Assembly (NCBI GenBank): GCA_012522755.1 | Contig: JAAYJV010000075.1 | Span: forward strand, 2,276 to 66,275 | Length of the DNA: 64,000 nt | DNA from: Candidatus Hydrogenedens sp. | GTDB lineage: Bacteria; Hydrogenedentota; Hydrogenedentia; Hydrogenedentales; CAITNO01 | Direction of reading: 5' to 3' | Shown here: positions 1 through 64,000 of the stretch, one piece after another | Numbering within the stretch: the stretch's first letter is position 1 | Layout of the letters: each line of letters opens with the position of its first letter | Notes under the pieces: generated by a model | The model's input: the letters and a program-made list of their open reading frames with translations, nothing else | Told to the model about the DNA's origin: nothing | Databases searched by the model: none | Translations under genes and position numbers: made by a program

Positions 1-1377
1 CTGGAAAAACAGTGGTATCTGGAGATGTACAAATTCGGTGCAGCAGCACGTCCCGATACACCGCCCATCACCCTGCAAGGCCCCTGGACAGCCGATGACG
101 GAAAACTGCCGCCCTGGAAAGGGGACTATCATCACGACCTGAACACCCAGTTGAGCTATTGGCCCTGCTACAGCGGCAACCGGCTGGAAGAGGGGACAGG
201 CTTTCTCGAATGGCTTTGGGAAAACAAGCCTCAGGCCGAAGACTGGACCCGTCGCTTTTTTGATATGCCCGGCCTCAATGTCGCCATGACCACGGATCTC
301 TCATTGAGACAGATGGGCGGATGGAGACAGTACACCCATTCCTCCACCACAGGCGCCTGGCTGGCCCATCATTTTTATCTGCACTGGCGATACAGCCGGG
401 ACAGACAGTTTCTGGAAGAACGGGCCTGGCCCTGGATATCGGAATGCGCTGTCTTCCTGGAAGCCGTTACGGAAGAACGGGACAGTGACGGTCTCCGTTC
501 CCTGCCGCTCAGCTCTTCGCCGGAAATCAACGACAACAGACCCAACGCCTGGTTCGCCACCATCACCAACTATGACAATGCGCTGATCCGCTGGACTTTT
601 GAGAAGGCGGCGGAACTGGCGGAAGAACTGGGCTTCAAAGAGGAGTCAGCCCACTGGCGTCAGTGTCTGGATGAAATGCCTCCTCTGGCCTTCAGCAGAC
701 GGGGTGCTCTTCTCGTTGCGAAGGATTATCCCCTGCGGGAGTCACACCGCCATTTTTCCCATGCCATGGCCATCCATCCTCTGGGCAGTATCGATAAAAG
801 CCAGGGCACTGATGGGGAGCGCTGTGTTCGTGCCACCCTCCGGGATCTGGAGAAACTCGGTACGAAACTGTGGACAGGCTACAGCTTTTCCTGGCTGGGA
901 AATTTTCATGCCCGTGCCGGAGACGGTGCCGCTGCGGAGAAAGCTCTGGAAATCTTTGCTGAAGCCTTTGTCTTGAAAAACAGTTTCCATTGTAATGGCG
1001 ACCAGAGCGATAAAGGCTACAGCAATCTTCGCTACAGACCTTTTACACTGGAAGGAAATTTCGCCTTTGCAGCCGCCATCAATGAAATGCTGCTTCAGAG
1101 CCATACAGACTATATCCAGATTTTCCCCGCCGTGCCCGAGAGCTGGGCCGATATCTCTTTTGATACACTCCGTGCCGAAGGCGCCTTCCTGGTTTCTGCG
1201 GAACGGAAGGGAGGCGTGGTGACCCGCGTGGAAATCCTTTCCGAAACAGGTGCCGTGCCTGTGCTGCAATGTCCCTGGTCAGGCCAGATCAGTGCCCTCC
1301 ATGCTGAAGGCATGTGCAAAGCGATGCAGGTCGCCCGGGAAGGGAGTCGCTGGATCATCACGCAGAACACGCCGTGA
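1..1377 (+). CDS. GH95-like glycoside hydrolase (alpha-L-fucosidase family), C-terminal part; 5' end lies outside the window
   Basis: Frame 1 is open from nt 1 into ORF 25..1377. GDYHHDLNTQLSYWP resembles the GH95 catalytic-core signature as I recall it. No other frame gives a plausible protein. Confidence 0.6.
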   Translation: MEKQWYLEMYKFGAAARPDTPPITLQGPWTADDGKLPPWKGDYHHDLNTQLSYWPCYSGNRLEEGTGFLEWLWENKPQAEDWTRRFFDMPGLNVAMTTDLSLRQMGGWRQYTHSSTTGAWLAHHFYLHWRYSRDRQFLEERAWPWISECAVFLEAVTEERDSDGLRSLPLSSSPEINDNRPNAWFATITNYDNALIRWTFEKAAELAEELGFKEESAHWRQCLDEMPPLAFSRRGALLVAKDYPLRESHRHFSHAMAIHPLGSIDKSQGTDGERCVRATLRDLEKLGTKLWTGYSFSWLGNFHARAGDGAAAEKALEIFAEAFVLKNSFHCNGDQSDKGYSNLRYRPFTLEGNFAFAAAINEMLLQSHTDYIQIFPAVPESWADISFDTLRAEGAFLVSAERKGGVVTRVEILSETGAVPVLQCPWSGQISALHAEGMCKAMQVAREGSRWIITQNTP

Positions 1378-1399
1378 CATTCAGCTCTTTGTGCTGCTA

Positions 1400-2158
1400 C
1401 CCGTCAACTTTCATTGTTTTTTCGAAGAAGTGTGTATTGTTGTCGTCGCAAACCCTTTAATTCCAAGATATTGTGAGATCCTGGATTGGCAAGGTGTCTT
1501 GTGATAATCACGAACAAATAGTGCCTGCGGGAACCCTGAAAGACGTTGATATACACCCCTGCGTACGCCAATTTCTACATGGGCGGACAGCGAGCTGAGA
1601 TATTGTCATTTTGTAACCAATGATTTGGCAACAAATCTTTTTGATAATCATAAAAATAAAGGCTTTATAAATTCTGAGTCTTTGTTCTCCCGTCAACAGT
1701 CTGTGTGAGTCACAGTCTTTTCCCGGGTGTCCTGCCAATGTGGAAATTGGCGTTCCCGGGTAAGTACCAGACGGCTTTATGCCTGTGTCGAGAAGATAAA
1801 TAACGCAAAGGCGACATATAATAGTGAAGAGGGCGGTCATTCTCCTTAAAGTCTTCCAATCTGGATCCCGGTCATTTTTTGCGTTGTTGTGGCTGAATGC
1901 TTTGATAGGCGGGCCGGATTGCAAAAAAACCGGGATGACGGCGGGGATATGTCTTGAGGCAAAATAAGGGGCTTGAAGGGATCAGTGGTTTCAGGGGAAT
2001 CGGTCGGATCAGTCGGATCGGTCGGATCGGACGGATGTGGGAGGGGCTCAGCTTAGTTATGGGTATTGATTCAGGATCAGTGGACAAAGTGGACTGAGTG
2101 GACGTGTTAAGACCGTAGTTTTTTATGCCCCATTGTGCTTTTTCCGTGATTGACCTGG
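1400..2158. repeat. Family A modular intergenic element, copy A1
   Basis: It fills the whole GH95/phosphoesterase gap. 1464-1586 is the reverse complement of 15255-15385. 1997-2045 is identical to 8261-8309. 1930-2158 parallels 17850-18100. The right end (ttccgtgattgacctggt) matches family B right ends and runs into the stop codon at 2159. Confidence 0.75.
1733..1757 (+). repeat. Conserved hairpin motif P (TGCCAATGTGGAAATTGGCGTTCCC)
   Basis: Perfect 6-bp stem GCCAAT/ATTGGC with loop GTGGAA and tail GTTCCC. The same 25-mer occurs at 15255-15279 and, reverse-complemented, at 17668-17692. Confidence 0.8.
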
Positions 2159-3034
2159 TTAAAAAGAAAGGCTGATTTTGTTGCGGCTATGCACTGCTGT
2201 GACTCGTTGCCAGCCCTGATCAAATACCCAGGGCCGGATCTCCAGCTCGGAGCCTTCCACCACAATCTCGGTGAATCCGCCGGGCTTGTCCGATTTGTCA
2301 TAAAAGAGGGCCGGAGTGGTGATCTGTTCCAAGGAGGGATACAGGGGATCCTGCAGATGGCTGTAAACATGGACATGGCCGGCAAGATAGAGGAGGGAAC
2401 GCCCCCCCTCGCCCAGCGTTCTGCGCAAAGCCCCACCATTACCCAGTCCCCGGTTCAAGCCCATCACATAGGCTTCCGTTTCGGGAATCACCGGATAATG
2501 AGCCAGTGCAATCATGACTTTGCCCTTCTCTTCCTGAAGGAGATCCGGAAGGAGCGCAAGGGCTTCCGGAGGTACATGACCCCGGGAACTGATCCAGTTG
2601 GGCCGGGCGGTAGAGATGCGCAGCAGTGCAACATCTCCGGGCAGACGATCGACGGAGCAACCTTCCTCCACAGGCAACCAGTAAAAACAATACTTCTCCA
2701 GCCGTTCCTTGCGCCGCGACTCAAAGGTGTAAACATCATGATTTCCCGGGACCAGGTATACAGGCGCCAGTTCTGTCAATTGTCCGAGAAAATCGGCCGC
2801 CTGTCGGAATTCCTCTTCCGTGGCCGTAGTCGTGAGATCACCGCCCACCAGAAAAGCATCGATCTCCAGACCCTTCAACAGATCCAGTAACCCCGTTGCA
2901 CGCTCCGTCTTGATCTGATGGCGCCGTCGCAGCAGCAGATTCAGATTTCCCAGAGCACGCTTGTTCAAAAGTTTCAGAGGATTGCGAACCACCTGCCAGA
3001 AATGCAGGTCGCTCATATGGATATATCGTGCCAT
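2159..3034 (-). CDS. metallophosphoesterase (calcineurin-like phosphoesterase)
   Basis: 291 aa. HMSDLHF, GGDLT, PGNHD and AGHVH occur in the canonical order of the metallophosphoesterase motifs. Confidence 0.8.
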   Translation of the reverse strand: MARYIHMSDLHFWQVVRNPLKLLNKRALGNLNLLLRRRHQIKTERATGLLDLLKGLEIDAFLVGGDLTTTATEEEFRQAADFLGQLTELAPVYLVPGNHDVYTFESRRKERLEKYCFYWLPVEEGCSVDRLPGDVALLRISTARPNWISSRGHVPPEALALLPDLLQEEKGKVMIALAHYPVIPETEAYVMGLNRGLGNGGALRRTLGEGGRSLLYLAGHVHVYSHLQDPLYPSLEQITTPALFYDKSDKPGGFTEIVVEGSELEIRPWVFDQGWQRVTAVHSRNKISLSF

Positions 3035-3248
3035 ACACAGTCTCCATCACTGTATTGATCGTTATCATACCCCAGCGGGGCTGTGAAAGGGAAAAGACAT
3101 CTTTTTTCTGAACCTGCTTTTCATGTCTGATTTTCGCCACTTTTTGAATCCGGGGAAAAGACTATTTACAGAGGAACACTGAGAGCAAATAGAAGCCTGA
3201 AATCAGTGCCTTCCGTGCATTCAGAGAGAATTCGCCGCGCACAGGCTC

Positions 3249-3277
3249 TTGACGCGGGAATATATTTGGGTTAGCAT
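3249..3277 (+). promoter_or_regulatory. candidate sigma70-type promoter of fadN-fadA
   Basis: TTGACG (3249-3254), 17-nt spacer, TAGCAT (3272-3277), about 77 nt upstream of the fadN ATG. Confidence 0.4.
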
Positions 3278-3287
3278 AAGGTTTCCC

Positions 3288-3299
3288 TAACGACCGTTA
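3288..3299. promoter_or_regulatory. candidate operator palindrome TAACG-AC-CGTTA
   Basis: Inverted repeat TAACGACCGTTA lies directly downstream of the candidate -10, in the position of a repressor operator. Confidence 0.25.
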
Positions 3300-3353
3300 A
3301 GTAAAGCTTAGCAAACCCAAATTGCAAGTCAACCAACAAGGAGGAATCATGCG

Positions 3354-5756
3354 ATGAGGGATATCAAACGTGTCGCTGTACTCGGGTCCGGGGTCATGGG
3401 CGCAGCCATTGCGGCCCACCTGGCCAACTGCGGAATTCCAAGCATCATGCTGGATATTGTGCCGCCCAAGCTGTCAGAGGAAGACAGGAAAAGCAGGAAA
3501 AACCGCAACGCCATTGCCGCAGGCGCCAAAGCGGCGCTCCTCAAGGCAAAGCCTGCACCCCTCTACGTGAAGTCCTATATGGACATGATCGAGATCGGCA
3601 ACTTCGAAGATGACATGGCGAAGATCTCCGACTGCGATCTCATCATTGAAGTGGTCATCGAACGGCTGGACATCAAGAAAAAGATCTTCGCTCAGGTGGC
3701 GGAACATCGCAAAGCAGGCAGCATTGTCAGCTCGAACACGAGCGGAATTCTGATTTCCGCCATGGCTGAGGACATGCCTGAAGAGATGGCCCGCCATTTT
3801 TTGGGCACCCATTTCTTCAATCCGCCCCGCTACCTCAAACTGCTCGAACTCATCCCCACCGAAAAGACCGATCCCGAAGTGGTGAAAGCTGTTGCGGCCT
3901 TCGGCGAGAACGTTCTCGGAAAAGGCATTGTCTATGCCAAGGACACGCCCAACTTTGTCGCCAATCGCATCATCACCTTCGCCATGCAATATATCATGCA
4001 CGAAATGGTTGATGCGGGATTGAGCGTGGAAGAAGTGGACGCTCTCACCGGTCCGGCCATCGGTCATGCCAGTTCGGCCACCTTCCGTACAGCCGATTTT
4101 GTGGGACTCGATACGCTGCAGAAGGTGGTGGGCAATGTCTACCACGGTTGTCCTGATGACGAGCGTCACGAGATGATGACCGGTCCCGCCTGGTTTGATG
4201 ACATGATCGCCAAAGGATACTTCGGCAACAAGTCCGGATCAGGATTCTTCAAAGCCACGAAGGAGCGCGACGAAAAAGGCAAGCGCATCATCCTCGGCTA
4301 CGATCCGGCCACAGGCGAATACAGAGCGCCCATCAAGCCGCGCTTCGAATGTACCGGCGCTGTACGGCGGGCGGGTACTCTGGCCGAAAAACTGAAGATC
4401 ATGCATTTCAGTGATGATCCCGGCTCTCAATTTGTGTTCAGATTCTTTGCAAATATGGTGCAGTATGCCGGAAACAGAATCCCCGAGATTACCGATGATA
4501 TTGTGAATCTCGACAATGCCTGCAAATGGGGATTCGCCTGGGAGGTCGGTCTTTTCGAAACCTGGGACATGCTGGGCTTTGAAGCCGTCTGTGAACGCAT
4601 GGCCGCTGAAGGAATCGCATTGCCGCCCATCGCCACAGCATTGAAAGAAGCGGGCTTCGACTCCTTCTACAAGACGGAAAATGGTCAGGATCTGTTCTTT
4701 GATCTGCCTTCCCGTTCCTACAAGCCCGTACCCGTCAATCCCAATGAATTGAAACTGGTCAACGTGAGGACCCGGGAAAATGCTGTTGTTGAACAACTGG
4801 ACGAAGCGAGCCTCATTGATCTGGGTGACGGTATCGTCTGTGCCGAGTTCCACAGCAAGATGAACGCCATCGGTCCCGATACTGTTGCGATCCTGAACAA
4901 AGGGGTCGACCTTCTGGAAGCCGGTCAGTTCGAGGGCATGGTCATTGGAAACCAGGGCCCTCATTTCTGTGCAGGTGCCAATCTCATGCTTGTTCTCGGC
5001 GATGCCATGCAGGAAAACTGGGACGGTCTCCATGATATGGTCCGTGGCCTCCAGAATATCGGCATGCGCATGAAATACTGTGCAGCACCCATTGTCGCTG
5101 CGCCACATCATTATACTTTCGGCGGCGGCGTGGAGATCTGCCAGCATACGGACAGAGTGGTTCTGGCCGGGGAGACCTATGCCGGACTCGTGGAAGTGGG
5201 TGTAGGCGTCATCCCCGCCGGTGGCGGCACCAAGGAAATGGCTGTGCGCGCCTTTGAATACATGCCGGCGAATATTCAGCCCAACGATGTCTTCCCCTTC
5301 ATCCGCCGTGCTTTTGAAACCATTGCTCTGGCGAAAGTGGGCACCAGCGGCGGCGAAGTGGTGGAGCTGGGTTATTTCCGCAACAGCGATATTGTTCAGC
5401 CCAACTATGACCACCAGATCCAGAAGGCGAAAAATGTCTGTCGCGGTCTTGTCATCTCCGGATATACGCCGCCGCGCAAGCCACGCCTCTACGCCCTGGG
5501 TGCCAGTGGCAAAGCCGCTTTCGAAGCAGCCGTCTGGGGTATGCAACAGGCGGGCTGGGCGAGTGAACATGATAAACTGATCAGCACCCATCTGGCCCAT
5601 GTGCTCTGTGGTGGCGACCGCATCGCCGGTACCCCCATGACGGAAGAAGATTTCCTGGACCTCGAACGGGAAGCCTTTGTCAGCCTCTGCGGTACTGAAA
5701 AGACCCAGGCGAGAATTCAAAACATGCTTGCTACGGGCAAGCCCTTGCGCAACTGA
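3354..5756 (+). CDS. fadN: bifunctional 3-hydroxyacyl-CoA dehydrogenase / enoyl-CoA hydratase (FadN-type domain order)
   Basis: 800 aa. N-terminal Rossmann motif VAVLGSGVMGAAIAAHLA. C-terminal crotonase-like region with GPHFCAGANL. RBS AAGGAGG lies 8 nt upstream. A thiolase gene follows. Confidence 0.85.
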   Translation: MRDIKRVAVLGSGVMGAAIAAHLANCGIPSIMLDIVPPKLSEEDRKSRKNRNAIAAGAKAALLKAKPAPLYVKSYMDMIEIGNFEDDMAKISDCDLIIEVVIERLDIKKKIFAQVAEHRKAGSIVSSNTSGILISAMAEDMPEEMARHFLGTHFFNPPRYLKLLELIPTEKTDPEVVKAVAAFGENVLGKGIVYAKDTPNFVANRIITFAMQYIMHEMVDAGLSVEEVDALTGPAIGHASSATFRTADFVGLDTLQKVVGNVYHGCPDDERHEMMTGPAWFDDMIAKGYFGNKSGSGFFKATKERDEKGKRIILGYDPATGEYRAPIKPRFECTGAVRRAGTLAEKLKIMHFSDDPGSQFVFRFFANMVQYAGNRIPEITDDIVNLDNACKWGFAWEVGLFETWDMLGFEAVCERMAAEGIALPPIATALKEAGFDSFYKTENGQDLFFDLPSRSYKPVPVNPNELKLVNVRTRENAVVEQLDEASLIDLGDGIVCAEFHSKMNAIGPDTVAILNKGVDLLEAGQFEGMVIGNQGPHFCAGANLMLVLGDAMQENWDGLHDMVRGLQNIGMRMKYCAAPIVAAPHHYTFGGGVEICQHTDRVVLAGETYAGLVEVGVGVIPAGGGTKEMAVRAFEYMPANIQPNDVFPFIRRAFETIALAKVGTSGGEVVELGYFRNSDIVQPNYDHQIQKAKNVCRGLVISGYTPPRKPRLYALGASGKAAFEAAVWGMQQAGWASEHDKLISTHLAHVLCGGDRIAGTPMTEEDFLDLEREAFVSLCGTEKTQARIQNMLATGKPLRN

Positions 5757-5778
5757 GCGTGTCAGGAGGAGTTTCAAC

Positions 5779-6945
5779 ATGGAAAATGTTTTTGTAGTTT
5801 CTGCAGTACGCACCGCTGTCGGCCGCTCAAGAGCAGGCAGCGCCATTGCCCATGTACGCCCTGATGATCTGGCCGCCGCCGTCATTGGCGAAGCCGTGAA
5901 GCGTTCGGGCATCCCCGCCGAAAGAATTCAGGACTGTGTCATGGGCTGTGCTTTTCCCGAGGCCGAAAGCGGCATGAATGTGGGGCGCATGGCCCTCCTC
6001 GCCGCAGGACTTCCCGACACGATCTCCGGCGAAACGGTCAATCGTTTCTGCTCTTCAGGACTGGAAACCATGGCCATTGCCGGTGCCAAGATCGAATGCG
6101 GCATGCTCGATATAGCCATTGCCGGAGGTACGGAGTCCATGAGTATCATCCCCATGGGGGGCAATAAAATCATGCCCAATCCCACGCTGGTGAAAAATAA
6201 TCCCCGAGCCTATACGGGCATGGGCCAGTGTGCCGACAATGTGGCCAATGATTTCAATGTCACCCGTGAAGCCTGTGACGAATGGTCTGTGGAAAGCCAC
6301 CGCCGTGCAACCGCTGCTGTGGCCGAGGGCCGATTCAAAGATGAGATCGTTCCTCTCGACGTGGTCGGGCCCGGTGGTAAAAACTATGTATTTGATACCG
6401 ATGAAGGACCCCGGCCCGATACCACTCTCGAAGGGCTCGCCCGATTGAAACCCGCCTTTGCCGGACCGGGAGCGAAAGGAGTCGCCACAGCCGGTAACTC
6501 CAGCCAGACCAGTTGCGGAGCGGCTGCCACCGTGCTGGCAAGCCGTGCCGTTGTGGAAGAGCTGGGACTCAAGCCCCTCGCCAGACTCCGGGGCTATGCC
6601 GTTGCGGCCGCTGACCCGGGCTATCTCGGGCCTGCGCAGATTCCCGCTATCTTGGAAGCGGTGAAACAGGCTGGCATAGAACTGAGCGATGTCGGCCTCG
6701 TGGAATGCAACGAAGCCTTCGCTTCCCAGACCATTTATGTTGTCCGTGAATTGGGGCTTGATCCCGCCATTGTCAACGTCAACGGCGGTGCCATTGCCCT
6801 CGGCCATCCTCTGGGAGCCACGGGCGCGAAACTGGCGACGCAACTCATCTATGAAATGAAACGCCGTGGTGTGAAATGGGGATTGGAAACCATGTGCATC
6901 GGCGGCGGTATGGGCGCTGCGGGCGTCTTCGAACTCTGTGACTGA
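5779..6945 (+). CDS. fadA: acetyl-CoA acyltransferase / 3-ketoacyl-CoA thiolase
   Basis: [16 protein letters not shown] is a thiolase N-terminus, with NRFCSSGLE (active-site Cys) and MCIGGGMG near the C-terminus. I moved the start to the ATG at 5779, which follows RBS AGGAGG at 5764-5769. The tracked 5677 start overlaps fadN. Confidence 0.9.
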
Positions 6946-6975
6946 TCCCTTTGTGCAATACCCGTGAAATGATTC

Positions 6976-7007
6976 AGGCCCTGCAACTGATTGCGGGGCC
7001 TTTTTTA
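6976..7007 (+). terminator. intrinsic terminator after fadA
   Basis: 10-bp stem AGGCCCTGCA / TGCGGGGCCT (one G-U pair), 6-nt loop, then TTTTTT. Confidence 0.75.
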
Positions 7008-7090
7008 TGGGCACAGCACTTTCGGGGGAATTTCATTCTCCCACCCTGTGTTTCATTTTATGTTACCAACAACCCATGAAGGAACCCATT

Positions 7091-7597
7091 ATGGCAACAG
7101 TATTATTGCACGGTGACCCCGTCTCCACCTGCGGCGAACTCCCGCAAAAAGGCGATAAAGTCGACGCCTTCACCCTCGTCGGTGCCGACCTCAAAGAATG
7201 CGGAAGCTGTTGTTGCAGCGAAGGGAAAAAAGTCATCCTGAACATCTTCCCCAGTATTGACACGCCCGTTTGTGCTGCTTCCGTCCGCAAGTTCAATGAA
7301 GATGCCGGAAGCTGCCCCGATGTGGTCGTCTTCTGCATTTCCATGGATCTGCCCTTTGCTCTGGACCGCTTCTGCGGTGCTGAAGGCCTCGACAATGTCA
7401 AGTCCCTCTCCGCCTTCAGACATCCTGAATTCGGACAGAAACTGGGTGTCCGCCTGGAAACAGGTCCTCTGGCCGGACTCTTCGCCCGTGCTGTCGTCGC
7501 TCTCGATGAAAAAGGCGTGGTACTTCATTCTGAACTCGTTCCCGAAATCACTCAGGAACCTGACTATGAAGCCGCACTGAGCGCCCTTTCCTGCTGA
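7091..7597 (+). CDS. tpx: thiol peroxidase
   Basis: PSIDTPVC (peroxidatic Cys) and [12 protein letters not shown] (resolving Cys) are present. The start is taken at MATVLL (7091), with 7076 as an alternative. The tracked 7007 start sits inside the fadA terminator. Confidence 0.85.
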
Positions 7598-7620
7598 CCC
7601 TTAAAAGCTTGAATCCAAGA

Positions 7621-7668
7621 CAATAAAAAACGCGCTGCCCTGATATTCAGAGCAGCGCGTGAATTTTC
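7621..7668. terminator. bidirectional intrinsic terminator (tpx on +, tRNA-Asp on -)
   Basis: 14-bp stem 7630-7643 / 7647-7660 with one mismatch and a 3-nt loop. An A-tract lies upstream and a T-rich tract downstream, so it can act on both strands. Confidence 0.7.
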
Positions 7669-7745
7669 TGGCGGAGACGACGAGACTCGAACTCGCGACC
7701 TCCGGCGTGACAGGCCGGCGTTCTAACCGACTGAACTACGTCTCC
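7669..7745 (-). tRNA. tRNA-Asp (GTC)
   Basis: The reverse complement folds as a cloverleaf: acceptor GGAGACG/CGTCTCC, anticodon loop CTGTCAC, T-loop TTCGAGT, encoded CCA. Confidence 0.9.
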
Positions 7746-7851
7746 TTGCAGGGTCATTACTCATGACCGGACATAGTGTAGCAGAACGAAAAAGAGATTG
7801 CAAATTTTGATCCCGGGAATCGGGGTATTTTTAGCACAGAAGAGAAGAGGG

Positions 7852-8450
7852 TTTTCTAACCACAAAGTCACGAAGAGCACGAAGGTTCACGAAGAAGAGA
7901 AGAAATTTAAACCGCGAAACACGCAAAAAAAAACGCGAAAAAGAAAAGGAGGGATGTGGGGGCGAATGCGTAGGCTTGGGCGTGAATGTGGAGTCCGTGC
8001 ACTCTGTCCACTTCGTCCATTCCGTCCACTGTTTTTTTTAAACCCGACACCATACATTCAGCCCTCCCGGATCCGTCTGTTATTTCGTTGTTGGGGTGAA
8101 GGTGCTGTCTTGTTGTTATAGTGCACAGAGGTTGTTACCGCGATGTCATGGTTTATGATGTTTCCGGAAGCATACATTTCGCGTTAAGATTCCTCCTTTC
8201 GAAGGAATGACCTGGTCTTGGGGTAAATAAGAGACTTGACGGGATTAGTAGTGTCTGGGCGAATCGGTCGGATCAGTCGGATCGGTCGGATCGGACGGAT
8301 GTGGGAGGGCTGTGGATATGTCTTTGGGCATTTGCGGGGGGGGGCAATGGACGGAATGGACGGAATGAACTGAGTGGACGCTTCGTCGCCCCTCGCCCCT
8401 CGCCCCTCGCCCCTCTCGCTCCGCTCTTTGATTATCCTCGTCACCTTTAT
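7852..8450. repeat. Family A modular intergenic element, copy A2
   Basis: CACGAAG-heptamer block at 7861-7895. Inverted GTGGAC block at 7990-8035. A 49-nt block at 8261-8309 is identical to 1997-2045. (CGCCCCT)x4 at about 8385-8415. Confidence 0.7.
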
Positions 8451-8515
8451 ATACACTGGAGTCATGGGCGCTCATCGCCCTGATCTCAACCTTTCCCCCA
8501 TACTTGAGGATATTT

Positions 8516-9280
8516 ATGACTACGCCTTTGATTCTTTTGACCAATGACGACGGTATTCACGCTCCCGGTCTCGCAGCTTTGCACAGTGCCTTGGAAGTGC
8601 TGGGCAGGGTAGTGGTATTTGCGCCGGACAGGCAGCGCAGTGCAGTCGGTCATGGTGTGAGCCTGAACCACCCTTTACGCAGCACAGAGATCCGTCCCGG
8701 CTGGCATATGGTCGATGGAACGCCTACAGACTGCGTTATTCTCGCTCTGCGTGGTGTTCTGAAAGAGGTGCCGGCACTCGTTGTTTCCGGTATCAATTCC
8801 GGTGCGAATCTGGGCGATGATGTAACCTATTCCGGTACGGTTGCCGGTGCTTTTGAAGGGATGTTGCAAGGGATTCCTTCTTTCGCCATGAGTGTGACGA
8901 GCCATTATGTTCAGCATTTCGAAGGGGCGCAGCGTATGGCGCAGCTCACAGCTGAAAAACTGCTGGCCGAAGGCTTGCCCCGCGATATCATGCTCAATAT
9001 CAATGTCCCCGATCTGCCGTTGGACAAAATCGAAGGCATTGGTGTGGCGGCCATGGGGCGCCGTAACTACAATGACCGCATGGACATGCGCCGTGATCCC
9101 CGGGGCGGTCTTTACTACTGGATCGGCGGTGAGACGCCTGATATGGTTGTGGAAGCCGGTACGGATTTCGAAGTGCATGGAGCCAATAAAATCAGTGTCA
9201 CACCTCTCATGCGTGATCTGACGGATTATGAGATGATGAAGAAAATGGCCGATTTCAATGGCTTGGGCGACAGGCTCTGA
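8516..9280 (+). CDS. surE: 5'/3'-nucleotidase SurE
   Basis: LLTNDDGIHAPGL is an N-terminal SurE signature. ATG at 8516 follows RBS GAGGA. The tracked start at 8504 is a TTG. Confidence 0.9.
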   Translation: MTTPLILLTNDDGIHAPGLAALHSALEVLGRVVVFAPDRQRSAVGHGVSLNHPLRSTEIRPGWHMVDGTPTDCVILALRGVLKEVPALVVSGINSGANLGDDVTYSGTVAGAFEGMLQGIPSFAMSVTSHYVQHFEGAQRMAQLTAEKLLAEGLPRDIMLNINVPDLPLDKIEGIGVAAMGRRNYNDRMDMRRDPRGGLYYWIGGETPDMVVEAGTDFEVHGANKISVTPLMRDLTDYEMMKKMADFNGLGDRL

Positions 9281-9305
9281 TAGTCATTCATAACGAGGTC
9301 ATGTC

Positions 9306-10262
9306 ATGACCGATACTGACAAAAATATTCAAGAAAATACAGCGCAGACAGCACCCTCTCTGGGGATTCGGCTGGCTGCGCTGTTGCTTTATCTGGGCTG
9401 TGCGCCCTTATTCTGGTTGCGTCGTCCTTTTTCGGAGCGACCCTTCTGGAAAAGCCATGAGAAACAGGCGGCCCTGCTCTGGGTTGTTCTGGGCATCTTC
9501 GTTCTTTTCTTCGTGCTCCTCATCCTCGTCGCTTCCCTGATCATGGTGGAAGCCCGGGGTTGGTTCGAAGACCATCAGGTGGAAAGCTGGCTACTCAGTC
9601 TTATGCGCAAAGCAATTTTGGCCTGGCTTGTTTTCTGGCTGTATGGGATCTGGCGTTGTCTCCGTGGCCGGACAGAGCCCGTTCCCTTCCTGGGTCACCT
9701 GGCCCGCATACAGTTTTTCAATCTCTCAGGCAAGTTTGTGGTCCATCTCTTTTTCATCATCGTGATCCTTCTTCCACCAGCCATATTCCTGGCCGAAAGT
9801 ATGGTGAGCAGCAGGGGAGAGGAGGGCGGCGTTTACGTGCTTTATGATGATCAGGGCCGTTTCCCACGATGGGTATTTTCCCTGGCTGTCTGGCGGCTCA
9901 GTTGCGCCACACGCCATTGTCTGCCGGGACAGAGGTTGACTCTCCTTCCGGCGACACAGGACCATCTGGACGAAGCTCTCGACAAAGCCTCTTTTGTCTT
10001 TGCGGGAACTCACGGCACATCGGCCGGTCTGCTGTTGCAGGACGGCTTGTATGCCCCTGAGCAGCGAAGCGATCCGGTGGGATCCCATCTGCAGTTTGTC
10101 TATCTCGCCGGATGCGACAGCGGTCATCAACAGGAAGCATGGGAAGCTTGTCTGGCTCCCGCTGAGTTGAGAAGCTTTGACAGGCTCACGCCTACTCTGG
10201 AACATCTGTGGCGGCTCTGGACGGAAATCCCCGCCCGGCTCCACAGTCTCCACGAGAACTGA
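9306..10262 (+). CDS. hypothetical multi-pass membrane protein with a C-terminal soluble domain
   Basis: 318 aa. Several hydrophobic segments lie between aa 20 and 165. The C-terminal 140 aa carry AGTHG (His236) and LAGCDSG (Cys270). Confidence 0.6.
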   Translation: MTDTDKNIQENTAQTAPSLGIRLAALLLYLGCAPLFWLRRPFSERPFWKSHEKQAALLWVVLGIFVLFFVLLILVASLIMVEARGWFEDHQVESWLLSLMRKAILAWLVFWLYGIWRCLRGRTEPVPFLGHLARIQFFNLSGKFVVHLFFIIVILLPPAIFLAESMVSSRGEEGGVYVLYDDQGRFPRWVFSLAVWRLSCATRHCLPGQRLTLLPATQDHLDEALDKASFVFAGTHGTSAGLLLQDGLYAPEQRSDPVGSHLQFVYLAGCDSGHQQEAWEACLAPAELRSFDRLTPTLEHLWRLWTEIPARLHSLHEN

Positions 10263-10280
10263 ATCCCGCCCTGAACAGCA

Positions 10281-11081
10281 TTATTTCAGCCCGAGCACAT
10301 CCTGCATATCGTAGAGACCCGGCGAGGCCTGGGCTGCGAACTTGGCAGCGATGAGGGCGCCTCGCGCAAAGTTGTCTCTGTTGTGGGCTTTGTGTGTGAG
10401 TTCAATACGTTCGCCACAACCGATGAAAGAGACGGTGTGATCGCCCACAATATCGCCGCCCCGGATGGCATGGACACCGATCTGCCGTTCCGGTCTTTCG
10501 CCGATGATCCCTTCCCGACCGAAGACAGCCTCTTCAGGATAACGCAGTCCCAGCCCCTGGGCCGCCTGTTCCGCCAGCCGTACAGCCGTGCCGCTGGGAC
10601 TGTCTTTTTTAAGGTTATGATGAGCCTCCACAATCTCCACGTTGTAGGCCAGACCCAGATGACGGGCCACTTCTTCCGTGAGTTTGAAGAGCAGGTTCAC
10701 GCCCACACTCATATTGGGTGCATAGACAACAGCGATATCTTTGGCCAATTCCTGGAGTCGGACCACCTGTTCCGCTGTGAGTCCCGTTGTTCCCACCACG
10801 GCGGGCTTTCCGGCGGCTGCAGCCAGAGCCACATGTTCCAGACAGGCCTCGGGTGCCGTGAAGTCAATGAGAACCCGGGCCCTGGCAAGTTCTTCTGCAC
10901 CGTCCGCACCGGCGATGATGGTTTCTTCAGAGCCATTCTTGCCGGGTACGGTGATCTTTGTTCCGACCAGTGCGGGAATATCCAGAGCACTGCCCACAGC
11001 CATACCTTCCATTGTTGCCGTCAGTTCAAGAATTCGCCGGCCCATACGTCCACAGGCACCGGCCATACAAATTGTGATCAT
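10281..11081 (-). CDS. dapB: 4-hydroxy-tetrahydrodipicolinate reductase
   Basis: MAGACGRMGR forms the N-terminal NAD(P) fold, and EAHHNLKKDSPSGTA is the DapB signature. I prefer the start at the second ATG (11081), 6 nt after GGAGAG. 11087 is also possible. Confidence 0.9.
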   Translation of the reverse strand: MITICMAGACGRMGRRILELTATMEGMAVGSALDIPALVGTKITVPGKNGSEETIIAGADGAEELARARVLIDFTAPEACLEHVALAAAAGKPAVVGTTGLTAEQVVRLQELAKDIAVVYAPNMSVGVNLLFKLTEEVARHLGLAYNVEIVEAHHNLKKDSPSGTAVRLAEQAAQGLGLRYPEEAVFGREGIIGERPERQIGVHAIRGGDIVGDHTVSFIGCGERIELTHKAHNRDNFARGALIAAKFAAQASPGLYDMQDVLGLK

Positions 11082-11105
11082 CCTCATCTCTCCCGGGTTT
11101 ATTTT

Positions 11106-14100
11106 CTATTTCAGTGCGCTCAACATCAAGTCATAGTCGTAGCCCGTGTCACTGGCCGCATCCAGAATTTCCACAAGCCCTTCATGACAACCCACGAGGG
11201 CCGCCACAGTCGTCTCATCACTCAAGTCCGCATCCAACAAGTTGATCAGGAAGAGGGTGTGCAAGGCAAAATTCAACTGCTCACGGTTGAGCCAGCGTCG
11301 GTTTCCATGCCAGTGCAGCGACAGCATCCCGTGCATATCCCTGTTTTCGAAAAGACGGTGCAACAGCGGCGCCCATACCTCATCTTCCAGAGCGAGTACG
11401 GTATCCCGCTGTCCCAGGCTGAGACTGAGTGCATGGGCATCCCGCCAGGCCAGCCAGGAATCGCCGTCCATTCCTTCAAAGGCGCGAACGACTCCTTTGA
11501 TCAACAGCCAGTCATACATCCAGGCGGCCGCTGTCTGTTCCGCCTGAGGGTTCCGGCCAGTATCCGTACTCTCTTCTTCTGTCAGGGAGCGAGCGAGTTC
11601 TTCCAATAATACCCAAGCCACGGCTATGCGCGGGAAGCGGTAATGATAGCCTGTCACGGCCTCTTCATCGGGGAGCAGGACTTCAACGAAGCGCCTCAAA
11701 ATATCGGGCAGCAGATCCAGTTTTGTATCTGCGAAAAAGTCACGCAACTTTTCCAGGCGTATTTCCAGCCGTTCCAGAATTGTTTCAGGATAGACCGGTA
11801 TATTCATGAGATCACCAGCGGCACAAAGGAAGGCTGTGAGTCCGTCATGACAGGAATCAGGCAATGCGCTTTCTTCAGTCTGATACAAGACATGATGGAT
11901 CAGATCAGCCGTGAAGAACTGTCCGAAGGGAATGAGTATGGCGGCAAGCTGCATTTCTTTATAGGCCTCATCCACACTGGCCACGCCCTGACCGCCCAGT
12001 TGCCTGCACAGTTTTCCCCAGGAACCGTCATGATCCAAGATCTGGCGGGCGAAAATAAAGATGCGGCTTTCATAACCTTTCAAAGACAGATGCCAGCCCT
12101 GATCAGCCACGGTCGCATTGTGCAGCAGATATTCCAGGCCGGATCGTGCATCGCGCCAGAGGGTGTACAAGGCCGCATCATTATTCAGAACGAGCGCTTC
12201 CGTCAGGTTACGTCGGACAAGATGCACATTATCGCCCCGCTCCGTATTGATGGCCGTGGAAGTGTGGAGCACTCCCGCCGTTTCTGTGGCTATGTTGTTG
12301 TAGACCACCAGAGCCGCCTCGCCTTCCCGACGGTTCGTATAGGCGAAGACGTTTTCATCCACCCAGCCCTCAGGGGTCGTGAGATCGAAGAGCGCGAAAT
12401 CGGTGGAGCCGCTGAAAAGATGACGCATGCGCATGAGAGGAAAGATTTCTCTTTCATGCCGTTCCACGAGCCAGTCTTCCGTTTGTTCATCCTTATAGGC
12501 GCGGCGGTATTCCATGCCGTATTTTTCAGAAAGCCCCTCAATCTGGCCATGACCGAACATGGGCAGTCCCGGCATGGTCACCAGCAGCGTGGCGACACCG
12601 AAGTATTTGTCGCCTTTGCCGAACTGTGCCTCCGCCGTATCTTCATCCGGATTGTTCATGAAGTTTACAAAGCGCTGCAGAATCTCCGGGCTGAATTCCA
12701 GAATGTTTTTGATGGTCTCCCGATACTTGGCATTGTCCTCCATCTTCAGCATGTTCATGAAGGCGCTGTTGTAAACCCGGTGCATGCCCAGAGTACGCAC
12801 GAAATAGCCTTCCATGAGCCAGAAGGCTTCGGCAAGGAGCAGGGTATCAGGCACTTCCTCCGCCACACGGTCCACCACCTCCCGCCAGAATTCCTGCGGG
12901 AAGAGGGCATCAAAATCAGGCTTCTCCAGGCCATGAGCCGCCCGCGAAGGAATAGCACCGCCATCGCCGGGCAGGGGAAACCACAAGCGTTGATAATGCC
13001 GTTTGGCCAGGGTCATGGCCGCATCAAAACGGATGATGGGGAAACGGCGTGCCACTTCAAGTATGGTGCGTATCACCGCTTCTCGGGTTTCCGCATTCAT
13101 GAAATTCAATTGCGCCGTATCGTTCCAGGGCATGCTCGTGCCATCGTTGCCGTGATAGATATAGCGCACTTCTCCGGATTGACGGTCCACCCGCTTGAAT
13201 ACAACAGCGGCGTCGCTGTGGTTCCAATAACCCTCTTCGATAAAAAGCCCGATCCGTGAATCTTCAGAAAGATCCGGTCCGTCAAAACGATAACCCGGAA
13301 AAGGCGGTTCTGAAAGAGACAGAAAACGATCAGGGTTTTCGGTGATCCATTTGGAATGAATACCCATGTGATTGGGCACCATATCGCCGGCCAGCCGGAT
13401 ACCCCGAAGACGGGCACGGTGCGCAAGATCCTGATAAGCCTCTTCGCCGCCCAGCTCTTCCGCAATGACATAATCATAAAGACTGTATGCCGATGCGGCC
13501 GCTTCCGGATTGCCCATCCGCTGTTTGATCATCCGTGAGGCTGAGGAGCGTTCCCAGACTCCGATGAGCCATAGGGCGTTGAAGCCCCAACCGGCGATAC
13601 GGTCCAATTCTTCATCGGGGATATCGCTCAGCTTGTGCATGGGCCGGTTGTAACGGAGTGAAAGCTGATGGAGCCAGACAAAAGCCAGCTTGGCCAGGAG
13701 CACAACCTGAGGCATCCAGGCCACATCGGTTGTGAAAGCTTCCGGTTCGTCGTAGGCATCCGCTGCAAAGCGAAGGGCTTTACTCTCGCCCGGACCGTGG
13801 CCGCGGAATGTCATTTCTTCACGGAGAATTCCCTGAACGACCAACAGCCGCTGAATGAGCCCTTCCGGCAGAAAAGCACGCCAGTTCTCGAGAATGAAAC
13901 TCAGCTGTCCTTCCAGAGAATCCGGAGAGGCACGCAAAGGCGCACGCAGAAGTTCAAGAAGGCTCAGGCCTGTGCCGGGAAGTTCAGACTGTCCGGAAAA
14001 CCAGCCGTCCAGTGCCTGCAGAATATTCAGCAGCGGTACCTGATGACATAAGCTGCTGTAATCAAACAGGCTTTGACAGGAAGCCAGCGCCTGATTCTCG

Positions 14101-14594
14101 TGTGCCAGCTGAACAAGCAGCATTTCCTGAAGGGTCATGACAGCGTGGGTCTTGCCGCGGCTGCTTCCCTGCAGAAAGAGCAGGGGCGGAACATGCTCTT
14201 CGCTCTTGAGCTGCAGGGGCGGGAAATAGGATACGAAGGCGGGCAAAGTGCTGGTCACGGCGTCGGTGCCCTGTTGATCCCGGGCATAATCAAGTGCGGC
14301 GGAAAAAGCGTCGGGCTGCACATCTTCCGTATAACGGTCCATGAGCGTCCGGAAAATTTCATGGAGCAGAATCATGGCGTGCAATTCGCCGCTGCGTACC
14401 CAGGGCGGCCCATCCCGCCGGGCATTCATCTGTGATGCCAGCATCTGGGCAAAGGGGAAAGGGTCGCCCGGCCAGTCCGCACCTGTTTTTTCCACAATGG
14501 CGGCCGTATCATAATCGTGCCAGGCCTGATCACGCAAGAGCATGCCGAAAGGAAAATAGCGGTATCCATTGTCTCGATCTGATGAAGTGCCCAT
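11106..14594 (-). CDS. large GH13 (alpha-amylase family) protein
   Basis: 1162 aa. The GH13 conserved regions occur in order: GDMVPNHMG (region I), IIRFDAAMTL (II), LLAEAFW (III), FMNNPDE (IV). It lies 18 nt upstream of dapB on the same strand. Confidence 0.8.
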   Translation of the reverse strand: MGTSSDRDNGYRYFPFGMLLRDQAWHDYDTAAIVEKTGADWPGDPFPFAQMLASQMNARRDGPPWVRSGELHAMILLHEIFRTLMDRYTEDVQPDAFSAALDYARDQQGTDAVTSTLPAFVSYFPPLQLKSEEHVPPLLFLQGSSRGKTHAVMTLQEMLLVQLAHENQALASCQSLFDYSSLCHQVPLLNILQALDGWFSGQSELPGTGLSLLELLRAPLRASPDSLEGQLSFILENWRAFLPEGLIQRLLVVQGILREEMTFRGHGPGESKALRFAADAYDEPEAFTTDVAWMPQVVLLAKLAFVWLHQLSLRYNRPMHKLSDIPDEELDRIAGWGFNALWLIGVWERSSASRMIKQRMGNPEAAASAYSLYDYVIAEELGGEEAYQDLAHRARLRGIRLAGDMVPNHMGIHSKWITENPDRFLSLSEPPFPGYRFDGPDLSEDSRIGLFIEEGYWNHSDAAVVFKRVDRQSGEVRYIYHGNDGTSMPWNDTAQLNFMNAETREAVIRTILEVARRFPIIRFDAAMTLAKRHYQRLWFPLPGDGGAIPSRAAHGLEKPDFDALFPQEFWREVVDRVAEEVPDTLLLAEAFWLMEGYFVRTLGMHRVYNSAFMNMLKMEDNAKYRETIKNILEFSPEILQRFVNFMNNPDEDTAEAQFGKGDKYFGVATLLVTMPGLPMFGHGQIEGLSEKYGMEYRRAYKDEQTEDWLVERHEREIFPLMRMRHLFSGSTDFALFDLTTPEGWVDENVFAYTNRREGEAALVVYNNIATETAGVLHTSTAINTERGDNVHLVRRNLTEALVLNNDAALYTLWRDARSGLEYLLHNATVADQGWHLSLKGYESRIFIFARQILDHDGSWGKLCRQLGGQGVASVDEAYKEMQLAAILIPFGQFFTADLIHHVLYQTEESALPDSCHDGLTAFLCAAGDLMNIPVYPETILERLEIRLEKLRDFFADTKLDLLPDILRRFVEVLLPDEEAVTGYHYRFPRIAVAWVLLEELARSLTEEESTDTGRNPQAEQTAAAWMYDWLLIKGVVRAFEGMDGDSWLAWRDAHALSLSLGQRDTVLALEDEVWAPLLHRLFENRDMHGMLSLHWHGNRRWLNREQLNFALHTLFLINLLDADLSDETTVAALVGCHEGLVEILDAASDTGYDYDLMLSALK

Positions 14595-14703
14595 GAAACT
14601 CCTTCAATAAAAATTGATTGCCTGATACTTTCGCATGGAGAAAGCACCGGAAAACAGTATAGAGATAGCATAACCCATTAATCCGTGGGAATACCATTTG
14701 ATT

Positions 14704-14731
14704 AGGTGATAGGTGATAGGTGATAGGTGCT
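14704..14731. repeat. heptamer microsatellite (AGGTGAT)x3 plus AGGTGCT
   Basis: Tandem repeat read directly, 110-137 nt upstream of the GH13 start codon. Confidence 0.9.
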
Positions 14732-15254
14732 GGGGGATAGGGGATATGTTATTTTCACCACGAAGTCACGAAGATTCACAGCGCAGCATAGCCGCAAGCA
14801 AATGATCTTTTCTAATTGAACCACGAAGCCACGAAGGACACGAAGCTTCACTAAGAAAGAAGAAGAGGCTTATGTGTCTCCCCGGAGTCTTTTTTGTATC
14901 CCAAGACATGCCTGCGCCCCTCCCACATCCGTCCGATCCGACTGATCCGACTGATCCGACCGAATCTCCGGAGACTATTGACGCCTTCAAGTCTCTTATA
15001 TGCCTCACGATATATCCTCACCTCCGTCATACCGATTTTCTCCCTTTTTGTTCTTCCAAGAGTCAGAATTGTATGTTGTGTATTCTGTGGGTAATGCTTT
15101 GATCTTGAGTACTTTCCGGCGCAAAGTTGGATGGCGCTCCCACGATTTGCACATCCTCTGCCGGAAAGTTTTCTGAGCAATGGACTTGTTTAAGAAAATA
15201 GAGATATCATGCCGCAATCAGGTTTTTAACTTCTCCGGGTCATAACACGCTGTG

Positions 15255-15279
15255 TGCCAATGTGGAAATTGGCGTTCCC
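15255..15279 (+). repeat. Conserved hairpin motif P
   Basis: The 25-mer is identical to 1733-1757. Confidence 0.8.
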
Positions 15280-16067
15280 AGGAGTGACTCTCAACGTCTT
15301 TCAGGGTTTCCCAAGTCATTATTTGTTCGTGATTGTCGGAAGACAGTTTGCTGAGTCGAGAATCCCACAATATCTTGGAAGTATATGACTTGCAGAGTCA
15401 GCAATATGAACTTCTTCGAAAAAATAATGGAAATTGAGGGGTAGTATCACGAAGAAGAGAAGGAGGAGTGAAAAAAGAATTTAGAAGTCTTTTACTTAAT
15501 GTCAAAGTTTTAAGAGTAGGGGCACGGCATGCCATGCCTGTTTTTTTTTCTGTTTTGAGCCACGCCCACAGCCCTCTCAGATTCCTCCGATGAAAGACGC
15601 TGAGACATACTCCTGTCTTTAATTTTTTGCATATAACTTCCGACATTCTCATACCGGCGTGCGCGTTATGGATGGGGGGGTGCAGAGGCGAGTCAGGTTT
15701 CTTTTAGTCTTCCAATCCTGATGACCGTCTTTTTGTGCGCTATCCGGACCATACTTTTATAGACATCCCAGCGCACAAAAAACTGGAATGACGGTGGAAC
15801 GTATGCCTTGAGGTATTAAGGTAAATGGGCACGGTATGCAGTGCCCCTACCATCCAAACTTTGGGTTTCATGAAAAGATTGAGAAATTTCGCTCATTTCT
15901 CTTCCTTCTCTTTCCTCTCTTCTTCGTGAATCTTCGTGCTCTTCGTGACTTCGTGGTGAAAAGATCCCTCGCCCCTCCCCTCATCACCTATCACCTGTTT
16001 CACTCCGGGTGTTATACTTGAATAAACTCTGGTCCCAATTTTCAAACCCTTTATCAGGAGTAATCTC

Positions 16068-16946
16068 ATGGCGTGCAGCATGACCGGCTTCGCCCGCACA
16101 GAAGTGCTGATCAACGGTGAAAAGACTACCATTGAACTCAGCAGTGTCAACCACCGATTTCTTGAGTTGTCTTTTCGTCTTCCCGGGCAATGGGCCGCTC
16201 TGGAGGTGAATCTCCGCGAAAGAGTCAGGCAGCATATCAGCCGGGGCAAACTCTATATCTCCATCCGCCCGGGCCGGTCTCTGGCTTCCATGGCGCCCCT
16301 TCATGTGGACACGGACCGTGCGCAGCAATACATCGACGCCGCCAACCAGCTCATGCGCCAGATGCATTCCACTGACGCCCTGTCTCTGGATACACTCATC
16401 TCTCTGGAGGGTGTCATGGTATCGGAAGAAGATTCCGCTGATCTGGAGCTGCTGGAGAAACAATTGGGTCAGGGCTTGGAAGAAGCGCTCACACAACTGA
16501 CAGCCATGCGTGCCCGGGAAGGAGCCTTGCTGGTGGAGGCGCTCACCACGCACCTTAACGATCTGGAAGAAATCCTGCAGCGTATTGAAGAGCGGGCCCC
16601 GCAGCTGATTATCACCTATGAAGAGAAGATGCGCCAGCGCATTGCCGAGATCAACATGGAAGTGGGCGTGAAAGAAGAACGTCTTGCCATGGAAGTGGCG
16701 CTCATGGCCGACCGCATGGATGTGACGGAAGAGCTTGTCCGTTTCCGTGCCCACATCCTTCATGGCCGCGAATTGCTCAAGAATGAAGGGCCCATAGGCC
16801 GCGATTTGAATTTCCTCGTCCAGGAACTGCAACGGGAAGCCAACACCCTGGGCAGTAAACTGCGTGATGTGGAAGTGAGCCGTGATGTGATCGAAATCAA
16901 AACAGAGATTGAGAAACTGCGCGAGCAGTTGCAAAACCTGGAATAA
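16068..16946 (+). CDS. yicC: YicC family stress-induced protein
   Basis: 292 aa. SMTGFAR lies at the N-terminus, with ELSSVNHRFLE and a C-terminal EANTLGSK motif typical of YicC/DUF1732. Confidence 0.85.
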   Translation: MACSMTGFARTEVLINGEKTTIELSSVNHRFLELSFRLPGQWAALEVNLRERVRQHISRGKLYISIRPGRSLASMAPLHVDTDRAQQYIDAANQLMRQMHSTDALSLDTLISLEGVMVSEEDSADLELLEKQLGQGLEEALTQLTAMRAREGALLVEALTTHLNDLEEILQRIEERAPQLIITYEEKMRQRIAEINMEVGVKEERLAMEVALMADRMDVTEELVRFRAHILHGRELLKNEGPIGRDLNFLVQELQREANTLGSKLRDVEVSRDVIEIKTEIEKLREQLQNLE

Positions 16947-16951
16947 CAAGG

Positions 16952-17518
16952 ATGAGCACTCCTCAGATCATTATTATCGCCGCACCTTCCGGTGGTGGAA
17001 AAGGCACCCTCGTCGCAGGGATTCGTCCCCATTTTCCTGAACTGGCTCTTACCGTATCGGCAACGACACGGCCGCCCCGTGCAGGGGAAGAGGAAGGGAA
17101 GGATTACTATTTTCTGTCCCGTCCCGACTTTGAAAAGAAAATCGCAGAAGGCGCCTTTGCCGAATGGGCTGAGGTGCACGGCAATCTCTACGGAACGCTT
17201 AATGAAGAAGTGGACCGCTTGCTTATGGCCGGGCATCCTGTCCTTCTCGAATTGGATGTGCAGGGCATGGACAGCATGAAAATCCGTCATCCTGAACTGA
17301 CCGGTATTTTCATTGTTCCCCCCAGCATGGAAGTGCTCCGGGAACGCTTGAAACGGCGCGGCACGGACAGTGATGAGGGTATCGCTGTTCGTCTGCAGAC
17401 AGCAGCCCGGGAAATGACACGACAGCAGGACTTTGATCATATCCTGATCAATGATGATCTGGAGGAGGCAACAGAAGCATTGAGAAAACTGGTGGAGAAG
17501 ATTCTCCGGCAGTCCTGA
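16952..17518 (+). CDS. gmk: guanylate kinase
   Basis: P-loop APSGGGKGT and TTRPPRAGEEEGKDYYF, at about the expected 188 aa. Confidence 0.9.
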   Translation: MSTPQIIIIAAPSGGGKGTLVAGIRPHFPELALTVSATTRPPRAGEEEGKDYYFLSRPDFEKKIAEGAFAEWAEVHGNLYGTLNEEVDRLLMAGHPVLLELDVQGMDSMKIRHPELTGIFIVPPSMEVLRERLKRRGTDSDEGIAVRLQTAAREMTRQQDFDHILINDDLEEATEALRKLVEKILRQS

Positions 17519-17590
17519 TTTCTGTTTTTTTACTGCAGTGAAACAGGAGGCGAGGGTTGTAATAGGGGCGAGGAGCGTATTATAGGGAAT

Positions 17591-17639
17591 AGGTGATAGG
17601 TGATAGGTGATAGGTGATAGGTGATAGGTGATAGGTGAT
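17591..17639. repeat. heptamer microsatellite (AGGTGAT)x7
   Basis: Perfect tandem array read directly, 73 nt downstream of the gmk stop. Confidence 0.95.
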
Positions 17640-17667
17640 AGGGCTGACGACTTTGAGTCGCGCATCT

Positions 17668-17692
17668 GGGAACGCCAATTTCCACATTGGCA
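17668..17692 (-). repeat. Conserved hairpin motif P (reverse orientation)
   Basis: GGGAACGCCAATTTCCACATTGGCA is the exact reverse complement of the 25-mer at 1733 and 15255. Confidence 0.8.
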
Positions 17693-18245
17693 GACAGCGT
17701 ATGATGACCCGGAGAAGTTATGAACCTGATTGCGGCATGAGATCTCTCTTTTCTCGAACCAATCAATTACTCAGAAAACTTTACGCCGGAAAGTACTTGA
17801 GATCAAAGCATCATCCACATAATTACACAAGATATAATTCTGTTTCTTGGGAGAATAAAAAGGCCGAAAACCGGGATGATGGTGGGGGTATGTCGTGAGG
17901 CACATAAGATATTCGAAGGCATCAACAGTCTCCGGAGAGTCAGACGGATGTGGGAGGGGCGGGGGTTGGGGTCAGGGTATTTGCCGTTAATCAGTGGACC
18001 AAGTGGACAGAGTGGACCAAGTGGAGGTGTTAAGACCATAAATTTTTTTATGCAGCATTGTACTTTTTCCGGGTGTTCCGTGATTTCGGTGGTTCAATTA
18101 GAAAAGTTTATTTGGTTGCGGCTGTGCTGCGTTGTGTCCCATTGTGCCTTCGTGATGAATCATCTTTCCGGGCGAAACAAAACTGTTGAGACACCAAAAA
18201 AGATATAATTATTAAAAGATATGAAAAGAGGGTTTATCAAAGGGA

Positions 18246-18274
18246 TTGACATATATTCCCTTGTGTGTTATTGT
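18246..18274 (+). promoter_or_regulatory. candidate promoter of the surface-protein gene
   Basis: TTGACA (18246-18251), 17-nt spacer, TATTGT (18269-18274), followed by TGGTACAGA. It lies about 180 nt upstream of the ATG. Confidence 0.35.
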
Positions 18275-18451
18275 GGTACAGATATTTAGAGGTAAACGCA
18301 GTTGACTGATACAATCATCATTTCAGTTCCTTCGATCAGCGACAAGAAAAATATTGCTTTATTCAGGGTCTGAGCAAAATCGGATCCTTGTTTTATATAC
18401 AATAAAATGATGCAGCAGGGCATTATGCCCTGAGGAAAAAGGAGTGAAATT

Positions 18452-21400
18452 ATGATGTTCTCTGAAAAGACGTGCAGGAGTGCTGAACTCCTGTTCAGAC
18501 CGACGAAAATGCTGATGGTCTTTTCTCTGGTAATGATGTTTGTGGCTGTGAGTTCCGTCAGCTGGGGTGCTGTTGAGTACCTTGGCCGAAACTATGCCGA
18601 CAGCACCAGCGATAACACGACCATAACCTTTACAGCGAATGTTCCGGCTGACACCACCTTTGCAGTCGGCGTAGCCCACAGTTCTCGAAGTAAGAGCCCG
18701 GAGTGGATGGCCCTACACAATCAGCTCATGACCAAGGTTGATGGTCTTTGCCATACGGAAGGGGGCAGGCGTCTGGCTGTTTTCATACTGCCCAATCCGC
18801 CCACAGGAGATGGTCTGGGTGTCGGTGTACAGTATGAGAGCGGCGATAAGCGAGGCAAAATTGCCGCCATCATGTACTATAAGGGCGTTGATCTTTCTGA
18901 CCCTCTGGGGGCAATGATTAAAGAAAGTTCCAACGATCCTTTTACACAAGCGGGCAATTTTCTTGCTCTTGCTGATCTTCCCCGGGGCTGCGAAGTGTTG
19001 ACAGCCATTACAGGCGGCGTTATTTCTGCTCTTAACGGTAAACACTTCGGAGATGCAAATATCAACAATTTTGATGCTGGTGGCGGTACAGCTAAGGAAA
19101 TCTATAATGCCCGACCCAGACGCTCCACGGGAGTGGACTATCTGGGCATCGGTACCAGCTATCGTGTTTATGGTACCTTTACAGGCAATGTCCGACCTGA
19201 ATGGAATAATTATACAGGCGATGGCAGCGCAGTAGCTGTAGTTATCAAACCGGCGCCCATGACCGTGACCTATGTCTCCAATCCATCGCATGGCGGCACA
19301 ACGAACGGCCCGAACAAGATTGCTGAGTATACCGGGTCCGTCAATTTCACAGCCAATCCTGCAGCAGGCTATATTCTCGGGGGTACGCCCACAGCCACCA
19401 GTGGTTCCGTAACACCCGACGGTCCTTCCTTCAGGCTGACCAATGTTGCGACTCACACGACTGTGACGGCGAATTTCCTGGAGGTGGGATATCTCAAGGT
19501 GAATCTGACGGGGCCGGCGGAAGCAGCAAAGTGGAGCATTGATAACGGAGCGACCTGGAACAACAGCGGTGCCACGGTCACCACCCTGGTGGGTAACAAG
19601 ACCATCACATTCAAGCCTGTAACGGGCTTGACGGCCCCTGACAGCCAGTCTGTAACAATTGCCCATAACAGCTCTGAAACACGCACCGGTGTTTATATGG
19701 CAACGGTGACCTATCTGGCTGAGGATGAAGGCTCCATTGAGGGAGAGGCCATACAGACTTTGCCCTATGGCACGGCGACGAGTTCTGTTACGGCTGTACC
19801 CAAGGCCGGTTACCTTTTTGACCAGTGGGATGACGGTGTCAAGACAGCAAGCCGCAGCGATAATTCTGTAACACACACTACTGTGACAGCGAGCTTCAAG
19901 AATACACCACCGGTGATTAACGTTTCACCGGATCAGGTTTTCGTTGAATGTCCGGGCACATATACTCTGGACGATGCCCGGATAGGCGTCAGTGTCTCAG
20001 ATGCGGAAGAGACGCTGTATATCGAAAATATTGAGATCACTGAGGAAACAGGTGCGGTCTTCCCCTTTACTGATCTGCGTAGCTATACCCTCCGTTACAA
20101 TATTTCGGACTCCCACGGTCTGGCTGCGGAAGAGAAAACACGTACGGTAATTTTGCAGGACACGCTCCCGCCTGTGCTCACCGTTTTTGTCGCTGAAAAC
20201 ACAGTCATGACTTATCAGGGCGAGCCTTATGACTGTCCCATTGCAGAAGCCTGGGATAATTGCGATGGTGAATTGACTGTCAACAGAGAAGGTGACGTGG
20301 ATACGGATACGCTCGGTATTTATGAACTGAAATATACCGTTACGGACAATGTCGGTCTTTCTGCGTCCAGAAAGATTACAGTTCAGGTTGTAAGGCCTGG
20401 TGACCCCTCTATCATGAAGGTGGAAGTGGAAGGGCCTTTCTCCGTCCTCGTTACCTGGAATCGTGATGTGACGGGTATTGATGCCGCCCTGGATGCTGCG
20501 AATTATACCGTCTCCGGCAGTGGCGTCGGGTCGCTCAATGCCCAGCCTGTGGCTGTGGGTCAGGTGAGCGATGAAGTGGTTCGTCTTGTCTGGGCCGACG
20601 ATGCCGGTGAAATGCTCAACGGCGGCGATATCATTATTACGGTACCGGAAGATTTCGAAGACAACCTCGGCTATGGCATCGGCGCACGCCAGGGTGAAGA
20701 CACGGAAGGTGCCATAGGTCTCGCTCCTGAGATCACACTTGCAGGCGGTGATATGACCCTGGAATGCAATGTGGATGTCTATGAAGAGCCCGGCGCGACG
20801 GCTGAAGACAATATCGATGGCGTGATGGAGCCTCATCTTTCCGGCTATGTGAATACCAGTCTCCCCGGCGAATATGTCGTGGCCTACACGGCAAAAGACG
20901 CCGTGGGTAATGAGAATATAATGCTGCGCAGGGTTGACGTGGAAGATACCGAGGCTCCCCTGCTGGAGCTGCTTGGCGCAGCAAATATGGAAGTTGAATG
21001 CGGCACAGCCTTTGTGGATCCCGAAGTCACGGCCTATGACCAGTGTGCCGGTGACCTGATCAACGACGTGGAAGTGAGTGGTGATGTGGTGAACACCAAC
21101 GCCATCGGCCAAAGCTTCACCATCACCTATGACGTCAAGGACAGCGAAGGAAATGCGGCACCGACTGTGAGCCGTACTGTGACCATTGTAGATAATACAG
21201 GACCGGAACTGGCATTGCTGGGCACCAACCCCATGGTGTTGGACGGCATAACCATTTATGACGAACCGGGCGCTGTTGCTATTGACGCTTGCGGCAATGT
21301 GAATTGTACGGATGATATCCAGATCACGGGCAATGTGAACGTCTGGGTTGAAGGCGACTACGAGGTCACTTATACCGTCGCTGATGCACGGGGCAATGAG

Positions 21401-21826
21401 TCCAAAGCTGTGCGTGAGGTGATTGTCCGGCGCAAATACTGTGATCTCTTGTATGACCTGGAAGTGGATCCCAACCCGGCCCTTCCCGGTGAGACCGTAA
21501 CCATGCGTGCTGTGGAACTTCCGGGATCCTGTCCCATTGGTGTTGTTCACTATCAGTGGGAAAAACGCATTGACGGCAAAGCCGATGACTTCTTGCCCAT
21601 TCCCGGCGCGGACGATCTGTCTCAATTCGTTCTGCAACAAGCTGATGAGGGAGACAGTGGCCAATATCGCTGCACCGTTACGGACAGCATGATCTCCCGC
21701 CATACGCCGATAGTGGCTCTGACAGTTGACACGGGTATCCCCGCTGCAGGCGGACTGGGTATTGCCCTGACGGCTGTGGCTGCATTGGTGGCCGGTGCGT
21801 TGGTGCTCCGTAGAAAAGCTGACTAG
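18452..21826 (+). CDS. giant secreted/surface protein with repeated Ig-like (DUF5011/HYR-type) domains and a C-terminal membrane anchor
   Basis: 1124 aa. Signal-like N-terminus MLMVFSLVMMFVAVSSVSWGA. At least five repeats of the pattern P-L-L-G-...-EC-...-Y-EPGA-A-D-...-Y-V-YT-D-GN. GYLFDQWDDG is an InlB-B-repeat-like segment, and GQYRC is an Ig-like module. The C-terminus is a TM helix followed by RRKAD. Confidence 0.8.
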   Translation: MMFSEKTCRSAELLFRPTKMLMVFSLVMMFVAVSSVSWGAVEYLGRNYADSTSDNTTITFTANVPADTTFAVGVAHSSRSKSPEWMALHNQLMTKVDGLCHTEGGRRLAVFILPNPPTGDGLGVGVQYESGDKRGKIAAIMYYKGVDLSDPLGAMIKESSNDPFTQAGNFLALADLPRGCEVLTAITGGVISALNGKHFGDANINNFDAGGGTAKEIYNARPRRSTGVDYLGIGTSYRVYGTFTGNVRPEWNNYTGDGSAVAVVIKPAPMTVTYVSNPSHGGTTNGPNKIAEYTGSVNFTANPAAGYILGGTPTATSGSVTPDGPSFRLTNVATHTTVTANFLEVGYLKVNLTGPAEAAKWSIDNGATWNNSGATVTTLVGNKTITFKPVTGLTAPDSQSVTIAHNSSETRTGVYMATVTYLAEDEGSIEGEAIQTLPYGTATSSVTAVPKAGYLFDQWDDGVKTASRSDNSVTHTTVTASFKNTPPVINVSPDQVFVECPGTYTLDDARIGVSVSDAEETLYIENIEITEETGAVFPFTDLRSYTLRYNISDSHGLAAEEKTRTVILQDTLPPVLTVFVAENTVMTYQGEPYDCPIAEAWDNCDGELTVNREGDVDTDTLGIYELKYTVTDNVGLSASRKITVQVVRPGDPSIMKVEVEGPFSVLVTWNRDVTGIDAALDAANYTVSGSGVGSLNAQPVAVGQVSDEVVRLVWADDAGEMLNGGDIIITVPEDFEDNLGYGIGARQGEDTEGAIGLAPEITLAGGDMTLECNVDVYEEPGATAEDNIDGVMEPHLSGYVNTSLPGEYVVAYTAKDAVGNENIMLRRVDVEDTEAPLLELLGAANMEVECGTAFVDPEVTAYDQCAGDLINDVEVSGDVVNTNAIGQSFTITYDVKDSEGNAAPTVSRTVTIVDNTGPELALLGTNPMVLDGITIYDEPGAVAIDACGNVNCTDDIQITGNVNVWVEGDYEVTYTVADARGNESKAVREVIVRRKYCDLLYDLEVDPNPALPGETVTMRAVELPGSCPIGVVHYQWEKRIDGKADDFLPIPGADDLSQFVLQQADEGDSGQYRCTVTDSMISRHTPIVALTVDTGIPAAGGLGIALTAVAALVAGALVLRRKAD

Positions 21827-21908
21827 TTCATTTCATTTCTCCGAGTTGGCTGTATCGGTCAAGAATGACTGATGCAGCCTTCACGGGGTCTCATAGCTTC
21901 AGACTTGC

Positions 21909-21949
21909 AGGCGGTGTCAGTGCTTCGGTGCCGGCACCGCCTCTTTTTC
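21909..21949 (+). terminator. intrinsic terminator after the surface-protein gene
   Basis: Stem AGGCGGTG (21909-21916) / CACCGCCT (21935-21942), followed by CTTTTT. Confidence 0.6.
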
Positions 21950-22085
21950 AGGGGTGAGGGCGAGAATAGTGTTCAGTCGCCCTTTTCCTCCCAAACCGAC
22001 GGCTTCGGGGCAAAAATTTGATTTAACCTTTTCTCATCTGCTAAACTACGCACCGTCAAGACACAGTTCTTGTGTCTTCATCTGC

Positions 22086-22163
<78 letters not shown>

Positions 22164-22764
22164 TTTTTTTTCTTCCTCTTTTATCCCTCATTCTCCGCGG
22201 GTGAGTTGTGCCTCCTTTCCTCTTTTTTTTCGTCTTCTTTTCCACTCTTTTTATTGAAAAATAATCCCCACTTTTTTGTACATATATGGTATACTGAAAG
22301 TAGAAGATAACGGCGATGGAACATCAACCCCGCCGATACCGGCCCATGAAAAGGAGCTTCCTCCTCCGTCGTTGTTTCTTCTCTACATAGGACGCCTTGT
22401 TCAGGCGGTTTTGCCGACAAGTGCAGTCCGTGTTTTCCAGACAGCCTGCCCAAGTCCGGCAAGGACAAGGCGCTGGAAGCGCCATCGAAAAGCAGTATAA
22501 AGCTGTCGGAAACACCTCCCCCGGAGCCGTTTTGTCGGGTGCGTCGGGTACATGCAGGTTGAGCATGCTGTGGTGATGATGGTTGTGCGACGCACGAGCA
22601 CGCAAAACGGCTCCCCTTTGTGTGTCAGCCAGGCCCCTTCCGGATAAAGACTCCTTTTTCACTCTCTCCTCCACGCTCCATTCTTATCCCTGCTCTCGTG
22701 TATACTCTTGTTCAGAGCAGTCACGTTTTCAAATGCCTGAGCAGCAAGAGGAGTCCGTAAAAAC

Positions 22765-23991
22765 ATGGAATCACAGTGCCGCGATATTGCCATTATCGGC
22801 GGCGGGATCGTGGGCATAGCCACAGCGTACAGGCTTTCCCTTCAAACCCGCGCTTCCATTCTGGTACTGGAATCCGAATCTTCTCTCGCAGCTCATCAGA
22901 CAGGCAACAACAGCGGTGTCGTTCATTCCGGCCTGTATTATAAGCCGGGGTCCATGAAAGCCCGGACCTGCAAAGAAGGACGTGATGCCTTATACCGCTT
23001 TTGTGGAGAAGAGGGGGTTCCCTGTGAACGTTGTGGAAAAGTCGTCATCGCCACAACAGCGGAGGAAGAAGAGAGGCTTGCGGAACTTGCCCGGAGGGGC
23101 GAGGCCAACGGTCTTACGGATATCCGCCTTCTCGATGCTGGCGCCTTGAAAGAGCATGAGCCCCATGCCACAGGCCGGGCCGCCCTGCATGTACCGGAAA
23201 CGGGCATTGTGGATTTTTCCGTGCTCACTGAATGCTTCGCCGGAAAAGCCGAGGCCAATGGCGTGGAGATCCGAAAAGAGCAGCGCCTCAAAAGATGCCG
23301 ATTCCATCAGGACTTCATCACCCTCGAAACAACGGCGGACGAAGTTTTCCAGGTGAGAGCGCTCATCAACACGGCCGGACTCCAATGCGATCGTGTCGCC
23401 CGCCTTTGCGGACTCAAGCCGGATATACGCATCATTCCTTTTCGGGGCGAATACTACACCCTGGCTCCGGAACGGGCGGGACTTGTGCAAAACCTCATTT
23501 ATCCCGTGCCCGATCCGCGTTTTCCCTTTCTGGGTGTACATTTCACACGACGCATCGACGGCGGGATTGAAGCCGGACCCAACGCTGTTCTTGCCATGAA
23601 ACGGGAGGGCTATTCCTGGAAAGCGTGGAGTCCCGCCGATCTGGCCGCCCTGGCGAGTTGGCCCGGATTCTGGCTCATGAGCACAAAATACTGGCGCACG
23701 GGACTGCATGAGATGTACCGTTCCTTCAGCCGTGCAGCCTTTGCCCAGGCTCTGAGGCGGCTCTTGCCCGAGATCAGAGAGGAAGATCTGCATCCCGGCG
23801 GCGCAGGTGTCCGGGCCCAGGCTGTAGACCGGCGGGGCAGGCTCCTGGACGATTTTCATCTGCTGGAAACAGAGCGGATGATCCACGTGCTCAATGCGCC
23901 TTCACCGGCTGCGACCGCTTCATTGGCCATAGGCGATACCATTACCCGACGGGCGCAGCAGCTCTTTGATCTTCCCCAGGGGAGGGGATAA
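22765..23991 (+). CDS. lhgO: L-2-hydroxyglutarate oxidase/dehydrogenase (FAD-dependent)
   Basis: DIAIIGGGIVGIATAY is the FAD fold, and HQTGNNSGVVHSGLYYKPGS is typical of LhgO/YgaF. Confidence 0.8.
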   Translation: MESQCRDIAIIGGGIVGIATAYRLSLQTRASILVLESESSLAAHQTGNNSGVVHSGLYYKPGSMKARTCKEGRDALYRFCGEEGVPCERCGKVVIATTAEEEERLAELARRGEANGLTDIRLLDAGALKEHEPHATGRAALHVPETGIVDFSVLTECFAGKAEANGVEIRKEQRLKRCRFHQDFITLETTADEVFQVRALINTAGLQCDRVARLCGLKPDIRIIPFRGEYYTLAPERAGLVQNLIYPVPDPRFPFLGVHFTRRIDGGIEAGPNAVLAMKREGYSWKAWSPADLAALASWPGFWLMSTKYWRTGLHEMYRSFSRAAFAQALRRLLPEIREEDLHPGGAGVRAQAVDRRGRLLDDFHLLETERMIHVLNAPSPAATASLAIGDTITRRAQQLFDLPQGRG

Positions 23992-23998
23992 CCACCGC

Positions 23999-24799
23999 TT
24001 ATTCTTTTTCTTCTTTTCCCCCGTCGGAATCTTCTTTGAATTTAAAGGTGGCCACACAGGGAAGATGGTCTGAGGCGACTTTGGTGCGATCATCCTGAAT
24101 CACCCGGCTGGAGGTGATTTCCAGATCTTTACTTGCGAAAATCAGATCGATCCTGCTTTTGGGGCTTTCCGTCGGAATGGAGCCCATAATGGGCTCTTCT
24201 TCCTGATCCAGCGAAACCTGCATCTTTTCCAGCAGGAGTTTCATCCCCGGCGCATCGATACGTTCATTCATATCGCCCGCGAGAATACAGGGATTTTCAT
24301 CGGGCAGATCTGCGATGGTCTCCGACTGAGCCAGCCGTTCAATACCCGTCAGCCCCAGATGGGTACACAGAATATCCACAGGCCGCCCCAGCCATTCCAC
24401 CGTTACGGAAAGGCAGCCCCGGGGCTCTTTATTGTTGGGATTGGGCAGAGCAGTATTGAAGCTCTTCAACACAGGCAGCTTCGTTGCAATGGCATTGCCA
24501 TATTCGCCCCCGTCAAAATAATAATTCGCACCGAAAACACATTCCATCTTCAGAATCTCACCCAGAAGCACGGGCATATCCCGTTTTTTCGTACGCGGCA
24601 GATTCTTGTCCACCTCTTGAAAGCACACCACGTCCGCGCCGGCATCCAGGGCCACAGCGGCAATACGCTCCAGATCCACCACACCATCGAGGCCCTCACC
24701 ATGATGAATGTTGTAAGTCATCACCACAAGATCCGGCACTTCCGCCGGAGTCGCAGCCGAAAGCGTCAGGGAAAGACACAAAAGAAGAGGGGAGAGCAT
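23999..24799 (-). CDS. secreted endonuclease/exonuclease/phosphatase (EEP) family protein
   Basis: Signal peptide, then VMTYNIHHGEG, CFQEVD and a C-terminal SDHLP, all hallmarks of the EEP family. Confidence 0.8.
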   Translation of the reverse strand: MLSPLLLCLSLTLSAATPAEVPDLVVMTYNIHHGEGLDGVVDLERIAAVALDAGADVVCFQEVDKNLPRTKKRDMPVLLGEILKMECVFGANYYFDGGEYGNAIATKLPVLKSFNTALPNPNNKEPRGCLSVTVEWLGRPVDILCTHLGLTGIERLAQSETIADLPDENPCILAGDMNERIDAPGMKLLLEKMQVSLDQEEEPIMGSIPTESPKSRIDLIFASKDLEITSSRVIQDDRTKVASDHLPCVATFKFKEDSDGGKEEKE

Positions 24800-25019
24800 G
24801 GAGATACTCCTTATGATTGTTCTGTTTTTACAAAGCCATTATAAACAGCTGTCCCATTGATCTGATCCACAGGTCATCATACCCCTTATGCGCCTGAACA
24901 TACAAGACCTCTTTTTTTTCAGCCCTTCCACAACTGCTTTTCCAAAATTGTCCTTCAGCCCGGAACAGCTCGAATAAAGATGGTTGTATGACAGAGGCAA
25001 TTTTGAGTATTATCTGGGT

Positions 25020-25457
25020 ATGAAACTTTCTACTCGTGCACGATATGGATTGCGCGCCATGGTTGAACTGGCACGTCATGAAGATGGCATTACCGGCCGT
25101 AACATCGCTGAAAACCAGAAGCTCCCCGCTGCATATCTGGAACAGCTCATGTCCCGGCTCCGTCATGCAGGTCTCGTGACAGCGACCCGTGGCGCCCGGG
25201 GACGTTTCATGCTTGCCCGTAAAGCCGATACCATCTCCCTGGCCGAAATCATTGAAGTTCTGGAAGGCACCATTGAACTGGCCAGCTGCGATGAGATCAC
25301 CCACTGTGCCGGATCTCCCGAGCGTTGCGCACTGCGGCAGTTTTACCAGGGAGTCAACCAGGCGCTTTTTGAGCACCTGTCAAATATCTCTCTGGAAAAA
25401 CTGATGCAGGATCACTTCCGGCAACTTGATGCACTGGGTGAAGATTTCTCCATCTGA
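25020..25457 (+). CDS. Rrf2 family transcriptional regulator (probable Fe-S binding)
   Basis: MKLSTRARYGLRAMVELA is an Rrf2 wHTH N-terminus. The three-Cys cluster C-x5-C-x6-C (CDEITHCAGSPERC) is IscR/NsrR-like. Start moved to the ATG at 25020. Confidence 0.85.
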   Translation: MKLSTRARYGLRAMVELARHEDGITGRNIAENQKLPAAYLEQLMSRLRHAGLVTATRGARGRFMLARKADTISLAEIIEVLEGTIELASCDEITHCAGSPERCALRQFYQGVNQALFEHLSNISLEKLMQDHFRQLDALGEDFSI

Positions 25458-25593
25458 CCCTCCCGCTTTTCTTTTCTTCAGCTCTCCGCAAGCCTCACTC
25501 TTTCCACTCTTTACGGAGTGAAATATAAAAAACTTTACTCCTGACCCGCTGATTGTCAATAATGATCTGTAGTTAAAGACAAGGAGTAGCCTT

Positions 25594-26994
25594 ATGTTTG
25601 ATTCAATTCGATCCCGTCGCCTTTCTCTTGTTCTCAGTCTCATGATCCTGTTCAGCCTGAGCGATCTGGCCTTGGCTGCAGAACCCGCCCTCTTCCAGGT
25701 AGGCCGTGCCCGTGTGTGCGTGACACCGGCATTGGGCGCCAAGCTGGCCGGTTATTTCCATGATCGCGAAGCGACCTATGTGCGCGACGATATTTTTGTC
25801 CGTGCAGTCGTCATAGACAACGGTGAAACACAACTGGCCCTGGTCTCCTGCGATCTGATCAGCATGACAGCGGAAGTGGCTGACCCCGCCAAGGCCATCA
25901 TTGAGGAGAAAACCGGCATTCCCGCCGGCAACATCCTGATTTGCGCCACCCATACCCACACGGGACCGGAGTTGCGCCCCAGAGGCAGCGTGGCCCGTGA
26001 TGAAGAATGGACCAAAGACCTGGTTCACCGCATCGCCGAGGCCGTGATCAACGCCCACGAAGGCAAAGTTGCCGCCAGGCTCTGCGCAGGAGAGGCCGAT
26101 GCTTCCGGTTATTCTTTCAACAGAATTTTCCGGCGCAAAGACGGCAGTGAAGTCTTCGGCAGATCCGCCAGCGACAAGACAATCATCGGTTCAGCAGGAC
26201 CTGTTGACCCCGCGCTGCAAACCCTCTCCGCTGTTGATGAAAGCGGAAAGCTCATTGCTGTGCTCATCAACTTCGCCATGCACCCCGATGTGATCGGCGG
26301 GGGCAGTGCCGATTTCATTTCCGGAGACTGGCCCGGACTCATGAGCAATACCCTCACCGATGTCTATGGTGAAGAGATGGTCACCCTCCTTCTTCAGGGA
26401 ACCTGCGGCGATATCAACCACAACCCCTACGGTAAAACCTTCCTGCCCACAAGCGGACCCGCCAAAGCCGAACAGCTGGGCCGGGCTCTGGCCGGAGCAG
26501 CCATGGTGGCTCTGGAACGGGCGGAACCCATGACCGATTCGAGTCTGGCCGTGGCGCATAAGGTTCTTGAGCTGCCCTTCTACACCCGTGATGAAGCCAT
26601 TTTCAAGGAAATGGACGCTCTGGAAAAGAAAGAAAAGCTCAGCATCATGGAAGAAGCCAATATACGGCGTGTCCGCGAATGGGCCAACGACGGCAAGACC
26701 ACTTCCGTACCCATACAAACCATGCGTATCGGTGAAGTGGGATTGGCGGCTTTCCCGGCTGAAATCTTTGTACGTATCGGTCTGGAAGTGAAATACTGGT
26801 CTCAGGCTCCCCGTACCTTTGTTGTTGAACTGGCCAATGACCGCGTCTCCACCTATGTGCCTGACACGGACCATGCCGACCGGGGCGCCTATGGGCAAAG
26901 ACCCATCCTGTCCCGTTGGCTTCAGTCCGATGCGGGCCGGCACATGGCTGATGCGGCCATTGATATGCTTTATGGACTTTTTCCAAAGGAATAA
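25594..26994 (+). CDS. neutral/alkaline ceramidase-like hydrolase family protein, secreted
   Basis: Signal peptide. GAKLAGY ... DDIFVRAVVI ... ICATHTHTGPE matches my recollection of the N-terminal ceramidase-domain signature. Confidence 0.55.
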   Translation: MFDSIRSRRLSLVLSLMILFSLSDLALAAEPALFQVGRARVCVTPALGAKLAGYFHDREATYVRDDIFVRAVVIDNGETQLALVSCDLISMTAEVADPAKAIIEEKTGIPAGNILICATHTHTGPELRPRGSVARDEEWTKDLVHRIAEAVINAHEGKVAARLCAGEADASGYSFNRIFRRKDGSEVFGRSASDKTIIGSAGPVDPALQTLSAVDESGKLIAVLINFAMHPDVIGGGSADFISGDWPGLMSNTLTDVYGEEMVTLLLQGTCGDINHNPYGKTFLPTSGPAKAEQLGRALAGAAMVALERAEPMTDSSLAVAHKVLELPFYTRDEAIFKEMDALEKKEKLSIMEEANIRRVREWANDGKTTSVPIQTMRIGEVGLAAFPAEIFVRIGLEVKYWSQAPRTFVVELANDRVSTYVPDTDHADRGAYGQRPILSRWLQSDAGRHMADAAIDMLYGLFPKE

Positions 26995-27175
26995 GAAATC
27001 GGGTCTTTGGGAATCACAAAGAATCTTGTAGCGGATTCAGGCGAACCCGTTGCTGAATTGCTGTTATAATGACAACCGGGCTCGCCGGAGGTTCCGTGCA
27101 TGTTGAAGCCCGGAAGTGGGTGAAACCGCAGATCCGGGTATAAGGCTGAACCATCAGAAAAAAAGGAATTGTCTC

Positions 27176-27892
27176 ATGAAAAAAACAACTGTCCTCATCG
27201 CTCTCTCGCTCCTGTGGATAGCCGCTGGATGTCATGCCAACGAAATCCAGGCCGATACCTGGTCTGAAAAAAACTTTATCACTCTGCCTCCTGATGCCAT
27301 GTTCCTGCTCATGGATCTGGACAAAGCGAAGCCGCTGTTCAAAAAAGATCTTTCCAACGCCGTCTGTGAAGAGGGTGGCTGGGACTATGACAAAGGAGTG
27401 CTCACAGCCACGGGCAAAGGGGATATCTGGTCCGAAGACGAGTATGGCGATTTTCTCCTGGCCTTGGAATTCCGTTGCGTATCTGACACGAACAGCGGTG
27501 TCTTTCTCCGCTGCAACGACCTGGACGACTGGATCAACACGGCCATAGAAGTGCAGATCCTTCAGGATAATGAAGGGGTGAAGAACACACGGCATCGCTG
27601 CGGCGGCATCTTCGACTGTGTCACGCCCCGCACTCCTGAGCTCAAGGAGCTGGGTGAGTGGAATGAATTCGTCATTCTCGCCAAGGGCAGTCATATTTAT
27701 GTGCTCCTCAACGGCACCCAGGTTACGGGCATGGATCTGGACAAGTGGACGGAGGCGGGGAAAAATCCTGACGGTTCACGCAACAAGTTCAAGAACGCCT
27801 ATAAAGATATGAGCCGTGTCGGTCGTGTGGGTCTTCAGTATCACGGCCAGGACATCTCTTTCAGAAACATGCGTATTCTGGTTCTGGACTGA
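27176..27892 (+). CDS. DUF1080 (3-keto-disaccharide hydrolase-like) domain lipoprotein
   Basis: Lipobox LWIAAGC. DEYGDFLLALEFR, NSGVFLR, IEVQILQD and GRVGLQYHGQDISFRNMRI are typical DUF1080 blocks. Confidence 0.75.
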   Translation: MKKTTVLIALSLLWIAAGCHANEIQADTWSEKNFITLPPDAMFLLMDLDKAKPLFKKDLSNAVCEEGGWDYDKGVLTATGKGDIWSEDEYGDFLLALEFRCVSDTNSGVFLRCNDLDDWINTAIEVQILQDNEGVKNTRHRCGGIFDCVTPRTPELKELGEWNEFVILAKGSHIYVLLNGTQVTGMDLDKWTEAGKNPDGSRNKFKNAYKDMSRVGRVGLQYHGQDISFRNMRILVLD

Positions 27893-27921
27893 GTTTTTTT
27901 TCATAAGGAGTGTTTTGCTTC

Positions 27922-28329
27922 ATGCTTCCACAGACCAAAGCGATTTATCTTTGCGGGCCCATCATGGACGCCTCGCCGGATGACAGTAAAAGCTGGCGGC
28001 AACGTGCCAAAGAACGGTTGGCCGGCAAATTCATTCTTCTCGATCCCATGCGGCGCAACTTCCGGGATCGGGAAATCGACAGTGCCAATGAGATAGTGGA
28101 ATTTGATCTGCAGGATGTGCGCACGGCCGATATCCTTCTGGTCAATTACACAAAAGCTTCCATCGGTACGGCCATGGAAGTTTTTTACGCCTCCCATGAT
28201 CTGGGTAAATTTGTCATCGCTTTTTCCCCGGAAGAATATCAGAACATGTCGCCCTGGATGGTGAAGTTCTGCACGAAAATTCTCCCCGATCTGAATGAAG
28301 CCCTGGATTATATTGAAAGACATTTCTAG
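27922..28329 (+). CDS. nucleoside 2-deoxyribosyltransferase-like protein
   Basis: IYLCGPI at the N-terminus and GTAMEVFYASHDLGKFVIAF (putative catalytic Glu) fit the NDT-like fold. ATG at 27922 follows RBS AAGGAG. Confidence 0.55.
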   Translation: MLPQTKAIYLCGPIMDASPDDSKSWRQRAKERLAGKFILLDPMRRNFRDREIDSANEIVEFDLQDVRTADILLVNYTKASIGTAMEVFYASHDLGKFVIAFSPEEYQNMSPWMVKFCTKILPDLNEALDYIERHF

Positions 28330-28391
28330 TTCAAGTCATGATGTGATGACAGACATCTGCTTTTCCGAAACGAAAAGAAAGGAATAAGATT

Positions 28392-28895
28392 ATGGAGTGT
28401 TGCTGTGACAAAGCCCTCGTTGCCGTCATTATGGGGAGCGAATCCGACTGGGAGACCATGCACCGCGCCCATTCCACACTCAAAGAGTATGCCGTGCCTC
28501 ATTGCTGCAGGGTGCTCTCCGCACACAGGACGCCCGATCTGCTCGCCGAGACCATACGTGCAGCCGACGAGGCCGGCGTGGAGGTCTTTATCGCCGGTGC
28601 CGGTCTTGCAGCCGCATTGCCCGGTACAATCGCTTCTCTCACGACCAAACCCGTATTGGGCGTTCCCATTCAAACAGGTGCCTACAACGGGCAGGATGCT
28701 CTGCTGGCCATGGTACAGATGCCTCCGGGAATACCTGTGGGCGCCCTGACCATCGGTACGGCCGGAGCCACCAATGCGGCGCTGCTGGCCATTTCTATTC
28801 TGGCCAATTCACGCCCGGAATACAGAGATAAACTGCAACAATACAGAGATAAACAAGCGGCGAGAGTGGCCGCCATTAAACTTCCCTGCGACTGA
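28392..28895 (+). CDS. purE: 5-(carboxyamino)imidazole ribonucleotide mutase
   Basis: VAVIMGSESDW and LSAHRTPD are PurE signatures, at the expected size of 167 aa. Confidence 0.9.
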   Translation: MECCCDKALVAVIMGSESDWETMHRAHSTLKEYAVPHCCRVLSAHRTPDLLAETIRAADEAGVEVFIAGAGLAAALPGTIASLTTKPVLGVPIQTGAYNGQDALLAMVQMPPGIPVGALTIGTAGATNAALLAISILANSRPEYRDKLQQYRDKQAARVAAIKLPCD

Positions 28896-28946
28896 CTTCC
28901 GCCATTGATTGTTTTATGAACAAATACAAAACGAAAGGGTCTTACC

Positions 28947-30224
28947 ATGTTTTCAGCACCGAACGAAAAACAGATTACACAGGGGTATGAACATGCCCGC
29001 GAAATCTACGGAGCCCTGGGGGTTGACGTGGATGCGGCCATGGATCGCCTCGCTTCCATCCCCATCTCCCTCCATTGCTGGCAGGGTGACGACGTGGTCG
29101 GCTTCGAAGATCTCAGCGCTGCGAGCGGCGGCGGTATCCAGGCAACGGGCAATTATCCCGGCCGGGCCACAACCCCCGATCAGCTGCGCCAGGATGCGAG
29201 CAAGGCACTGAGCCTCATCCCCGGCAAACATCGTTTCAACATCCATGCCATGTATGCGGAAACGGGTGGCGCCAAAGTGGATCGCGACGCGCTGGAGCCC
29301 GCCCATTTTCAGGGCTGGATGGACTGGGCCAAAGAGCAGGGCGTGGGCGTCGACTTCAACCCCACCTGCTTCGCTCATCCCAAAGCGGACGACGGATTCA
29401 CCCTCTCCAGCTATGATGCCGGTATCCGTCAGTTCTGGATTGATCATTGCATCGCCTCCAGAAAAATCGGCGCAGCCTTCGGCAAAGCTCTGAATTCACC
29501 CTGCGTCACCAATGTCTGGATCCCTGACGGATTCAAGGATGTGCCCGTAGATCGCAACCGTTCCCGCGAGCTGCTCCGAGACTCTCTCGACGCCGTTTTC
29601 GCCGAAGAGATCTGTCCTTCCGAAAACCTCGATGCTGTGGAATGCAAGCTCTTCGGTATCGGCTCGGAAAGCTGTGTCATCGGTTCACACGAGTTCTATC
29701 TGGGCTATGCCCTCAGCCGTAAAATACTGCTCTGCCTCGATGCGGGCCATTTCCACCCCACGGAAGTCATTTCCGACAAGATCAGCTCTGTTCTGGCTTT
29801 CATCCCCGAGATGCTCCTCCATGTGAGCCGTGGCGTGCGCTGGGACAGTGATCACGTCATCATGCTCACCGATGAAATCCGTGCCATTGCCGAAGAAATC
29901 ATCCGGAACAACTTCGAAAGCCGCATTCACATCGGTCTGGACTTCTTCGATGCCAGCATCAACCGTCTCGCCGCCTGGGTCATCGGAACCCGTGTCATGA
30001 TCAAGGCGCTGCTCATCGCTCTTCTGGAGCCCACCGAACAGCTGCGTGATCTGGAAAAGGCCGGCAACTACACGGCCCGCCTGGCCATGCTCGAAGAACT
30101 GAAGACCATGCCCTTCGGTGACGTCTGGAACTACTACTGTGTGAAGCAGAACGTTCCCGCCGCCGGTGCCTGGATGTCCGATGTCCAAAGCTATGAAAAG
30201 GACGTGCTCTCCCAGCGCGGCTGA
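28947..30224 (+). CDS. rhaA: L-rhamnose isomerase
   Basis: 425 aa. [14 protein letters not shown] is the conserved RhaA block as I recall it. Confidence 0.8.
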
Positions 30225-30249
30225 TTTCTTTTATTCTCATCTCGAAAAA

Positions 30250-30278
30250 AGCGGGTGTCGCCTCATGCGATACCCGCT
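30250..30278 (+). terminator. candidate terminator hairpin after rhaA
   Basis: 12-bp stem AGCGGGTGTCGC / GCGATACCCGCT (one G-U pair) with a 5-nt loop. The T-tract after it (GTTTC) is weak. Confidence 0.45.
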
Positions 30279-30300
30279 GTTTCAACTTCAGGAATGATCC

Positions 30301-31440
30301 GTGGCCTCTTTATCCTGTCCCACAGCCACGCTGAAGCCCCGGGAAGAACGGCGTATTCAGCGGGGACATCTGTGGTGTTATAGAAATGAATTTTCCCTGG
30401 TGCCCGAGCTGGAAGACGGCGATATCTTTGATGTCTACGCATCCAACAGCCGCTTCACAGGCCGTGCTTTTTATCAGGCCCGGGGCGGCATCTGCGGAAG
30501 AATACTCTCCTTTCATCAGAGCAGCATTGACAGGGACTTTTTCAAAAAGCGTCTGCGCAATGCTGAAGAGCTGCGCCGAAAGCTTTTCCCGGGATCAACA
30601 CTCTACCGCTGGATTCACGGCGAAAGCGATGGTCTCCCCGGATTGATCATTGACCGCTACGATTCCGCCCTCTCCATACAGACGAGCTGCGCCTTTTATC
30701 AGAAACACCAGCCCCTTCTCGAAGAGATACTGCTTTCCTGGCCGGGCATTTCCTTTCTCTCCTTTTCCTTCAGAGACAGTCGCTCCGAAGCGGGGGAGAC
30801 ACTGGAGTCTTTTCAGGTGGAATTGAAGGGATTGAAGCTGGGACTCTCCCTCTCCAGCACACAAAAGACAGGTCTTTTTCTGGATCAACGGGAGAACTGG
30901 CCGCTGGTGGAGCCTTTCGCCTCAGGTGCCCGTGTTCTGGACGCCTTTTGTTATCACGGCCTCTGGGGACTGCATGCAGCCCGGGCCGGCGCTTCCTCCG
31001 TAACCTGCATCGATACCTCCCAGGCCGCTCTGGATCAGGCGAAAGAGAATGCACGCCTCAATGAGCTGGATCAGCAGTGTGTGTTTCTCCGCGAAAAAGT
31101 GGAAAATCATTTGCAGGATTCCGGGCTCTATGACGTGATCATTCTGGATCCGCCCGCCTTCGCCAAAAGCAGAAAACAGCAGCGCGCCGCCTTTGCTCTT
31201 TACGAAAATATCAACGTCAGCGCCTTGAAAAAACTGGCTCCCGGCGGCATGCTCATCAGCTGTTCCTGTTCCCATTTTCTGGACAACACCCTCTTTGAAG
31301 AAATGCTGAAGCGTGCAGCCAGACGTGCAGCCAGCCAACTGCAACTGCTCATGATGCGTGGCGCTGCTCCCGATCATCCTGTTCTCACGGCCATGCCCGA
31401 GACGGCTTATCTCAAATGTGCAGTACTGCGTATGACCTGA
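30301..31440 (+). CDS. rlmI: class I SAM-dependent rRNA methyltransferase (RlmI/YccW-like)
   Basis: The PUA-like N-terminus has RIQRGHLWCYRNEF. SAM motif VLDAFCYHGLWG and DPPAFAKS are present. GTG start. Confidence 0.7.
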   Translation: MASLSCPTATLKPREERRIQRGHLWCYRNEFSLVPELEDGDIFDVYASNSRFTGRAFYQARGGICGRILSFHQSSIDRDFFKKRLRNAEELRRKLFPGSTLYRWIHGESDGLPGLIIDRYDSALSIQTSCAFYQKHQPLLEEILLSWPGISFLSFSFRDSRSEAGETLESFQVELKGLKLGLSLSSTQKTGLFLDQRENWPLVEPFASGARVLDAFCYHGLWGLHAARAGASSVTCIDTSQAALDQAKENARLNELDQQCVFLREKVENHLQDSGLYDVIILDPPAFAKSRKQQRAAFALYENINVSALKKLAPGGMLISCSCSHFLDNTLFEEMLKRAARRAASQLQLLMMRGAAPDHPVLTAMPETAYLKCAVLRMT

Positions 31441-31460
31441 GAATGACGCATCCCCGGTGA

Positions 31461-33809
31461 TCAGGGAAGCCGCCCAGTCCCTTCGTTCCTGCTCTTTTCT
31501 TCCGAAAATGTCTCCGAAAGTTCCACACGGATCGGATCCCCGGAACGCCAGTGTACATCCTGCTGGGGGAAGGCGATTTCGATGCTCGCCTCACGGAAGA
31601 GCCGGGTGATACGATGGCGGATATCGCTCATGATCATGGGCCCGTCCACACGGGGACCCCGTTCCAGCCAGAAATAAACCGTGAATTCCAGTGCATGGGT
31701 GCCGAAGGCGGAAAGGAGCACCTTGGGAGCAGGATCCTGCAGTACCTGACCATGATCGGTCACCGCATAAAGCAGCAGTTTCGCCACTTCCCGTGTCGGT
31801 GAGTCGTAGGACACGCCCACATCCACCTGAACACGGTATTTCCTATCCGTCAGGGTCCAGTTGATGACACTGGTTTCCAGAAGCTTGCTGTTCGGGATGA
31901 TGACATCGTAGCCGTTGAACATGCGCAGCCGCACGGAACGCCCGCCGATATTGGTCACCGTCCCTGTCTTATTGTCAATCTCCACGATATCGCCCAGACG
32001 GATGGGTTGTTCACCCATGAGAATCAATCCGCTCAGAAAATTGTTGATCAGATTCTGCGCACCGAAGCCCACACCCAAGGCCACGGCACCTCCGAGAAAG
32101 GCGAAAATCGTCAGAGGAATATTGACATAATTCAAAGCGAAATAGACCACCGTCAGGAAGAGTACGTAGTTGGTCAGTTTCGCCACAATCATGACCACAT
32201 TGGAGCGCAGGTGCAGCCGGTTCACGGCATAATTGCGGATCATCCGGGTGATCATGCGGCTCACCACCAGTCCCACCACGAGAATGGCGATCATGTAAAA
32301 AATTTTGCGTCCCGTGATGCTTTCCTCTCCGATGACCCCAAGCTCATGATCAAAGGCCAGCGAAGTGGTGTCTTTCGCACGATGGAGCACATCGCGCCCC
32401 ACCTGCATCCAGGAGCGTTCTTTCTGGAGAAAACGCGCCTCATCAACAATACGCTCCGCCAGGGTGATGACCTCCACCAGACGCAACTGCATGCGATTTC
32501 TCAGGCGAAGGTTTTCGCGGAGAGATTCCAGCTCCTGCTCCGTCGGTTTGCGGCTGCCATCTTCGTCCTTCCAGTTCTCCAGCTGGGATTCCAGAGCATT
32601 GATCTTGCCCCTCAGGCTGATGGAACGCCGCTCCCCGGCATCCCGCTCTTTGTCCCAGACCACCATGCGTTCCATAAAAGCGGGAATCAACTTCCCCAGA
32701 TCAATACGCTCTTCGGCCATAGCCGGATTGATGATTTGAAAACGAAGGCGCCACAGTTGCCGGACGCTTTCTTCATATTCCAGCAGCGTCTCAATCCCGG
32801 CTATGCGGATACGGCCTGCATCCACCTGACGGCGCAAATGATCCAGATCATTTCTGGCCTGTTGTTGTGCGTCAGGATCGGTGGCCCGGGCCAGACTGCG
32901 TTCGGCTGCAAGCATTCTGTTCCGATGCTGATCGATATCATCCCGGGCTTTGCTCCCTTCCGTGGTCAGAGCCTCCACAAGCCCATCCTGACGCTTCATG
33001 ATCTCATCGAGCTCATCCTGTCGGAAGAGTGTCTGAATGCGTGCAAGCTCCCCCTTCTTTTTCGCAAAAGTATATTCCCCTTCCAGAAGTTGAAGCTGCC
33101 GTTCCTTGCGCTTCAACTCCATGGTCGCCGCCTCATACTCCGCTTCCTGCGCCTGAACCTGCAGCCTGGCTGTTTCACTTTCAAATTGAAGATTCACCCG
33201 GTCCTCCTGCGAGGCCAGACGCAACTGTTCAGCCGTGCGGTTCAGCGTGGCTTTGGCTTGGGCGATATCCGACTGTTCCATGCCCGCCAGTTCCTTGTAG
33301 GCACGCAAGGAAAGTTTTTCCGCATCGATATCCATCTGCTTCAACAGGGCCTGATCACGAAGCCCATCGAGGAAAGCCATGGTATAGGGCGGATCCTCGG
33401 GCAGGCGTGCGAAACTTTTCAGCTCCTCCTCAAATTGCCTGTGTCGCTCCTCCAGAACTTCATATTCGCTCAGCGCATTGGCGTGCCGCTGCCAGGCCGA
33501 CTGCATTTTCCGGAGTGTGCTGATCCTGGCCTGCAAAGCCGTAAAAGTGAATTCCGTAATACCCACAGCACTGGCCGACTCCTGTTCAAGCCATTGCTGA
33601 ATCTGGATTTCCACCTCGCTGATCCGGGTCTCCAGACTGAGAATCAGCTCTTCACGACCAGCCTTTTCAGAATCATTCGCACCGGCCCCTTCTCCCTGAG
33701 CTTCAGCAGGAACAGCAACTGCGGGCTTGTCCTGGGCCACAGCCGGGAGACACATGAAAAGAGCCGAAACAAACAATGACACCAGTGTGGAGCGGATGAA
33801 GGTATTCAT
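31461..33809 (-). CDS. MscK/KefA-like mechanosensitive channel with a long coiled-coil periplasmic region
   Basis: The C-terminal MscS core has GDIVEIDNKTGTVTNIGGRSVRLRMFNGYDVIIPNSKLL preceded by TM helices. The start is taken at MNTFIRSTLVSLF (signal-like, 33809). The tracked 33869 start would overlap the upstream gene. Confidence 0.8.
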   Translation of the reverse strand: MNTFIRSTLVSLFVSALFMCLPAVAQDKPAVAVPAEAQGEGAGANDSEKAGREELILSLETRISEVEIQIQQWLEQESASAVGITEFTFTALQARISTLRKMQSAWQRHANALSEYEVLEERHRQFEEELKSFARLPEDPPYTMAFLDGLRDQALLKQMDIDAEKLSLRAYKELAGMEQSDIAQAKATLNRTAEQLRLASQEDRVNLQFESETARLQVQAQEAEYEAATMELKRKERQLQLLEGEYTFAKKKGELARIQTLFRQDELDEIMKRQDGLVEALTTEGSKARDDIDQHRNRMLAAERSLARATDPDAQQQARNDLDHLRRQVDAGRIRIAGIETLLEYEESVRQLWRLRFQIINPAMAEERIDLGKLIPAFMERMVVWDKERDAGERRSISLRGKINALESQLENWKDEDGSRKPTEQELESLRENLRLRNRMQLRLVEVITLAERIVDEARFLQKERSWMQVGRDVLHRAKDTTSLAFDHELGVIGEESITGRKIFYMIAILVVGLVVSRMITRMIRNYAVNRLHLRSNVVMIVAKLTNYVLFLTVVYFALNYVNIPLTIFAFLGGAVALGVGFGAQNLINNFLSGLILMGEQPIRLGDIVEIDNKTGTVTNIGGRSVRLRMFNGYDVIIPNSKLLETSVINWTLTDRKYRVQVDVGVSYDSPTREVAKLLLYAVTDHGQVLQDPAPKVLLSAFGTHALEFTVYFWLERGPRVDGPMIMSDIRHRITRLFREASIEIAFPQQDVHWRSGDPIRVELSETFSEEKSRNEGTGRLP

Positions 33810-33846
33810 GAAATATCCGTCATGGGTTGAAACAAACACATAAAAC

Positions 33847-34671
33847 TCAAGAGATCTCGTTTTCGTCAAAGTCGTCCAGCAAAGCCTGGCCCAAGCCTAA
33901 AATGGTATTTTTGCCCATATGGAGCCACTGACAGGCATCGAACAAAGGAAGCAAAGGCCCGGCTCCTTCGGGAAAAGCCAGCGCACTGCTGACACAGCGA
34001 TACTCCACTTCCGCCTTTTGGCGAGCCGAATAACGCACATAACGCATGGGACGGGAAGCATCATAAAGGGTCGGCGTTGAATCGCAAAGATCCAGAATCA
34101 GTCTTGACGCATCACGTTGCGCGAGAGAGGGGGACTTGGTTTGAAAATTCCATACACGGCGCATGGCCGCCAATGCAACGTCACGCACCGAAGGAGCGGC
34201 AATGAGCTGACCCCCCCGCATGAGCCTTACAGGCTGTGCGAAAAAGAGCACCACAGGATTGTTTTCACGCCAGCTGTTGCCTTTCAAAAAATCAGGCCCT
34301 TCCGCAATCAGCTCCTGCGCACCCAGAGAAAAGGGGATGCGCGTCTTGCCATATCCGCGTGTGCCCGCCAGATTCCAGGCCGCAAACAACACCTCTTCAT
34401 ACTCTGTCGCCCTTCCGATGAAAATACATTCCAGATCCCTGCCGTCCAGACTGGGACGGATGATATACAAAGGATTCTTTTTGTCCTCAGCCCATCGCCC
34501 TTCAAAAACAATGTCGTAAATACCCGGTGCAAGATCATGGAGAGCCGCACCCCAGATGCCCCGCAAGGTAGAAATATTCACTTCCCCCAAAGGAGGTTCA
34601 AAGCCCAGACGCCACGCGCGCCAGTGCACATCCAGGGCCAGGGATTCTGTCAAGTTCCATACACTGTCCAT
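33847..34671 (-). CDS. orphan Cas6-like RAMP protein (PF10040/DUF2276-like)
   Basis: 274 aa. LRGIWGAALHDL lies near the N-terminus, then PLYIIRP, RGYGKTRIPFSL and VLFFAQPVRL. The C-terminal glycine-rich loop LHMGKNTILGLGQ (nt 33886-33924) fits the RAMP hGxxxxxGhG consensus. RBS AAGGAG lies 8 nt upstream. Confidence 0.55.
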   Translation of the reverse strand: MDSVWNLTESLALDVHWRAWRLGFEPPLGEVNISTLRGIWGAALHDLAPGIYDIVFEGRWAEDKKNPLYIIRPSLDGRDLECIFIGRATEYEEVLFAAWNLAGTRGYGKTRIPFSLGAQELIAEGPDFLKGNSWRENNPVVLFFAQPVRLMRGGQLIAAPSVRDVALAAMRRVWNFQTKSPSLAQRDASRLILDLCDSTPTLYDASRPMRYVRYSARQKAEVEYRCVSSALAFPEGAGPLLPLFDACQWLHMGKNTILGLGQALLDDFDENEIS

Positions 34672-34698
34672 AAAACATTCTCCTTATTGCCAAAAACC

Positions 34699-36837
34699 TT
34701 ACTCAATATCATGCTCATAAATACGCTTCAGCGACTTCGCACGGCCAACCCACTCCGCATCACCATACAGACCTGAAAGAGACAGATCGATGGGCTCAAA
34801 ACCCAATGCCAGTGCCGGAGAATCTTCAGCCAGAGTGAAATCGCGCCCCTCAACATCGACAAACAAAGGATCCGCAATGACAGAATCTTTGTCCTGACCC
34901 CCTTTTTGCCATTCCGCAAAAGACTGATCCTTGAAGCGGATCTCCCGGCCCGAAGCGTCCCAGTAACAGTTATCGTTCAGAACATAATTTCCGTTCTTCC
35001 AGGTGCTCCCCAGAAGTCCGCCCTCTTTGAAATAGACAATGTTTTTCTCAAAGAAGAAAGAAACATGCTCTTCCTCCCGCGACCGGATCAGCTGATCACG
35101 CTGGGAGAAAGCGAAGATATTGTTCACAACCTGATTCTCCCGGCCATAATGCTGATGGAAACCGCCCGTACGGGTGTTGCAGATCACATTGTCCCGCAAC
35201 AGAATATAGGTGCTGCCCTCATCAGTATACAAGCCCCAGCCTCCTGAAATGTTGCCGTTCGACAGAATATCATGAATATAATTGTTGCACAGTTCAGTCC
35301 CCGGCGACACGCCCAGGGTATAAATTCCGCCCATATCGCTCAACTGGCCCTTGCCCAGATTGTGGATGTGATTGCCCACAATTTTGTTGTGATGGGCCGA
35401 CGTGGGCGCATATCCCCAGGACCAGCCCACGGACACGCCCGAATAACGGAAATCGCAAATCTCATTTCTGGAGATCGTGTTGTGCGAACTCCGGCCGATC
35501 CATACACCCACGGCGCTGCGATAAATGCGGCCGCCATCATGAAGCAGACAGTTGTCCAGAGTGTTGTGCTCTGTCAGACAGGGAACCAGCTCCGCATCAT
35601 GACCCTCGCCGATCCGGACACCGCCTGCGCCGAGATCCGTGAAAGCGCAACGCTCCACCACGGTATTCTGCGTTCCCAGGCGAAGCCAGATCCCGTAACT
35701 GCCCACATGAGACACCTCGCAATCGCGGAAGACGCAATGACGGGCGCCCCGTGTTTCGATGGCCGCACCCACGCTCGTTTCCGCCTGACCGTCACTGTGC
35801 CCTTCTTTACCGATGGGCCAGTCGCCATAGCGCATATGAATCCCTTCAAAATGAAGATGGGAAACAAAAGCCTGCTTCTCAGGAACGCCTGTCAGCGACA
35901 GAAACTTACGGGTCAGCGGAATTACCGCCTCCACCGTATCCGGCGTCTCTCCGGCCCGGGGGATATAATGCAAGAGTCCCGCCTTCCGTTCCAGACACCA
36001 TTCGCCCGGAGTGTCCAGTGCATCCAGCAGATGATCCACGAAGAACCATTGCCTGTCCAGCCAGCGAGTGAAAGGCCAGCGCGCCGCACCTGTGAACTCC
36101 AGAATGCGCTTTTCAAAGTCGACCGCTTTCACGCGATGCAGAGACGTCGCCCAGGAATGGAATACCACGAACACAGCCTCATCCAGACCTGTCCAGTCCA
36201 GGATATCGCCCTGGTGAAAACGTAGCCGGGTACTGCTTTTCTTTTCTTCCCCTTCTTTCGCGTCTTCAATCAGAACAGCGCCATCCGTGTAAAAAAAGTC
36301 TGACTCCGCCGGATAATCACCAGCCGTGTGGGCCGCCTTCGGGAAACGTGCCGCATCGAGACGCTCGCCATTCACCCAGAAAGCGCCCACAGCAAAATCA
36401 TCGCCCTGAGCTTCGGGAACAGAGGCTACCCAGCGATCTTCACGAATCTCCCAGGAATCAATACGCCGCCCGCCGAAAAGAACAGGCACCTCGTCCGGAT
36501 AAGCCTTGTAGACGACGGGTGCATGACGAGTCCCTGAATCTTCCGGTTCAAAGACGATGGGCGATGTGATCGCATATTTACCCCCGCGAAGGAGCACCTC
36601 CACGGGAATTTTGTCATGCCCATCTGTCACGGCCCGCCATTGCCGCAAGGCATCCCGCGCCCCGGCGACAGTCGCCAGTGGACCATCCCCGCCGGCCGGG
36701 TCCGGCTGTTCCAGAGTGCCCGACCAGGCATCATTCCCTTCCGGCGACACATACAGCCTTTTGAGCTCGTCCTCGGCAAATCCTGAAACACACGCAAGCG
36801 CTACAGCCAAGCAAAACATAAAAGAAAAAATACGCAT
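34699..36837 (-). CDS. secreted right-handed parallel beta-helix repeat protein
   Basis: Signal peptide MRIFSFMFCLAVALACVSGFA. Repeated beta-helix rungs such as NTISRNEICDFRYSGVSVGW and NKIVGNHIHNLG. The start is set at 36837 after RBS GGGAG. Confidence 0.75.
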   Translation of the reverse strand: MRIFSFMFCLAVALACVSGFAEDELKRLYVSPEGNDAWSGTLEQPDPAGGDGPLATVAGARDALRQWRAVTDGHDKIPVEVLLRGGKYAITSPIVFEPEDSGTRHAPVVYKAYPDEVPVLFGGRRIDSWEIREDRWVASVPEAQGDDFAVGAFWVNGERLDAARFPKAAHTAGDYPAESDFFYTDGAVLIEDAKEGEEKKSSTRLRFHQGDILDWTGLDEAVFVVFHSWATSLHRVKAVDFEKRILEFTGAARWPFTRWLDRQWFFVDHLLDALDTPGEWCLERKAGLLHYIPRAGETPDTVEAVIPLTRKFLSLTGVPEKQAFVSHLHFEGIHMRYGDWPIGKEGHSDGQAETSVGAAIETRGARHCVFRDCEVSHVGSYGIWLRLGTQNTVVERCAFTDLGAGGVRIGEGHDAELVPCLTEHNTLDNCLLHDGGRIYRSAVGVWIGRSSHNTISRNEICDFRYSGVSVGWSWGYAPTSAHHNKIVGNHIHNLGKGQLSDMGGIYTLGVSPGTELCNNYIHDILSNGNISGGWGLYTDEGSTYILLRDNVICNTRTGGFHQHYGRENQVVNNIFAFSQRDQLIRSREEEHVSFFFEKNIVYFKEGGLLGSTWKNGNYVLNDNCYWDASGREIRFKDQSFAEWQKGGQDKDSVIADPLFVDVEGRDFTLAEDSPALALGFEPIDLSLSGLYGDAEWVGRAKSLKRIYEHDIE

Positions 36838-36982
36838 CAATCTACTCCCATGAAGATTCGGGTTTATCCATTCACAGCATCCAGTATAATCCGGAATCGC
36901 TGCCAAATTGTAATTATTGGAATCGGACAGTAAGCTGATGCTCATAAAAAAAGCCCTTGCATCACTGCAAAGGCTGAAAAAA

Positions 36983-37069
36983 TGGTGCCGGGAGAGGGAA
37001 TCGAACCCTCATGGTATTGCTACCGCCGGATTTTGAATCCGGTGCGTCTGCCGATTTCGCCATCCCGGC
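36983..37069 (-). tRNA. tRNA-Leu (CAA)
   Basis: 87 nt. Acceptor GCCGGGA/TCCCGGC, anticodon stem CCGGA/TCCGG with loop TTCAAAA, a long variable arm, T-loop TTCGATT, encoded CCA. Confidence 0.9.
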
Positions 37070-37110
37070 GCAGGCGCTATTCTAGCAAGGAAAGCCGTTT
37101 AAATACAAGA

Positions 37111-37345
37111 GAATTGAACCACGGAGAATTGGACCACGGAACACACTGAACACACGGAAAAAGACTTTTGAAGATGGATAGTGGATTGAAGGATTAAGCA
37201 CAGAGGAGAAAGTTTCTTTTAATTGTTTTATTTTGCTTTTGTTTGGGTTGATTAATATGGTTGATGACATGAAAGAGATACGCAGGTAATATTATTCACT
37301 GGATTAAGACCTCAGAAGAAATTGACCTGGTTCAATTTCTTGAAT
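37111..37345. repeat. Family B TIR element, copy R1 (short variant)
   Basis: A full left TIR (GAATTGAACCACGGAGAATTGGACCACGGAACACACTGAACACACGGAAAAAG) and conserved core, an internal deletion, and a truncated right end (ATTGACCTGGTTCAATTTC). Confidence 0.8.
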
Positions 37346-37350
37346 ATCTT

Positions 37351-39465
37351 CTACCGTGATAATTTGATAAAGGGGCTGGCATGTCCTGAAGATGTTATCG
37401 TCAATGAGTCCCGACTGCGCGTAGCCGCCACGAAAAGCAGTGAACGTTCCCGCACGTTGTGTTCTTGTTGTGCCACAGGATCGTCGTCAATCCCTTTTCG
37501 CTGATAGGGGATTACACCTTCGTTTACTCCGGCGAGAATGACACAGGGAAACTCAAGCCCTTTCACCCGATGCATCGTCGCCAGACGTACACCAGGCTCG
37601 GAGCCATCGCTGTCCTTGTCCAGAATGGCCGTATTGAACCCAGCCTCCTGCAATACCGGCTGATATTCTGTTTTCAGCATACGCGCATTACGGGCGGCCA
37701 CACAGATATCTTCCTCAGCGCGTCCGTGACTCAGCAGTTCCCGACAATGCTGCACCAGAAAGTCCTTCTCCTCATGCAGGGAATGAAAGAAATGGATATC
37801 CGGTTCCGGCCCGTTAAAGAGCGAGGTATAACCTGCCTGATCATCGATCCCGCCATCCAGATCATCCACATCAATGCCGTGCAACAAGGCCAATGCCCAG
37901 TTCTTGATCTGCTCTGTAGTCCTGTAATTGATCCGGAGCTTGTGCGACCGTCCCCGGATATTGATATCACAGCGTCCCAGCACTACCGACGGCCCATAAA
38001 TACGCTGGTGTGCATCGCCGACAATAAACAGATCATTGGGGTTTTCCGGAACCAGGGCCCGGATGAGCCGCCATTCCTCTTCAAAAAAGTCCTGCGCCTC
38101 ATCCACCACCACAGCCCGATAGGGCAGCCGCGACTTGCCTTCCAGATACAAGCGGGTCTGACGGATCACATCACTCCATTCCACTTTCCCCAGTTCCTTC
38201 AAGGCATCACGATACTGTTCAAAGACCTCCCACAATGCGGCACGATCTTTTCTGGATAAGGTTTTTCCCCGCCCGACACGCCGTACCTTGAGATAGTCCT
38301 GTCGCGTCTGCAGATCATTATTCTGAACGACTTTTTCCCATTCATCCCGCAAAAAGTGGAGACTCCATTCGATTTGGCCCGTATAACCGACAGCCCTGTT
38401 CCAACATCCGGCCCTGTCATCATCTGTCGCAATCTGAAAGGAGAAGCCCTGCATCTTCATGAATTTCACGGCCCAGTCATGCAAATGTACCACTTCGATT
38501 CTCTTGAACTCATCGCCACAGAGATTCTTCAGATTCTGTTTCACATCCTTTGCCAGGTTCTTGGTAAAGGTAGTCACCAGAATACGATCCGTACTCTCCG
38601 TAAATACTTCCCGTACAAGATAGCGGGCCCGATGCATGGCCACCACCGTTTTACCTGTTCCCGCTCCACCCGTCACCTTTGCGGGTCCATTGAACCGTTT
38701 CTCCACCATCCGTTTTTGCGCCGGGTGCAGAAAAACACGCCATTTTTCCAGGGGCGCACTGAGAATGGCTGTCAGATCATGCTGCGAATTGATGGTAACA
38801 AAACGTCTTTCCGAGTCGGGATGTTTCAACGCCGCCGTAAAGTCATTTGTATTGACAGCTGCAACCTTGGCCGTACCCGCAGTTACCTCCCGAACCTCTT
38901 CCGCCGTGAAACCCTCAGCCAGCCATCTCAAAGCTTCAGCTGATTCTTCAGGCAAATGCTTCTCCAGCTCATACAAAGCGTTCCGGTTTTTCAATGCACG
39001 TACAGAAGGCATCAGCACGGCGGGCACCCCCACAGACGCCAGGTCCCGATCACTCACATGAGTAAAGAGTGCTTCCGCTGTTTCCGATACAGACTCTTCC
39101 TTCCGAGCCTCAGGCATCTGCTCAGCCGCGTTGACATTCACCACTTGCAGCGCACCCGTCGTTGGATTTACATCAAAGACACGTTCACCGGCCCATTCCA
39201 TGGCCTCATCATGATGATCCACCCACAAAAGGATATAGACATTCCCCCGTTCCGGATGCAATACAATACCCCGGTAATCGCGGCTGATCCGCACGGTGCG
39301 TATCTTCTCATCCCGCACAGCATGGATCTTCTCGTAATTGATACCCGACGAAGTCGGATTCTCACGGAAGCGCTCCATAAATTCGCGTACCCGTCTTTGC
39401 TGCGACCTGGGTATGCGCGAAAAGGCATTCAGAAAATCACTGGATATGGCAACAGTAGGTTTCAT
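37351..39465 (-). CDS. UvrD/Rep-type SF1 helicase with an N-terminal RelE/ParE-like domain
   Basis: 704 aa. Walker A GGAGTGKT (nt 38641-38680), VVVDEAQDF, and C-terminal MHRVKGLEFPCVIL and LLFVAATRSRD. The first 95 aa (RISRDYRGIVLHPERGNVYILLWVDHHDEAMEWA) look like a RelE/ParE toxin fold. Confidence 0.75.
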   Translation of the reverse strand: MKPTVAISSDFLNAFSRIPRSQQRRVREFMERFRENPTSSGINYEKIHAVRDEKIRTVRISRDYRGIVLHPERGNVYILLWVDHHDEAMEWAGERVFDVNPTTGALQVVNVNAAEQMPEARKEESVSETAEALFTHVSDRDLASVGVPAVLMPSVRALKNRNALYELEKHLPEESAEALRWLAEGFTAEEVREVTAGTAKVAAVNTNDFTAALKHPDSERRFVTINSQHDLTAILSAPLEKWRVFLHPAQKRMVEKRFNGPAKVTGGAGTGKTVVAMHRARYLVREVFTESTDRILVTTFTKNLAKDVKQNLKNLCGDEFKRIEVVHLHDWAVKFMKMQGFSFQIATDDDRAGCWNRAVGYTGQIEWSLHFLRDEWEKVVQNNDLQTRQDYLKVRRVGRGKTLSRKDRAALWEVFEQYRDALKELGKVEWSDVIRQTRLYLEGKSRLPYRAVVVDEAQDFFEEEWRLIRALVPENPNDLFIVGDAHQRIYGPSVVLGRCDINIRGRSHKLRINYRTTEQIKNWALALLHGIDVDDLDGGIDDQAGYTSLFNGPEPDIHFFHSLHEEKDFLVQHCRELLSHGRAEEDICVAARNARMLKTEYQPVLQEAGFNTAILDKDSDGSEPGVRLATMHRVKGLEFPCVILAGVNEGVIPYQRKGIDDDPVAQQEHNVRERSLLFVAATRSRDSLTITSSGHASPFIKLSR

Positions 39466-39614
39466 AAGATATTTCTCTCACAGAAGGCGGCCCTGTCCTG
39501 TCCGATCGGCCGTCCCATTGTTTTTAAAAGTCTTTTGAATTAAGTACAACCAGTTTATCATGAAAAAGAGCCTGTCCCGGAAAGAGTGAAAAAACACGGC
39601 ACACTCCTTCAGGT

Positions 39615-42600
39615 TTATGACAAAGCATCAAGAATCTCTGTTGTTCTGTCCGACCTGCCCACCAGAAACACCAGCCACTCCTGTTCTTCAAAAGCCTCCA
39701 CAAATTCCTCCTGATCTTCCGTAAGCACAGCTACCCGCCCATCCATCCAGGCCAACTCCGCTTCGGCACAAATCCGACCGTTGGCACCGGCCAACTCAAA
39801 GCCTATCTCAGGCGGTGCTTTGCCAGCCGCCGCACAGCTCCTCAACAGTTCGTGAACCAGCGGATCCGACAACTCCAGCGCCTCGGTCCACACCTCCGAC
39901 AGTTCTCCGCCAGACTCCGGCAAGGACGGATCGGGAAGGGGCGCAGCTACCACGCCGATTTCTCTTTCTTCCACCAGTGCACGACTCACCCACTGGAAGC
40001 CCGGCAGAAACTGCAAGAGATTGGCCGTACCCAGCATGCACCGCCAGATCTCTTTGTAATTTTCTTTTTGTCTGGCAAAGCGATCATCTTCTATTCGCAG
40101 AAGGGCTTGAATCTCCTCCCACCGGAAGACGGCGGCCGCTTTCGCATCACAGGAAACCAGCAAAGCAAGCAGGTTCATCTCAAAGAGCCCGGCCAGAGGG
40201 CCCAGCATCCCCTTCACAGGATCCGCCTCATGCCAGTCCGCAACCCTTTGCGACAGCATTGCCTCGTAACAGGCCTCCACCTGCTGTTTATCCCGGCAGC
40301 TTGTCAAGGCACTCAAAGTCAGCGCCGCTATGTTCCGTCCCCAGTGCAGGCCATCCGGATTCATGAGATATTCCAACAGAAGTTGTACCCCTGTCGTTTC
40401 AACCATCATGCCATCAAAGATACCATCGGCTTCCACAATCTTTCTGGCAACATTCTTCCGGACAGCCAGATTGGAGAAAAAAGTGACGGGCCTGCCCGCC
40501 TCATCCTTTTGCTTCTGTTCCGAAAACTCCCTGATATCATCCCAGCAGAGTGACCACACCCGAAAACGGCCGGAACGCAAAATGGACATGCGCTTGCGGA
40601 TATCATCGGCAATGCGCGCCTTTTCCTCTTCAGGCATGACATGATAACGGAATCCATCGAGAAACACAGCCACAGGAAACAGCCCCGCCTCTTCTCTGGC
40701 CGGCCAGAACACGAAGTCCGGCCTGGAAGAAAGCGCTACTCCCTGGGCATCCGTAAGCGATACCTGCGGCTCAAGAATCCATTCCCGCCCTCCGAGGGTC
40801 ACACGATGACAGGGCTTGCCCTGACGCAGATACCGTGTCCACTTATACTGCACTTCTTTAAAATGCTCCGCCAGAATATGAATGAACCGCCCTTCCAGTT
40901 CGCTCTCAACAAAATTATCCGGCAGTTCAATGTTCTCAAGCGTCTGAACCTCTTCCAGCTCGTCCCAGTGCTCAAGAATCTTTTCCAGCATTTCAATACC
41001 CAGTTCCCGGGAAATATTCTTCAGAGAATGCTGGCCCTGATAAGCATACAAACAGCGGTAACAGCCCTTCGCCCCTTCGCGCTGGCGACATTCACAGCTT
41101 TTCAGGGTATTCCACGCCTCAACCAGCAGGCTCTTGAACCCTTCAGGCTTATGCACAAATTCTTTCAGATATCCCGTTCCGCCGGGCACCTTGTCATACA
41201 GCACCAGAAAATGTTTGGACTCCCCATCGCCGCCCAGTCCCGGCACGGGCTGCTCACGAACCAGCAGATGCAGGGGATTGCCCTTGAACTTCTTCTTCAG
41301 CCCCAATTCCAGGCAGGCCTTGAAAGTCGCAAGCTTCTCCTCCGCCTCCAGAATGGATACAGGCAGTAAAATACGGATGGCCTCCGATTCCAGCTGTCTG
41401 TAAAGATAGACCTTCACCCAGGGATCTTCCGATTTGCGACCTTCCCACCGGCACCAATACCGGTGTTTCGGATCTTCATTCTTCTTCTTACGTACCACCC
41501 CGCAATAATGACAGAGTACAAAGCCATCTTCAGATACGGGACTCCCCGCCACCTGCATCATTTTATCGCGGCCGCTGCTTACTCCGAAATTCACCTCACG
41601 AAGTGTCACCTCTTTCAGATACTCAAAACCAAAAGGAAGACTCCGGATCGTATAGCCCCTGTCCCAGTTCTCCTCCTGCACATCAAAGAAATCAGAAAGG
41701 GTGTAATACTCTTCTTCCCGCTCATCTTTCTCATCGCCGCTCCGGCTCCTGTGATCCGGAACACGGGCCGACACACGCCGTAAAGGAAGGGTCATATGCT
41801 TCTGTCCGTGATCACTCCAGTTTTCACTGCCGCATTTCGGACACATGCTCTTCCCCTTATCCTCAATGAGCGTCTCCACATAGTGGCATTTGTCACAAAA
41901 ACGCCATTCCTTCAAAAGATATTCGCCGCCCACCTCCGTTGCCACCTGATCCACAACCACCTTGCGCGCCTCCGCATAGAAAGTGTTGAAGGGTGCCAGC
42001 TCGCGTATGGCCATACCCGCCCCGCGGATATACTCATGGCTTTCCATCTCCGGCTCACCTTCCGGGCCCTGTACTCCGTATATCTCGGAATACAGTTTCA
42101 CCCCTGTCTCCGGAAAAGCGTAATTGGGAATCAACCCTTCATCCGTAAAGAGGTTCAGCGGATATTTTTCACGGAGTTCTTTCATGGTGCTGTACAGCAT
42201 GGAACGCTCCATTTTGAGATCCCGCAGTCGTTTCTTCTCATCCTCCACCGATGTCGGATCCTCTTCAACCTGTTTGATCGCACTGAGCACACGAGCCATC
42301 TGCTGCTGGAGCCGCTTCAGATCGGCCTCTTCCTTTTCCAGACAACTGATAAGCTGCTGCTCATAAAGCTCCGACTTCGCATAGTCCCGGAGCCGCTCCC
42401 GGTTCGGTTCTGTCACCACCTCATCAAAATAACTCAAAAAAAGATCACACAGGGCAAGTCCATGTTCTTTCGCATACTTCAGAAAGGAAAGGGGATACCC
42501 GCCCCTGCGCCACCCCGCAAGCATGAAGCCCACCTGTGCGGGCATCACGGCCTGACGATCCTCCCGCGCCCAGCTGTCCAGGCAAAAAGCCAGAAACTGA

Positions 42601-45600
42601 CGTTTCAGCATCTCCGGTGCATCCAGATAACAACCCGGCGGATTCACGCTTCCCCCGATCATCTCAAATGGATCTTCAAAGAAAAAAAGATCATGCGGCT
42701 TCATATTGGCAAGAGCCAGTACAAGCGCATTCCCCGTCTTCCGGCCGCCCCGGCCGATGCGCTGCAGATAATTCGTAGCCGTAGGCGGGATGGAGCAGAC
42801 CATGACCGACGACAGATCTCCCACATCAATACCCATTTCAAGCGTTGGCGTACAGGCAAGCAGATTGGGAGCATCAGCCACTTTCCCCGTCTTGAACAGA
42901 TCTTCCACCTTCTCACGGCGCGCCCGGTTCAGAATACTCGTATGCTCCTGGCTGAAGATGCGGGCAACCTGGCCACGACGGTAAAATTTCACATAGAAAG
43001 AATCTCTTCCTTCCTCATCAGCCTGATAAAGATCCTCCGATAACCAACCCAGACAGGGCATCCCCTCCCAGAAGCGAAGATCGTCAGCCGCAACAGTCAA
43101 GGCGTGATCCATCCCGGAACCGCGCAAGAAGGCCGTATGTCTGGTGATCAGATAAGCATCCGGATTGATGGCATAAACCTCGTCCTTCGTCTTCGGGATA
43201 AGGGTCAGCACACCCACCTTCGCCAAAACAGCCACAGCATGTCTGTACAGCGCATTCACGTCACCAGCTGTATCAGGAATCTGCAAAGAGCGATGGACCC
43301 AGTTGGAATGCCAATTGGCACTGCCTCCGCCGAAGCGCAAAAGAGGGTCAAACACTGTCTCGCCCAAACCCAGAGAAAGAAAACGGGGGAGTCGGCTTTC
43401 AGAACTGAAAGGCGACATGAGAGGCTCATTCTTCTTCGTCAGGAAATACCTGTTCCCCTGATTCTGGCCATAGCGCTTCAACAGCGGATCATACACGGCT
43501 CCCCGTTGACGGGCCCGGGTCAGCCAGCCCAGCAGGAAATAACGGAGCCGCTCACGGCTGATGTCTGCAAGATTCGCCTCATGGATACGCAGCGCCTCCT
43601 CCAGCGCTTCCGCCGCCTCATCCAGAAGCGCCGGATCCAGGCAGACCGTGGAACACCCCACCTTCTCAAGACTCCGGCCCGTGCGACAGTTGAGCCCGAA
43701 CTCCATGCTGATCTCCCAGCGGAGCCGCTTCATGAATCTCTTCAAAAATTTCTTGTCCGGTTTCCTGTCCGGCCCCGTGATAAACGCCGTATATTCCGGC
43801 ATGGGCGCCAGATCAGGCGGCAAAAAGGTGGCGATGAGCTTTTTCCAGTCGCCATCCATCCTGATCAGCCAATAATCCACCAGTTTGTCACCGAAATCTT
43901 TCAGAGGCATCGCCCCGGACTCCTCTTTCTCAAGAAGGGTCTGTAATGCCGTACGAAGATTGAAACGAAAAGTACGTGCCGCAAAAAAGCCCGACCGATG
44001 ACTCGCATCCTGTACGGAATCCGTAAAGGCAAGCATCTTCTTGTCCCTGTTGAAAGGACTGATATACAGATGGCTCACAGCCACAGACGAAAGACTCGCC
44101 GCCTGAGAACCCACCACAGACAAGGCATGTTCGCTCTCACAGCGCGGACACTGCTGCATGTCCCGCGGAAACTGTCCCTGGCTCATCCGCCTGTGCGCTG
44201 TCACAGCCACTCCCGGCCCCCCGCATTGCTGACACACAGGATTGTGGCTCAGTTCCAGACAGCACGAACATAAAAAATCCTTCGTACCCGTCAGGGCATC
44301 CCCTTTTTCATGAGGAAAGAGATAACAAGTTCTGGCGCCCCGGTCAAAAAATTCCCTGTAAATTTCCCGCGGATCTTCGCTCACGCGACTGTCCGCCTTC
44401 CGTTTGAAAGTCAGCCAGCCCGTATGCCCGCAGTCACGACAATAGACCATGGGCAAGCCTGTGATCTCCGAGTTCAAAGGCACCTCATCGCGCCAGAAAA
44501 ACGCCGGCTCCGGAGAGATCCGGCGCATGAGCCGCCTCACCTCCCGTACCCACAGCTGAACCTGACAGGCCAGGAAAGGCGCCACAAAGCCGTCAAAATC
44601 CTTTTTCGATTCGTTGATAATGCTCAGAAAAGACTGGAGCAACGCATTCTGTTTCTCTACGGAAAAAGTTTCAAAGACAGGGTCCCACGCCGCAATTCGC
44701 TTACGCCATTCGCCCCATTCGGTCACACTGTTTTCCAGATTCGTCAGAATCGTGCGAAGAAAGCTGTGCTCACTCAGAACCCGGCCCCGCTCCAGAGGGC
44801 TCAGCGTCGGATCCTGAAACCACAAGCCGCATTGACGTGACACATAGTCCTCAATACTTTCCTCCAGCCCCGGAAGCAGCTCGTCAACGCTCTTCACCTC
44901 CGGAAATTTGTTGTCATCCAGCGAAGGCGCATCCAGATAAACCGACATTTCCTCACGCTCTTCGCTGATCACAGCCGCCAGACCGAAGCGCTCCCCGAAA
45001 AGACGCTCCGCAAAGGCCACCAGATCGCCCTTGGCCTGCGAAGCATCACCCGCCAGCGTCGCACTCGTACCCACACAACAAAGCCCTCCGGGCTCAATGC
45101 CGAGCTTCGCCTTCAAACGCCGGATCAGACAGGCCACATCACTGCCCTGCGCTCCGTCATAACTGTGAAGCTCATCCAGCACAAGATAACGTAAGCTCTT
45201 CCCGCTTGTATACTGCCAGATCTTCTGATCCTCCGGGCGGATCAACAGATAATCCAGCATCTTGTAATTGGTGAGCAGAATATCGGGAGGTTGATTGCGC
45301 TGGGTATCACGGTCCGTAATCACATGATCAGGACCCATCGTCGTATGACGGGCCACATCACCCTCACGTTCGCCCACATACATGCCCACACGCACTTTCC
45401 CCTGCAGGCGTTTGTCACCCCAGATCACCTCCGCAAAACGTTTCGCCTGGTCCGAAGCCAGAGCATTCATGGGATAAAGAATCACCGCCTTCACACCCGG
45501 CTGACGGATCGCACCATTTGCCATACGGTAACAATGATCCAATAAGGGATAGAGAAAACACTCCGTCTTACCCGAGCCCGTGCCACTGGTCACCACCGTC

Positions 45601-45890
45601 GACAGAGGCTGACGACCTTTCAGACTCGAAAGACGGTGAAAGGCACTCAACTGATGCAGATAAGGATGAAAAGAGGGGTGAACCTCCAGATAACGCGCAG
45701 CCTCCGACATGTCGCCACGCCGATAAGGAAGCTGCATGTTCACATAAGGGCCCTTGAATATACCCTCCTTCGGATCACAGAGAAAAGCCTGCAACCGCTC
45801 AGCAACATCTTTGTCCTGAAAAGAAAAGGTTGTATCAAGAAAATCCAACAAGGTGTCTTTGAGCTCGTTAGCGATAATACCAGGGATCAT
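39615..45890 (-). CDS. giant DExH helicase fused to DUF1998 and a PD-(D/E)xK-like module (DrmA plus DrmB-like)
   Basis: 2091 aa. Helicase motifs: TSGTGSGKTECF (I, aa 101), YPMNALASDQ (Ia), LVLDELHSYDG (II), GTSATLA (III), LEMGIDVGDL, QRIGRGGRK (VI). Cys pairs CDKC..CPKC and CHYCG, then YDKVPGGTGYL..GCYRCLYAYQ (DUF1998-like). RPDFVFWPA..VAVFLDGFRYH lies at aa 1723-1750 (nt about 40640-40724). Confidence 0.8.
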   Translation of the reverse strand: MIPGIIANELKDTLLDFLDTTFSFQDKDVAERLQAFLCDPKEGIFKGPYVNMQLPYRRGDMSEAARYLEVHPSFHPYLHQLSAFHRLSSLKGRQPLSTVVTSGTGSGKTECFLYPLLDHCYRMANGAIRQPGVKAVILYPMNALASDQAKRFAEVIWGDKRLQGKVRVGMYVGEREGDVARHTTMGPDHVITDRDTQRNQPPDILLTNYKMLDYLLIRPEDQKIWQYTSGKSLRYLVLDELHSYDGAQGSDVACLIRRLKAKLGIEPGGLCCVGTSATLAGDASQAKGDLVAFAERLFGERFGLAAVISEEREEMSVYLDAPSLDDNKFPEVKSVDELLPGLEESIEDYVSRQCGLWFQDPTLSPLERGRVLSEHSFLRTILTNLENSVTEWGEWRKRIAAWDPVFETFSVEKQNALLQSFLSIINESKKDFDGFVAPFLACQVQLWVREVRRLMRRISPEPAFFWRDEVPLNSEITGLPMVYCRDCGHTGWLTFKRKADSRVSEDPREIYREFFDRGARTCYLFPHEKGDALTGTKDFLCSCCLELSHNPVCQQCGGPGVAVTAHRRMSQGQFPRDMQQCPRCESEHALSVVGSQAASLSSVAVSHLYISPFNRDKKMLAFTDSVQDASHRSGFFAARTFRFNLRTALQTLLEKEESGAMPLKDFGDKLVDYWLIRMDGDWKKLIATFLPPDLAPMPEYTAFITGPDRKPDKKFLKRFMKRLRWEISMEFGLNCRTGRSLEKVGCSTVCLDPALLDEAAEALEEALRIHEANLADISRERLRYFLLGWLTRARQRGAVYDPLLKRYGQNQGNRYFLTKKNEPLMSPFSSESRLPRFLSLGLGETVFDPLLRFGGGSANWHSNWVHRSLQIPDTAGDVNALYRHAVAVLAKVGVLTLIPKTKDEVYAINPDAYLITRHTAFLRGSGMDHALTVAADDLRFWEGMPCLGWLSEDLYQADEEGRDSFYVKFYRRGQVARIFSQEHTSILNRARREKVEDLFKTGKVADAPNLLACTPTLEMGIDVGDLSSVMVCSIPPTATNYLQRIGRGGRKTGNALVLALANMKPHDLFFFEDPFEMIGGSVNPPGCYLDAPEMLKRQFLAFCLDSWAREDRQAVMPAQVGFMLAGWRRGGYPLSFLKYAKEHGLALCDLFLSYFDEVVTEPNRERLRDYAKSELYEQQLISCLEKEEADLKRLQQQMARVLSAIKQVEEDPTSVEDEKKRLRDLKMERSMLYSTMKELREKYPLNLFTDEGLIPNYAFPETGVKLYSEIYGVQGPEGEPEMESHEYIRGAGMAIRELAPFNTFYAEARKVVVDQVATEVGGEYLLKEWRFCDKCHYVETLIEDKGKSMCPKCGSENWSDHGQKHMTLPLRRVSARVPDHRSRSGDEKDEREEEYYTLSDFFDVQEENWDRGYTIRSLPFGFEYLKEVTLREVNFGVSSGRDKMMQVAGSPVSEDGFVLCHYCGVVRKKKNEDPKHRYWCRWEGRKSEDPWVKVYLYRQLESEAIRILLPVSILEAEEKLATFKACLELGLKKKFKGNPLHLLVREQPVPGLGGDGESKHFLVLYDKVPGGTGYLKEFVHKPEGFKSLLVEAWNTLKSCECRQREGAKGCYRCLYAYQGQHSLKNISRELGIEMLEKILEHWDELEEVQTLENIELPDNFVESELEGRFIHILAEHFKEVQYKWTRYLRQGKPCHRVTLGGREWILEPQVSLTDAQGVALSSRPDFVFWPAREEAGLFPVAVFLDGFRYHVMPEEEKARIADDIRKRMSILRSGRFRVWSLCWDDIREFSEQKQKDEAGRPVTFFSNLAVRKNVARKIVEADGIFDGMMVETTGVQLLLEYLMNPDGLHWGRNIAALTLSALTSCRDKQQVEACYEAMLSQRVADWHEADPVKGMLGPLAGLFEMNLLALLVSCDAKAAAVFRWEEIQALLRIEDDRFARQKENYKEIWRCMLGTANLLQFLPGFQWVSRALVEEREIGVVAAPLPDPSLPESGGELSEVWTEALELSDPLVHELLRSCAAAGKAPPEIGFELAGANGRICAEAELAWMDGRVAVLTEDQEEFVEAFEEQEWLVFLVGRSDRTTEILDALS

Positions 45891-45903
45891 GAAACAACCT
45901 CTT

Positions 45904-46407
45904 TAAACCACGGAAGAGTTGGACCACGGAACACACTGAACACACGGAAGAAATTGGACCACGGAACACACTGAACACACGGGAAAAGACTTTTGAAGAT
46001 GGATAGTAGATTGAAGGATTAAGCACAGAGGAAAAGATTTCATTTAACTTGTTTTTTTGTTTTTGTTTGGGTTGATCAATAAAGTTGATGACATGATGAA
46101 GATGTAAAGATAATAGCATTTACTTGAGGAAAAGAAAAAAGAAAAGAAAGAAATATAAAGTCTCTGTTTCCCGTGTATTTACCTCTTATTGTTTTATGCT
46201 TATATACGGGTTGACTAATATAGTTGATGATATGAAAGAGATATGCGGGTAATAATATTCACTGGATTAAAACAAAAAACAAAAAAGAAATATAAAGCCT
46301 TTGTTTCCTGTGTATTTACTTCTTATTTTTTTTATGCCTTTATTTTCTTCTTTCCGTGTGTTCCGTGATTGACCTGGTCCAATTCTCTTCATCCGTGGTT
46401 CAATTTT
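45904..46407. repeat. Family B TIR element, copy R2 (full length, about 0.5 kb)
   Basis: It lies between the giant helicase start (45890) and the methyltransferase stop (46389). The left TIR is duplicated. The AT-rich core has two internal direct-repeat pairs. The right TIR overlaps the last codons of the methyltransferase. Confidence 0.85.
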
Positions 46408-49400
46408 TTAAATCTTCTATAAGCTTCCCTCATATCCTTTTCACGGTCGTTCTTCTTGAAGGGAGGCACATATACCCGTTCCATCCGTGGTTCCATTTTA
46501 GGGTCTTCCCAGCGGATACCCACACTCCTCTCACCTCCCGGCAACACCACCTCGCCCAACAAGGCCCCATCCCCACGGTACCCGCTCCGCTTCAAAGGCT
46601 CACGAATATCCACCTCCATCTGCTCCGCAAGCTTCAATACCGCCCCAGGAACCAGCCGCCCTAAACGATCATAGCGGTTGTTTTGTTCATAACCTTGCAG
46701 CACAGAAAACTGAACCCGGTAAATCGTAATCAATTCCTCCTCCGTCAGATCCAATGCCAGAGCAGCCAGAGCATCCAGCTCCACCAATGCCTGACGTCGC
46801 TCCAGATCTGTGCGTAAAGCACTCTCCCAAGTCCAGGGCGTAGGCATCAAGGCATTCCAAAGGTCAGCGTAATGAGAGGTGAGGCAGGTCAATTTCAAAG
46901 CACGGGTTACAATTTCCTGATTCAGCGTTTCAGTTGATGGTAACGGGAGTTGCACAAAAGTATCTATGAAAAGATCGCTCTTGCCAGTGGTCTTAATAAA
47001 AAAATCATAGACCAGAGAGTGCAACAAGCCTTCCACCAGACATAGGGTAATATAGTCGTCAAAAACGACGGATAAGACAGTGTTGATGTGTGCAGCTCCT
47101 GGTGGACAAATGGTGGAGATCAATGTCCTTTCACCTGTAGTGTCACACATCCTCCGATGAACGTGTCGGAAAAACTCCGTTACGGCTTTCTCTTTCCAGT
47201 GGGGCGTCTGCTGCTTATACTCCTCAGGGGAACAAGCAGGCAGATAATTCGTTCGAGGCAAATAGTCAGGATCTATGACCGTGAGATCAATGGAGGTATA
47301 ATCAAGACCGTGCTTACAACCTTCATTGGGCGTTTTAGCAAAGGGGGTTCCCACAAAGAAATGAGGACCTGACAGTACCCAGTCCCTGACGTCTTTCAGC
47401 TGCTGCGTTTCCCTGCGGATAATGCCATCCCGTTGGGCATAAGTTTCATCAAACATAACCGTAGAAAAGAACAGATCGTCTAAATCACTCAGACGCCGAT
47501 GTTGGTGGGCTATTTTTTTCAGAACCTGTATAATTTCTTCACTGTGAATAACAGGAAGGCGGGCTTCCAGAGGAGGTGTTCCAGGGGAATCATAGAGAGA
47601 AGCCATGAGCTTCAGCCTGTCTTTATCGATTGTCAGGAGGCGGTGTCTGTGAGGTCGTAATTCCCATTGATTGTTTTCATTCTTATACCCCGGTACATTC
47701 CCCTCTCCATCGTGTTGCATGGAGCCGTCAATGGTGAGAGGATGGAATAGGTTCGACATGTGAAGAAAAGAAATGGGTTTCCCTATTTTATTTTCATATA
47801 TATTTATGCTGTAATGTCTTGTATGACTTATATCAAATAGAATAAGCTCATTGATAAATTGAAAGTGCGCTCTCAGGCGGATATAAAGAGCCTTTCGTAA
47901 ACGCCCTCCCCTGGCGTCGTCATAAACGCCTTCAGGATGAACTAGGCCTATAACTCCTCCTTCGGCTGCGATTTCCCAAGATCGGGTAATGAAACATTTG
48001 TATAGATTGGTTTGAATTTTTTCGAGAAGTGGGTAATTTTGTCGGGCATTGAGAAAAGCTTTGGTGGCCGTTTGTCCCACAAATTCAGAGCAGTATTCTT
48101 TGAGTCGTACTTCCTGAGTCAGATATTTGTGTCTTTGTCGGGCCATGGCGTCAGCTGAGAGTTTTCTGAGGGCAAAGAAAGGCTCAAATTCGGCGAGAAG
48201 GCCTCCTTCATTCCATCCAACCTTGATCCACGGTGGATTTCCGAGGATGAGATCGAAGCCTCCCTTGTCAGCGAAGACTTCCGCGAATTGGAGTTCCCAA
48301 TGAAGGAAGTTTCGTTGTTTTGCAATTTCCTGGACGAGGCCGAGGCGTGGCACATCTTTGCAGAGAGTATCCACATTGACTCTGCCGAATTTTTTTACAA
48401 AGGCCACATGGTCGGCACTGAGAGCCTCTTCCTGCTCCAGACCCATGAAAAGCGATTCCGCATCTCCTCCTGTGACGGTTCCTTTGAGGATGAGCTCCAC
48501 CTCCAGGAGAAAGCTGTCCCGGGTGGGTAGGAGCTCGCTCTGATCCAGAGGCCAGAACCAGAGGGCGCACCAGTAGTCCATGATGAGTTTGAGACGGCGG
48601 AAGGCTGTATAGGGCCGCTGCAGTTCCGCGGCGATCCTGTCCTGTTCCTCATAAAGGGGAGTGGGACTTTGGCGGTGGGGCTGTCCCCAGAGGCGTGGAC
48701 TTTTGGTGGTTTTTGCTACAGCTTCCCGTCTTTCCCGGATGACCTGTTGCCAGAGCTCATCAATGGCGGCACTGAGCTCCAGGAGCTTGTCCGTGTCATA
48801 CTGGTCGTAGGGCTGGCAGAAAGCTTTGCGCCAGGCTGTTATTCCTTTCACTGCGTCGGGCATGAGCTCCCGCATGGCTTTATTCTTGTCAAAGGCGGCC
48901 ATGTCATCATCGGCCACGAGGAAGTGGTATACGCCCTGACGGGGTCTTTCCAGCCATTGGGGCCCCAGGGCGAGGGGGAGGGGGCTGAGACTGAGCCAGT
49001 TGGTTTTTTTGCTTTTGTCGCGCAGATCGGCGGCATCAAAGATCTGACGGCGGGCACCGACGAGGCTGTTTCCCGTGGCTAGGCGCAGGCCGAACCAGGG
49101 ACACTGGCTGCCCCGATGGATGGTATTGAGCCAGAGAGAGGTGCGGGCCAGCTCTGTGGCGATGGGGTTGAGGTCCACGCCATAACAGTTGTGTTCCGCC
49201 AGAAAGGCCTTGACGCGCTGCCGTTCTTCGGTATAGTCGGAAGGGGGGATGAGCTCCCCCGTCTCGGCCTGTTTTTTTTCCAGATAGGCCTGGGCCAACT
49301 GGTTCACACCTTCGTTGATGAAGGCGGCGGAGCCCATGGCGGGTTCGCAGAGGCGCAGCTGGAGGATTTCATCGGCTGTCTTGTCTTTGAGGAGTTCTTT

Positions 49401-51104
49401 GAGGCTGTACTTGACGACGGACTGGGTGAGACATTCGGGAGTATAGTAGGAGGCGGAGCTTTCCCGGTCTCTTCCGGCGAGGCGGAAGATGAAACTGCCT
49501 TTTTCGTATTTCTTCCGCTGTGTTGCTCCGGGGACATCGCCTTCCACGGCTTCCCGGACAAATTCTTCTTCCTTGTAATCGCTGATCCGTGATTCAGGAA
49601 CGAACCAGGCCTGATCCGTTTCGTCGCCGGCCTTCTGGTCGGCGGCCTTCATTTCGTAGAGAGTTTCCTGAGCGAAGAAGCCCGTGTAGGAGAGGACTCC
49701 TTCATAGACGGCACCGAGCTGGTTGATGCCGAGCTGGGCATAGCTGATGCGACCTCTGTCGCGTCGGCCGCCCCTTCTTGTGCCGCCCACCCTGGAGAGG
49801 GAGAGGAGTTGGATGACCTCTTGAAGGATGCTGTTGCGCAGACGCACGGCACTGAGGCGGGGGGTGCGTTTGAGGTCAAAGAGCGGGCTGTTGAGTCCCC
49901 GGAGTGTGAAGCCCCGGTCTATATATTCCGCGACTTCCTCTTCCCGGGCCAGGGTACTTTCCATCTCTGTCTGGAGCGGGTTGTGACCGTCGTTGATGAG
50001 CGTGAACAGTTTGCGCAGGCTTTCGTCGAAGAAATAACCATTTTGCGCTTCCGGCGTGGTGAGGGGAGCCAGCTCCAGATCGCGGAGGGTTTCCAGACTG
50101 TAGCCGAGGCGGTACTCATCGCTTTTCATGGGCGCCACATCGAGCTCGCCGCCCCGGGCTTCGGCATAGAAAAGAAAGAGAAGCCGGTACAGATAGAGGA
50201 GTGATTCTTCCGTCAGTGCCCGTGCCAGTGCCTCATCGCTGAAGACTGCTTTCTTGCCGATGTTCCGCTGATACCACACATATTCATTGCCCAGCAGTTC
50301 CACGGCACGGCGTATGCCATATTGCAGATCGCTGGAAACACTGAAGGCGTGTTTGTGGGAGTTCTCATCGAGGCTGTCATGGAGGGGGAGAGCCTCATCG
50401 GGGTTGATGGCATCACGGCTGAGGAGAAGGGCCGCCGCACGGAGGGTATCTCTGCTGCGACGGCCGAAGAGTTCGTCCAGATCGAAGAGCATGTATTTGC
50501 CCTGACCCCATTTGTGGCGGTCAATGAGATAAATCTCACTTCCTGCGAAGAGGATGAGCCAGCGGGGCTTCAACTCTTTTTGGAAGATGGCGGAAAAAAG
50601 ATTTTCCCAGTTCCCTTGAGCCAGGGAAAAGTCCGCCAGCTCAGAAGAGGTCGGTGGGTTCTGACAGGGAAGAAGGCCCCGTTCCAAAGTGGCGGTGTTG
50701 TCCTCGTCGCGCCGCGTGGGGAAGGGTGCCTCCAGCAGCCAGAGCCAGGGCTCGCCAGCCCGCTGATAGGTGGCGAGGACGGGGATGAGACTCTGGTCAT
50801 CAAGCAGTTCATAGCGCCCGCTCTCGTATTCATAGCCCAGTGCTTCCAGAAGTGCGATGTTGACGGGGCGTGCTTCAAAAAAATTATCTTCCACACGCGT
50901 GGTCTCTTCTGCACGGGCCTTGGCTTTGAAATAAAGCTGGCCACAGGCTGAGAAGGCTTTGTCGGGCGGTATGCACCCTTTCTCTTCCTCTGCAGCGAGC
51001 CATCGGTCTGCGAGTTCTTTCGTGTCTTTTTCAAACAGGGCGTCCAGATAATAGTCACCGTAAAACTCGTTGACGTTGCTGATACCGGTGAGATCCAGGG
51101 ACAT
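46389..51104 (-). CDS. large N6-adenine DNA methyltransferase (gamma class, Eco57I/PglX/DrmMI-like)
   Basis: 1571 aa. SYYTPEC (nt about 49434-49452), LCEPAMGSAAF (motif I, nt about 49321-49360) and LGNPPWIKVGW (motif IV NPPW, nt about 48229-48243). RBS GAGG lies 8 nt upstream. Confidence 0.85.
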   Translation of the reverse strand: MSLDLTGISNVNEFYGDYYLDALFEKDTKELADRWLAAEEEKGCIPPDKAFSACGQLYFKAKARAEETTRVEDNFFEARPVNIALLEALGYEYESGRYELLDDQSLIPVLATYQRAGEPWLWLLEAPFPTRRDEDNTATLERGLLPCQNPPTSSELADFSLAQGNWENLFSAIFQKELKPRWLILFAGSEIYLIDRHKWGQGKYMLFDLDELFGRRSRDTLRAAALLLSRDAINPDEALPLHDSLDENSHKHAFSVSSDLQYGIRRAVELLGNEYVWYQRNIGKKAVFSDEALARALTEESLLYLYRLLFLFYAEARGGELDVAPMKSDEYRLGYSLETLRDLELAPLTTPEAQNGYFFDESLRKLFTLINDGHNPLQTEMESTLAREEEVAEYIDRGFTLRGLNSPLFDLKRTPRLSAVRLRNSILQEVIQLLSLSRVGGTRRGGRRDRGRISYAQLGINQLGAVYEGVLSYTGFFAQETLYEMKAADQKAGDETDQAWFVPESRISDYKEEEFVREAVEGDVPGATQRKKYEKGSFIFRLAGRDRESSASYYTPECLTQSVVKYSLKELLKDKTADEILQLRLCEPAMGSAAFINEGVNQLAQAYLEKKQAETGELIPPSDYTEERQRVKAFLAEHNCYGVDLNPIATELARTSLWLNTIHRGSQCPWFGLRLATGNSLVGARRQIFDAADLRDKSKKTNWLSLSPLPLALGPQWLERPRQGVYHFLVADDDMAAFDKNKAMRELMPDAVKGITAWRKAFCQPYDQYDTDKLLELSAAIDELWQQVIRERREAVAKTTKSPRLWGQPHRQSPTPLYEEQDRIAAELQRPYTAFRRLKLIMDYWCALWFWPLDQSELLPTRDSFLLEVELILKGTVTGGDAESLFMGLEQEEALSADHVAFVKKFGRVNVDTLCKDVPRLGLVQEIAKQRNFLHWELQFAEVFADKGGFDLILGNPPWIKVGWNEGGLLAEFEPFFALRKLSADAMARQRHKYLTQEVRLKEYCSEFVGQTATKAFLNARQNYPLLEKIQTNLYKCFITRSWEIAAEGGVIGLVHPEGVYDDARGGRLRKALYIRLRAHFQFINELILFDISHTRHYSINIYENKIGKPISFLHMSNLFHPLTIDGSMQHDGEGNVPGYKNENNQWELRPHRHRLLTIDKDRLKLMASLYDSPGTPPLEARLPVIHSEEIIQVLKKIAHQHRRLSDLDDLFFSTVMFDETYAQRDGIIRRETQQLKDVRDWVLSGPHFFVGTPFAKTPNEGCKHGLDYTSIDLTVIDPDYLPRTNYLPACSPEEYKQQTPHWKEKAVTEFFRHVHRRMCDTTGERTLISTICPPGAAHINTVLSVVFDDYITLCLVEGLLHSLVYDFFIKTTGKSDLFIDTFVQLPLPSTETLNQEIVTRALKLTCLTSHYADLWNALMPTPWTWESALRTDLERRQALVELDALAALALDLTEEELITIYRVQFSVLQGYEQNNRYDRLGRLVPGAVLKLAEQMEVDIREPLKRSGYRGDGALLGEVVLPGGERSVGIRWEDPKMEPRMERVYVPPFKKNDREKDMREAYRRFKKLNHG

Positions 51105-51127
51105 AAGATCAACCTCATTTATTAGAA

Positions 51128-51631
51128 TATAACCACGGAGAATAGGACCGCAGAATTCAGGTCACACACGGAAGAAATTGGACCACGGAACACACGGAAC
51201 ACACGGAAAAAGATTTTTGAAGATGGATAGTAGATTGAAGGGTTAAGCACAGAGGAGAAGACTTCTTTTGACTTGTTTTTTTTGCTTTTGTTTGGGTTGA
51301 TCAATAAAGTTGGTGACATGATGAAGATGTAAAGATAATAGCATTTACTTGAGGAAAAGAAAAAAGACAAAGAAAAGAAAGAAATATAAAGCCTCTGTTT
51401 CCCGTGTATTTACCTCTTATTGTTTTATGCTTCTATACGGGTTGATTAATATGCTTGATGACATGAAAGAGTTACGCAGGGAATATTATTCACTGGATTA
51501 AAACAAAAAAAGAAAAAGAAATATAAAGCCTCAGCTTCCTGTGTATTTACCTCTTATTGTTTTATGCCTTCAAACTCTTTTTCCGTGTGTTCCGTGTGTT
51601 CCGTGGTCCAATTCTCCGTGGTTCAATTCTC
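51128..51631. repeat. Family B TIR element, copy R3 (full length)
   Basis: 51177-51212 is perfectly complementary (36 nt) to 51577-51612. The core is collinear with R2 and R5. Confidence 0.9.
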
Positions 51632-51632
51632 T

Positions 51633-54500
51633 TCATTGTGTGCCTATAAATAATGCAGTCAGTTTCAAATACGGTCTTTCCACCACTTCAAGACTGTCGC
51701 GGAGCCATTCTTTGCGGATTTTGCTTTGAGCTTCCACCCGATTCTCTTCCTTCCGGAGCCGCTCGGCTATATCGCGGCGCAATCTTCCCGTGTCGCCTCC
51801 ATACATGAACCTGTCCAGCTCTATCTTCTCCATAGAACGGCGCCGCCAGCGATCGAAGCGTTTGTTGTCTTCCTGGAGCCGTTCCTCCAGTTCGCGGATG
51901 CGACGGCCCCGGAGTTGAGCCAGATGTTCCAGTGCTTTGTCCACTACCTCCTGTCGCTGCTCCTGCAGGGTTTCAACCGCTTCTGTATCATAGTCCCTGT
52001 TGGGCAGGCCCTGTAGAAAGCCGGATGTATCCAGAAATTCTTTGAGAGGCTGGATTCCCAGAAAACGCTTGCTCTGATAGCGGATGACGAACCAATCCAC
52101 AATGACAGGCTGGCTGCGCCTGTTGGAAAGAATGCCCTGGAAAAGCCAGGCGCTGTTGTCGGGCGAGAGCTTGCCGGTGCAGATGACGGGAGCTTCGTGT
52201 CGTTGAAAGCGGCAGATGACCTTATCCAGCAGCCATTGCATGGCCGGATGCAGTTCCCAGAGGAGCTGTGCATCGGGCCAGGTGGACAGTTCTTCTTTGG
52301 AAAGACGGCGCGCATCGGCTATGGCATCCTGAACACGCTGTCGATCGCTGGTGAGGAAGAGTTTGTTGTTTTTTGGCCAGGCTTCTCTGGGCACGAAGTG
52401 AAAGCGCCGCTGCAGGTCTTCGGGCATGGCCATTTCCACAGAGGGATGATCAGGATAGAAATCGGGATAAGGCAGGTCGCTGTTTTCTTCACAAAGTTCG
52501 TCGAAGGCGGCCCGAAGAAAGCTGAGGTCGTTTTCATATAGAGAGAGGGTGATCCCTGTATCTTCCGGGGGTGGCGGCGCGGCAAGTTCGCTGTCCAGAA
52601 GAAGAGAAAGAATGCCCAGGTCTTCGGGTTCCTCCGGGTAGATGTCTTCAGGGTTGCCGCCGAAATCCAGCTCGCCCTGAAGCACTTCCGCTTCTTCCTC
52701 GGCACTGTATATCCCGGTGAGGGTCGTGGCGTCACCAATATTTTTGTAGACGTATCTTTCCTTTTCGACAAGTACTTTGAGAATGTGCATGTCGCCCCGG
52801 AGCGAAGGATCGTCCGTTCTTGTGGTGAGATAAACGATGATGGGATTCTCATTCTGGCCGTAACGGTCGATGCGGCCATTTCGTTGTTCGAGCGTGATGA
52901 GAGACCAGGGGATGTCGAAGTGTACGAGATGATGACAGAAGTGATGGAGGTTCACTCCTTCGGAGGCCACGTCTGTGGCAAGAAGTATCCGGACAGGGGC
53001 ATCTTTTTTGCCGAAGTCTTCCACGATGCTCATCTGCTCCGTATCGGAAAGGGCTGCATGGAAGAGGGTGATCGCCTCATCGCGCAGATCATAGTGGCTG
53101 GCCAGTGCATGGCGCAGCATTTTCAGGGTACAGATTCTTTCGGAAAAGAGCAGTACCCGGGGACTGTCTTTCAGCCCTGTCCAGCCGATGGAGTCGAGCC
53201 ATTTGAAAAGAGCCTTCACTTTTCCGCAGGGCTGTTCCACGACCTGTTGCAGTTCGTTGTAGAGCATGTCGAGAATCTGCCAGTCACTTTCCAGATCGCT
53301 CCTGTTCACAGGTGCATCATTAAGCTTTTCATCAATAGTCTTCAGGCGATTTTCCACCGTTTCCAGACAGGCATGAGGACTCGATAAAAAGGCTTTGAAC
53401 AGGGTGGTACGGAAAAGGATGTCCCGACCACGCTTGTTTTTTTTGTTGAGTGTATGGAACTGGAGACCCTTGAGGCGCTTCAGTATACCTTCTTCCCGGT
53501 CCGTGGTGAAGACGGGGAGGGGCATGGCTTCCCGTTCCCTGAAATGTTCGCCCACCTCATGGCTCACGTCTTTTTTGAAACGACGGACAAAGAGACCCTT
53601 GATTTCGTCCCGCGAATAATCCAGAGGGTTGGCAATGGCCGTGGGGTCGAGCATGTTCATGAGATTGGCGAAGCTCTCGGGCTTGCCGTTGTGGGGAGTG
53701 GCGGAAGTGAGGATGAGGGAATCGCAGGTGCGGGCCAGAAGGGATGCCAGACGGTTGCGCTGCGTGTCCGCATTGGCTACATGGTGGCATTCATCAATGA
53801 CAATGACATCCCATTTGCAATCTTCCAGAAAAGTGCGGTAACGGCCATCATTTTTCAAGGTGTCTATGGATATAATGGCGCGGTTGAAGTAGTAAAAAGG
53901 ATTCTTGTTCGCCGGGATGCGCGCGCGGACACGCTGCAGACCGATGGAATCGAGACGGACGAGGGGGATACTGAAACGGGTCCATAATTCCTGCTGAAAC
54001 TGGGTGAGCAGTGATTTGAGGACCACAACCAGAATGCGATCGCCACGGCCCCGCTTGATCAGTTCGGAGAGGAGAACGCCCGCTTCCAGAGTCTTGCCGA
54101 TGCCTACGCCGTCGGCAATGAGTATACGTGGACGGAGGGCCGACAATGCCATGGATGCCGGGGTAAGCTGATAGGGCGCAGGGTTCATGGCCGCCTGGTG
54201 ACCCAGATAAATGCGCTCGTCCGCAGGAGGACTGCGACGAAGAAGACTCTCCAGAAAAAGGCGGGAACGACGGTATTGCGGGGAGTCATCTTCAACCAGG
54301 TCAGTCTTTTCAGGACGCATTTCCTCGACCTGGTCGAGGACGGTGAGAAAAGTGGCTTCGTGGTCTCGTACCAGCTCTGACATGCCCACTACCTGAAGAG
54401 CGGAACCCCCTGTGTTCACAGAGTGACAGGCCTTAACAAGCCATTCCTCTCCGCGTACCACTACGCGTGCACCAGGCGCAAAAACTCCCGTCTGTGCCAT
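51633..54500 (-). CDS. SNF2-family helicase (DrmD-like)
   Basis: ADGVGIGKTLEAG (nt 54091-54116), VIVIDECHHVAN (nt 53781-53815), TSATPHNGK, LLATDVASEGVNL and EQRNGRIDRYGQ. I prefer the ATG at 54500, 8 nt after GAGG, over the tracked GTG at 54509. Confidence 0.85.
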   Translation of the reverse strand: MAQTGVFAPGARVVVRGEEWLVKACHSVNTGGSALQVVGMSELVRDHEATFLTVLDQVEEMRPEKTDLVEDDSPQYRRSRLFLESLLRRSPPADERIYLGHQAAMNPAPYQLTPASMALSALRPRILIADGVGIGKTLEAGVLLSELIKRGRGDRILVVVLKSLLTQFQQELWTRFSIPLVRLDSIGLQRVRARIPANKNPFYYFNRAIISIDTLKNDGRYRTFLEDCKWDVIVIDECHHVANADTQRNRLASLLARTCDSLILTSATPHNGKPESFANLMNMLDPTAIANPLDYSRDEIKGLFVRRFKKDVSHEVGEHFREREAMPLPVFTTDREEGILKRLKGLQFHTLNKKNKRGRDILFRTTLFKAFLSSPHACLETVENRLKTIDEKLNDAPVNRSDLESDWQILDMLYNELQQVVEQPCGKVKALFKWLDSIGWTGLKDSPRVLLFSERICTLKMLRHALASHYDLRDEAITLFHAALSDTEQMSIVEDFGKKDAPVRILLATDVASEGVNLHHFCHHLVHFDIPWSLITLEQRNGRIDRYGQNENPIIVYLTTRTDDPSLRGDMHILKVLVEKERYVYKNIGDATTLTGIYSAEEEAEVLQGELDFGGNPEDIYPEEPEDLGILSLLLDSELAAPPPPEDTGITLSLYENDLSFLRAAFDELCEENSDLPYPDFYPDHPSVEMAMPEDLQRRFHFVPREAWPKNNKLFLTSDRQRVQDAIADARRLSKEELSTWPDAQLLWELHPAMQWLLDKVICRFQRHEAPVICTGKLSPDNSAWLFQGILSNRRSQPVIVDWFVIRYQSKRFLGIQPLKEFLDTSGFLQGLPNRDYDTEAVETLQEQRQEVVDKALEHLAQLRGRRIRELEERLQEDNKRFDRWRRRSMEKIELDRFMYGGDTGRLRRDIAERLRKEENRVEAQSKIRKEWLRDSLEVVERPYLKLTALFIGTQ

Positions 54501-54577
54501 GAATTTCACCTCGGTGTATCATTGCAAACAAAAAACATCATAACCTCAAATATCCTAGCATACCACAGCAGGAAGAA

Positions 54578-54901
54578 CAACCACGGAGAATTGGACCACG
54601 GAACACACTGAACACACGGAAAAAGACTTTTGAAGATGGATACTGGATTGAAGGATTAAGCACAGAGGAGAAGATTTCTTTTAACGTGTTTTATTTTGCT
54701 TTTGTTTGGGTTGATCAATAAAGTTGATGACATGATGAAGATGTAAAGATAATAGCATTTACTTGAGGAAAAGAAAAAAAGAAGAAATATAAAGCCTTTG
54801 TTTCCTGTGTATCTACTTCTTTTTTTTTATGCCTTTATTTTCTTCTTTCCGTGTGTTCCGTGATTGACCTGGTCCAATTCTCTTCATCCGTGGTCCAATT
54901 C
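54578..54901. repeat. Family B TIR element, copy R4 (single-unit variant, about 0.32 kb)
   Basis: It has both TIRs but only one copy of each internal direct repeat. It ends at the GxxExxY stop codon. Confidence 0.85.
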
Positions 54902-55276
54902 TTACAATACAATCCGTTCTATCTCCACTCCGGGATAATGTCCAAAATTTACCAGCAACCCCAATTTCAATTCCGTAACCTTCAAATAATTCATCACCTG
55001 AGCACGGTGCTCAGCTGTCAGCACCTTCACCGCTTTCAGTTCAACAAGAATCTTGTCAAAGCAAAGCAGATCCGGCACAAACTCATGCTTCAACAGTATC
55101 CCTTTATATCTCAGCGGATACCGCTTCTGTGTATGAAAAGGGATGTCTCTCGTTGCCAATTCTTGTTCAAGACAGCTCTGATACACCATCTCAACATAAC
55201 CATGGCCCAATTCCTGGTACACCTCATATATGGCCCCCCGAAGAAGGTAACTCTCTTCCTTGTACAGCAACGACAT
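54902..55276 (-). CDS. GxxExxY protein (PD-(D/E)xK nuclease superfamily, TIGR04256-like)
   Basis: 125 aa from MSLLYKEESYLLRGAIYEVYQELG. It has the GxxExxY motif, then PDLLCFDKILVELK. RBS AAGGAGG lies upstream. The tracked longer start at 55354 reads into repeat R5. Confidence 0.8.
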   Translation of the reverse strand: MSLLYKEESYLLRGAIYEVYQELGHGYVEMVYQSCLEQELATRDIPFHTQKRYPLRYKGILLKHEFVPDLLCFDKILVELKAVKVLTAEHRAQVMNYLKVTELKLGLLVNFGHYPGVEIERIVL

Positions 55277-55296
55277 GACTATAACCTCCTTAATTA

Positions 55297-55814
55297 AAAC
55301 CACGGAAGAAATCGAACCACGAAAAAATTGAACCACGGAACACACAGAACACACGGAAAAAGACTTTTGAAGATGGATAGTAGATTGAAGGGTTAAGCAC
55401 AGAGGAAAAGATTTCTTTTAACTTGTTTTTTTTGTTTTTATTTGGGTTGATCAATAAAGTTGGTGACATGATGAAGATGTAAAGATAATAGCATTTACTT
55501 GAGGAAAAGAAAAAAAGAAAAAAGAAATATAAAGCCTCTGTTTCCTGTGTATTTACCTCTTATTTTTTTATGCTTATATACGGGTTGATTAATATAGTTG
55601 ATGATATGAAAAAGATATGCGGGTAATAATATTCACTGGATTAAACAAAAAACAAAAAAGAAAAAAGAAATATAAAGCCTTTGTTTCCTGTGTATTTACT
55701 TCTTATTTTTTTATGCCTTTATTTTCTTCTTTCCGTGTGTTCCGTGATTTCCGTGGTCCAATTCTTCGTGGTTCAATTCCTGTTTTCTTTCTCTTTCCTT
55801 CCGTGGTCTAATTG
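55297..55814. repeat. Family B TIR element, copy R5 (full length)
   Basis: Collinear with R2 and R3 over about 0.5 kb. It marks the right edge of the island. Confidence 0.85.
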
Positions 55815-55827
55815 CAACTTTCATATC

Positions 55828-55856
55828 TTGATATAAATCAGTAAATAATTTATACT
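55828..55856 (+). promoter_or_regulatory. candidate sigma70-type promoter of the coiled-coil protein gene
   Basis: TTGATA (55828-55833), exactly 17-nt spacer, TATACT (55851-55856), 60 nt upstream of the ATG. Confidence 0.55.
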
Positions 55857-55916
55857 AAGTTAACAGTATAAACAGGAGTAATATGTTCCGTTTAAGAAGG
55901 GCCCAGGATAACTATC

Positions 55917-58622
55917 ATGGAAGACAACGCTGTGAGTAATGAGTTGGTCGCTTTTTTGGATTCTGTCAAAGAGGAAGCCAGTCGCTTTCAGGAGTCACAT
56001 CAGGCCCTGGTCGCTCAACTGGCACAGATGAAAGCCGTGGTGGAAGGGCTGGAGGAGCAACTGGACAGTACCCACGCCACGCAGTCGGCTCTCTTTGAAC
56101 GGCACGCAAAAGAATTTGAGGCCTTGTCCTTGCAGACTGGTTCCAGTCCGGGCGGGGACGGTGCGCTTCAGGAACGTGTGCTTGTTCTGGAAGAGCAGCT
56201 TGCGGGTAAGGATCAGGAACTGGCCGATTCCACAGCGAAGATCGAAAAGCTGGAGCAGCAGCTCGAAGAGGGGGGCGGCGAAAAGGTCCAACATTATGTC
56301 CAGGGGCTGGAAGAGCATCTGCAAAAGCGCAATGAGACCATCGGCGTTGCCCGGCGCCGTATCCTGCGGCTTCAGGAAAAGATTGAGGCCATGGCCGCCG
56401 AGCGCACAGCAGCACAGCAACGTGCCGAAGATCTGGACATGCAGCTGGATCGCAAGAATAAAGCCCTGCAATCATCCGAAGATCGTTTTACGGAACTGCG
56501 CAAAAAGTTTGAGGTCACCAGTGGCAGTGGTCGTGGTGAGGAGCATCTTGCCCAGATCCAGGCACTGGAACGTCTTGTGGCCGACAAGGAAAGTATGCTC
56601 GCCAGTGTTGAAGAACGCAGTGGCCAGTTGCAGGCTGCTTTGACAGCGCGGAGTCGAGAGCTCGCCGCAGCTCAGGAGCGCATTCAGGCACTGGAGCAGA
56701 CGGAAGCGGAGACCCGTCAGGAGCTTGAAGAGAGGCTCACAGCATTGGAAGGGTTGACGGCCGATCAGCAACAGTTGAAGTCGCAGCTGGCTGCCCTTGA
56801 AGAGGAACGCAAAGGAGCGGCCAGTCAGAGTGATGAACAGGCCGAGGCTCTTCGTCAAGTCTCGGAAGAAAAAGAAAAGCAGAACAGTGTGCTGACGGCA
56901 TTGGAAGAGGAAAAGGAAAAACTTCTTTCCGATCTGGAAGTGCATCGTACCGCCCTGAACCAGGCGGAGACAGATCTTGCCGCCGCTCAGCAGCGTCTCA
57001 GCGAGGTGGAAGCTTCCCGTGAACAGCTCAGCAATGAACTGAAAGCGGCTCAGGAAGAAAAGGAAGGGCTCGCATCACAGTTGGGCGAGGCTCAGAAGTC
57101 CCACGAAGTCTGCGGCGATGAGGTTGCGGAAGTTCAGGGCGCTCTGGAAGAAGCCCGGGCCGCCCGGAACAGTGTGCAGGCCTCGCTGGATGAAGTCCGT
57201 GCCGATCTTGAAAAAGTGCAGGGCCAGACGGCGGAACAGCAGGAGAAGATCGCCTTTCTGCAAAGTGAACTGGGTGATCGTGAAAATGCCCTCGATACCG
57301 CTGAACGTCGTGCTGAGGTGGCTGAAGATAAACTGGAAAAACTCCTTTCAGAAAGCGGAGACACGGAAGAGCGTGTTTCCGCTTTGGCGGGTGAACTGAC
57401 AGGACATAAAGAACGTGCTGAAAGCCTTGAAGCGGCACTGGATGATATGAAACGACTGGTTGCCGATCTGACAGCGGAAAAAGAGGATGCTCTCAAGAGT
57501 GCCGCTAATGCCCGTGAAGCTCTGGAAACACTGGCCTCCGATTCGGAAAACAGCGAACGGACGGCTGGCGAATGGAAAGGGAAATGCTCAGAAATTCAGG
57601 TTGCGCTGGAGGCTGCAACGCGGGAGCTGGCCGAACAGAAAGAGAAATTCTCCCGGGTTCAGTCTCAGTTGCAGGGTTCCGAAGAAATGCGCGCTTCCCT
57701 CGAAGAGTCCCGGAAAAAGTCCGAAGCTTCCGTTACCAGTCTTCAGCAGGAACAGCAGGAATTGCAGAGCAGCAATGAGCAGCTGCAACAGGAAGTGGCG
57801 AGTCTTCATCTCCAGATCAAAGAACTTCTGATCGAAGTGGATCAGGCGGCTCCCACGGAAGATGTTGAAAAGATCAAGGCTGAACTGCAGGCTGAAAAAC
57901 ACAGGACAAAACAGCTGGAAGAACGGCTGGAAGATGAGCTCTCCAAAGGGACCAAGGCGGGGCTGGCCCGTCAGCTTGCCGAGGCACTCCGTGAGGCTGA
58001 GGAAGCCCGTACGGAATTGCGCTCCCTGCGACGGCATCCCGCCGAAACAGGTCAGAATGTGAGTCAGGATCTGAGTCTGGAGAGAGAACTGGAACTGGAC
58101 AATCTCCCGCCACGTCCGGCACCCGCTCCCGCCGATGCCGGGAAGGCCATCCGGGATGTCATACAAAGCCTTCCCCGTCAGAAACAGCGGAATCTGGGCG
58201 AAGTACTCGTCGCCCTTAATCGTATTACGGAAGATCAGCTTGCCGAGGCCATTTCCGAACAGAAGGCGCATCCGGAGACGGACTTCGTCTCCGTGCTCGC
58301 CCGTATGGACTGGGTGGCTCCCCTGGATCTTGCCGAGATCATCGCCGCTGTGTACAGATGTCCTCTCGTCTCCGTTTCCGTGAGCGATCTTCATGTGAAT
58401 GCCGTGCGGCTGGTTCCCGAAAGGCTCGCCAAGACCCGGTGCTGCATTCCCAAACAGGTGCTCGGAAAAGAGCTTGTGCTCATTATGGACAATCCCGGCA
58501 ATCTGCTTGTCATCGAGGATATCGAACGGCTCACGGGCTTACAAGTGACGCCCAATGTGGCTCCCCGCGATCAGATTCTCCAGACCATCGATGCCTTCTA
58601 TGGCATAGAATCAGAGGAATAA
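55917..58622 (+). CDS. long coiled-coil protein with a C-terminal T2SSE_N / MshEN-like domain
   Basis: 901 aa. About 700 aa are E/Q/L/A-rich with heptad character. The last 140 aa or so (LGEVLVALNRITEDQLAEAISEQ ... LVLIMDNPGNLLVIEDIERLTGLQVTPNVA) resemble the GspE/MshE N-terminal domain. Confidence 0.7.
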   Translation: MEDNAVSNELVAFLDSVKEEASRFQESHQALVAQLAQMKAVVEGLEEQLDSTHATQSALFERHAKEFEALSLQTGSSPGGDGALQERVLVLEEQLAGKDQELADSTAKIEKLEQQLEEGGGEKVQHYVQGLEEHLQKRNETIGVARRRILRLQEKIEAMAAERTAAQQRAEDLDMQLDRKNKALQSSEDRFTELRKKFEVTSGSGRGEEHLAQIQALERLVADKESMLASVEERSGQLQAALTARSRELAAAQERIQALEQTEAETRQELEERLTALEGLTADQQQLKSQLAALEEERKGAASQSDEQAEALRQVSEEKEKQNSVLTALEEEKEKLLSDLEVHRTALNQAETDLAAAQQRLSEVEASREQLSNELKAAQEEKEGLASQLGEAQKSHEVCGDEVAEVQGALEEARAARNSVQASLDEVRADLEKVQGQTAEQQEKIAFLQSELGDRENALDTAERRAEVAEDKLEKLLSESGDTEERVSALAGELTGHKERAESLEAALDDMKRLVADLTAEKEDALKSAANAREALETLASDSENSERTAGEWKGKCSEIQVALEAATRELAEQKEKFSRVQSQLQGSEEMRASLEESRKKSEASVTSLQQEQQELQSSNEQLQQEVASLHLQIKELLIEVDQAAPTEDVEKIKAELQAEKHRTKQLEERLEDELSKGTKAGLARQLAEALREAEEARTELRSLRRHPAETGQNVSQDLSLERELELDNLPPRPAPAPADAGKAIRDVIQSLPRQKQRNLGEVLVALNRITEDQLAEAISEQKAHPETDFVSVLARMDWVAPLDLAEIIAAVYRCPLVSVSVSDLHVNAVRLVPERLAKTRCCIPKQVLGKELVLIMDNPGNLLVIEDIERLTGLQVTPNVAPRDQILQTIDAFYGIESEE

Positions 58623-58631
58623 AACGGTGGC

Positions 58632-59435
58632 TCAGGTCTGGCGATCCGTAAAAATCGCCTGATTCAGAACACCCCAGGCTGAGATGGTTCTGCGCCGGCT
58701 GAAATAAATGGCCAGCGTGACGGTGATGGCTGTTCCCGAGAATATAGCGATCATGATGGCTATCTGATATTTGATGGCTGCGGCCGGATTCACGCCGCCC
58801 ATCATGATCCCTGTCATCATCCCCGGAACGGAAACGAGTCCCATGGTGGCCATGGTCGCCAGTGACGGAGCCAGGGCGGCCTGCAGGGCATTGCGAAGGA
58901 AGGGCCTGATCGCTTCCTGTAAGCTTGCTCCGGAGCTGAGAAAGAAAAAGTATTCCTTCTCCCGCTGACGCAAGGCATGATAAAAATTCTGGATCCCCAC
59001 AATATCGGCACGCAGACAATTTCCCAGAATCATCCCGGAAATGGGAATGATGAAGCGTGCTTCCAGACTCGGGGTCGGATAGAGAATCACGAGCAGAAAG
59101 ATGAGCAGAGGAATCACCGTACCCAGAAACAGGGAGAAGAACAGAGGCATCATGAAGAAACGGTAATTGAGTCCGCAACCCCGGATGATGGACGCATCGG
59201 CCACGACAATCATGACAGCGAGCCAGGTCATATTCAGCCACAGGTTATCGAGGTCGAAAAGCACCTGCAGATAAAAGCCGATGAAAAGAAGCTGCACAGT
59301 CATCCGCAATGCGCTGATGAGGGTTTGCCCGATGAGCGGAATCCCATACCAGAGAAAAACAGCGAGGGGAAAAAGGAGCAGGCCATATCCCAGGAGCAGT
59401 TGACCATATTGAATATCAGCGGTGGGCATGAGCAT
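58632..59435 (-). CDS. fetB: iron-export ABC transporter permease FetB (UPF0014)
   Basis: A multi-pass permease with MMTGIMMGGVNPAAAIKYQIAIM, typical of YbbM/FetB. The start is chosen at 59435 after GGAGAG and overlaps the fetA end. Confidence 0.75.
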   Translation of the reverse strand: MLMPTADIQYGQLLLGYGLLLFPLAVFLWYGIPLIGQTLISALRMTVQLLFIGFYLQVLFDLDNLWLNMTWLAVMIVVADASIIRGCGLNYRFFMMPLFFSLFLGTVIPLLIFLLVILYPTPSLEARFIIPISGMILGNCLRADIVGIQNFYHALRQREKEYFFFLSSGASLQEAIRPFLRNALQAALAPSLATMATMGLVSVPGMMTGIMMGGVNPAAAIKYQIAIMIAIFSGTAITVTLAIYFSRRRTISAWGVLNQAIFTDRQT

Positions 59436-60081
59436 TCTCTCCTGTGAGTTCCTCCATCCAGACCACCCGTGAGGAGAGTGTGAAATCTTCCGTGTCATGG
59501 GATACGGAAAGGATGGCCGTATCATTCTGAGCAGCCAGATAACGCCTGACGGCTTCTTTGGATTCTGTATCCAATGCGGAAGCGACTTCGTCCAGAAGCA
59601 GGAGTTTGCGCTTCAAGAGCAGCGCCGCCACCAGAGCCACGCGCTGTTTTTCTCCGCCCGACAACATGGAAAGATCTTTGTTCCAGGTATCAGCCGGAAG
59701 GAGAAAAGTCTCGAAAAGTGATTCCCCTTCCTCTTGGTCAAAATGATGGCATAAGTTTGCGGAAAAGGCAAAGGGCCGGGCGAGGAAATCTCTTACGGGG
59801 CCGGTGCCGATTTCCGGTTCCTGAGATACATAAGCCATTTCCTGTCGGATATGCCAGCAGCTTTTCGCCGTCACTTCCACACCGTTGATAAAGAGAGTGC
59901 CCGGCGGTGCAGGGACGAAACCGAGGATCATTTTGAGCAGAGTGCTTTTCCCCGACCCTGAAGCACCGGCGAGGGTACATTTTTCACCGGCTTCCAGGGA
60001 AAAATTCAGCTTTTCAAAGATCCGTTGTCCTGTAATGATACAGTCCATATTCTGGATGAAAATCAGAGGCTGGGGCTTCAT
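59416..60081 (-). CDS. fetA: ABC transporter ATP-binding protein FetA
   Basis: Walker A GASGSGKST, ABC signature LSGGEKQRV, Walker B LLLLDE. 221 aa, similar in size to YbbL. Confidence 0.8.
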   Translation of the reverse strand: MKPQPLIFIQNMDCIITGQRIFEKLNFSLEAGEKCTLAGASGSGKSTLLKMILGFVPAPPGTLFINGVEVTAKSCWHIRQEMAYVSQEPEIGTGPVRDFLARPFAFSANLCHHFDQEEGESLFETFLLPADTWNKDLSMLSGGEKQRVALVAALLLKRKLLLLDEVASALDTESKEAVRRYLAAQNDTAILSVSHDTEDFTLSSRVVWMEELTGENAHAHR

Positions 60082-60209
60082 TGCATGTCCTGATCCGCGG
60101 GAACAGCGGACAAAATAAGGGGATCCGATTACCGCTTCAGAAAAGCACTTGTATCAGTGCTTTTCCTGAGCAAATACTCTTTCCTATCGAGAAAAAAACA
60201 GGAATCAGG

Positions 60210-60239
60210 TTGATTCTTCCTGCCCTTTTTTGGTACAGT
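60210..60239 (+). promoter_or_regulatory. candidate promoter of tRNA-Leu
   Basis: TTGATT (60210-60215), 18-nt spacer ending in TGG, TACAGT (60234-60239). The mature tRNA 5' end is 19 nt downstream. Confidence 0.45.
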
Positions 60240-60257
60240 GTTCACCGTTACTATCAC

Positions 60258-60344
60258 GCCCGGGTGGTGGAAATGGCAGACACGCTAGACTAAGGATCTA
60301 GTCCCAGCAATGGGGTGCGAGTTCGATTCTCGCCTCGGGCACCA
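60258..60344 (+). tRNA. tRNA-Leu with an apparent AAG anticodon
   Basis: 87 nt. Acceptor GCCCGGG/CTCGGGC (one G-U pair), anticodon stem CTAGA/TCTAG with 7-nt loop CTAAGGA (U33, A34-A35-G36, G37), long variable arm, T-loop TTCGATT, CCA. Confidence 0.75.
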
Positions 60345-60363
60345 TCTTTTGTCTTCACCACAG

Positions 60364-60396
60364 TGCCGCTCTGTTTCGACAGGCGGCATTTTTTTT
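60364..60396 (+). terminator. intrinsic terminator after tRNA-Leu
   Basis: Stem TGCCGC (60364-60369) / GCGGCA (60383-60388), followed by TTTTTTTT. Confidence 0.6.
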
Positions 60397-60422
60397 ACGG
60401 GCTGTATCGCGTCGCTCGCCGC

Positions 60423-61694
60423 TCATGAAAAGCGGATGAGATGATAGGATTTTTTGCCTACCCGGGCCACCAGGATATTTCCGGCCAGGAGAGCCAGATC
60501 CGAAGCGGCCTGATCATCCTTCATGATACGTTCGTTGTTCACATAGAGTCCGCCGTTCTTGATGAGACGCCTTGCCTCGCCCTTGCTGGCGAAGACTCGG
60601 GCTTCCACAAGAAGATCCGTAAGCAGATGGGTCTGTTTCAACACTTCCAGCGGAATATCCGTATGAGGCACTTCTGAAAAGACGTCGAGTAGCATCCCCG
60701 CATCCAGTCTTGTCCAGTCACCGCCGAACATGGCCTGAGTCGCCGCCACGGCATTGGACAGGGCTGTCTCGCCATGAACCAGGCGGGTCACCTCTTCGGC
60801 AAGGCGTCGCTGGGCAAGCCGTTCCTGGGGTGCTTCTTTAATCTGCTCATCCAGTTCTTCAATTTCTTCTTTGGAGAGGAAAGTGAAGAAGCGCAGGAAA
60901 CGGGACACATCATCATCAGCCTGATTCATCCAGAACTGGTAGAACTGATAGGGTGACGTGCGGTCGCTGTCCAGCCAGATATTTCCTGTTTCCGATTTAC
61001 CGAATTTCGCCCCGTCAGCCTTGGTGACCAGGGGGAAGGTGAGCCCGAAGGTGGCTGCATTGTTCAGACGGCGTGTGATGTCCATGCCCGAGACAATGTT
61101 GCCCCACTGATCGGCACCGCCCACCTGGAGGCGGCAATTGTATTTTTTGTTCAGGTGGAGATAGTCATAGGCCTGCAGCAGAATATAGGAAAATTCCGTG
61201 AAGGAGATACCCGTATCCCGGTCTTCGAGGCGGGTGCGCACACTGTCACGATTGAGCAGGGCATTGACGGAAAAGAATTTGCCGATATCGCGCATGAAAT
61301 CGAGGAGGCGCACCTCGCAGAGCCAGTCGGCATTATTGACCATGATCACTGCGTTGGGGCCTGTGAAATCCAGAAAACGCTCCAGCTGCGTACGGATTCC
61401 TTCGCAGTTGTGCTCCACATCTTCGCGGCTGAGCATGGTCCGTTCCTGCATTTTGCCACTGGGATCGCCGATGAGCCCCGTGCCGCCGCCTACGAGGGCA
61501 ATGGGTGTGTGTCCCGCCCGCTGAAAATGGGCCAGGCCGAGAATGGGGAGGAGGCTGCCGATATGGAGACTGTATGCCGTGGGATCGAAACCGCAATAAA
61601 GGGTGAGTGATTCTTTTTCAAGAATCTCCGGCAATTCCGTATGGGTCATCTGGTTTACAAATCCGCGCCAACTTAATTCATCAAACAAGGACAT
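60423..61694 (-). CDS. tyrS: tyrosine--tRNA ligase
   Basis: HIGSL (HIGH) and KFGKS (KMSKS) motifs, with a C-terminal S4-like domain. The ATG at 61694 shares its A with the lepB TGA stop (TGATG overlap). Confidence 0.9.
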   Translation of the reverse strand: MSLFDELSWRGFVNQMTHTELPEILEKESLTLYCGFDPTAYSLHIGSLLPILGLAHFQRAGHTPIALVGGGTGLIGDPSGKMQERTMLSREDVEHNCEGIRTQLERFLDFTGPNAVIMVNNADWLCEVRLLDFMRDIGKFFSVNALLNRDSVRTRLEDRDTGISFTEFSYILLQAYDYLHLNKKYNCRLQVGGADQWGNIVSGMDITRRLNNAATFGLTFPLVTKADGAKFGKSETGNIWLDSDRTSPYQFYQFWMNQADDDVSRFLRFFTFLSKEEIEELDEQIKEAPQERLAQRRLAEEVTRLVHGETALSNAVAATQAMFGGDWTRLDAGMLLDVFSEVPHTDIPLEVLKQTHLLTDLLVEARVFASKGEARRLIKNGGLYVNNERIMKDDQAASDLALLAGNILVARVGKKSYHLIRFS

Positions 61695-62743
61695 CAACTT
61701 TTCCCTTCGTCATTCTTTTCTTTCACAGAAGATTTTCGAAAATAACCCGACAGTTCCCAGAGGATAATCAGGGCCGGTATGCCATACAACAGGCTCATGC
61801 CCCACCAGGTCCGGGAAAATCCGGTGAAATCCTGCCGTCTGCTCCAGGGCCACCAGACGGCGAAAGCACTGCCATACAAGTGATTATGAGGCACCCAGCC
61901 ATACATGCGGCCATCCAGACTGGCGGCACTGTTGTCGCCGAGCATGAAATAATGGCCTTCCGGAACCAGACTGTGTTCATCGTCATCCTGACAGCCATAA
62001 GGCATGAGAGGCTGGGAAAACTCATAGATATCGTCAATAAGAGTGATGGCCTCCGGCGCAACATCTTCGCACAAAGCCAGGACTTCCTCATCGCTCAATC
62101 CGTCAATATCGATATGGCTCACTTGCTCATGGAGCCGCTTCATTTCGGCATAAAAAACCTTGACAGGTTCATTGTAAGGGTTGAGGATGGGAATGGAGCG
62201 GTTGTTTTTTGCGACCCGTAAAAACTGTCGCCGCTTTTCTGTCTCCGTAAATTTCAGGTCCGTATAGTAATACAAGGTTGATTGCAAGGGCTCCGGTGCT
62301 TCGCAGAGCTCACCGTTGATATAAATCTTGCCGTCCCGGATCCGGACCCGTTCTCCGGGAAGGGCGACAACCCGCTTGATCAGAACGGGCTGGTCTGTCT
62401 CTTCTTCCAGAGAACGGAATACCACGATATCCCAGCGTTGAGGCGTATCCCATATGGCGAGGCGTCGCGTGGTGAAGGGGATCCGCGGGCCGAAACGCCA
62501 TTTGTTGACCAGTACCCGATCGCCATGAAAAAGGCGCGGATCACCGTGGAGCGTGGGGTCCATGGATCCCGTGGGAATGGTGTATTGATCCATGATACAG
62601 CCCTTGACGAAGAAGAGGAGGATGATGATGATGACCCAGCCCGCCAGATTTTTCCAGGTCCAGGGGCCGGTGATCCACTCGATGGCTTTGCGGAAAACGC
62701 GCAGCACACGCCAGGGTGAATGCTCAGGCGTTGTCATCTTCAC
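61694..62743 (-). CDS. lepB: signal peptidase I
   Basis: GSMDPTL (catalytic Ser box), GDRVLVNK, and MLGDNSAASLDGR. Confidence 0.85.
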   Translation of the reverse strand: MKMTTPEHSPWRVLRVFRKAIEWITGPWTWKNLAGWVIIIILLFFVKGCIMDQYTIPTGSMDPTLHGDPRLFHGDRVLVNKWRFGPRIPFTTRRLAIWDTPQRWDIVVFRSLEEETDQPVLIKRVVALPGERVRIRDGKIYINGELCEAPEPLQSTLYYYTDLKFTETEKRRQFLRVAKNNRSIPILNPYNEPVKVFYAEMKRLHEQVSHIDIDGLSDEEVLALCEDVAPEAITLIDDIYEFSQPLMPYGCQDDDEHSLVPEGHYFMLGDNSAASLDGRMYGWVPHNHLYGSAFAVWWPWSRRQDFTGFSRTWWGMSLLYGIPALIILWELSGYFRKSSVKEKNDEGKS

Positions 62744-64000
62744 TTACCCGAAGCAAAGCCATAAAGGCTTCCTGAGGCACTTCCACCGTACCGATCTGCT
62801 TCATGCGCTTCTTGCCTTCCCGCTGCTTTTCCAGCAACTTTCTTTTACGGGAAATATCGCCGCCGTAACATTTGGCCGTCACATTTTTGCGAAGCGCTGA
62901 AATGCTTTCACGGACAATCACTTTGTTGTGGATAGCCGCCTGAATGGCCACCTCATACTGCTGGCGGGGGATGAGCTTGCGGAGTTTCTGTGCCAGCGCA
63001 CGGCCCAGACGTACCGCATGATCACGATGGACGATGGTGGACAGGGCATCCACGGAATCGCCATTGAGAAGAATATCCAGTTTCACCAGATCACCCGGCT
63101 GGTTTCCGATGAGCTTATAGTCCAGAGAACCATAGCCGCGGGTCATGCTTTTCAGCCGGTCATAAAAGTCCAGAACAATTTCCGCCAGGGGCATGCGATA
63201 CACGGCCATGCAGCGGTTTCCGTCAATATAGTCCACCCGCACATGAATACCCCGTTTCCGCTTGCACAGTTCAATAATGGCGCTCAGATACTGGGTGGGG
63301 CAGAGGATATCCGCTTCGATATAAGGCTCTTCAATGGTTTGGATTTCGCCGGGCGGCGGCATCTGCGACGCTTTTTCAATGGAAATCTTTTCGCCACTGG
63401 TCAGGGTAATGTCATAGGCCACGTTGGGCATGGTTGTCACCAGGGTCAGCCCGAACTCACGTTCAAGCCGTTCCTGCACAATTTCCATGTGAAGGAGCCC
63501 GAGAAAACCCAGTCGGAAACCCAGCCCCAGTGCATCGGAGCTGTCCGCATGAAAGTGGAAGGAAGCATCGTTCAGTTGAAGCTTTTCCAGAGCCTCCCGC
63601 AACTCTTCGTAATCCGTGGATACTGCGGGATACAAGCCTGAAAAGACGACAGGTTTCGCTTCCGTATAACCCGGCAGGGGTGTTTCAGCCGGTCGATCCG
63701 CATGGGTGACGGTATCGCCTATTTTCGTTTCGTTCAAGGTTTTGATATTGCAGATGAGATAGCCCGCCTCTCCGGCTTTCAGTTCATCCAGCGGCACCAG
63801 ATGAGGCTGAAGAGCGCCCACTTCCGCCACTTCGTGTTTGTTCCCCGTGGCCATGAAACTGATCTTATCGCCAGCCGCAATACTTCCATCAACGACACGC
63901 ATATAGACAATGACGCCTCTGTAGGTGTTGTAAACGGCGTCAAAGATGAGCCCGCGCAAAGGGCCTTTGGGCTCGCCCTGAGGCGGCGGAATACGCTTGA
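62724..64000 (-). CDS. lepA: elongation factor 4 (LepA), C-terminal two thirds; 5' end outside the window
   Basis: The frame stays open to the window edge (KRIPPPQGEPKGPLRGLIFDAVYNTYRG). The LepA C-terminal domain and the classic lepA-lepB order are both present. Confidence 0.9.
   Translation of the reverse strand, partial: KRIPPPQGEPKGPLRGLIFDAVYNTYRGVIVYMRVVDGSIAAGDKISFMATGNKHEVAEVGALQPHLVPLDELKAGEAGYLICNIKTLNETKIGDTVTHADRPAETPLPGYTEAKPVVFSGLYPAVSTDYEELREALEKLQLNDASFHFHADSSDALGLGFRLGFLGLLHMEIVQERLEREFGLTLVTTMPNVAYDITLTSGEKISIEKASQMPPPGEIQTIEEPYIEADILCPTQYLSAIIELCKRKRGIHVRVDYIDGNRCMAVYRMPLAEIVLDFYDRLKSMTRGYGSLDYKLIGNQPGDLVKLDILLNGDSVDALSTIVHRDHAVRLGRALAQKLRKLIPRQQYEVAIQAAIHNKVIVRESISALRKNVTAKCYGGDISRKRKLLEKQREGKKRMKQIGTVEVPQEAFMALLRVSEDDNA

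Follow-up and report, generated by a model that had tools for sequence, protein, structure and literature searches.

The arrangement in which a displaced cas6 gene acts in trans is already documented, by TtCas6A (TTHA0078) of Thermus thermophilus HB8, whose gene lies outside the CRISPR locus and whose product processes arrays in trans, leaving an 8-nt handle (PMC3902920). RT-Cas1-associated type III-D and III-B loci combine an RT-Cas1 adaptation module with a type III effector and a Cas6-processed array (PMC6821258), a set of components that is also present in the genome described here; in these systems cas6 is either part of the locus, as in the RT-Cas1 type III-D locus of Vibrio vulnificus YJ016 (PMC6821258), or fused to RT-Cas1, as in Marinomonas mediterranea Cas6-RT-Cas1 (PDB 6dd5, 7kfu); a distant relative of RT-Cas1, P0194, is fused to PF27225 and PF10040, the same Pfam Cas6 domains. 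Type I-G systems have an enzyme of their own, Csb2, which also leaves an 8-nt handle (PMC9638904) but is a fusion protein that forms an integral subunit of Cascade, and which has been shown experimentally to cut 4 nt 3' of the base of a long hairpin (PMC9638904).

The cas6 gene that we analyze here differs from those of the RT-Cas1 systems in lying on another contig than RT-Cas1, among unrelated genes. From comparisons of sequences and gene neighborhoods, we consider it likely that this is a displaced cas6 whose product acts in trans, processing an RT-Cas1-adjacent array (array C below) for type III-D effectors.

The cas6 gene and its surroundings

The window, by which we mean the whole 64-kb stretch of DNA that was analyzed (G000:C38:2276-66275), belongs to a metagenome-assembled genome of 4.0 Mb in 199 contigs that is 95% complete; source DNA of the organism has been seen in anaerobic digester and wastewater metagenomes. 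The features at and around the gene are as follows.

33847..34671, minus strand: cas6 (P0001), a stand-alone Cas6 endoribonuclease of the PF10040 / PADLOC PDLC01496 family, from the open reading frame and its translation, profiles and a structural model
34680..34685, minus strand: Shine-Dalgarno sequence AAGGAG, 8 nt 5' of the cas6 ATG and within the 27-nt gap, read from the sequence
34699..36945, minus strand: upstream, co-oriented gene for a secreted right-handed beta-helix protein of 748 aa (Pfam Beta_helix and NosD)
31461..33809, minus strand: downstream, co-oriented gene for an MscS/MscK-type mechanosensitive channel of 802 aa (Pfam MS_channel_1st, MS_channel_2nd and MS_channel_3rd)

A sequence-only reading of this DNA had placed a 274-aa open reading frame at 33847-34671, and it is found there, on the minus strand and with an ATG start. 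The strong ribosome-binding site that it described was confirmed, at a spacing of 8 nt, as were the beta-helix and MscK-like neighbors and the gaps to them, which are 27 nt from the stop codon of the beta-helix gene to cas6 and 37 nt from the cas6 stop codon to the ATG at 33809 that is the likely start of the MscK-like gene. The beta-helix protein has no functional tie to CRISPR. A terminator-like hairpin is found at 36975-36952 (minus strand), just 5' of the beta-helix gene start, and there is no terminator-like site between cas6 and either of its neighbors, a layout that makes it plausible that cas6 forms one transcription unit with the beta-helix and MscK genes, with which it would probably be co-transcribed.

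The same reading had found no CRISPR array in the window, and our repeat scan agrees; the 64 kb hold no other cas gene either, and contig C38 carries, over its whole length, zero copies of any of the three CRISPR repeats of the genome. The nearby DISARM-like island that had been noticed is a real defense island at ~37.3 to 54.5 kb of the window, encoding a UvrD/GajB-like helicase, a DruE-like helicase of 2091 aa, a type IIG RM/DrmMI-like enzyme and a DrmD-like SNF2 helicase; this island contains no cas gene.

Identity of the protein

The match of the 274-aa protein to Cas6 profiles is far beyond chance: PADLOC PDLC01496 matches residues 30-264 with an E value of 2.5e-35, and PDLC01477 matches with 4e-25. 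Pfam PF10040 (CRISPR_Cas6) reaches 25.5 bits against a cut-off of 25 bits, over residues 144-262 only. Of the three profiles that had been proposed for checking the assignment, PF10040 is thus matched while TIGR01877 and PF01881 give no match to the protein, which places it in the PF10040-type branch and not in the TIGR01877 branch; a scan of the protein against NCBIfam returned no family. A phmmer search of 1.84 billion cluster representatives retrieved 319 relatives at E values up to 1e-3. The motifs from which a Cas6 had been suggested (LRGIWGAALHDL, PLYIIRP, GYGKTRIPFSL, PVRLMRGG, VRYSARQ and, at the C-terminus, LHMGKNTILGLG) are all present.

The predicted structure points the same way. 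An AlphaFold2 model made from a 60-sequence alignment (pLDDT 93.8, pTM 0.90) contains the two tandem ferredoxin/RRM-like domains of the Cas6 fold, and when it was compared with the PDB by Foldseek the best 34 matches were all Cas6. These matches (6njy, 4c9d, 4ilm, 6dd5, 6fjw, 3pkm and others; E 6e-10 to 3e-6, TM 0.47-0.66) include type IV Cas6, both Cas6A and Cas6B of T. thermophilus, the Cas6 proteins of Sulfolobus, S. thermophilus and Pyrococcus, and, among the top structural matches, the Cas6 domain of M. mediterranea Cas6-RT-Cas1 (6dd5). Profiles and fold together uphold the Cas6/RAMP identity that had been proposed, and we conclude that the protein is a bona fide Cas6. The resemblance to TtCas6A is one of structure (4c8y, 4c8z and 4c97, TM ~0.5-0.6), but identity in the structural alignment is ~16% and TtCas6A belongs to another Cas6 subfamily.

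All of the family-invariant residues (R37, G41, F56, G106, R172, S215, Q218, G253, G259 and G261) are retained in the protein, as are the near-invariant H251 and K254, and the protein is apparently intact. Its C-terminal glycine-rich loop is of the HxGKxxxxGxG type and reads H251-M-G253-K254-NTIL-G259-L-G261; across 60 family members G253, G259 and G261 are invariant, K254 is found in 59 and H251 in 57. Helix alpha-1 carries R37, invariant across the same 60, and H45, which is a histidine in only 37 of the 60, is replaced in the others by R, K or Y, and is Arg in the orthologue with 76% identity. TtCas6A has a defined catalytic His37, for which no equivalent is assignable in the window Cas6; Cas6 active sites vary, and some are without a His (PMC3902920).

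A conserved position between two unrelated genes

The synteny of the gene, which the sequence-only reading had proposed to check, was compared in relatives. Two metagenomic orthologues, P0002 (76% identity) and P0004 (69% identity), occupy the identical position between the beta-helix and MscK genes, and the longer of the orthologue contigs carries on with the same methyltransferase and RhaA genes. The beta-helix neighbor is present in five loci (L025-L029) and in G001, a genome of the same genus that is without cas6; synteny on the MscK side is seen in L025, L027 and G001. In G001 the beta-helix and MscK genes are adjacent, ~240 bp apart, and P0001 has no match in that genome. The flanking proteins are mostly 77-89% identical to those of the window in the P0002 and P0004 lineages, compared with 74-78% in G001; the cas6-free site of G001 may reflect either loss of the gene or a split of that lineage before the insertion.

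In each of the three syntenic lineages cas6 is 825 nt long and encodes 274 aa, with no indels and no stop codons, and dN/dS is 0.15-0.21, with synonymous sites near saturation. The same site, the same length and purifying selection in three lineages indicate that cas6 was inserted once and was kept at a non-CRISPR site; at least three lineages would descend from the ancestor in which it came to lie between the beta-helix and MscK genes. It is this stable, selected and remote position of cas6 in three diverged lineages that makes the locus modestly unusual.

The selection also bears on the reading that the gene is a decaying or catalytically dead remnant, left behind when a type III locus was rearranged and without a function at present. 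In favor of this reading, the gene stands apart from all cas genes and no histidine can be assigned with confidence as catalytic; however, the low dN/dS, the intact reading frames of all three lineages, the retention of every family-invariant residue, the strong ribosome-binding site and the confident, compact model all argue against decay, and we regard this reading as highly improbable.

CRISPR-Cas inventory of the genome

For the inventory, the whole genome was scanned for repeats, and the open reading frames flanking the arrays were then searched with profiles. This yielded three CRISPR repeat families on six contigs and, on contigs other than that of the window, four CRISPR-Cas modules (type I-G, type V-B and two of type III-D) plus RT-Cas1/Cas2.

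C175:23948-33485: type I-G locus, with Cas3g, Cas8g/Csx17, Cas7g, Csb2, Cas4-Cas1 and Cas2
C175, after the type I-G genes, and start of C34: array A, 30 repeats reaching the contig end on C175, then 6 more on C34
C21: type V-B locus, with a 1362-aa Cas12b and Cas4-Cas1; array B spans this contig and C3
C79, ~9.4-25 kb: type III-D effector module 1, with Cas10d, Csx10/Cas5, several Cas7 fusions, Csx1 and a CARF-HEPN protein
C79, 45977-47932: RT-Cas1, 651 aa, with no Cas6 domain; Cas2 is on the same contig
C79, 48580 to the contig end: array C, adjoining RT-Cas1 and Cas2; a degenerate terminal repeat (trailer) is at the start of C71
C20, ~12.5-21.7 kb: type III-D effector module 2, with Csx1, Cas10d, Cas7, Csx10, Cas7, Csx19 and Cas7

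The largest array by a wide margin is A, which counts 36 or more copies of CTTTCCGCCGATAAAAATCGGCGGCCCCATTGAAGC, and array C has a 37-nt repeat, GGTGAATGAAGATGCCCCGACACGAGGGGATTGAAAC; contig C20, with the second type III-D module, has no array. Csb2 of the type I-G locus, a Cas5-Cas6 fusion, matches its profile with an E value of 4.8e-131. Cas6 is not used by type V-B Cas12b. Neither type III-D module contains a Cas6 detectable by PADLOC or Pfam, even with the unassigned open reading frames included, and a six-frame search of the genome with PDLC01496, PF10040, PF01881 and TIGR01877 returned no Cas6 besides the window gene. That gene is the sole stand-alone Cas6 detected in this draft of 199 contigs, in which arrays break contigs and a further Cas6 or array could be unassembled; T. 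thermophilus, by contrast, has a second, locus-embedded paralogue, TtCas6B. Other array candidates from a k-mer scan (C7, C14, C22, C89, C123, C126, C170 and others) turned out to be REP-like hairpin tandems or coding repeats and not CRISPR.

In metagenomes, the exact core of repeat C has zero matches among the JGI contigs. A 90% orthologue of RT-Cas1 (P0154) was found in another sample than the cas6 orthologues, on a contig that stops short of any repeat.

The description of the gene as an orphan therefore holds locally, for the 64-kb window and contig C38, and does not hold for the genome, with its type I-G, type V-B and two type III-D modules, its RT-Cas1/Cas2 and its three repeat families. 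As a caution for annotation, a cas6 that lacks a cas neighbor in 64 kb should not be called orphan or exapted until the whole genome has been checked, and this applies especially to draft assemblies, where arrays break contigs.

Association of the Cas6 family with type III loci and a repeat class

We surveyed 72 loci (L038-L109) encoding members of this Cas6 family in species-representative genomes, using a query alignment of 10 sequences. These PF10040-type Cas6 proteins, from Planctomycetota, Latescibacterota, Binatia and other phyla, are 28-41% identical to the window Cas6 and share with it the LRGxWGxAL, RYSxRQ and HxGKxxxxGxG motifs, as well as a repeat class ending in GGGGATTGAAAC. In the full-flank set, made up of the 36 loci with at least 9 kb on both sides of cas6, cas genes or an array are found within 10 kb of cas6 in 30, and type III effector genes (mostly Cmr, some III-D) in 25 of those 30. 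Most members of the family are thus close to Cmr or III-D genes, Cas1/Cas2 and an array, whereas the window gene lies between the beta-helix and MscK genes.

Among the arrays that adjoin family members, 20 of 32 end in GGGGATTGAAA(C); the typical family repeat is a 37-mer built as N13-GCCCCG-N6-7-GGGGATTGAAAC, and the others are close variants. The repeat of array C belongs to this class, and that of array A falls outside it. Beyond the syntenic group the nearest homologue is P0005 (46% identity), and the repeat of the array beside it has AGATGCCCCG...GGGGATTGAAAC in common with array C. In a tree of the family (a quick IQ-TREE run with SH-aLRT support, which left out L095, L100 and L107 for internal stops in the matched stretch and L103, L104, L108 and L109 as fragmentary matches), P0005 and the III-B-adjacent P0006 form the sister group of P0001 with 99% support. 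The best genome match, L038, adjoins III-D genes, and its Cas7 matches the C79 Cas7 at 1e-102. On the tree, III-B contexts intermingle with III-D ones, indicating that the family serves both subtypes.

The repeat class of the family, taken together with the cas6-less type III-D modules, makes array C the likeliest substrate of the window Cas6 and the two type III-D complexes its likely clients; the pairing of this cas6 with array C is one that we infer from association at the level of the family. The sequence-only reading had stated that a complete CRISPR-Cas locus elsewhere in the genome, with a repeat evidently served by the protein, would make the gene an ordinary displaced cas6; an array of the family's repeat class is present on C79 and type III-D modules without cas6 are present on C79 and C20, and the orphan status falls on these grounds.

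Repeat geometry and the proposed route of crRNA maturation

The repeat of array C is predicted to form a 4-bp CCCC/GGGG stem that directly abuts ATTGAAAC, and cleavage at the base of a stem is the classic Cas6 geometry. We propose that the Cas6 encoded in the window is an active stand-alone endoribonuclease acting in trans, that it would bind this short hairpin of the 37-nt repeat, and that its cut at the stem base would leave ATTGAAAC as an 8-nt 5' handle. The resulting array C crRNAs would then be handed over to the two type III-D effector complexes encoded on C79 (~9.4-25 kb) and C20 (~12.5-21.7 kb). Type III loci without cas6 may in principle use host RNases.

At the level of the organism, this gives the two cas6-less type III-D systems and the RT-Cas1 array a likely enzyme for processing, and sets the window Cas6 apart from type I-G and type V-B, which are self-sufficient. 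If complete genomes confirm that the remote position is stable and selected in the three lineages, the locus would offer a small example of how a CRISPR component acting in trans can become uncoupled from the mobile cas operons it serves.

Array A folds differently, into an 8-bp stem followed by CCCC (4 nt) and then by the 8-nt ATTGAAGC. This geometry matches the Csb2 cut (PMC9638904) and Csb2 is encoded next to the array, so the type I-G system is self-sufficient; array A would be processed by Csb2 and need no help from the window Cas6. P0001 differs from Csb2 in being a single two-RRM Cas6 from a family tied to short-stem repeats and a stem-base cut.

A rival reading is that the window Cas6 does not act on array C alone but also takes part in processing array A, duplicating the work of Csb2 or supplying the type III-D complexes with crRNAs from array A. 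The predicted 8-nt handles of the two arrays are nearly identical (ATTGAAGC and ATTGAAAC), array A is the larger by far, and TtCas6A and TtCas6B are each able to cleave two repeat types (PMC3902920); yet the 8-bp stem and 4-nt spacing that suit Csb2 occur in 0 of 32 family-adjacent arrays, and type I-G effector genes in 0 of the 72 family loci, and with Csb2 at hand we find such a role unlikely.

Stand-alone relatives and a possible role outside CRISPR

The window gene is not alone in its family in lacking CRISPR neighbors. In six full-flank loci out of 36, neither a cas gene nor an array comes within 10 kb of cas6, and stand-alone placement includes whole clades of Isosphaeraceae and Pirellulaceae. 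Of the five such genomes that we examined, three encode type III RAMP clusters at another site, which in two cases is only ~23-24 kb distant, and the remaining two have no RAMP match, Cas1 being present in both. The stem branch of the syntenic clade is long (0.85 substitutions per site), which leaves room for a change of specificity in the Cas6 of this clade.

These observations are pertinent to the reading that the Cas6 has been exapted to a non-CRISPR job, for example the site-specific processing or binding of hairpin RNA of the host or of mobile elements, a reading that would explain the fixed, housekeeping-type site. In its favor one can count the non-CRISPR position held under purifying selection in three lineages, the tight packing and probable co-transcription with unrelated genes, the long stem branch, the recurrence of stand-alone placement, including the two genomes without a RAMP match, and the abundance in this genome of repeated REP-like hairpin elements. 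We nevertheless judge it improbable, for the genome holds both a matching array and two cas6-less type III-D modules, three of the five stand-alone relatives examined come from genomes with type III clusters at another site, and the remaining two from genomes with Cas1.

The candidate substrates for such a job also fare poorly: the REP-like hairpins, and a 25-nt hairpin at position 15255 of the window, are unlike the substrate class of the family and were rejected, sites of the GGGGATTGAAAC type are absent from the window, and in searches of genome and window a hairpin plus handle resembling repeat C turned up nowhere but in array C. The congener G001 offers a further comparison. It is without cas6, and a search for Cas10d homologues came up empty in G001 and in all of 40 relatives; we count the joint absence from G001 in support of the type III link and against exaptation.

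A related version, in which cas6 has been domesticated at its fixed site, co-transcribed with the beta-helix and MscK genes, and has taken on a role that adds to crRNA maturation or replaces it, seems to us similarly improbable. Were it true, the gene might process RNA of the host or of mobile elements, or its constitutive expression might keep incoming, horizontally acquired type III modules functional, and it would explain why cas6 persists in three species-level lineages despite a patchy distribution of CRISPR modules.

Association of the Cas6 family with RT-Cas1 systems

A gene-fusion link between RT-Cas1 systems and the Cas6 family of P0001, the stand-alone 274-aa Cas6 of the window, is provided by P0194, a 962-aa protein from a Logan contig that joins a distant relative of RT-Cas1 to PF27225 (AF_1859_N) and PF10040, both of the Cas6 Pfam domains that mark this family. 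Within the Candidatus Hydrogenedens draft genome (G000), contig C79 carries RT-Cas1 together with a type III-D effector module and the following further genes:

C79:33086-45684 (= L002:1086-13684), minus strand: operon with the III-D effector genes on one side and RT-Cas1 on the other; its products are a double-AAA ATPase (835 aa), a 195-aa protein, a PP2C phosphatase (568 aa), a VWA-like protein and two PD-T4-6-like Ser/Thr kinases
C79:21668-22300 (= L017:15668-16300): radical-SAM/4Fe-4S (Fer4_12) protein, 211 aa, within the type III-D operon
C79:22296-23654: 453-aa protein, within the type III-D operon

The gene order AAA, small ORF, PP2C, VWA is found again at L111:1-7003, on the contig with the 90% RT-Cas1 orthologue, and at both loci these genes are divergent from RT-Cas1 and Cas2; the AAA/PP2C/VWA operon may be a conserved accessory, or a separate defence module, tied to the RT-Cas1 adaptation unit. 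The 211-aa and 453-aa genes, the latter with no family match for its product, sit between Cas7 and the CARF-HEPN gene, and may be accessory genes.

Relatives without neighboring cas genes

Entire clades of the P0001 family lack other cas genes and arrays up to 10 kb from the Cas6 gene; none was found within this distance at L083 (Tautonia sociabilis), L054 and L055 (Isosphaeraceae), L039 and L063 (Pirellulaceae), or L097 (a Vicinamibacteria chromosome). Cas1 is present in both the T. sociabilis and the Vicinamibacteria genomes, and neither has a PF03787 RAMP match. Such stand-alone relatives would be stronger candidates than P0001 for a Cas6 with a non-type-III partner or another role.

Type V-B locus and hairpin repeats

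G000 C21:7495-13287 and C3:23-395: type V-B locus with Cas12b, a Cas4-Cas1 fusion and an array (array B) with a 36-nt repeat, GTGGGCCCCTTCAGAAGACTTCCCAAAAACGGACAC
Window 15255-15279: hairpin element GCCAATGTGGAAATTGGCGTTCCCAGGAGTGACTCTCAA
C7:38469-38865; C14:19238-19444; C22:46176-46400; C89; C123:43030-43378; C126; C170:27422-28523: examples of REP-like tandem arrays

The Cas12b of C21, at 1362 aa, is unusually long relative to profile lengths of 1009-1130. Just past the trailer end of array B, at C3 ~447-490, lies GCCAATGGGGACATTGGCATTCCCAGGAGTGACTCTCAA, a near copy of the window hairpin, which is a dispersed genomic repeat; as a Cas6 substrate this hairpin was rejected, being unlike the substrate class of the P0001 family. 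At contig ends of G000, a REP-like hairpin with the core GTAGGGGCGAAAAATCTTTCGCCC occurs in tandem arrays with a period of ~50-110 nt that look like CRISPR arrays to a k-mer scan and at which the assembly is broken.

Defence island near P0001

Window 37351-54509: defence island, starting 0.4 kb past the beta-helix gene that adjoins P0001

This island combines Druantia-like with DISARM-like components. Its helicases are UvrD/GajB-like (704 aa), DruE-like (2091 aa, with a C-terminal HNH-like match) and DrmD-like SNF2 (958 aa), and it also encodes a type IIG RM/DrmMI-like methyltransferase (1571 aa).

Follow-up and report, generated by a model that had tools for sequence, protein, structure and literature searches.

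We conclude that the five AT-rich elements lying between the genes of a DISARM/Druantia-like anti-phage operon (R1 to R5) are probably long-loop, nonautonomous members of a widespread palindromic repeat family and belong to a system that resembles REPIN/RAYT and has a PD-(D/E)XK nuclease at its center. The arms that bound these elements represent a repeat family that has seemingly not been described so far, and arms of this kind normally flank small PD-(D/E)XK nuclease genes of the GxxExxY type. The AT-rich core that the arms enclose is private to this island, with no relative in any sequence searched.

Repeat elements at the junctions of a defense island

The window (the whole 64,000-nucleotide stretch of DNA analyzed here) contains the following island genes and, beside them, a tRNA gene.

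36983-37069, minus strand: tRNA-Leu(caa), co-directional with the island
37351-39465, minus strand: UvrD/NERD-type helicase (GajB-like), 704 aa
39615-45890, minus strand: DruE-like DEAD helicase with an MZB (DUF1998) domain, 2091 aa
46389-51104, minus strand: Type IIG restriction-methyltransferase (DrmMI-like), 1571 aa
51633-54500, minus strand: DrmD-like SNF2 helicase, 955 aa from the ATG at 54500
54902-55276, minus strand: GxxExxY protein, 124 aa (PF13366 PDDEXK_3, TIGR04256), bracketed by R5 and R4

Almost all of the intergenic space in the island is taken up by five collinear copies of a noncoding repeat with inverted arms, 242 to 518 bp in length and 31 to 36% GC, compared to 54% GC in the adjacent coding sequence. 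The junction at 39466-39614, between the UvrD/NERD and DruE-like genes, is without any element. The copies and their modules are as follows.

37107-37348, minus strand: R1, truncated, from the UvrD/NERD helicase stop codon to tRNA-Leu(caa); L-arm 37107-37168, block A 37170-37206, X' 37245-37307, degenerate right arm 37308-37348
45904-46407, minus strand: R2, full copy, from the Type IIG stop codon to the DruE-like start codon; L-arm 45904-45993 (with a 35-nt unit duplicated), block A 45995-46031, X 46069-46129, Y 46150-46190, X' 46208-46270, Y 46287-46327, R-arm 46346-46407
51124-51633, minus strand: R3, full copy, from the DrmD-like stop codon to the Type IIG start codon; L-arm 51124-51217, block A 51219-51255, X 51294-51354, Y 51381-51421, X' 51439-51501, Y 51518-51558, R-arm 51572-51633
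54572-54901, minus strand: R4, one-unit copy, from the GxxExxY stop codon to the DrmD-like gene; L-arm 54572-54630, block A 54632-54668, X 54708-54768, Y 54784-54824, R-arm 54841-54901
55297-55814, minus strand: R5, full copy, upstream of the GxxExxY gene in a divergent region facing a 901-aa MshEN-domain gene; L-arm 55297-55367, block A 55369-55405, X 55444-55504, Y 55524-55564, X' 55582-55644, Y 55667-55707, R-arm 55725-55814

An earlier note, made from the sequence alone, had placed five copies at these sites, and our boundaries agree with it to within a few bases. Its description of them as TIR-bounded, AT-rich elements that fill nearly all of the intergenic space also holds, and they are in addition noncoding. 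Indels break the reading frames across the copies, a homolog search with an 83-aa ORF called in the elements returned none, and no remnant of a GxxExxY gene was found inside them. The collinearity and shared order of parts that the note reported are reproduced by module alignment: on the plus strand, R2, R3, and R5 run L-arm, block A, X, Y, X', Y, R-arm. The core consists of block A and one or two 137-nt units, with R4 having a single X-Y unit and the truncated R1 having A and X' plus its degenerate right arm.

Pairwise identity is 85 to 90% among R2 to R5 and 69 to 76% for R1. The best-conserved segment of the core is the X block, in which one site in about 65 nt varies across R2 to R5. The arms (35 to 62 nt) are complementary at 79 to 98% inside a copy and at up to 97% between copies; those of R3 are, as previously claimed, perfectly complementary over 36 nt (51177-51212 against 51577-51612), and when extended they pair over 42 nt at 98%. 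The copies are mosaics, and the gene-distal arms of R2 and R4 share 95% identity over 88 nt. In the window, the conserved block has five matches with at most two mismatches, all on the plus strand (0 expected in 100 shuffles), and the arm 13-mer CCACGGAACACAC has 12, compared to 0.08 expected. A scan of the window confines all five copies to 19 kb, with nothing resembling them elsewhere in it. The arrangement is not an assembly artifact, as it recurs at 99.99 to 100% identity on five independent contigs from metagenomes in two sources, ENA/Logan and JGI.

In the window, the arms begin 0 to 8 nt past the stop codons, and they end 16 to 22 nt (R2, R3, and R5) or about 70 nt (R4) from the start codons, with the ribosome-binding site (RBS) kept. 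The DruE-like ATG lies 16 nt past the end of R2, and the last codons and the stop codon (46389-46391) of the Type IIG gene come from R2 itself, inside its R-arm. Related operons are compact, with gaps of 13 and 6 nt on one contig (P0125) and, on another (L206), a methylase that starts directly after the helicase stop codon. Thus, the elements are insertions of secondary origin, placed in the space that separates a stop codon from the RBS downstream of it. We looked for filled/empty polymorphism at the element sites and saw none.

A widespread family of arms

Each arm is an array of a 9-nt unit, CACGGAACA (CACGRAAnA in general form), and the two arrays of a pair are inverted relative to each other; in the window they read CCACGGA ACA CACGGA ACA CACGGA. 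We define the arm family by at least two units, repeated every 9 nt, of the form C-A/g-C-G-A/g-A-(A/t)-N-(A/g), usually with AACCAC at the end, the position frequencies of the unit being taken from the GxxExxY loci described below; the outer-end consensus is TTAA-CCAC. The window elements belong to this family: their arms are built of such units and form inverted pairs that enclose a loop, and a GxxExxY gene lies between R5 and R4. The units are sequence specific: between the two arms of an element, they match at 96% (85% for shuffled partners) and the spacers at 64% (54% for shuffled partners).

A 24-nt arm string, ACCACGGAACACACNGAACACACGG, is matched exactly at a minimum of 119 loci in the genome collection, compared to about 0.02 loci expected by our own arithmetic (23 specified bases, 596 Gb). 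According to the titles of the metagenome-assembled genome (MAG) records, from which the phylum labels are taken, these loci are distributed over many phyla, and they have the arms alone in common with the window. Arms in other genomes are mostly short hairpins (loops of 12 to 100 nt) or solo arrays: 94 of 138 instances are paired with a partner arm, mostly 12 to 100 nt away, and the remainder are solo. All intergenic contexts are represented among the dispersed instances. The arm motif and its CACGAAA variant also occur on 33 viral-contig stretches, including capsid and tail operons. The earlier view that the elements are concentrated in one operon is therefore correct for the AT-rich core but not for the arms, which recur across phyla and phage contigs. 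Nor are the TIRs local or strain-specific MITE ends, as they are 9-nt-unit arrays, exact across many phyla, that usually flank GxxExxY genes.

Association with GxxExxY nuclease genes

Of 80 metagenome loci encoding GxxExxY relatives, 75 were usable. The arm motif occurs upstream of the gene at 45 of them and downstream at 51, compared to 48 of 1,415 background windows (3.4%), and a flank-to-flank inverted-repeat score of at least 15 is found at 38 of the 75 loci but at none of 75 shuffled controls. The hairpin-gene-hairpin layout of the window recurs at four other loci (L143, L154, L162, and L183), and at L055 two arms enclose an internally deleted GxxExxY gene.

The GxxExxY protein of the window scores 136 bits on TIGR04256 and has an intact PD...ExK motif. 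Its structural model has the PD-(D/E)XK fold (pLDDT of 94), and the fold match is a generic one to PD-(D/E)XK proteins, with Cas4 as top match at a TM of ~0.5. The family is large (23,486 clusters at 50% identity), and its genes are multicopy in many genomes. They are co-directional with the upstream neighbor in 52 of 59 cases and with the downstream neighbor in 40 of 54, and their most frequent neighbor families are restriction-modification components. Seen from the arms, a GxxExxY gene lies within 8 kb at 1 of 119 genome loci (among the matches listed) and at 0 of 33 viral loci. This rarity counts against the trans role proposed below for the nuclease, which we infer from the flanking alone.

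Predicted RNA structure and candidate promoters

The earlier note expected a long duplex upon read-through, and folding indeed predicts a stem of 40 to 60 bp when both arms, which the stem requires, are on one transcript (z = -7.9 for R3 and -3.6 for R4). In a transcript that reads through the whole element, the paired arms would offer an RNase III-type substrate, and the stem would place the upstream stop codon beside the downstream RBS. A transcript begun inside the core would have one arm only, and that arm would be unstructured. Such transcripts might start in the X block, which could provide an internal, possibly bidirectional, promoter. In gene orientation, this block reads TGCTATTAT in R2 to R5, and on the other strand it contains TTGATG-18-GATAAT. 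The four tRNA promoters of the organism have the form TTGnnn-17/18-TGnTAnAnT, and the DNA between R1 and tRNA-Leu(caa) contains a promoter-like site for that tRNA, TTGTAT-18-TGC TAGAAT. Promoter-like matches in the elements are at chance level for AT-rich DNA, at roughly one TGnTAnnnT per core per strand by our estimate.

Comparison with known systems

REP sequences and REPINs, like the window family, are short palindromic intergenic repeats that occur as singlets and inverted doublets, and they lie on both sides of a small gene of nuclease type whose product is believed to act on them (Bertels and Rainey 2011, PMC3116915; PMC3337134). In both cases there is no target-site duplication. The gene here encodes a PD-(D/E)XK GxxExxY protein (PF13366/TIGR04256), however, and not a Y1/HUH, IS200-like RAYT; the repeat is composed of arrayed 9-nt units; and the window copies contain a noncoding core of 150 to 400 nt. 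REPIN/RAYT repeats are lineage specific and vertically inherited, whereas the unit described here is common to many phyla and phage contigs.

Correia (CREE) and ERIC elements are also TIR bounded and intergenic, and RNase III cleaves the paired TIRs of Correia elements (PMC2649163; PMC10969869). They are cotranscribed with neighboring genes and can create promoters, which by analogy may apply to the window elements as well. Correia elements are 100 to 160 bp in length, are found in one genus, and have a TA duplication, whereas the window elements are 240 to 520 bp in length, without duplication, and have arms that cross phyla. The Chunjie MITE (Chen et al. 2008), from Geobacter uraniireducens and compared here by its description only, resembles R1 to R5 in being A+T rich and TIR bounded with a very stable predicted RNA structure; it is described as 178 to 235 bp in length and as lying inside an operon that it leaves intact (PMC3184786; PMC10969869). 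The same description gives it 21-bp TIRs and 9-bp direct repeats, in contrast to R1 to R5, at which no direct repeats beyond chance were found.

The intervening sequences of 23S rRNA share with the window elements a selfish-looking ORF or loop with long inverted repeats, transcribed within a host RNA; they differ in their site, which is in rRNA rather than between protein genes, and in their ORF family and arm sequences. In these intervening sequences, a small ORF (of the four-helix-bundle S23p family) lies inside long inverted repeats, and RNase III cuts the stem out of the host RNA, making the insertion tolerable. Free-standing phage homing endonuclease genes, for which spread by cleavage of the empty allele has been demonstrated, are similar in that a small nuclease gene is wedged between co-directional operon genes, including those of phage structural modules, but they are not known to have periodic inverted arms or abundant gene-less copies.

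Alternative explanations

The likeness to MITEs drawn by the earlier note was a fair first description, given the Correia and Chunjie precedents. R1 to R5 have TIRs; they are small, AT rich, noncoding, and multicopy, with a very stable predicted RNA fold; and Chunjie is also described as A+T rich, TIR bounded, highly structured, and inside an operon (PMC3184786). We nevertheless find it improbable that they are classic MITEs, that is, insertion sequence (IS) deletion derivatives moved by a DDE-type transposase that reads the TIRs, as for Correia, ERIC, and Chunjie. A check for target-site duplications, as the note had proposed, found none above chance level at R1 to R5 (longest flanking direct repeats of 4 to 6 nt; shuffle P of 0.13 to 0.94), compared to the 9-bp direct repeats in the description of Chunjie. 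A scan of the island genes and of ten of the larger ORFs in the window found no transposase. The unit of which the arms are built is common to many phyla, and the gene that the arms flank elsewhere encodes a 124-aa PD-(D/E)XK protein rather than an IS transposase. More credible, but still unlikely, is that the elements are host-selected regulatory cassettes, kept as promoter, insulator, or RNA-processing site so that the expression of the defense genes is separated or tuned. Their mobility would then be irrelevant, and such a role overlaps with our preferred explanation rather than excluding it. The promoter-like sequences on both strands are in the best-conserved segment, the DNA upstream of the GxxExxY gene is essentially R5 alone, and, after insertion, downstream genes would require read-through or new promoters. 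However, related operons function with junctions of 6 to 13 nt, the promoter matches do not exceed chance, and the core is absent from all other sequences searched.

It is very improbable, in our view, that the repeats serve as recombination modules, with portable homology or integron-like sites through which defense genes are excised, duplicated, and shuffled as cassettes. The copies do bracket every gene or gene pair, and their mosaic nature would fit. Moreover, a contig from another sample (L122) reads DrmD 3' end, R3/R5 hybrid, GxxExxY, R4, DrmD 5' end, a junction as expected from a circle or tandem duplication, and the longest exact R3/R5 match (75 nt) is shorter than the assembler k of 127. 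Yet L122 may be chimeric through misassembly, such a junction would also arise by ordinary homologous recombination between any pair of repeats, and no integrase or other recombinase was found in the ORFs scanned. The outer ends, AATTGAACC...GGTTCAATT, do not match the attC core GTTRRRY; an integron cassette array was rejected, given the lack of an integrase in those ORFs and an end (GGTTCAATT, GTTCAAT) unlike this core. We give hardly any credence to invertons, in which the inverted repeats would be recognized by a site-specific recombinase, and inversion of a promoter in the core would make the defense genes phase variable. The elements are indeed AT-rich, promoter-like segments that lie upstream of defense genes between inverted repeats, and their plus-strand promoter-like sites are directed away from the genes, but the orientation is the same in each of the five copies and in the five collinear sister contigs, and the scanned ORFs include no recombinase. 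The same arms elsewhere cannot be invertible promoters, as they are solo or have loops of only 12 to 40 nt.

Proposed system and implications

In the REPIN/RAYT-like system that we favor, the arm units would be cis sites and the GxxExxY nuclease the trans-acting factor, and spread would occur without target-site duplication and/or via recombination between copies. A broader proposal is offered tentatively, as its parts taken together have somewhat less than an even chance of being right. The arms and the GxxExxY nuclease may constitute an undescribed selfish system of prokaryotes and phage contigs, an analogue of REPIN/RAYT on a different nuclease fold. This system may colonize the few nucleotides that separate a stop codon from the RBS following it, especially in restriction-modification and other defense operons; may be able to carry noncoding cargo; and may have turned a compact DISARM-like operon into bracketed gene modules able to recombine.

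If this is true, the GxxExxY family, annotated "function unknown," would gain a testable role as the partner of a conserved DNA repeat, and the small nuclease ORFs and hairpins often wedged in restriction-modification and defense operons would be accounted for. It would also be a second, independent case of the REPIN/RAYT lifestyle. For defense islands, it would mean that a tightly coupled operon can be split into repeat-bracketed modules, which would affect both expression (through long double-stranded RNA stems and perhaps new promoters) and rearrangement (as at the L122 junction).

The arms also break metagenome assemblies and yield spurious ORFs and N-terminal extensions (HEKHEK, TEHTEH, and FRVFRG); therefore, recognizing them would improve annotation.

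A modular repeat family in the defense island

A repeat search of 36-57 kb of the window recovered five collinear copies (R1 to R5) of an AT-rich, non-coding repeat within a DISARM/Druantia-like defense island (window 37107-55814). Alignment shows that the copies are homologous and collinear, with R4 reduced to a single unit and R1 truncated, and it confirms both the order proposed in the earlier note (left terminal inverted repeat, conserved block, core, right terminal inverted repeat) and the perfect complementarity of the R3 arms across 36 nt. The arms (L-arm and R-arm) are inverted arrays of a short unit at the element ends, and the core consists of block A followed by X, Y, and X' segments:

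R1: truncated; block A, X', and a degenerate right arm
R2, + strand: L-arm / block A / X / Y / X' / Y / R-arm
R3, + strand: L-arm / block A / X / Y / X' / Y / R-arm
R4, + strand: L-arm / block A / X / Y / R-arm (a single X-Y unit)
R5, + strand: L-arm / block A / X / Y / X' / Y / R-arm

Across the 64-kb window, a 37-nt conserved block has exactly five matches, each on the + strand with at most 2 mismatches (0 expected), and the arm 13-mer CCACGGAACACAC has 12 matches (0.08 expected). The elements have a GC content of 31-36%, compared to 54% in the adjoining genes. Five independent contigs (ENA, JGI, and Logan assemblies of anaerobic-digester metagenomes) match the region at 99.99-100% identity and have the same arrangement; thus, the repeat region is not an artifact. 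The sister contigs all stop within the Type IIG gene (49465-49730), not at repeats. The source is an anaerobic-digester bacterium with polysaccharide-degrading genes.

All genes of the island lie on the minus strand:

UvrD/NERD helicase, minus strand
DruE-like DEAD helicase with MZB domain, 2091 aa, minus strand
Type IIG restriction-methylase, DrmMI-like, minus strand
DrmD-like SNF2 helicase, minus strand
54902-55276, minus strand: GxxExxY protein (PF13366/TIGR04256), 124 aa, between R4 and R5
tRNA-Leu(caa), co-directional with the island, after R1

In gene orientation, each element starts 0-8 nt past the upstream stop codon. The distance from its end to the next ATG is 16-22 nt for R2, R3, and R5 and ~70 nt for R4, with an intact GAGG/GGAGG ribosome-binding site in between. 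The Type IIG gene takes its final codons and its stop from R2, and its frame ends inside the arm (...KKLNHG-stop; window 46389-46407). The GC skew of the + strand changes at window ~46000-48000: it is about -0.2 in the UvrD and DruE-like genes and about +0.1 in the Type IIG and DrmD-like genes. As these genes share one strand, the change points to separate histories for the two halves of the island.

Secondary insertion and rearrangement

Comparison with the closest DrmD-like relatives (63-64% identity) leads us to conclude that the elements are secondary insertions into an operon that is compact in these relatives. In one relative contig, 13 nt separate an SNF2 helicase from a Type IIG methylase, and 6 nt separate the methylase from two small genes, after which comes a 2079-aa DEAD/MZB helicase. 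In a second fetched locus (L206), an apparent 1.4-kb gap is due to a mis-called start: the methylase directly follows the helicase stop codon, and its N-terminus IDLTGISNVNEFY matches the window's MSLDLTGISNVNEFY.

When R2 and one TTTAAA are removed by hand, the in-frame Type IIG stop overlaps the DruE-like ATG (ATGA), as is typical of translationally coupled junctions; removal of R3 and one AATGA leaves a 10-nt junction. Both reconstructions are suggestive only, as the flanking repeats are not significant. Two marks of mobility raised in the earlier note did not materialize: no target-site duplications were found at R1-R5, and contigs encoding the flanking proteins include no empty-site variants. 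Inverted variants were likewise absent from these contigs.

A contig from a second digester sample (L122; ENA ERZ941576, k127_390742) joins window 51890-51500 to 55573-53934, giving the order DrmD 3' end, R3/R5 hybrid with a single 137-nt unit, GxxExxY, R4, and DrmD 5' end. The longest exact R3/R5 match (75 nt) is shorter than the assembler k of 127. The contig represents either a circle or tandem-duplication junction from R3-R5 recombination or an assembly chimera, and it gives a hint of island rearrangement through the copies.

The AT-rich core and predicted RNA folding

The core has no matches in the metagenome scan (a collection that evidently lacks the source sample) or in viral contigs, and none in the 242 fetched loci beyond contigs of the same genome. 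Its reading frames are broken between copies, and a pseudo-ORF called within it matches only itself among 5.8 billion proteins. Searches of the core and element against Rfam gave no match at the gathering threshold or at E up to 1, bar one at chance level. The core is not a decayed GxxExxY gene, as six-frame HMM scores are at most 0.1 bits, compared to 208 for the real gene.

The best conserved part of the core is the X block. It contains TGCTATTAT when read with the genes and TTGATG-18-GATAAT on the opposite strand. All four tRNA genes examined are preceded by TTGnnn-17/18-TGnTAnAnT (window 7746-7835, 21996-22085, 37070-37159, and 60168-60257), from which it follows that this organism relies on extended -10 promoters of the sigma-70 type. 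The resemblance of the X-block motifs to these promoters makes a bidirectional promoter conceivable, with the proviso that AT-rich DNA is expected to yield matches of this kind by chance.

The earlier note anticipated a read-through RNA duplex of 45-55 bp, and the predicted folds of R3 and R4 in gene orientation agree, closing terminal stems of ~50-60 bp (z = -7.9 and -3.6, respectively). A read-through transcript would then carry an RNase III-type duplex, the base of which would adjoin the upstream stop codon and the downstream ribosome-binding site. A single arm folded alone is unstructured, and a transcript starting within the core would carry one such arm. At the RNA level, the elements may undergo processing or serve as promoters.

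Arm units and their spread across phyla

The arms have a period of 9 nt and the consensus C-A/g-C-G-A/g-A-A/t-N-A/g. Their outer end is usually AACCAC, and in about a quarter of cases TT stands before it (103 of 437 arm ends read TTAA/CCAC). When the paired arms of an element are compared, the match is 96% in the 6-nt units and 64% in the 3-nt spacers, versus 85% and 54%, respectively, with shuffled partners. Constraint therefore acts mainly on unit sequence, not on perfect pairing, a pattern that points to a putative sequence-specific factor recognizing the units.

A 24-nt arm string, scanned in one genome per species, occurs at no fewer than 119 loci (estimated chance expectation, ~0.02). 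Record titles place these in Planctomycetota, Verrucomicrobiota, Kiritimatiellia, Cloacimonadota, Chloroflexota, Acidobacteriota, Nitrospirales, Spirochaetaceae, several proteobacterial classes, and two archaeal-labelled MAGs; all are MAG labels, and single assignments may err. What the window and the outside loci have in common is the arms only (30-60 nt). Thus, the earlier statement that the elements are concentrated in one operon holds for the core, which is absent from the other sequences searched, but not for the arms, which are present in many phyla. Among the matches listed, 94 of 138 arm instances have a complementary partner, mostly 12-100 nt away, so that a short hairpin is the common form; the rest are solo arrays. 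At one locus (L090 853-1602), six hairpin copies stand in tandem at 145-nt spacing.

Predicted viral contigs carry the arm motif and its CACGAAA variant as well, on 33 stretches. Some of these lie within capsid/tail gene operons, where solo arrays occupy stop-to-start gaps of ~40 nt. Sense solo arrays in such phage gaps are found on L230 (5885-5908 and 8058-8081), L241 (927-950, 4523-4546, and 5792-5815), and L242; in one phage-contig case, the ATG abuts the last arm unit (CACGAAATG). Arm arrays lie in co-directional, convergent, and divergent intergenic regions, and solo arrays have a weak sense bias (27 versus 14), which rules out the strict sense orientation expected of an RNA leader. Given this distribution, we conclude that the arms behave as REP/MITE-type DNA repeats. 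We found no mention of the arm sequence in the literature searched.

GxxExxY genes and their arms

The PDDEXK_3/GxxExxY family is listed as of unknown function, with multiple inter-domain transfers (PMC3424549), and comprises 23,486 clusters at 50% identity (E up to 1e-3). We retrieved 80 metagenome loci that code for relatives (47-64% identity). Nearly all have arrays such as AACCACGAAAnnCACGAAAnnCACGAAA just 5' of the start codon and the reverse complement just 3' of the stop. Under a strict motif definition, an arm lies upstream in 45/75 loci and downstream in 51/75, versus 48/1415 background windows, and flank-to-flank inverted repeats reach the threshold in 38/75 loci versus 0/75 shuffled controls. 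Some loci (L143, L154, L162, and L183) have the window's exact hairpin-gene-hairpin layout, and in a long-loop case (L055) the arms enclose an internally deleted GxxExxY gene. Unit variants at these genes include CACGGAA, CACGAAA, CGCGAAA, CACAGAA, and CATGAAA. Homologs are often called with N- or C-terminal extensions that are translated arms (TTEYTE, VFRG, and NHETHQIHE).

The association of gene with arms is strong; the reverse is weak. In tblastn and profile HMM searches of the fetched 2-15 kb around arms, a GxxExxY gene was found at 1/119 genome loci (among the matches listed) and 0/33 viral loci, ruling out that arms always stand beside such a gene. Such a gene tends to come with arms, but arms seldom come with such a gene.

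GxxExxY genes are co-directional with their neighbors (52/59 upstream and 40/54 downstream), with gaps of ~100 nt. Restriction-modification components are the commonest neighbor families, and housekeeping operons also occur. Five loci (L126, L129, L159, L170, and L204) have a GxxExxY element at the same junction of ABC-transporter ATPase and FtsX-type permease genes, with the CACGAAA variant in four and CACGGAA in one, so that either the site has been occupied for a long time or it has been targeted repeatedly. In L140, L152, and L168, 20-55 nt of upstream flank plus arm are repeated after the gene; together with the tandem hairpins of L090, such repeats point to duplicative spread or tandem amplification within the family. 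Several homologs (P0277, P0285, P0296, P0297, and others; 250-290 aa) are fused duplicates with two tandem GxxExxY domains.

The AlphaFold model of the 124-aa protein (pLDDT 94) has a minimal PD-(D/E)XK fold with conserved PD...ExK residues, and the protein has no sequence match to any solved structure. The nearest structure matches are Cas4/RecB-type nucleases; MGME1 and RecE are also among the matches, and Hjc resolvase and tRNA-splicing and homing endonucleases rank lower, all with TM-scores of at most 0.57. These matches are generic to PD-(D/E)XK proteins and therefore uninformative on substrate, and we dropped structure as a clue to it.

Nature of the elements

We conclude that the elements are a real and unusual feature and belong to the class of palindromic intergenic repeats (MITE/REPIN-like). 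The likeness to Correia/ERIC-type MITEs drawn in the earlier note stands as to this class, but the copies have no flanking direct repeats beyond chance, and no transposase was found among the ORFs scanned (the island genes and ten of the larger window ORFs); both absences weaken an origin as DDE-type MITEs. Invertons and integron-like sites are likewise weakened, because all copies share a single orientation and the ORFs scanned include no recombinase. We consider it plausible, in place of these, that the GxxExxY nuclease acts on the arms in a REPIN/RAYT-like fashion and that the elements propagate either with no duplication or through recombination. A host-selected regulatory role is also conceivable and is compatible with this reading. 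As a variant of the class, the elements are new in their unit-array arms common to many phyla, in their PD-(D/E)XK partner gene, and in the long AT-rich cargo that splits a defense operon.

Other arms in the window

Immediately 5' of tRNA-Asp (window 7858-7945), there are two arm arrays without a partner, which represent two variants (CCACAAAGTCACGAAGAGCACGAAGGTTCACGAAG and AACCGCGAAACACGCAAAAAAAAACGCGAAAAAG), and the genome therefore holds at least three arm variants. A second long-loop, low-GC element (window 14704-15996) is apparently non-coding, and none of its ORFs matches a known family. It is bounded by another arm variant (CACCACGAAGTCACGAAG... / ...CTTCGTGACTTCGTGGTG), has GGTGATAGGTGAT/ATCACCTATCACC repeats on the outside, and contains inverted repeats in nested arrangement (15478-15543 with 15823-15888).

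Follow-up and report, generated by a model that had tools for sequence, protein, structure and literature searches.

A probable ARMADA Type II anti-phage operon, interspersed with repeat elements, in a Candidatus Hydrogenedens contig

Introduction

The ARMADA family of defence systems rests on two 2025 preprints, one of which, from September 2025, describes the Type II operon armABCD (Bell et al. 2025, PMC12458937), the other being a study of EHEC OI-172 that deals with ARMADA II of E. coli O157:H7 / NCTC 12900 (bioRxiv 10.1101/2025.09.22.677730). Validation of ARMADA II, achieved in 2025, is confined to E. coli (PMC12458937), in which protection needs all four genes (PMC12458937), is direct and non-abortive (PMC12458937; bioRxiv 10.1101/2025.09.22.677730) and requires the Walker A and B motifs of ArmA and ArmC, the Walker A motif of ArmD and the NPPW motif of ArmB (PMC12458937). 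Like BREX, ARMADA needs its methyltransferase motif for defence and not just for self-protection (PMC12458937). For the C-terminus of ArmC in ARMADA II an active Vsr-type PD-(D/E)xK nuclease is predicted, in many cases with inactivated nuclease-like domains behind it (PMC12458937).

ARMADA is described by its own authors as DISARM-related (PMC12458937). Class 1 DISARM has the composition drmD-drmMI-drmA-drmB-drmC (Ofir et al. 2018, as summarised in PMC12458937), and it is to this system that a preliminary description had likened the locus presented here, on account of its order of SNF2, adenine methyltransferase, helicase and DUF1998.

Results

We analysed a window of 64,000 nucleotides from a Candidatus Hydrogenedens contig, in which five minus-strand reading frames are present where the preliminary description had placed them, with the sizes and motifs quoted for them, next to a tRNA-Leu(CAA) gene at the island edge (36983-37069, minus strand). 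Judging by sequence, the genes at 37351-54509 very probably make up a complete anti-phage operon of ARMADA Type II, with its four genes armA-armB-armC-armD intact. Their content, order and domain architecture correspond gene for gene to the published definition of ARMADA Type II (PMC12458937), and all four lie on one strand (minus) in an order identical to that of E. coli Sakai (ECs_5261-5264) and B. cereus L002. In pairwise BLASTP, ArmA, ArmB, ArmC and ArmD align essentially end to end with the Arm proteins of E. coli O157:H7 at 40, 42, 33 and 46% identity, respectively (37-47% in global alignment), and the experimentally probed E. coli Arm residues, from ATPase, SAM-binding and NPPW motifs, are conserved here in eight cases out of eight, those that defence requires included. 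The succession of SNF2 protein, methyltransferase, YprA helicase and UvrD helicase is kept in B. cereus, with spacers of 12-19 bp, and recurs in three metagenomic relatives, where 0-3 accessory genes separate armB from armC; armC and armD are neighbours in 6/6 loci. The accessions of the B. cereus and other loci have no match in the accessible part of the supplementary tables of PMC12458937. Assignment to Type II as opposed to Type I rests on ArmD and gene order.

The gene armA (51633..54509, minus strand; GTG start, with an in-frame ATG at codon 4) encodes a SNF2/RapA/BrxHII-like helicase of 958 aa with Pfam SNF2-rel_dom and Helicase_C domains and the motifs DGVGIGKT and DECHH. The protein aligns over its full length with E. 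coli Sakai ArmA (ECs_5261; 672 bits), with K139 (Walker A) and D239 (Walker B) conserved (K136 and D236 in E. coli), and it matches the DrmD (3.3e-100) and BrxHII (2.3e-56) profiles of PADLOC and the DrmD (3.4e-101) and RapA (4.5e-44) profiles of NCBIfam. Next in order, armB (46389..51104, minus strand) encodes a PglX-like gamma-class N6-adenine DNA methyltransferase of 1571 aa (Pfam Eco57I) that carries YYTP, CEPAMGSAAF and NPPW, aligns over its full length with E. coli ArmB (ECs_5262; 1157 bits), conserves G591 of the SAM motif and N956 of NPPW (G605 and N971 in E. coli) and retains an intact C-terminal motif, PPFxKxDRExD. PADLOC reports a full-length match to REase_MTase_IIG (PDLC03614, 1.4e-265), besides DrmMI (1.6e-52) and weak PglX matches. 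A Type IIG restriction-modification enzyme is a single polypeptide with its own endonuclease and methyltransferase that acts alone. ArmB shows no nuclease domain by Pfam, and proteins of its type always occur within the four-gene operon in the B. cereus and metagenomic loci examined; the REase_MTase_IIG profile probably already includes ArmB-type sequences.

The largest protein, ArmC (2091 aa; 39615..45890, minus strand), is a YprA-family DExH helicase with a fused OB-CON-DUF1998 portion and a C-terminal nuclease-like region. Pfam recognises DEAD, Helicase_C and MZB (DUF1998; residues 1527-1614, E 5.6e-10) in this one reading frame. The SNF2 and DUF1998 domains anticipated by the preliminary description are both found by profile search, and the fusion of DrmA-like and DrmB-like parts is real. 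ArmC aligns over its full length with E. coli ArmC (ECs_5263; 1096 bits), K108 and D239 being conserved, and shows only local helicase-motif matches to E. coli DruE (ECs_5260; 136 bits). Its best PADLOC match is DruE3 (2.8e-109), with DrmA reaching 1e-19 in Helicase_C only. Eight CxxC pairs are distributed between RecA1 and RecA2 (484, 541, 553, 581), over the OB/CON region (1332, 1350, 1460) and in DUF1998 (1610); they would correspond to the zinc-binding modules that ARMADA II ArmC carries between its RecA folds and in its OB region (PMC12458937). By these comparisons ArmC would belong with the ARMADA ArmC proteins and not with Druantia DruE or DISARM DrmA.

Residues 1662-1767 of ArmC contain a block, ESELE...RPDFV...DGFxYH...DDxxKR, that is invariant in 46 homologues and that hhalign aligns with residues 43-70 of E. 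coli Vsr, which form its catalytic core, at E 6e-4 and a probability of just 28%. An AlphaFold2 model of the C-terminal 452 aa (pLDDT 88.6) comprises three alpha/beta subdomains, and as a whole it retrieves nothing below E 0.4 in Foldseek; a profile of the Vsr-like block finds no relevant match among PDB sequences, Pfam returns nothing meaningful for isolated sub-regions of ArmC even with E values of up to 10 allowed, and a single one of 22 homologous blocks matches a Pfam family (MTES_1575, E 0.011), with nothing otherwise significant. A Vsr-type nuclease is thus weakly suggested for the ArmC C-terminus.

[quoted passage not shown] Residues 3-700 align with E. coli ArmD (ECs_5264; 609 bits), and Walker A K272 and Walker B D455 are conserved (K266 and D454 in E. 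coli). The N-terminal part (residues 3-110) aligns with the N-terminus of E. coli ArmD, and an AlphaFold2 model of residues 1-115 (pLDDT 88.5) retrieves in Foldseek exclusively RelE/YoeB/YafQ/HigB/ParE toxins among its top 40 PDB matches (best E 4.8e-5, probability 1.0), with TM to target of 0.65-0.71; Pfam, applied to the isolated N-terminus at E up to 10, misses the domain. Modelling therefore provides independent confirmation of a RelE fold. The UvrD-like gene is a core component, one without which E. coli is not protected (PMC12458937), and not, as had been proposed, one of two extra genes.

The other supposed extra does lie outside the system. This GxxExxY / PDDEXK_3 gene (54902..55276, minus strand) encodes a protein of the PD-(D/E)xK group, as the preliminary description had it (TIGR04256 1.1e-39, PF13366 4e-39), with no PADLOC match; in none of the other ARMADA II loci that we inspected is armA preceded by a PDDEXK_3 gene. 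It has a repeat-element copy on either side and a coding GC3 skew of +0.61, versus -0.21 for the adjacent armA. It is an unrelated small inserted gene; like the repeat elements, it arrived later and is no component of ARMADA.

These elements, together with the RelE-like N-terminus of ArmD and the nuclease-like C-terminus of ArmC, had escaped the preliminary description. An AT-rich element with palindromic ends, 0.2-0.5 kb long, occupies every intergenic gap but that between armC and armD. Repeat searches and alignment, which assign no strand, delimit it at the armB/armC junction (45900..46413, 514 bp, 33% GC; repeat families D1-D7, inverted pairs I17 and I20), where armB takes its final codons and its stop from the right end of the element; at the armA/armB junction (51124..51633, 510 bp, 36% GC); at the GxxExxY/armA junction, in a short form without one internal 137-bp unit (54572..54908, 337 bp); upstream of the GxxExxY gene, where the island ends on the right (55309..55792, 484 bp, 30% GC); and, as a half copy consisting of the left part, at the left edge between tRNA-Leu(CAA) and the armD stop (37107..37330). 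Unlike in E. coli and B. cereus, elements of about 0.5 kb break the operon at two of its three internal junctions, an interruption that could affect co-expression. As RNA, the ~50-nt terminal inverted repeats of the copy at 51124..51633 form one long stem (MFE -151.8 kcal/mol, z = -8.0 versus shuffles).

The 25-nt hairpin arm of the element is common to many phyla. Megablast of the window against 119 genome stretches with the hairpin motif gave no match, and the internal part of the element had zero exact-pattern matches in JGI metagenome contigs. An association of the hairpin motif with GxxExxY genes was rejected, since such a gene lies nearby in only 1/119 loci. A Rfam search of the island returned the tRNA only, a sigma-70 scan found no convincing gene-strand promoter inside the elements (the weak matches being mostly antisense), the island edges show neither target-site duplications nor a tRNA-derived direct repeat, and the gaps between island genes hold no ORF >83 aa.

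An origin-type switch in GC3 skew falls inside armB; the skew is -0.2 for armA/armB and +0.3 for armC/armD. The flanking host genes share this polarity, so the break resembles a chromosomal skew switch and not two imports. As to features of oriC, the window contains no perfect DnaA box, with no cluster near 46-47 kb, and dnaA and dnaN are absent from it. A mosaic operon was also considered: in a comparison of ArmB segments with 45 relatives, of which the closest is 64% identical, the same relatives were closest in all four segments, leaving mosaicism without support at the protein level in this sample.

Discussion

The resemblance to class 1 DISARM that the preliminary description had recognised is borne out to the extent that we are dealing with a related methylation-plus-helicase defence cluster. 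Of the two readings it offered, an undescribed DISARM derivative or a distinct system, the first fails, and the locus very probably joins the already described ARMADA Type II. Both systems place a SNF2 protein and a large N6-adenine methyltransferase ahead of a DExH helicase with DUF1998, and both presumably discriminate self from invader by methylation. In class 1 DISARM, however, DrmA and DrmB are separate adjacent genes, whereas helicase and DUF1998 share a single 2091-aa ORF here; the separate PLD protein DrmC is replaced by a fused nuclease region, predicted to be of the Vsr/PD-(D/E)xK kind; and an additional RelE-UvrD helicase is present, which is essential in E. coli ARMADA II. The absence of a PLD-type DrmC, already remarked upon, extends to all five island proteins, none of which has a PLDc match by Pfam, and the flanking genes are housekeeping genes. 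The fused DrmA/B, the missing PLD gene and the UvrD helicase, listed earlier as departures from DISARM, are defining traits of ARMADA II (PMC12458937).

It is accordingly very improbable that the locus is a class 1 DISARM derivative with a drmD-drmMI-drmA~drmB fusion that lost DrmC and gained accessory genes. Such a reading could invoke the authors' own "DISARM-related" label (PMC12458937), the parallel between helicase plus DUF1998 and DrmA plus DrmB, the match of the methyltransferase to DrmMI, and the fact that DrmD is the best PADLOC and NCBIfam match of the SNF2 protein; yet the curated NCBIfam scores stay far below their cut-offs (DrmD 340 versus 610 bits; DISARM_DrmAL, for DrmA, 21 versus 999), the DruE profiles reach ~1e-100 as against 1e-19 for DrmA, ArmC falls on the Druantia/ARMADA branch of YprA and not on DISARM's DrmA branch, neither a separate DrmB gene nor a PLD gene exists, the UvrD gene is shared with the E. 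coli operon, where protection depends on it, and the family has already been named as a clade of its own (PMC12458937). Membership of DISARM is refuted by those defining features that the locus does not share. The same low credence attaches to a chance juxtaposition, in which a Druantia-like DruE, a Type IIG restriction-modification enzyme assisted by the SNF2 protein, and a lone GajB-like helicase would have come together, the skew break marking two modules. PADLOC (2023) does label the parts separately as DruE3, REase_MTase_IIG, DrmD and GajB, and the GC3-skew contrast is sharp; but the quartet is found together, identically ordered, in Pseudomonadota, in Bacillota and in the metagenomic relatives, all four genes are essential in E. 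coli (PMC12458937), DruH and GajA are absent, the break falls inside armB and not between modules, the flanking host genes keep the same polarity, and the segment-wise ArmB identities show no discordance.

A still fainter prospect, scarcely credible, is a cluster of repair or housekeeping helicases of the MrfA/YprA and UvrD types without a role in immunity. MZB/DUF1998 does owe its name to the repair helicase MrfA, and ArmD matches UvrD-family profiles, yet the NCBIfam repair equivalogs score far under their cut-offs (e.g., PcrA at 110 versus 911 bits), the giant methyltransferase, the SNF2 protein and the fusions to RelE and to a predicted nuclease indicate the defence branch of YprA (PMC12458937), and in E. 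coli the orthologous operon confers protection against phages (PMC12458937).

Other known systems share individual parts. ArmC and the DruE of Druantia type III are sister YprA helicases of ~2100 aa that combine DUF1998 and zinc modules with a nuclease at the C-terminus, a putative one in ArmC, but DruE ends in PLD domains and ArmC in a Vsr-like block, and the island holds no unknown gene of the size of DruH, the Druantia type III partner. The ArmA/ArmB pair resembles BrxHII/PglX of BREX; BrxA, BrxB, BrxC, BrxL and PglZ are, however, missing here, ARMADA using putative helicase-nuclease effectors instead. From Gabija only a GajB-like helicase is present, fused to RelE and linked to armC, without the OLD-family ATPase-nuclease GajA. 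In contrast, ARMADA II of E. coli shares the RelE-like N-terminus of ArmD, an ArmC with fused DUF1998 and PD-(D/E)xK-like block, the lack of a PLD gene and a position adjoining tRNA-Leu(CAA), although the tRNA has the island on its 5' side in the present contig and on its 3' side in E. coli. The two also differ in that the E. coli genes abut or overlap (+2, -1 and -4 bp), whereas distances here amount to 528 bp (armA/armB), 498 bp (armB/armC) and 149 bp (armC/armD), and in that the present window contains no neighbouring Druantia III or Zorya II, integrase or satellite-like mobile element. The present host, moreover, is not a proteobacterium.

By analogy with DISARM, BREX and Druantia III, ArmB together with the SNF2 translocase ArmA would N6-methylate adenines within a host-specific motif, thereby marking self DNA, and ArmB may, like PglX in BREX, share in the recognition of unmodified DNA. 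ArmC would load onto ssDNA-containing or unmodified invading DNA by means of its OB-CON-DUF1998 canopy and zinc modules, translocate as a DExH helicase and then cut through its predicted C-terminal Vsr-type PD-(D/E)xK nuclease, which would stand in for the separate PLD nuclease DrmC of DISARM. ArmD, an SF1 helicase of the UvrD/GajB kind with a RelE-fold domain, might help to unwind or process the target, or else gate the activity.

It is also conceivable, albeit unlikely, that the ARMADA II operon has been remodelled in this lineage, with the elements acting as insulators, processors or junctions for swapping modules, and with the skew switch denoting a chimera or an origin. If so, a MITE-like element at both island edges and at both junctions flanking armB could insulate or process individual cistrons, which is conceivable because its RNA form folds into extended double-stranded stems. 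The element could further provide a site of recombination at which modules are exchanged, and the skew switch could mark a chimera that arose when two ARMADA copies recombined homologously or underwent inversion. A replication origin within the defence island ranks as a less likely cause of the switch than a chimeric operon. Unless whole-genome data raise their standing, neither the repeat elements nor the skew switch are more than a minor curiosity.

These results illustrate that a reading from sequence alone can rightly spot a system that is DISARM-like yet distinct, but also that calls of this kind need to be checked against the defence literature of 2025-26, since PADLOC (2023) splits ARMADA II into DruE, Type IIG, DrmD and GajB. 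Returning to the preferred reading of an intact ARMADA Type II operon, such a divergent orthologue (33-46% identity) reveals where the system is constrained, namely in the ATPase motifs, NPPW, the RelE fold and the ESELE/RPDFV/DGxxH block. The flanking genes make the host look like a polysaccharide-degrading environmental bacterium, and the locus hence extends a newly defined defence family to an organism of this apparent lifestyle.

Identity of the defence locus

The gene cluster that the preliminary description had read as a class-1 DISARM-like block with a non-canonical parts list is not DISARM, because the NCBIfam models of that system fall well under their curated cut-offs (340 bits against 610 for DrmD, 21 bits against 999 for DrmA); the seemingly non-canonical list is exactly the make-up of ARMADA Type II. 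The strict gene order of the latter runs from ArmA, a BrxHII/RapA-like SNF2 helicase, through ArmB, a PglX-like methyltransferase, and ArmC, a YprA-like helicase with a predicted active Vsr-type nuclease at its end instead of an accompanying PLD gene, to ArmD, a GajB-like UvrD helicase to which an N-terminal RelE-like domain is fused (Bell et al. 2025, PMC12458937). Recognizing a distinct DISARM-like architecture in raw sequence was a correct and non-trivial call, but the suggestion that it might be undescribed does not stand, the system having already been named.

All five minus-strand open reading frames noted beside tRNA-Leu(CAA) (36983-37069) are present with the coordinates and sizes first assigned to them, and Pfam and NCBIfam searches uphold the domains that had been read from motifs. 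These genes are armA (51633-54509, 958 aa, SNF2-rel_dom and Helicase_C), armB (46389-51104, 1571 aa, Eco57I-type methyltransferase), armC (39615-45890, 2091 aa, DEAD, Helicase_C and MZB, the latter equivalent to DUF1998 and spanning residues 1527-1614), armD (37351-39465, 704 aa, UvrD-helicase and UvrD_C) and a GxxExxY gene (54902-55276, PDDEXK_3/TIGR04256) whose mechanical ORF extends to 55354. The reported lack of a PLD gene also holds, as Pfam and NCBIfam detect no PLD domain in the five island proteins and none is found in the gaps or the flanking genes.

The PADLOC 2023 profiles assign the parts of the cluster to four different systems. The large helicase matches DruE3 (2.8e-109) and DruE1 (9e-100), DrmA aligning with it over Helicase_C only (1e-19); for the methyltransferase, a 'Type IIG' profile aligns over the full length (1.4e-265), far ahead of DrmMI (1.6e-52); the SNF2 protein is DrmD-like (3.3e-100) and the UvrD protein GajB-like (5.5e-38). 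Comparison with the validated locus of E. coli O157:H7 Sakai (ECs_5261-5264, i.e. z5899-z5902) gave BLASTP alignments that run end to end for ArmA (40% identity, 672 bits), ArmB (42%, 1157 bits) and ArmC (33%, 1096 bits) and over residues 3-700 of 704 for ArmD (46%, 609 bits); against E. coli DruE, the match of the window ArmC is local, covers helicase motifs only and reaches 136 bits. Moreover, the eight residues mutated by Bell et al. (PMC12458937) are all kept, E. coli K136 and D236 of ArmA corresponding to K139 and D239 in the window, G605 and N971 of ArmB to G591 and N956, K110 and D234 of ArmC to K108 and D239, and K266 and D454 of ArmD to K272 and D455. The C-terminus of ArmB is complete and retains the conserved PPFxKxDRExD motif. 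The window locus is thus a divergent and apparently intact new copy of ARMADA II, a system type that is not itself new and for which experimental validation already exists elsewhere.

Full-length relatives of the large helicase, at about 2100 aa, number in the thousands; gene neighbourhoods were inspected for six of them, and in all six the UvrD gene follows the helicase. In Bacillus cereus (41% identity), genes for an SNF2 protein of 968 aa, a methyltransferase of 1509 aa, a helicase of 2096 aa and a UvrD protein of 705 aa are separated by spacers of 12-19 bp, and global identity between the window Arm proteins and these counterparts is 43-50%. The order SNF2-methyltransferase-helicase-UvrD is likewise found in three metagenomic relatives (50-54% identity), where zero to three small accessory genes separate methyltransferase and helicase.

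Terminal domains and proposed mechanism

Pfam detected no RelE-like domain in the ArmD N-terminus. Residues 1-115 were modelled with AlphaFold2 from 45 homologues (pLDDT 88.5); the Foldseek matches of this model in the PDB are uniformly RelE, YoeB, YafQ, HigB and ParE toxins (best E 4.8e-5; TM to target 0.65-0.71) and include 3BPQ, the HHpred match of the authors of PMC12458937, so that on the predicted structure ArmD does carry the RelE-like N-terminal feature of the family. Within residues 1662-1767 of ArmC, ESELE, D1725 (in RPDFV), D1745-G, H1750 and D..KR are invariant in 46 homologues, and hhalign places 'SRPDFV...AVFLDGFRYH' on the catalytic core of E. coli Vsr, 'GRPDFVV...VIFTHGCFWHH', albeit weakly (E 6e-4, probability 28%).

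Separately, ArmC residues 1999-2078 (~39654-39893) match positions 283-360 of 375, the C-terminal part, of the PADLOC profile for ZorE2, the Zorya II HNH protein (E 4.9e-9), a similarity in sequence which suggests that the extreme C-terminal subdomain of ArmC is common to ZorE. ARMADA II and Zorya II systems co-localize in E. coli O157.

In E. coli, ARMADA II requires all four genes as well as the ATPase and NPPW motifs, and its protection is direct and not abortive (PMC12458937); it also synergizes with Druantia III. The window itself gives a parts list and catalytic residues, and a mechanism may be proposed by analogy with DISARM, BREX and Druantia III. ArmB, together with the SNF2 translocase ArmA, would mark host DNA with m6A and have a role in recognizing unmodified DNA; ArmC would engage invading or ssDNA-containing DNA, translocate and cut it through its putative C-terminal PD-(D/E)xK domain; and ArmD might contribute SF1 unwinding, its RelE-fold domain conceivably serving a regulatory or RNA-directed function.

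Repeat elements within the island

One AT-rich element (30-37% GC) occupies all gaps of the island except that between armC and armD, as a half copy at 37107-37330 (224 bp) and as full copies of 337-514 bp at 45900-46413, 51124-51633, 54572-54908 and 55309-55792. The full copies are ~85-95% alike, all five copies share the same orientation, and the ends are inverted repeats of ~50 nt (AACCACGGAGAATTGGACCACGGAACACACTGAACACACGGAAA...) that, as RNA, form one long stem (z = -8.0). Every copy fits exactly between the upstream stop codon and the downstream ribosome-binding site, and the final few codons and the stop of armB are supplied by the adjoining element. No ORF longer than 83 aa occurs in the gaps, no target-site duplication was seen at the elements, no Rfam family matches them and their internal part has no match in JGI metagenomes. 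Outside the island, the 64 kb hold a single weak fragment (18066-18115), and the arm operons of E. coli and B. cereus, unlike that of the window, have no such spacers.

The junction between armB and armC, where the window carries one of these elements, is a recurrent insertion site among metagenomic ARMADA II relatives: DuOB and two DUF488 genes occupy it in two loci, another relative has two unknown genes there (551 and 306 aa), and a third type is a gap of 635 bp in which a 176-aa ORF runs in reverse.

A 25-nt hairpin arm, ACCACGGAACACACNGAACACACGG, present at 37110-37162 and at the other element ends, recurs exactly in at least 119 species-representative genome stretches (GTDB) of widely separated phyla, from Kiritimatiellia, Verrucomicrobiota, Planctomycetota, Chloroflexota, Acidobacteriota, Hydrogenedentota, Cloacimonadota and Spirochaetaceae as well as archaea (Methanosarcinaceae); among the matches listed, all of the genomes are metagenome-assembled. 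In most cases it makes up one side of a short hairpin between genes, with flanks that are unrelated from genome to genome, and it shows no linkage to GxxExxY genes (1 of 119 loci).

The window holds further intergenic repeat or inverted-repeat families at 1964-2051, 8258-8327, 14700-15460 and 17570-18160, and at 7849-7905 and 15911-15967, examples being GGATCGGTCGGATCGGACGGATGTGGGAGGG, a (GATAGGT)n tract and AACCACAAAGTCACGAAGAGCACGAAG hairpin arms. Two inverted copies of a 142-nt sequence (15157-15298 and 17649-17790) enclose ~2.3 kb whose ORFs have no Pfam match, an arrangement that may be another mobile element.

The GxxExxY gene and the island boundaries

The two genes initially regarded as extra fare differently, since the UvrD-like one is ArmD, a component of the system, whereas the GxxExxY gene does lie outside the core and its protein has no PADLOC match. 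It is flanked on both sides by copies of the repeat element, has its own ribosome-binding site (AGGAGGT) and shows a GC3 skew of +0.61, opposite in sign to that of the adjoining armA; in the other ARMADA II loci examined, no PDDEXK_3 gene precedes armA. It appears to be a small gene that was inserted on its own, a passenger and not a component of the system.

The flanking genes are ordinary chromosomal ones, encoding on the left a GH95 glycosidase, an alpha-amylase-like protein, L-rhamnose isomerase, an rRNA methyltransferase, an MscS channel and a beta-helix protein, and on the right an MshEN-domain coiled-coil protein, UPF0014, tRNA-Leu(AAG), TyrRS, signal peptidase and LepA. Neither flank contains an integrase, a second defence system, a PLD gene, dnaA or dnaN, and the island is therefore delimited to ~37.1-55.8 kb, with ARMADA II alone. 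In the compared stretch of E. coli O157:H7 Sakai (5347126-5391646), the ARMADA II island (SpLE5/SpLE6) likewise adjoins tRNA-Leu(CAA) (leuX), but on its 3' side and with integrases; as the window island lies 5' of the tRNA and lacks an integrase, the coincidence may be fortuitous.

A switch in GC3 skew inside armB

Irrespective of gene strand, the GC3 skew referred to the plus strand is negative in every one of the 14 genes that lie between 18 and 45.9 kb and positive in each gene further right, from 46.4 to 64 kb, the GxxExxY gene excepted. The change point falls at ~46865, inside armB at codon ~1414, and codons ~960-1400 of that gene have a low GC3 (0.32-0.5). Such polarity is that expected of a replication origin or, alternatively, of a recombination or inversion breakpoint; the window contains neither a DnaA-box cluster nor dnaA, and ArmB gives no signal of mosaicism at the protein level. 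The arm operons of E. coli and B. cereus are uniform. What remains novel about this copy of ARMADA II is the set of repeat elements in its gaps, together with the switch in GC3 skew.
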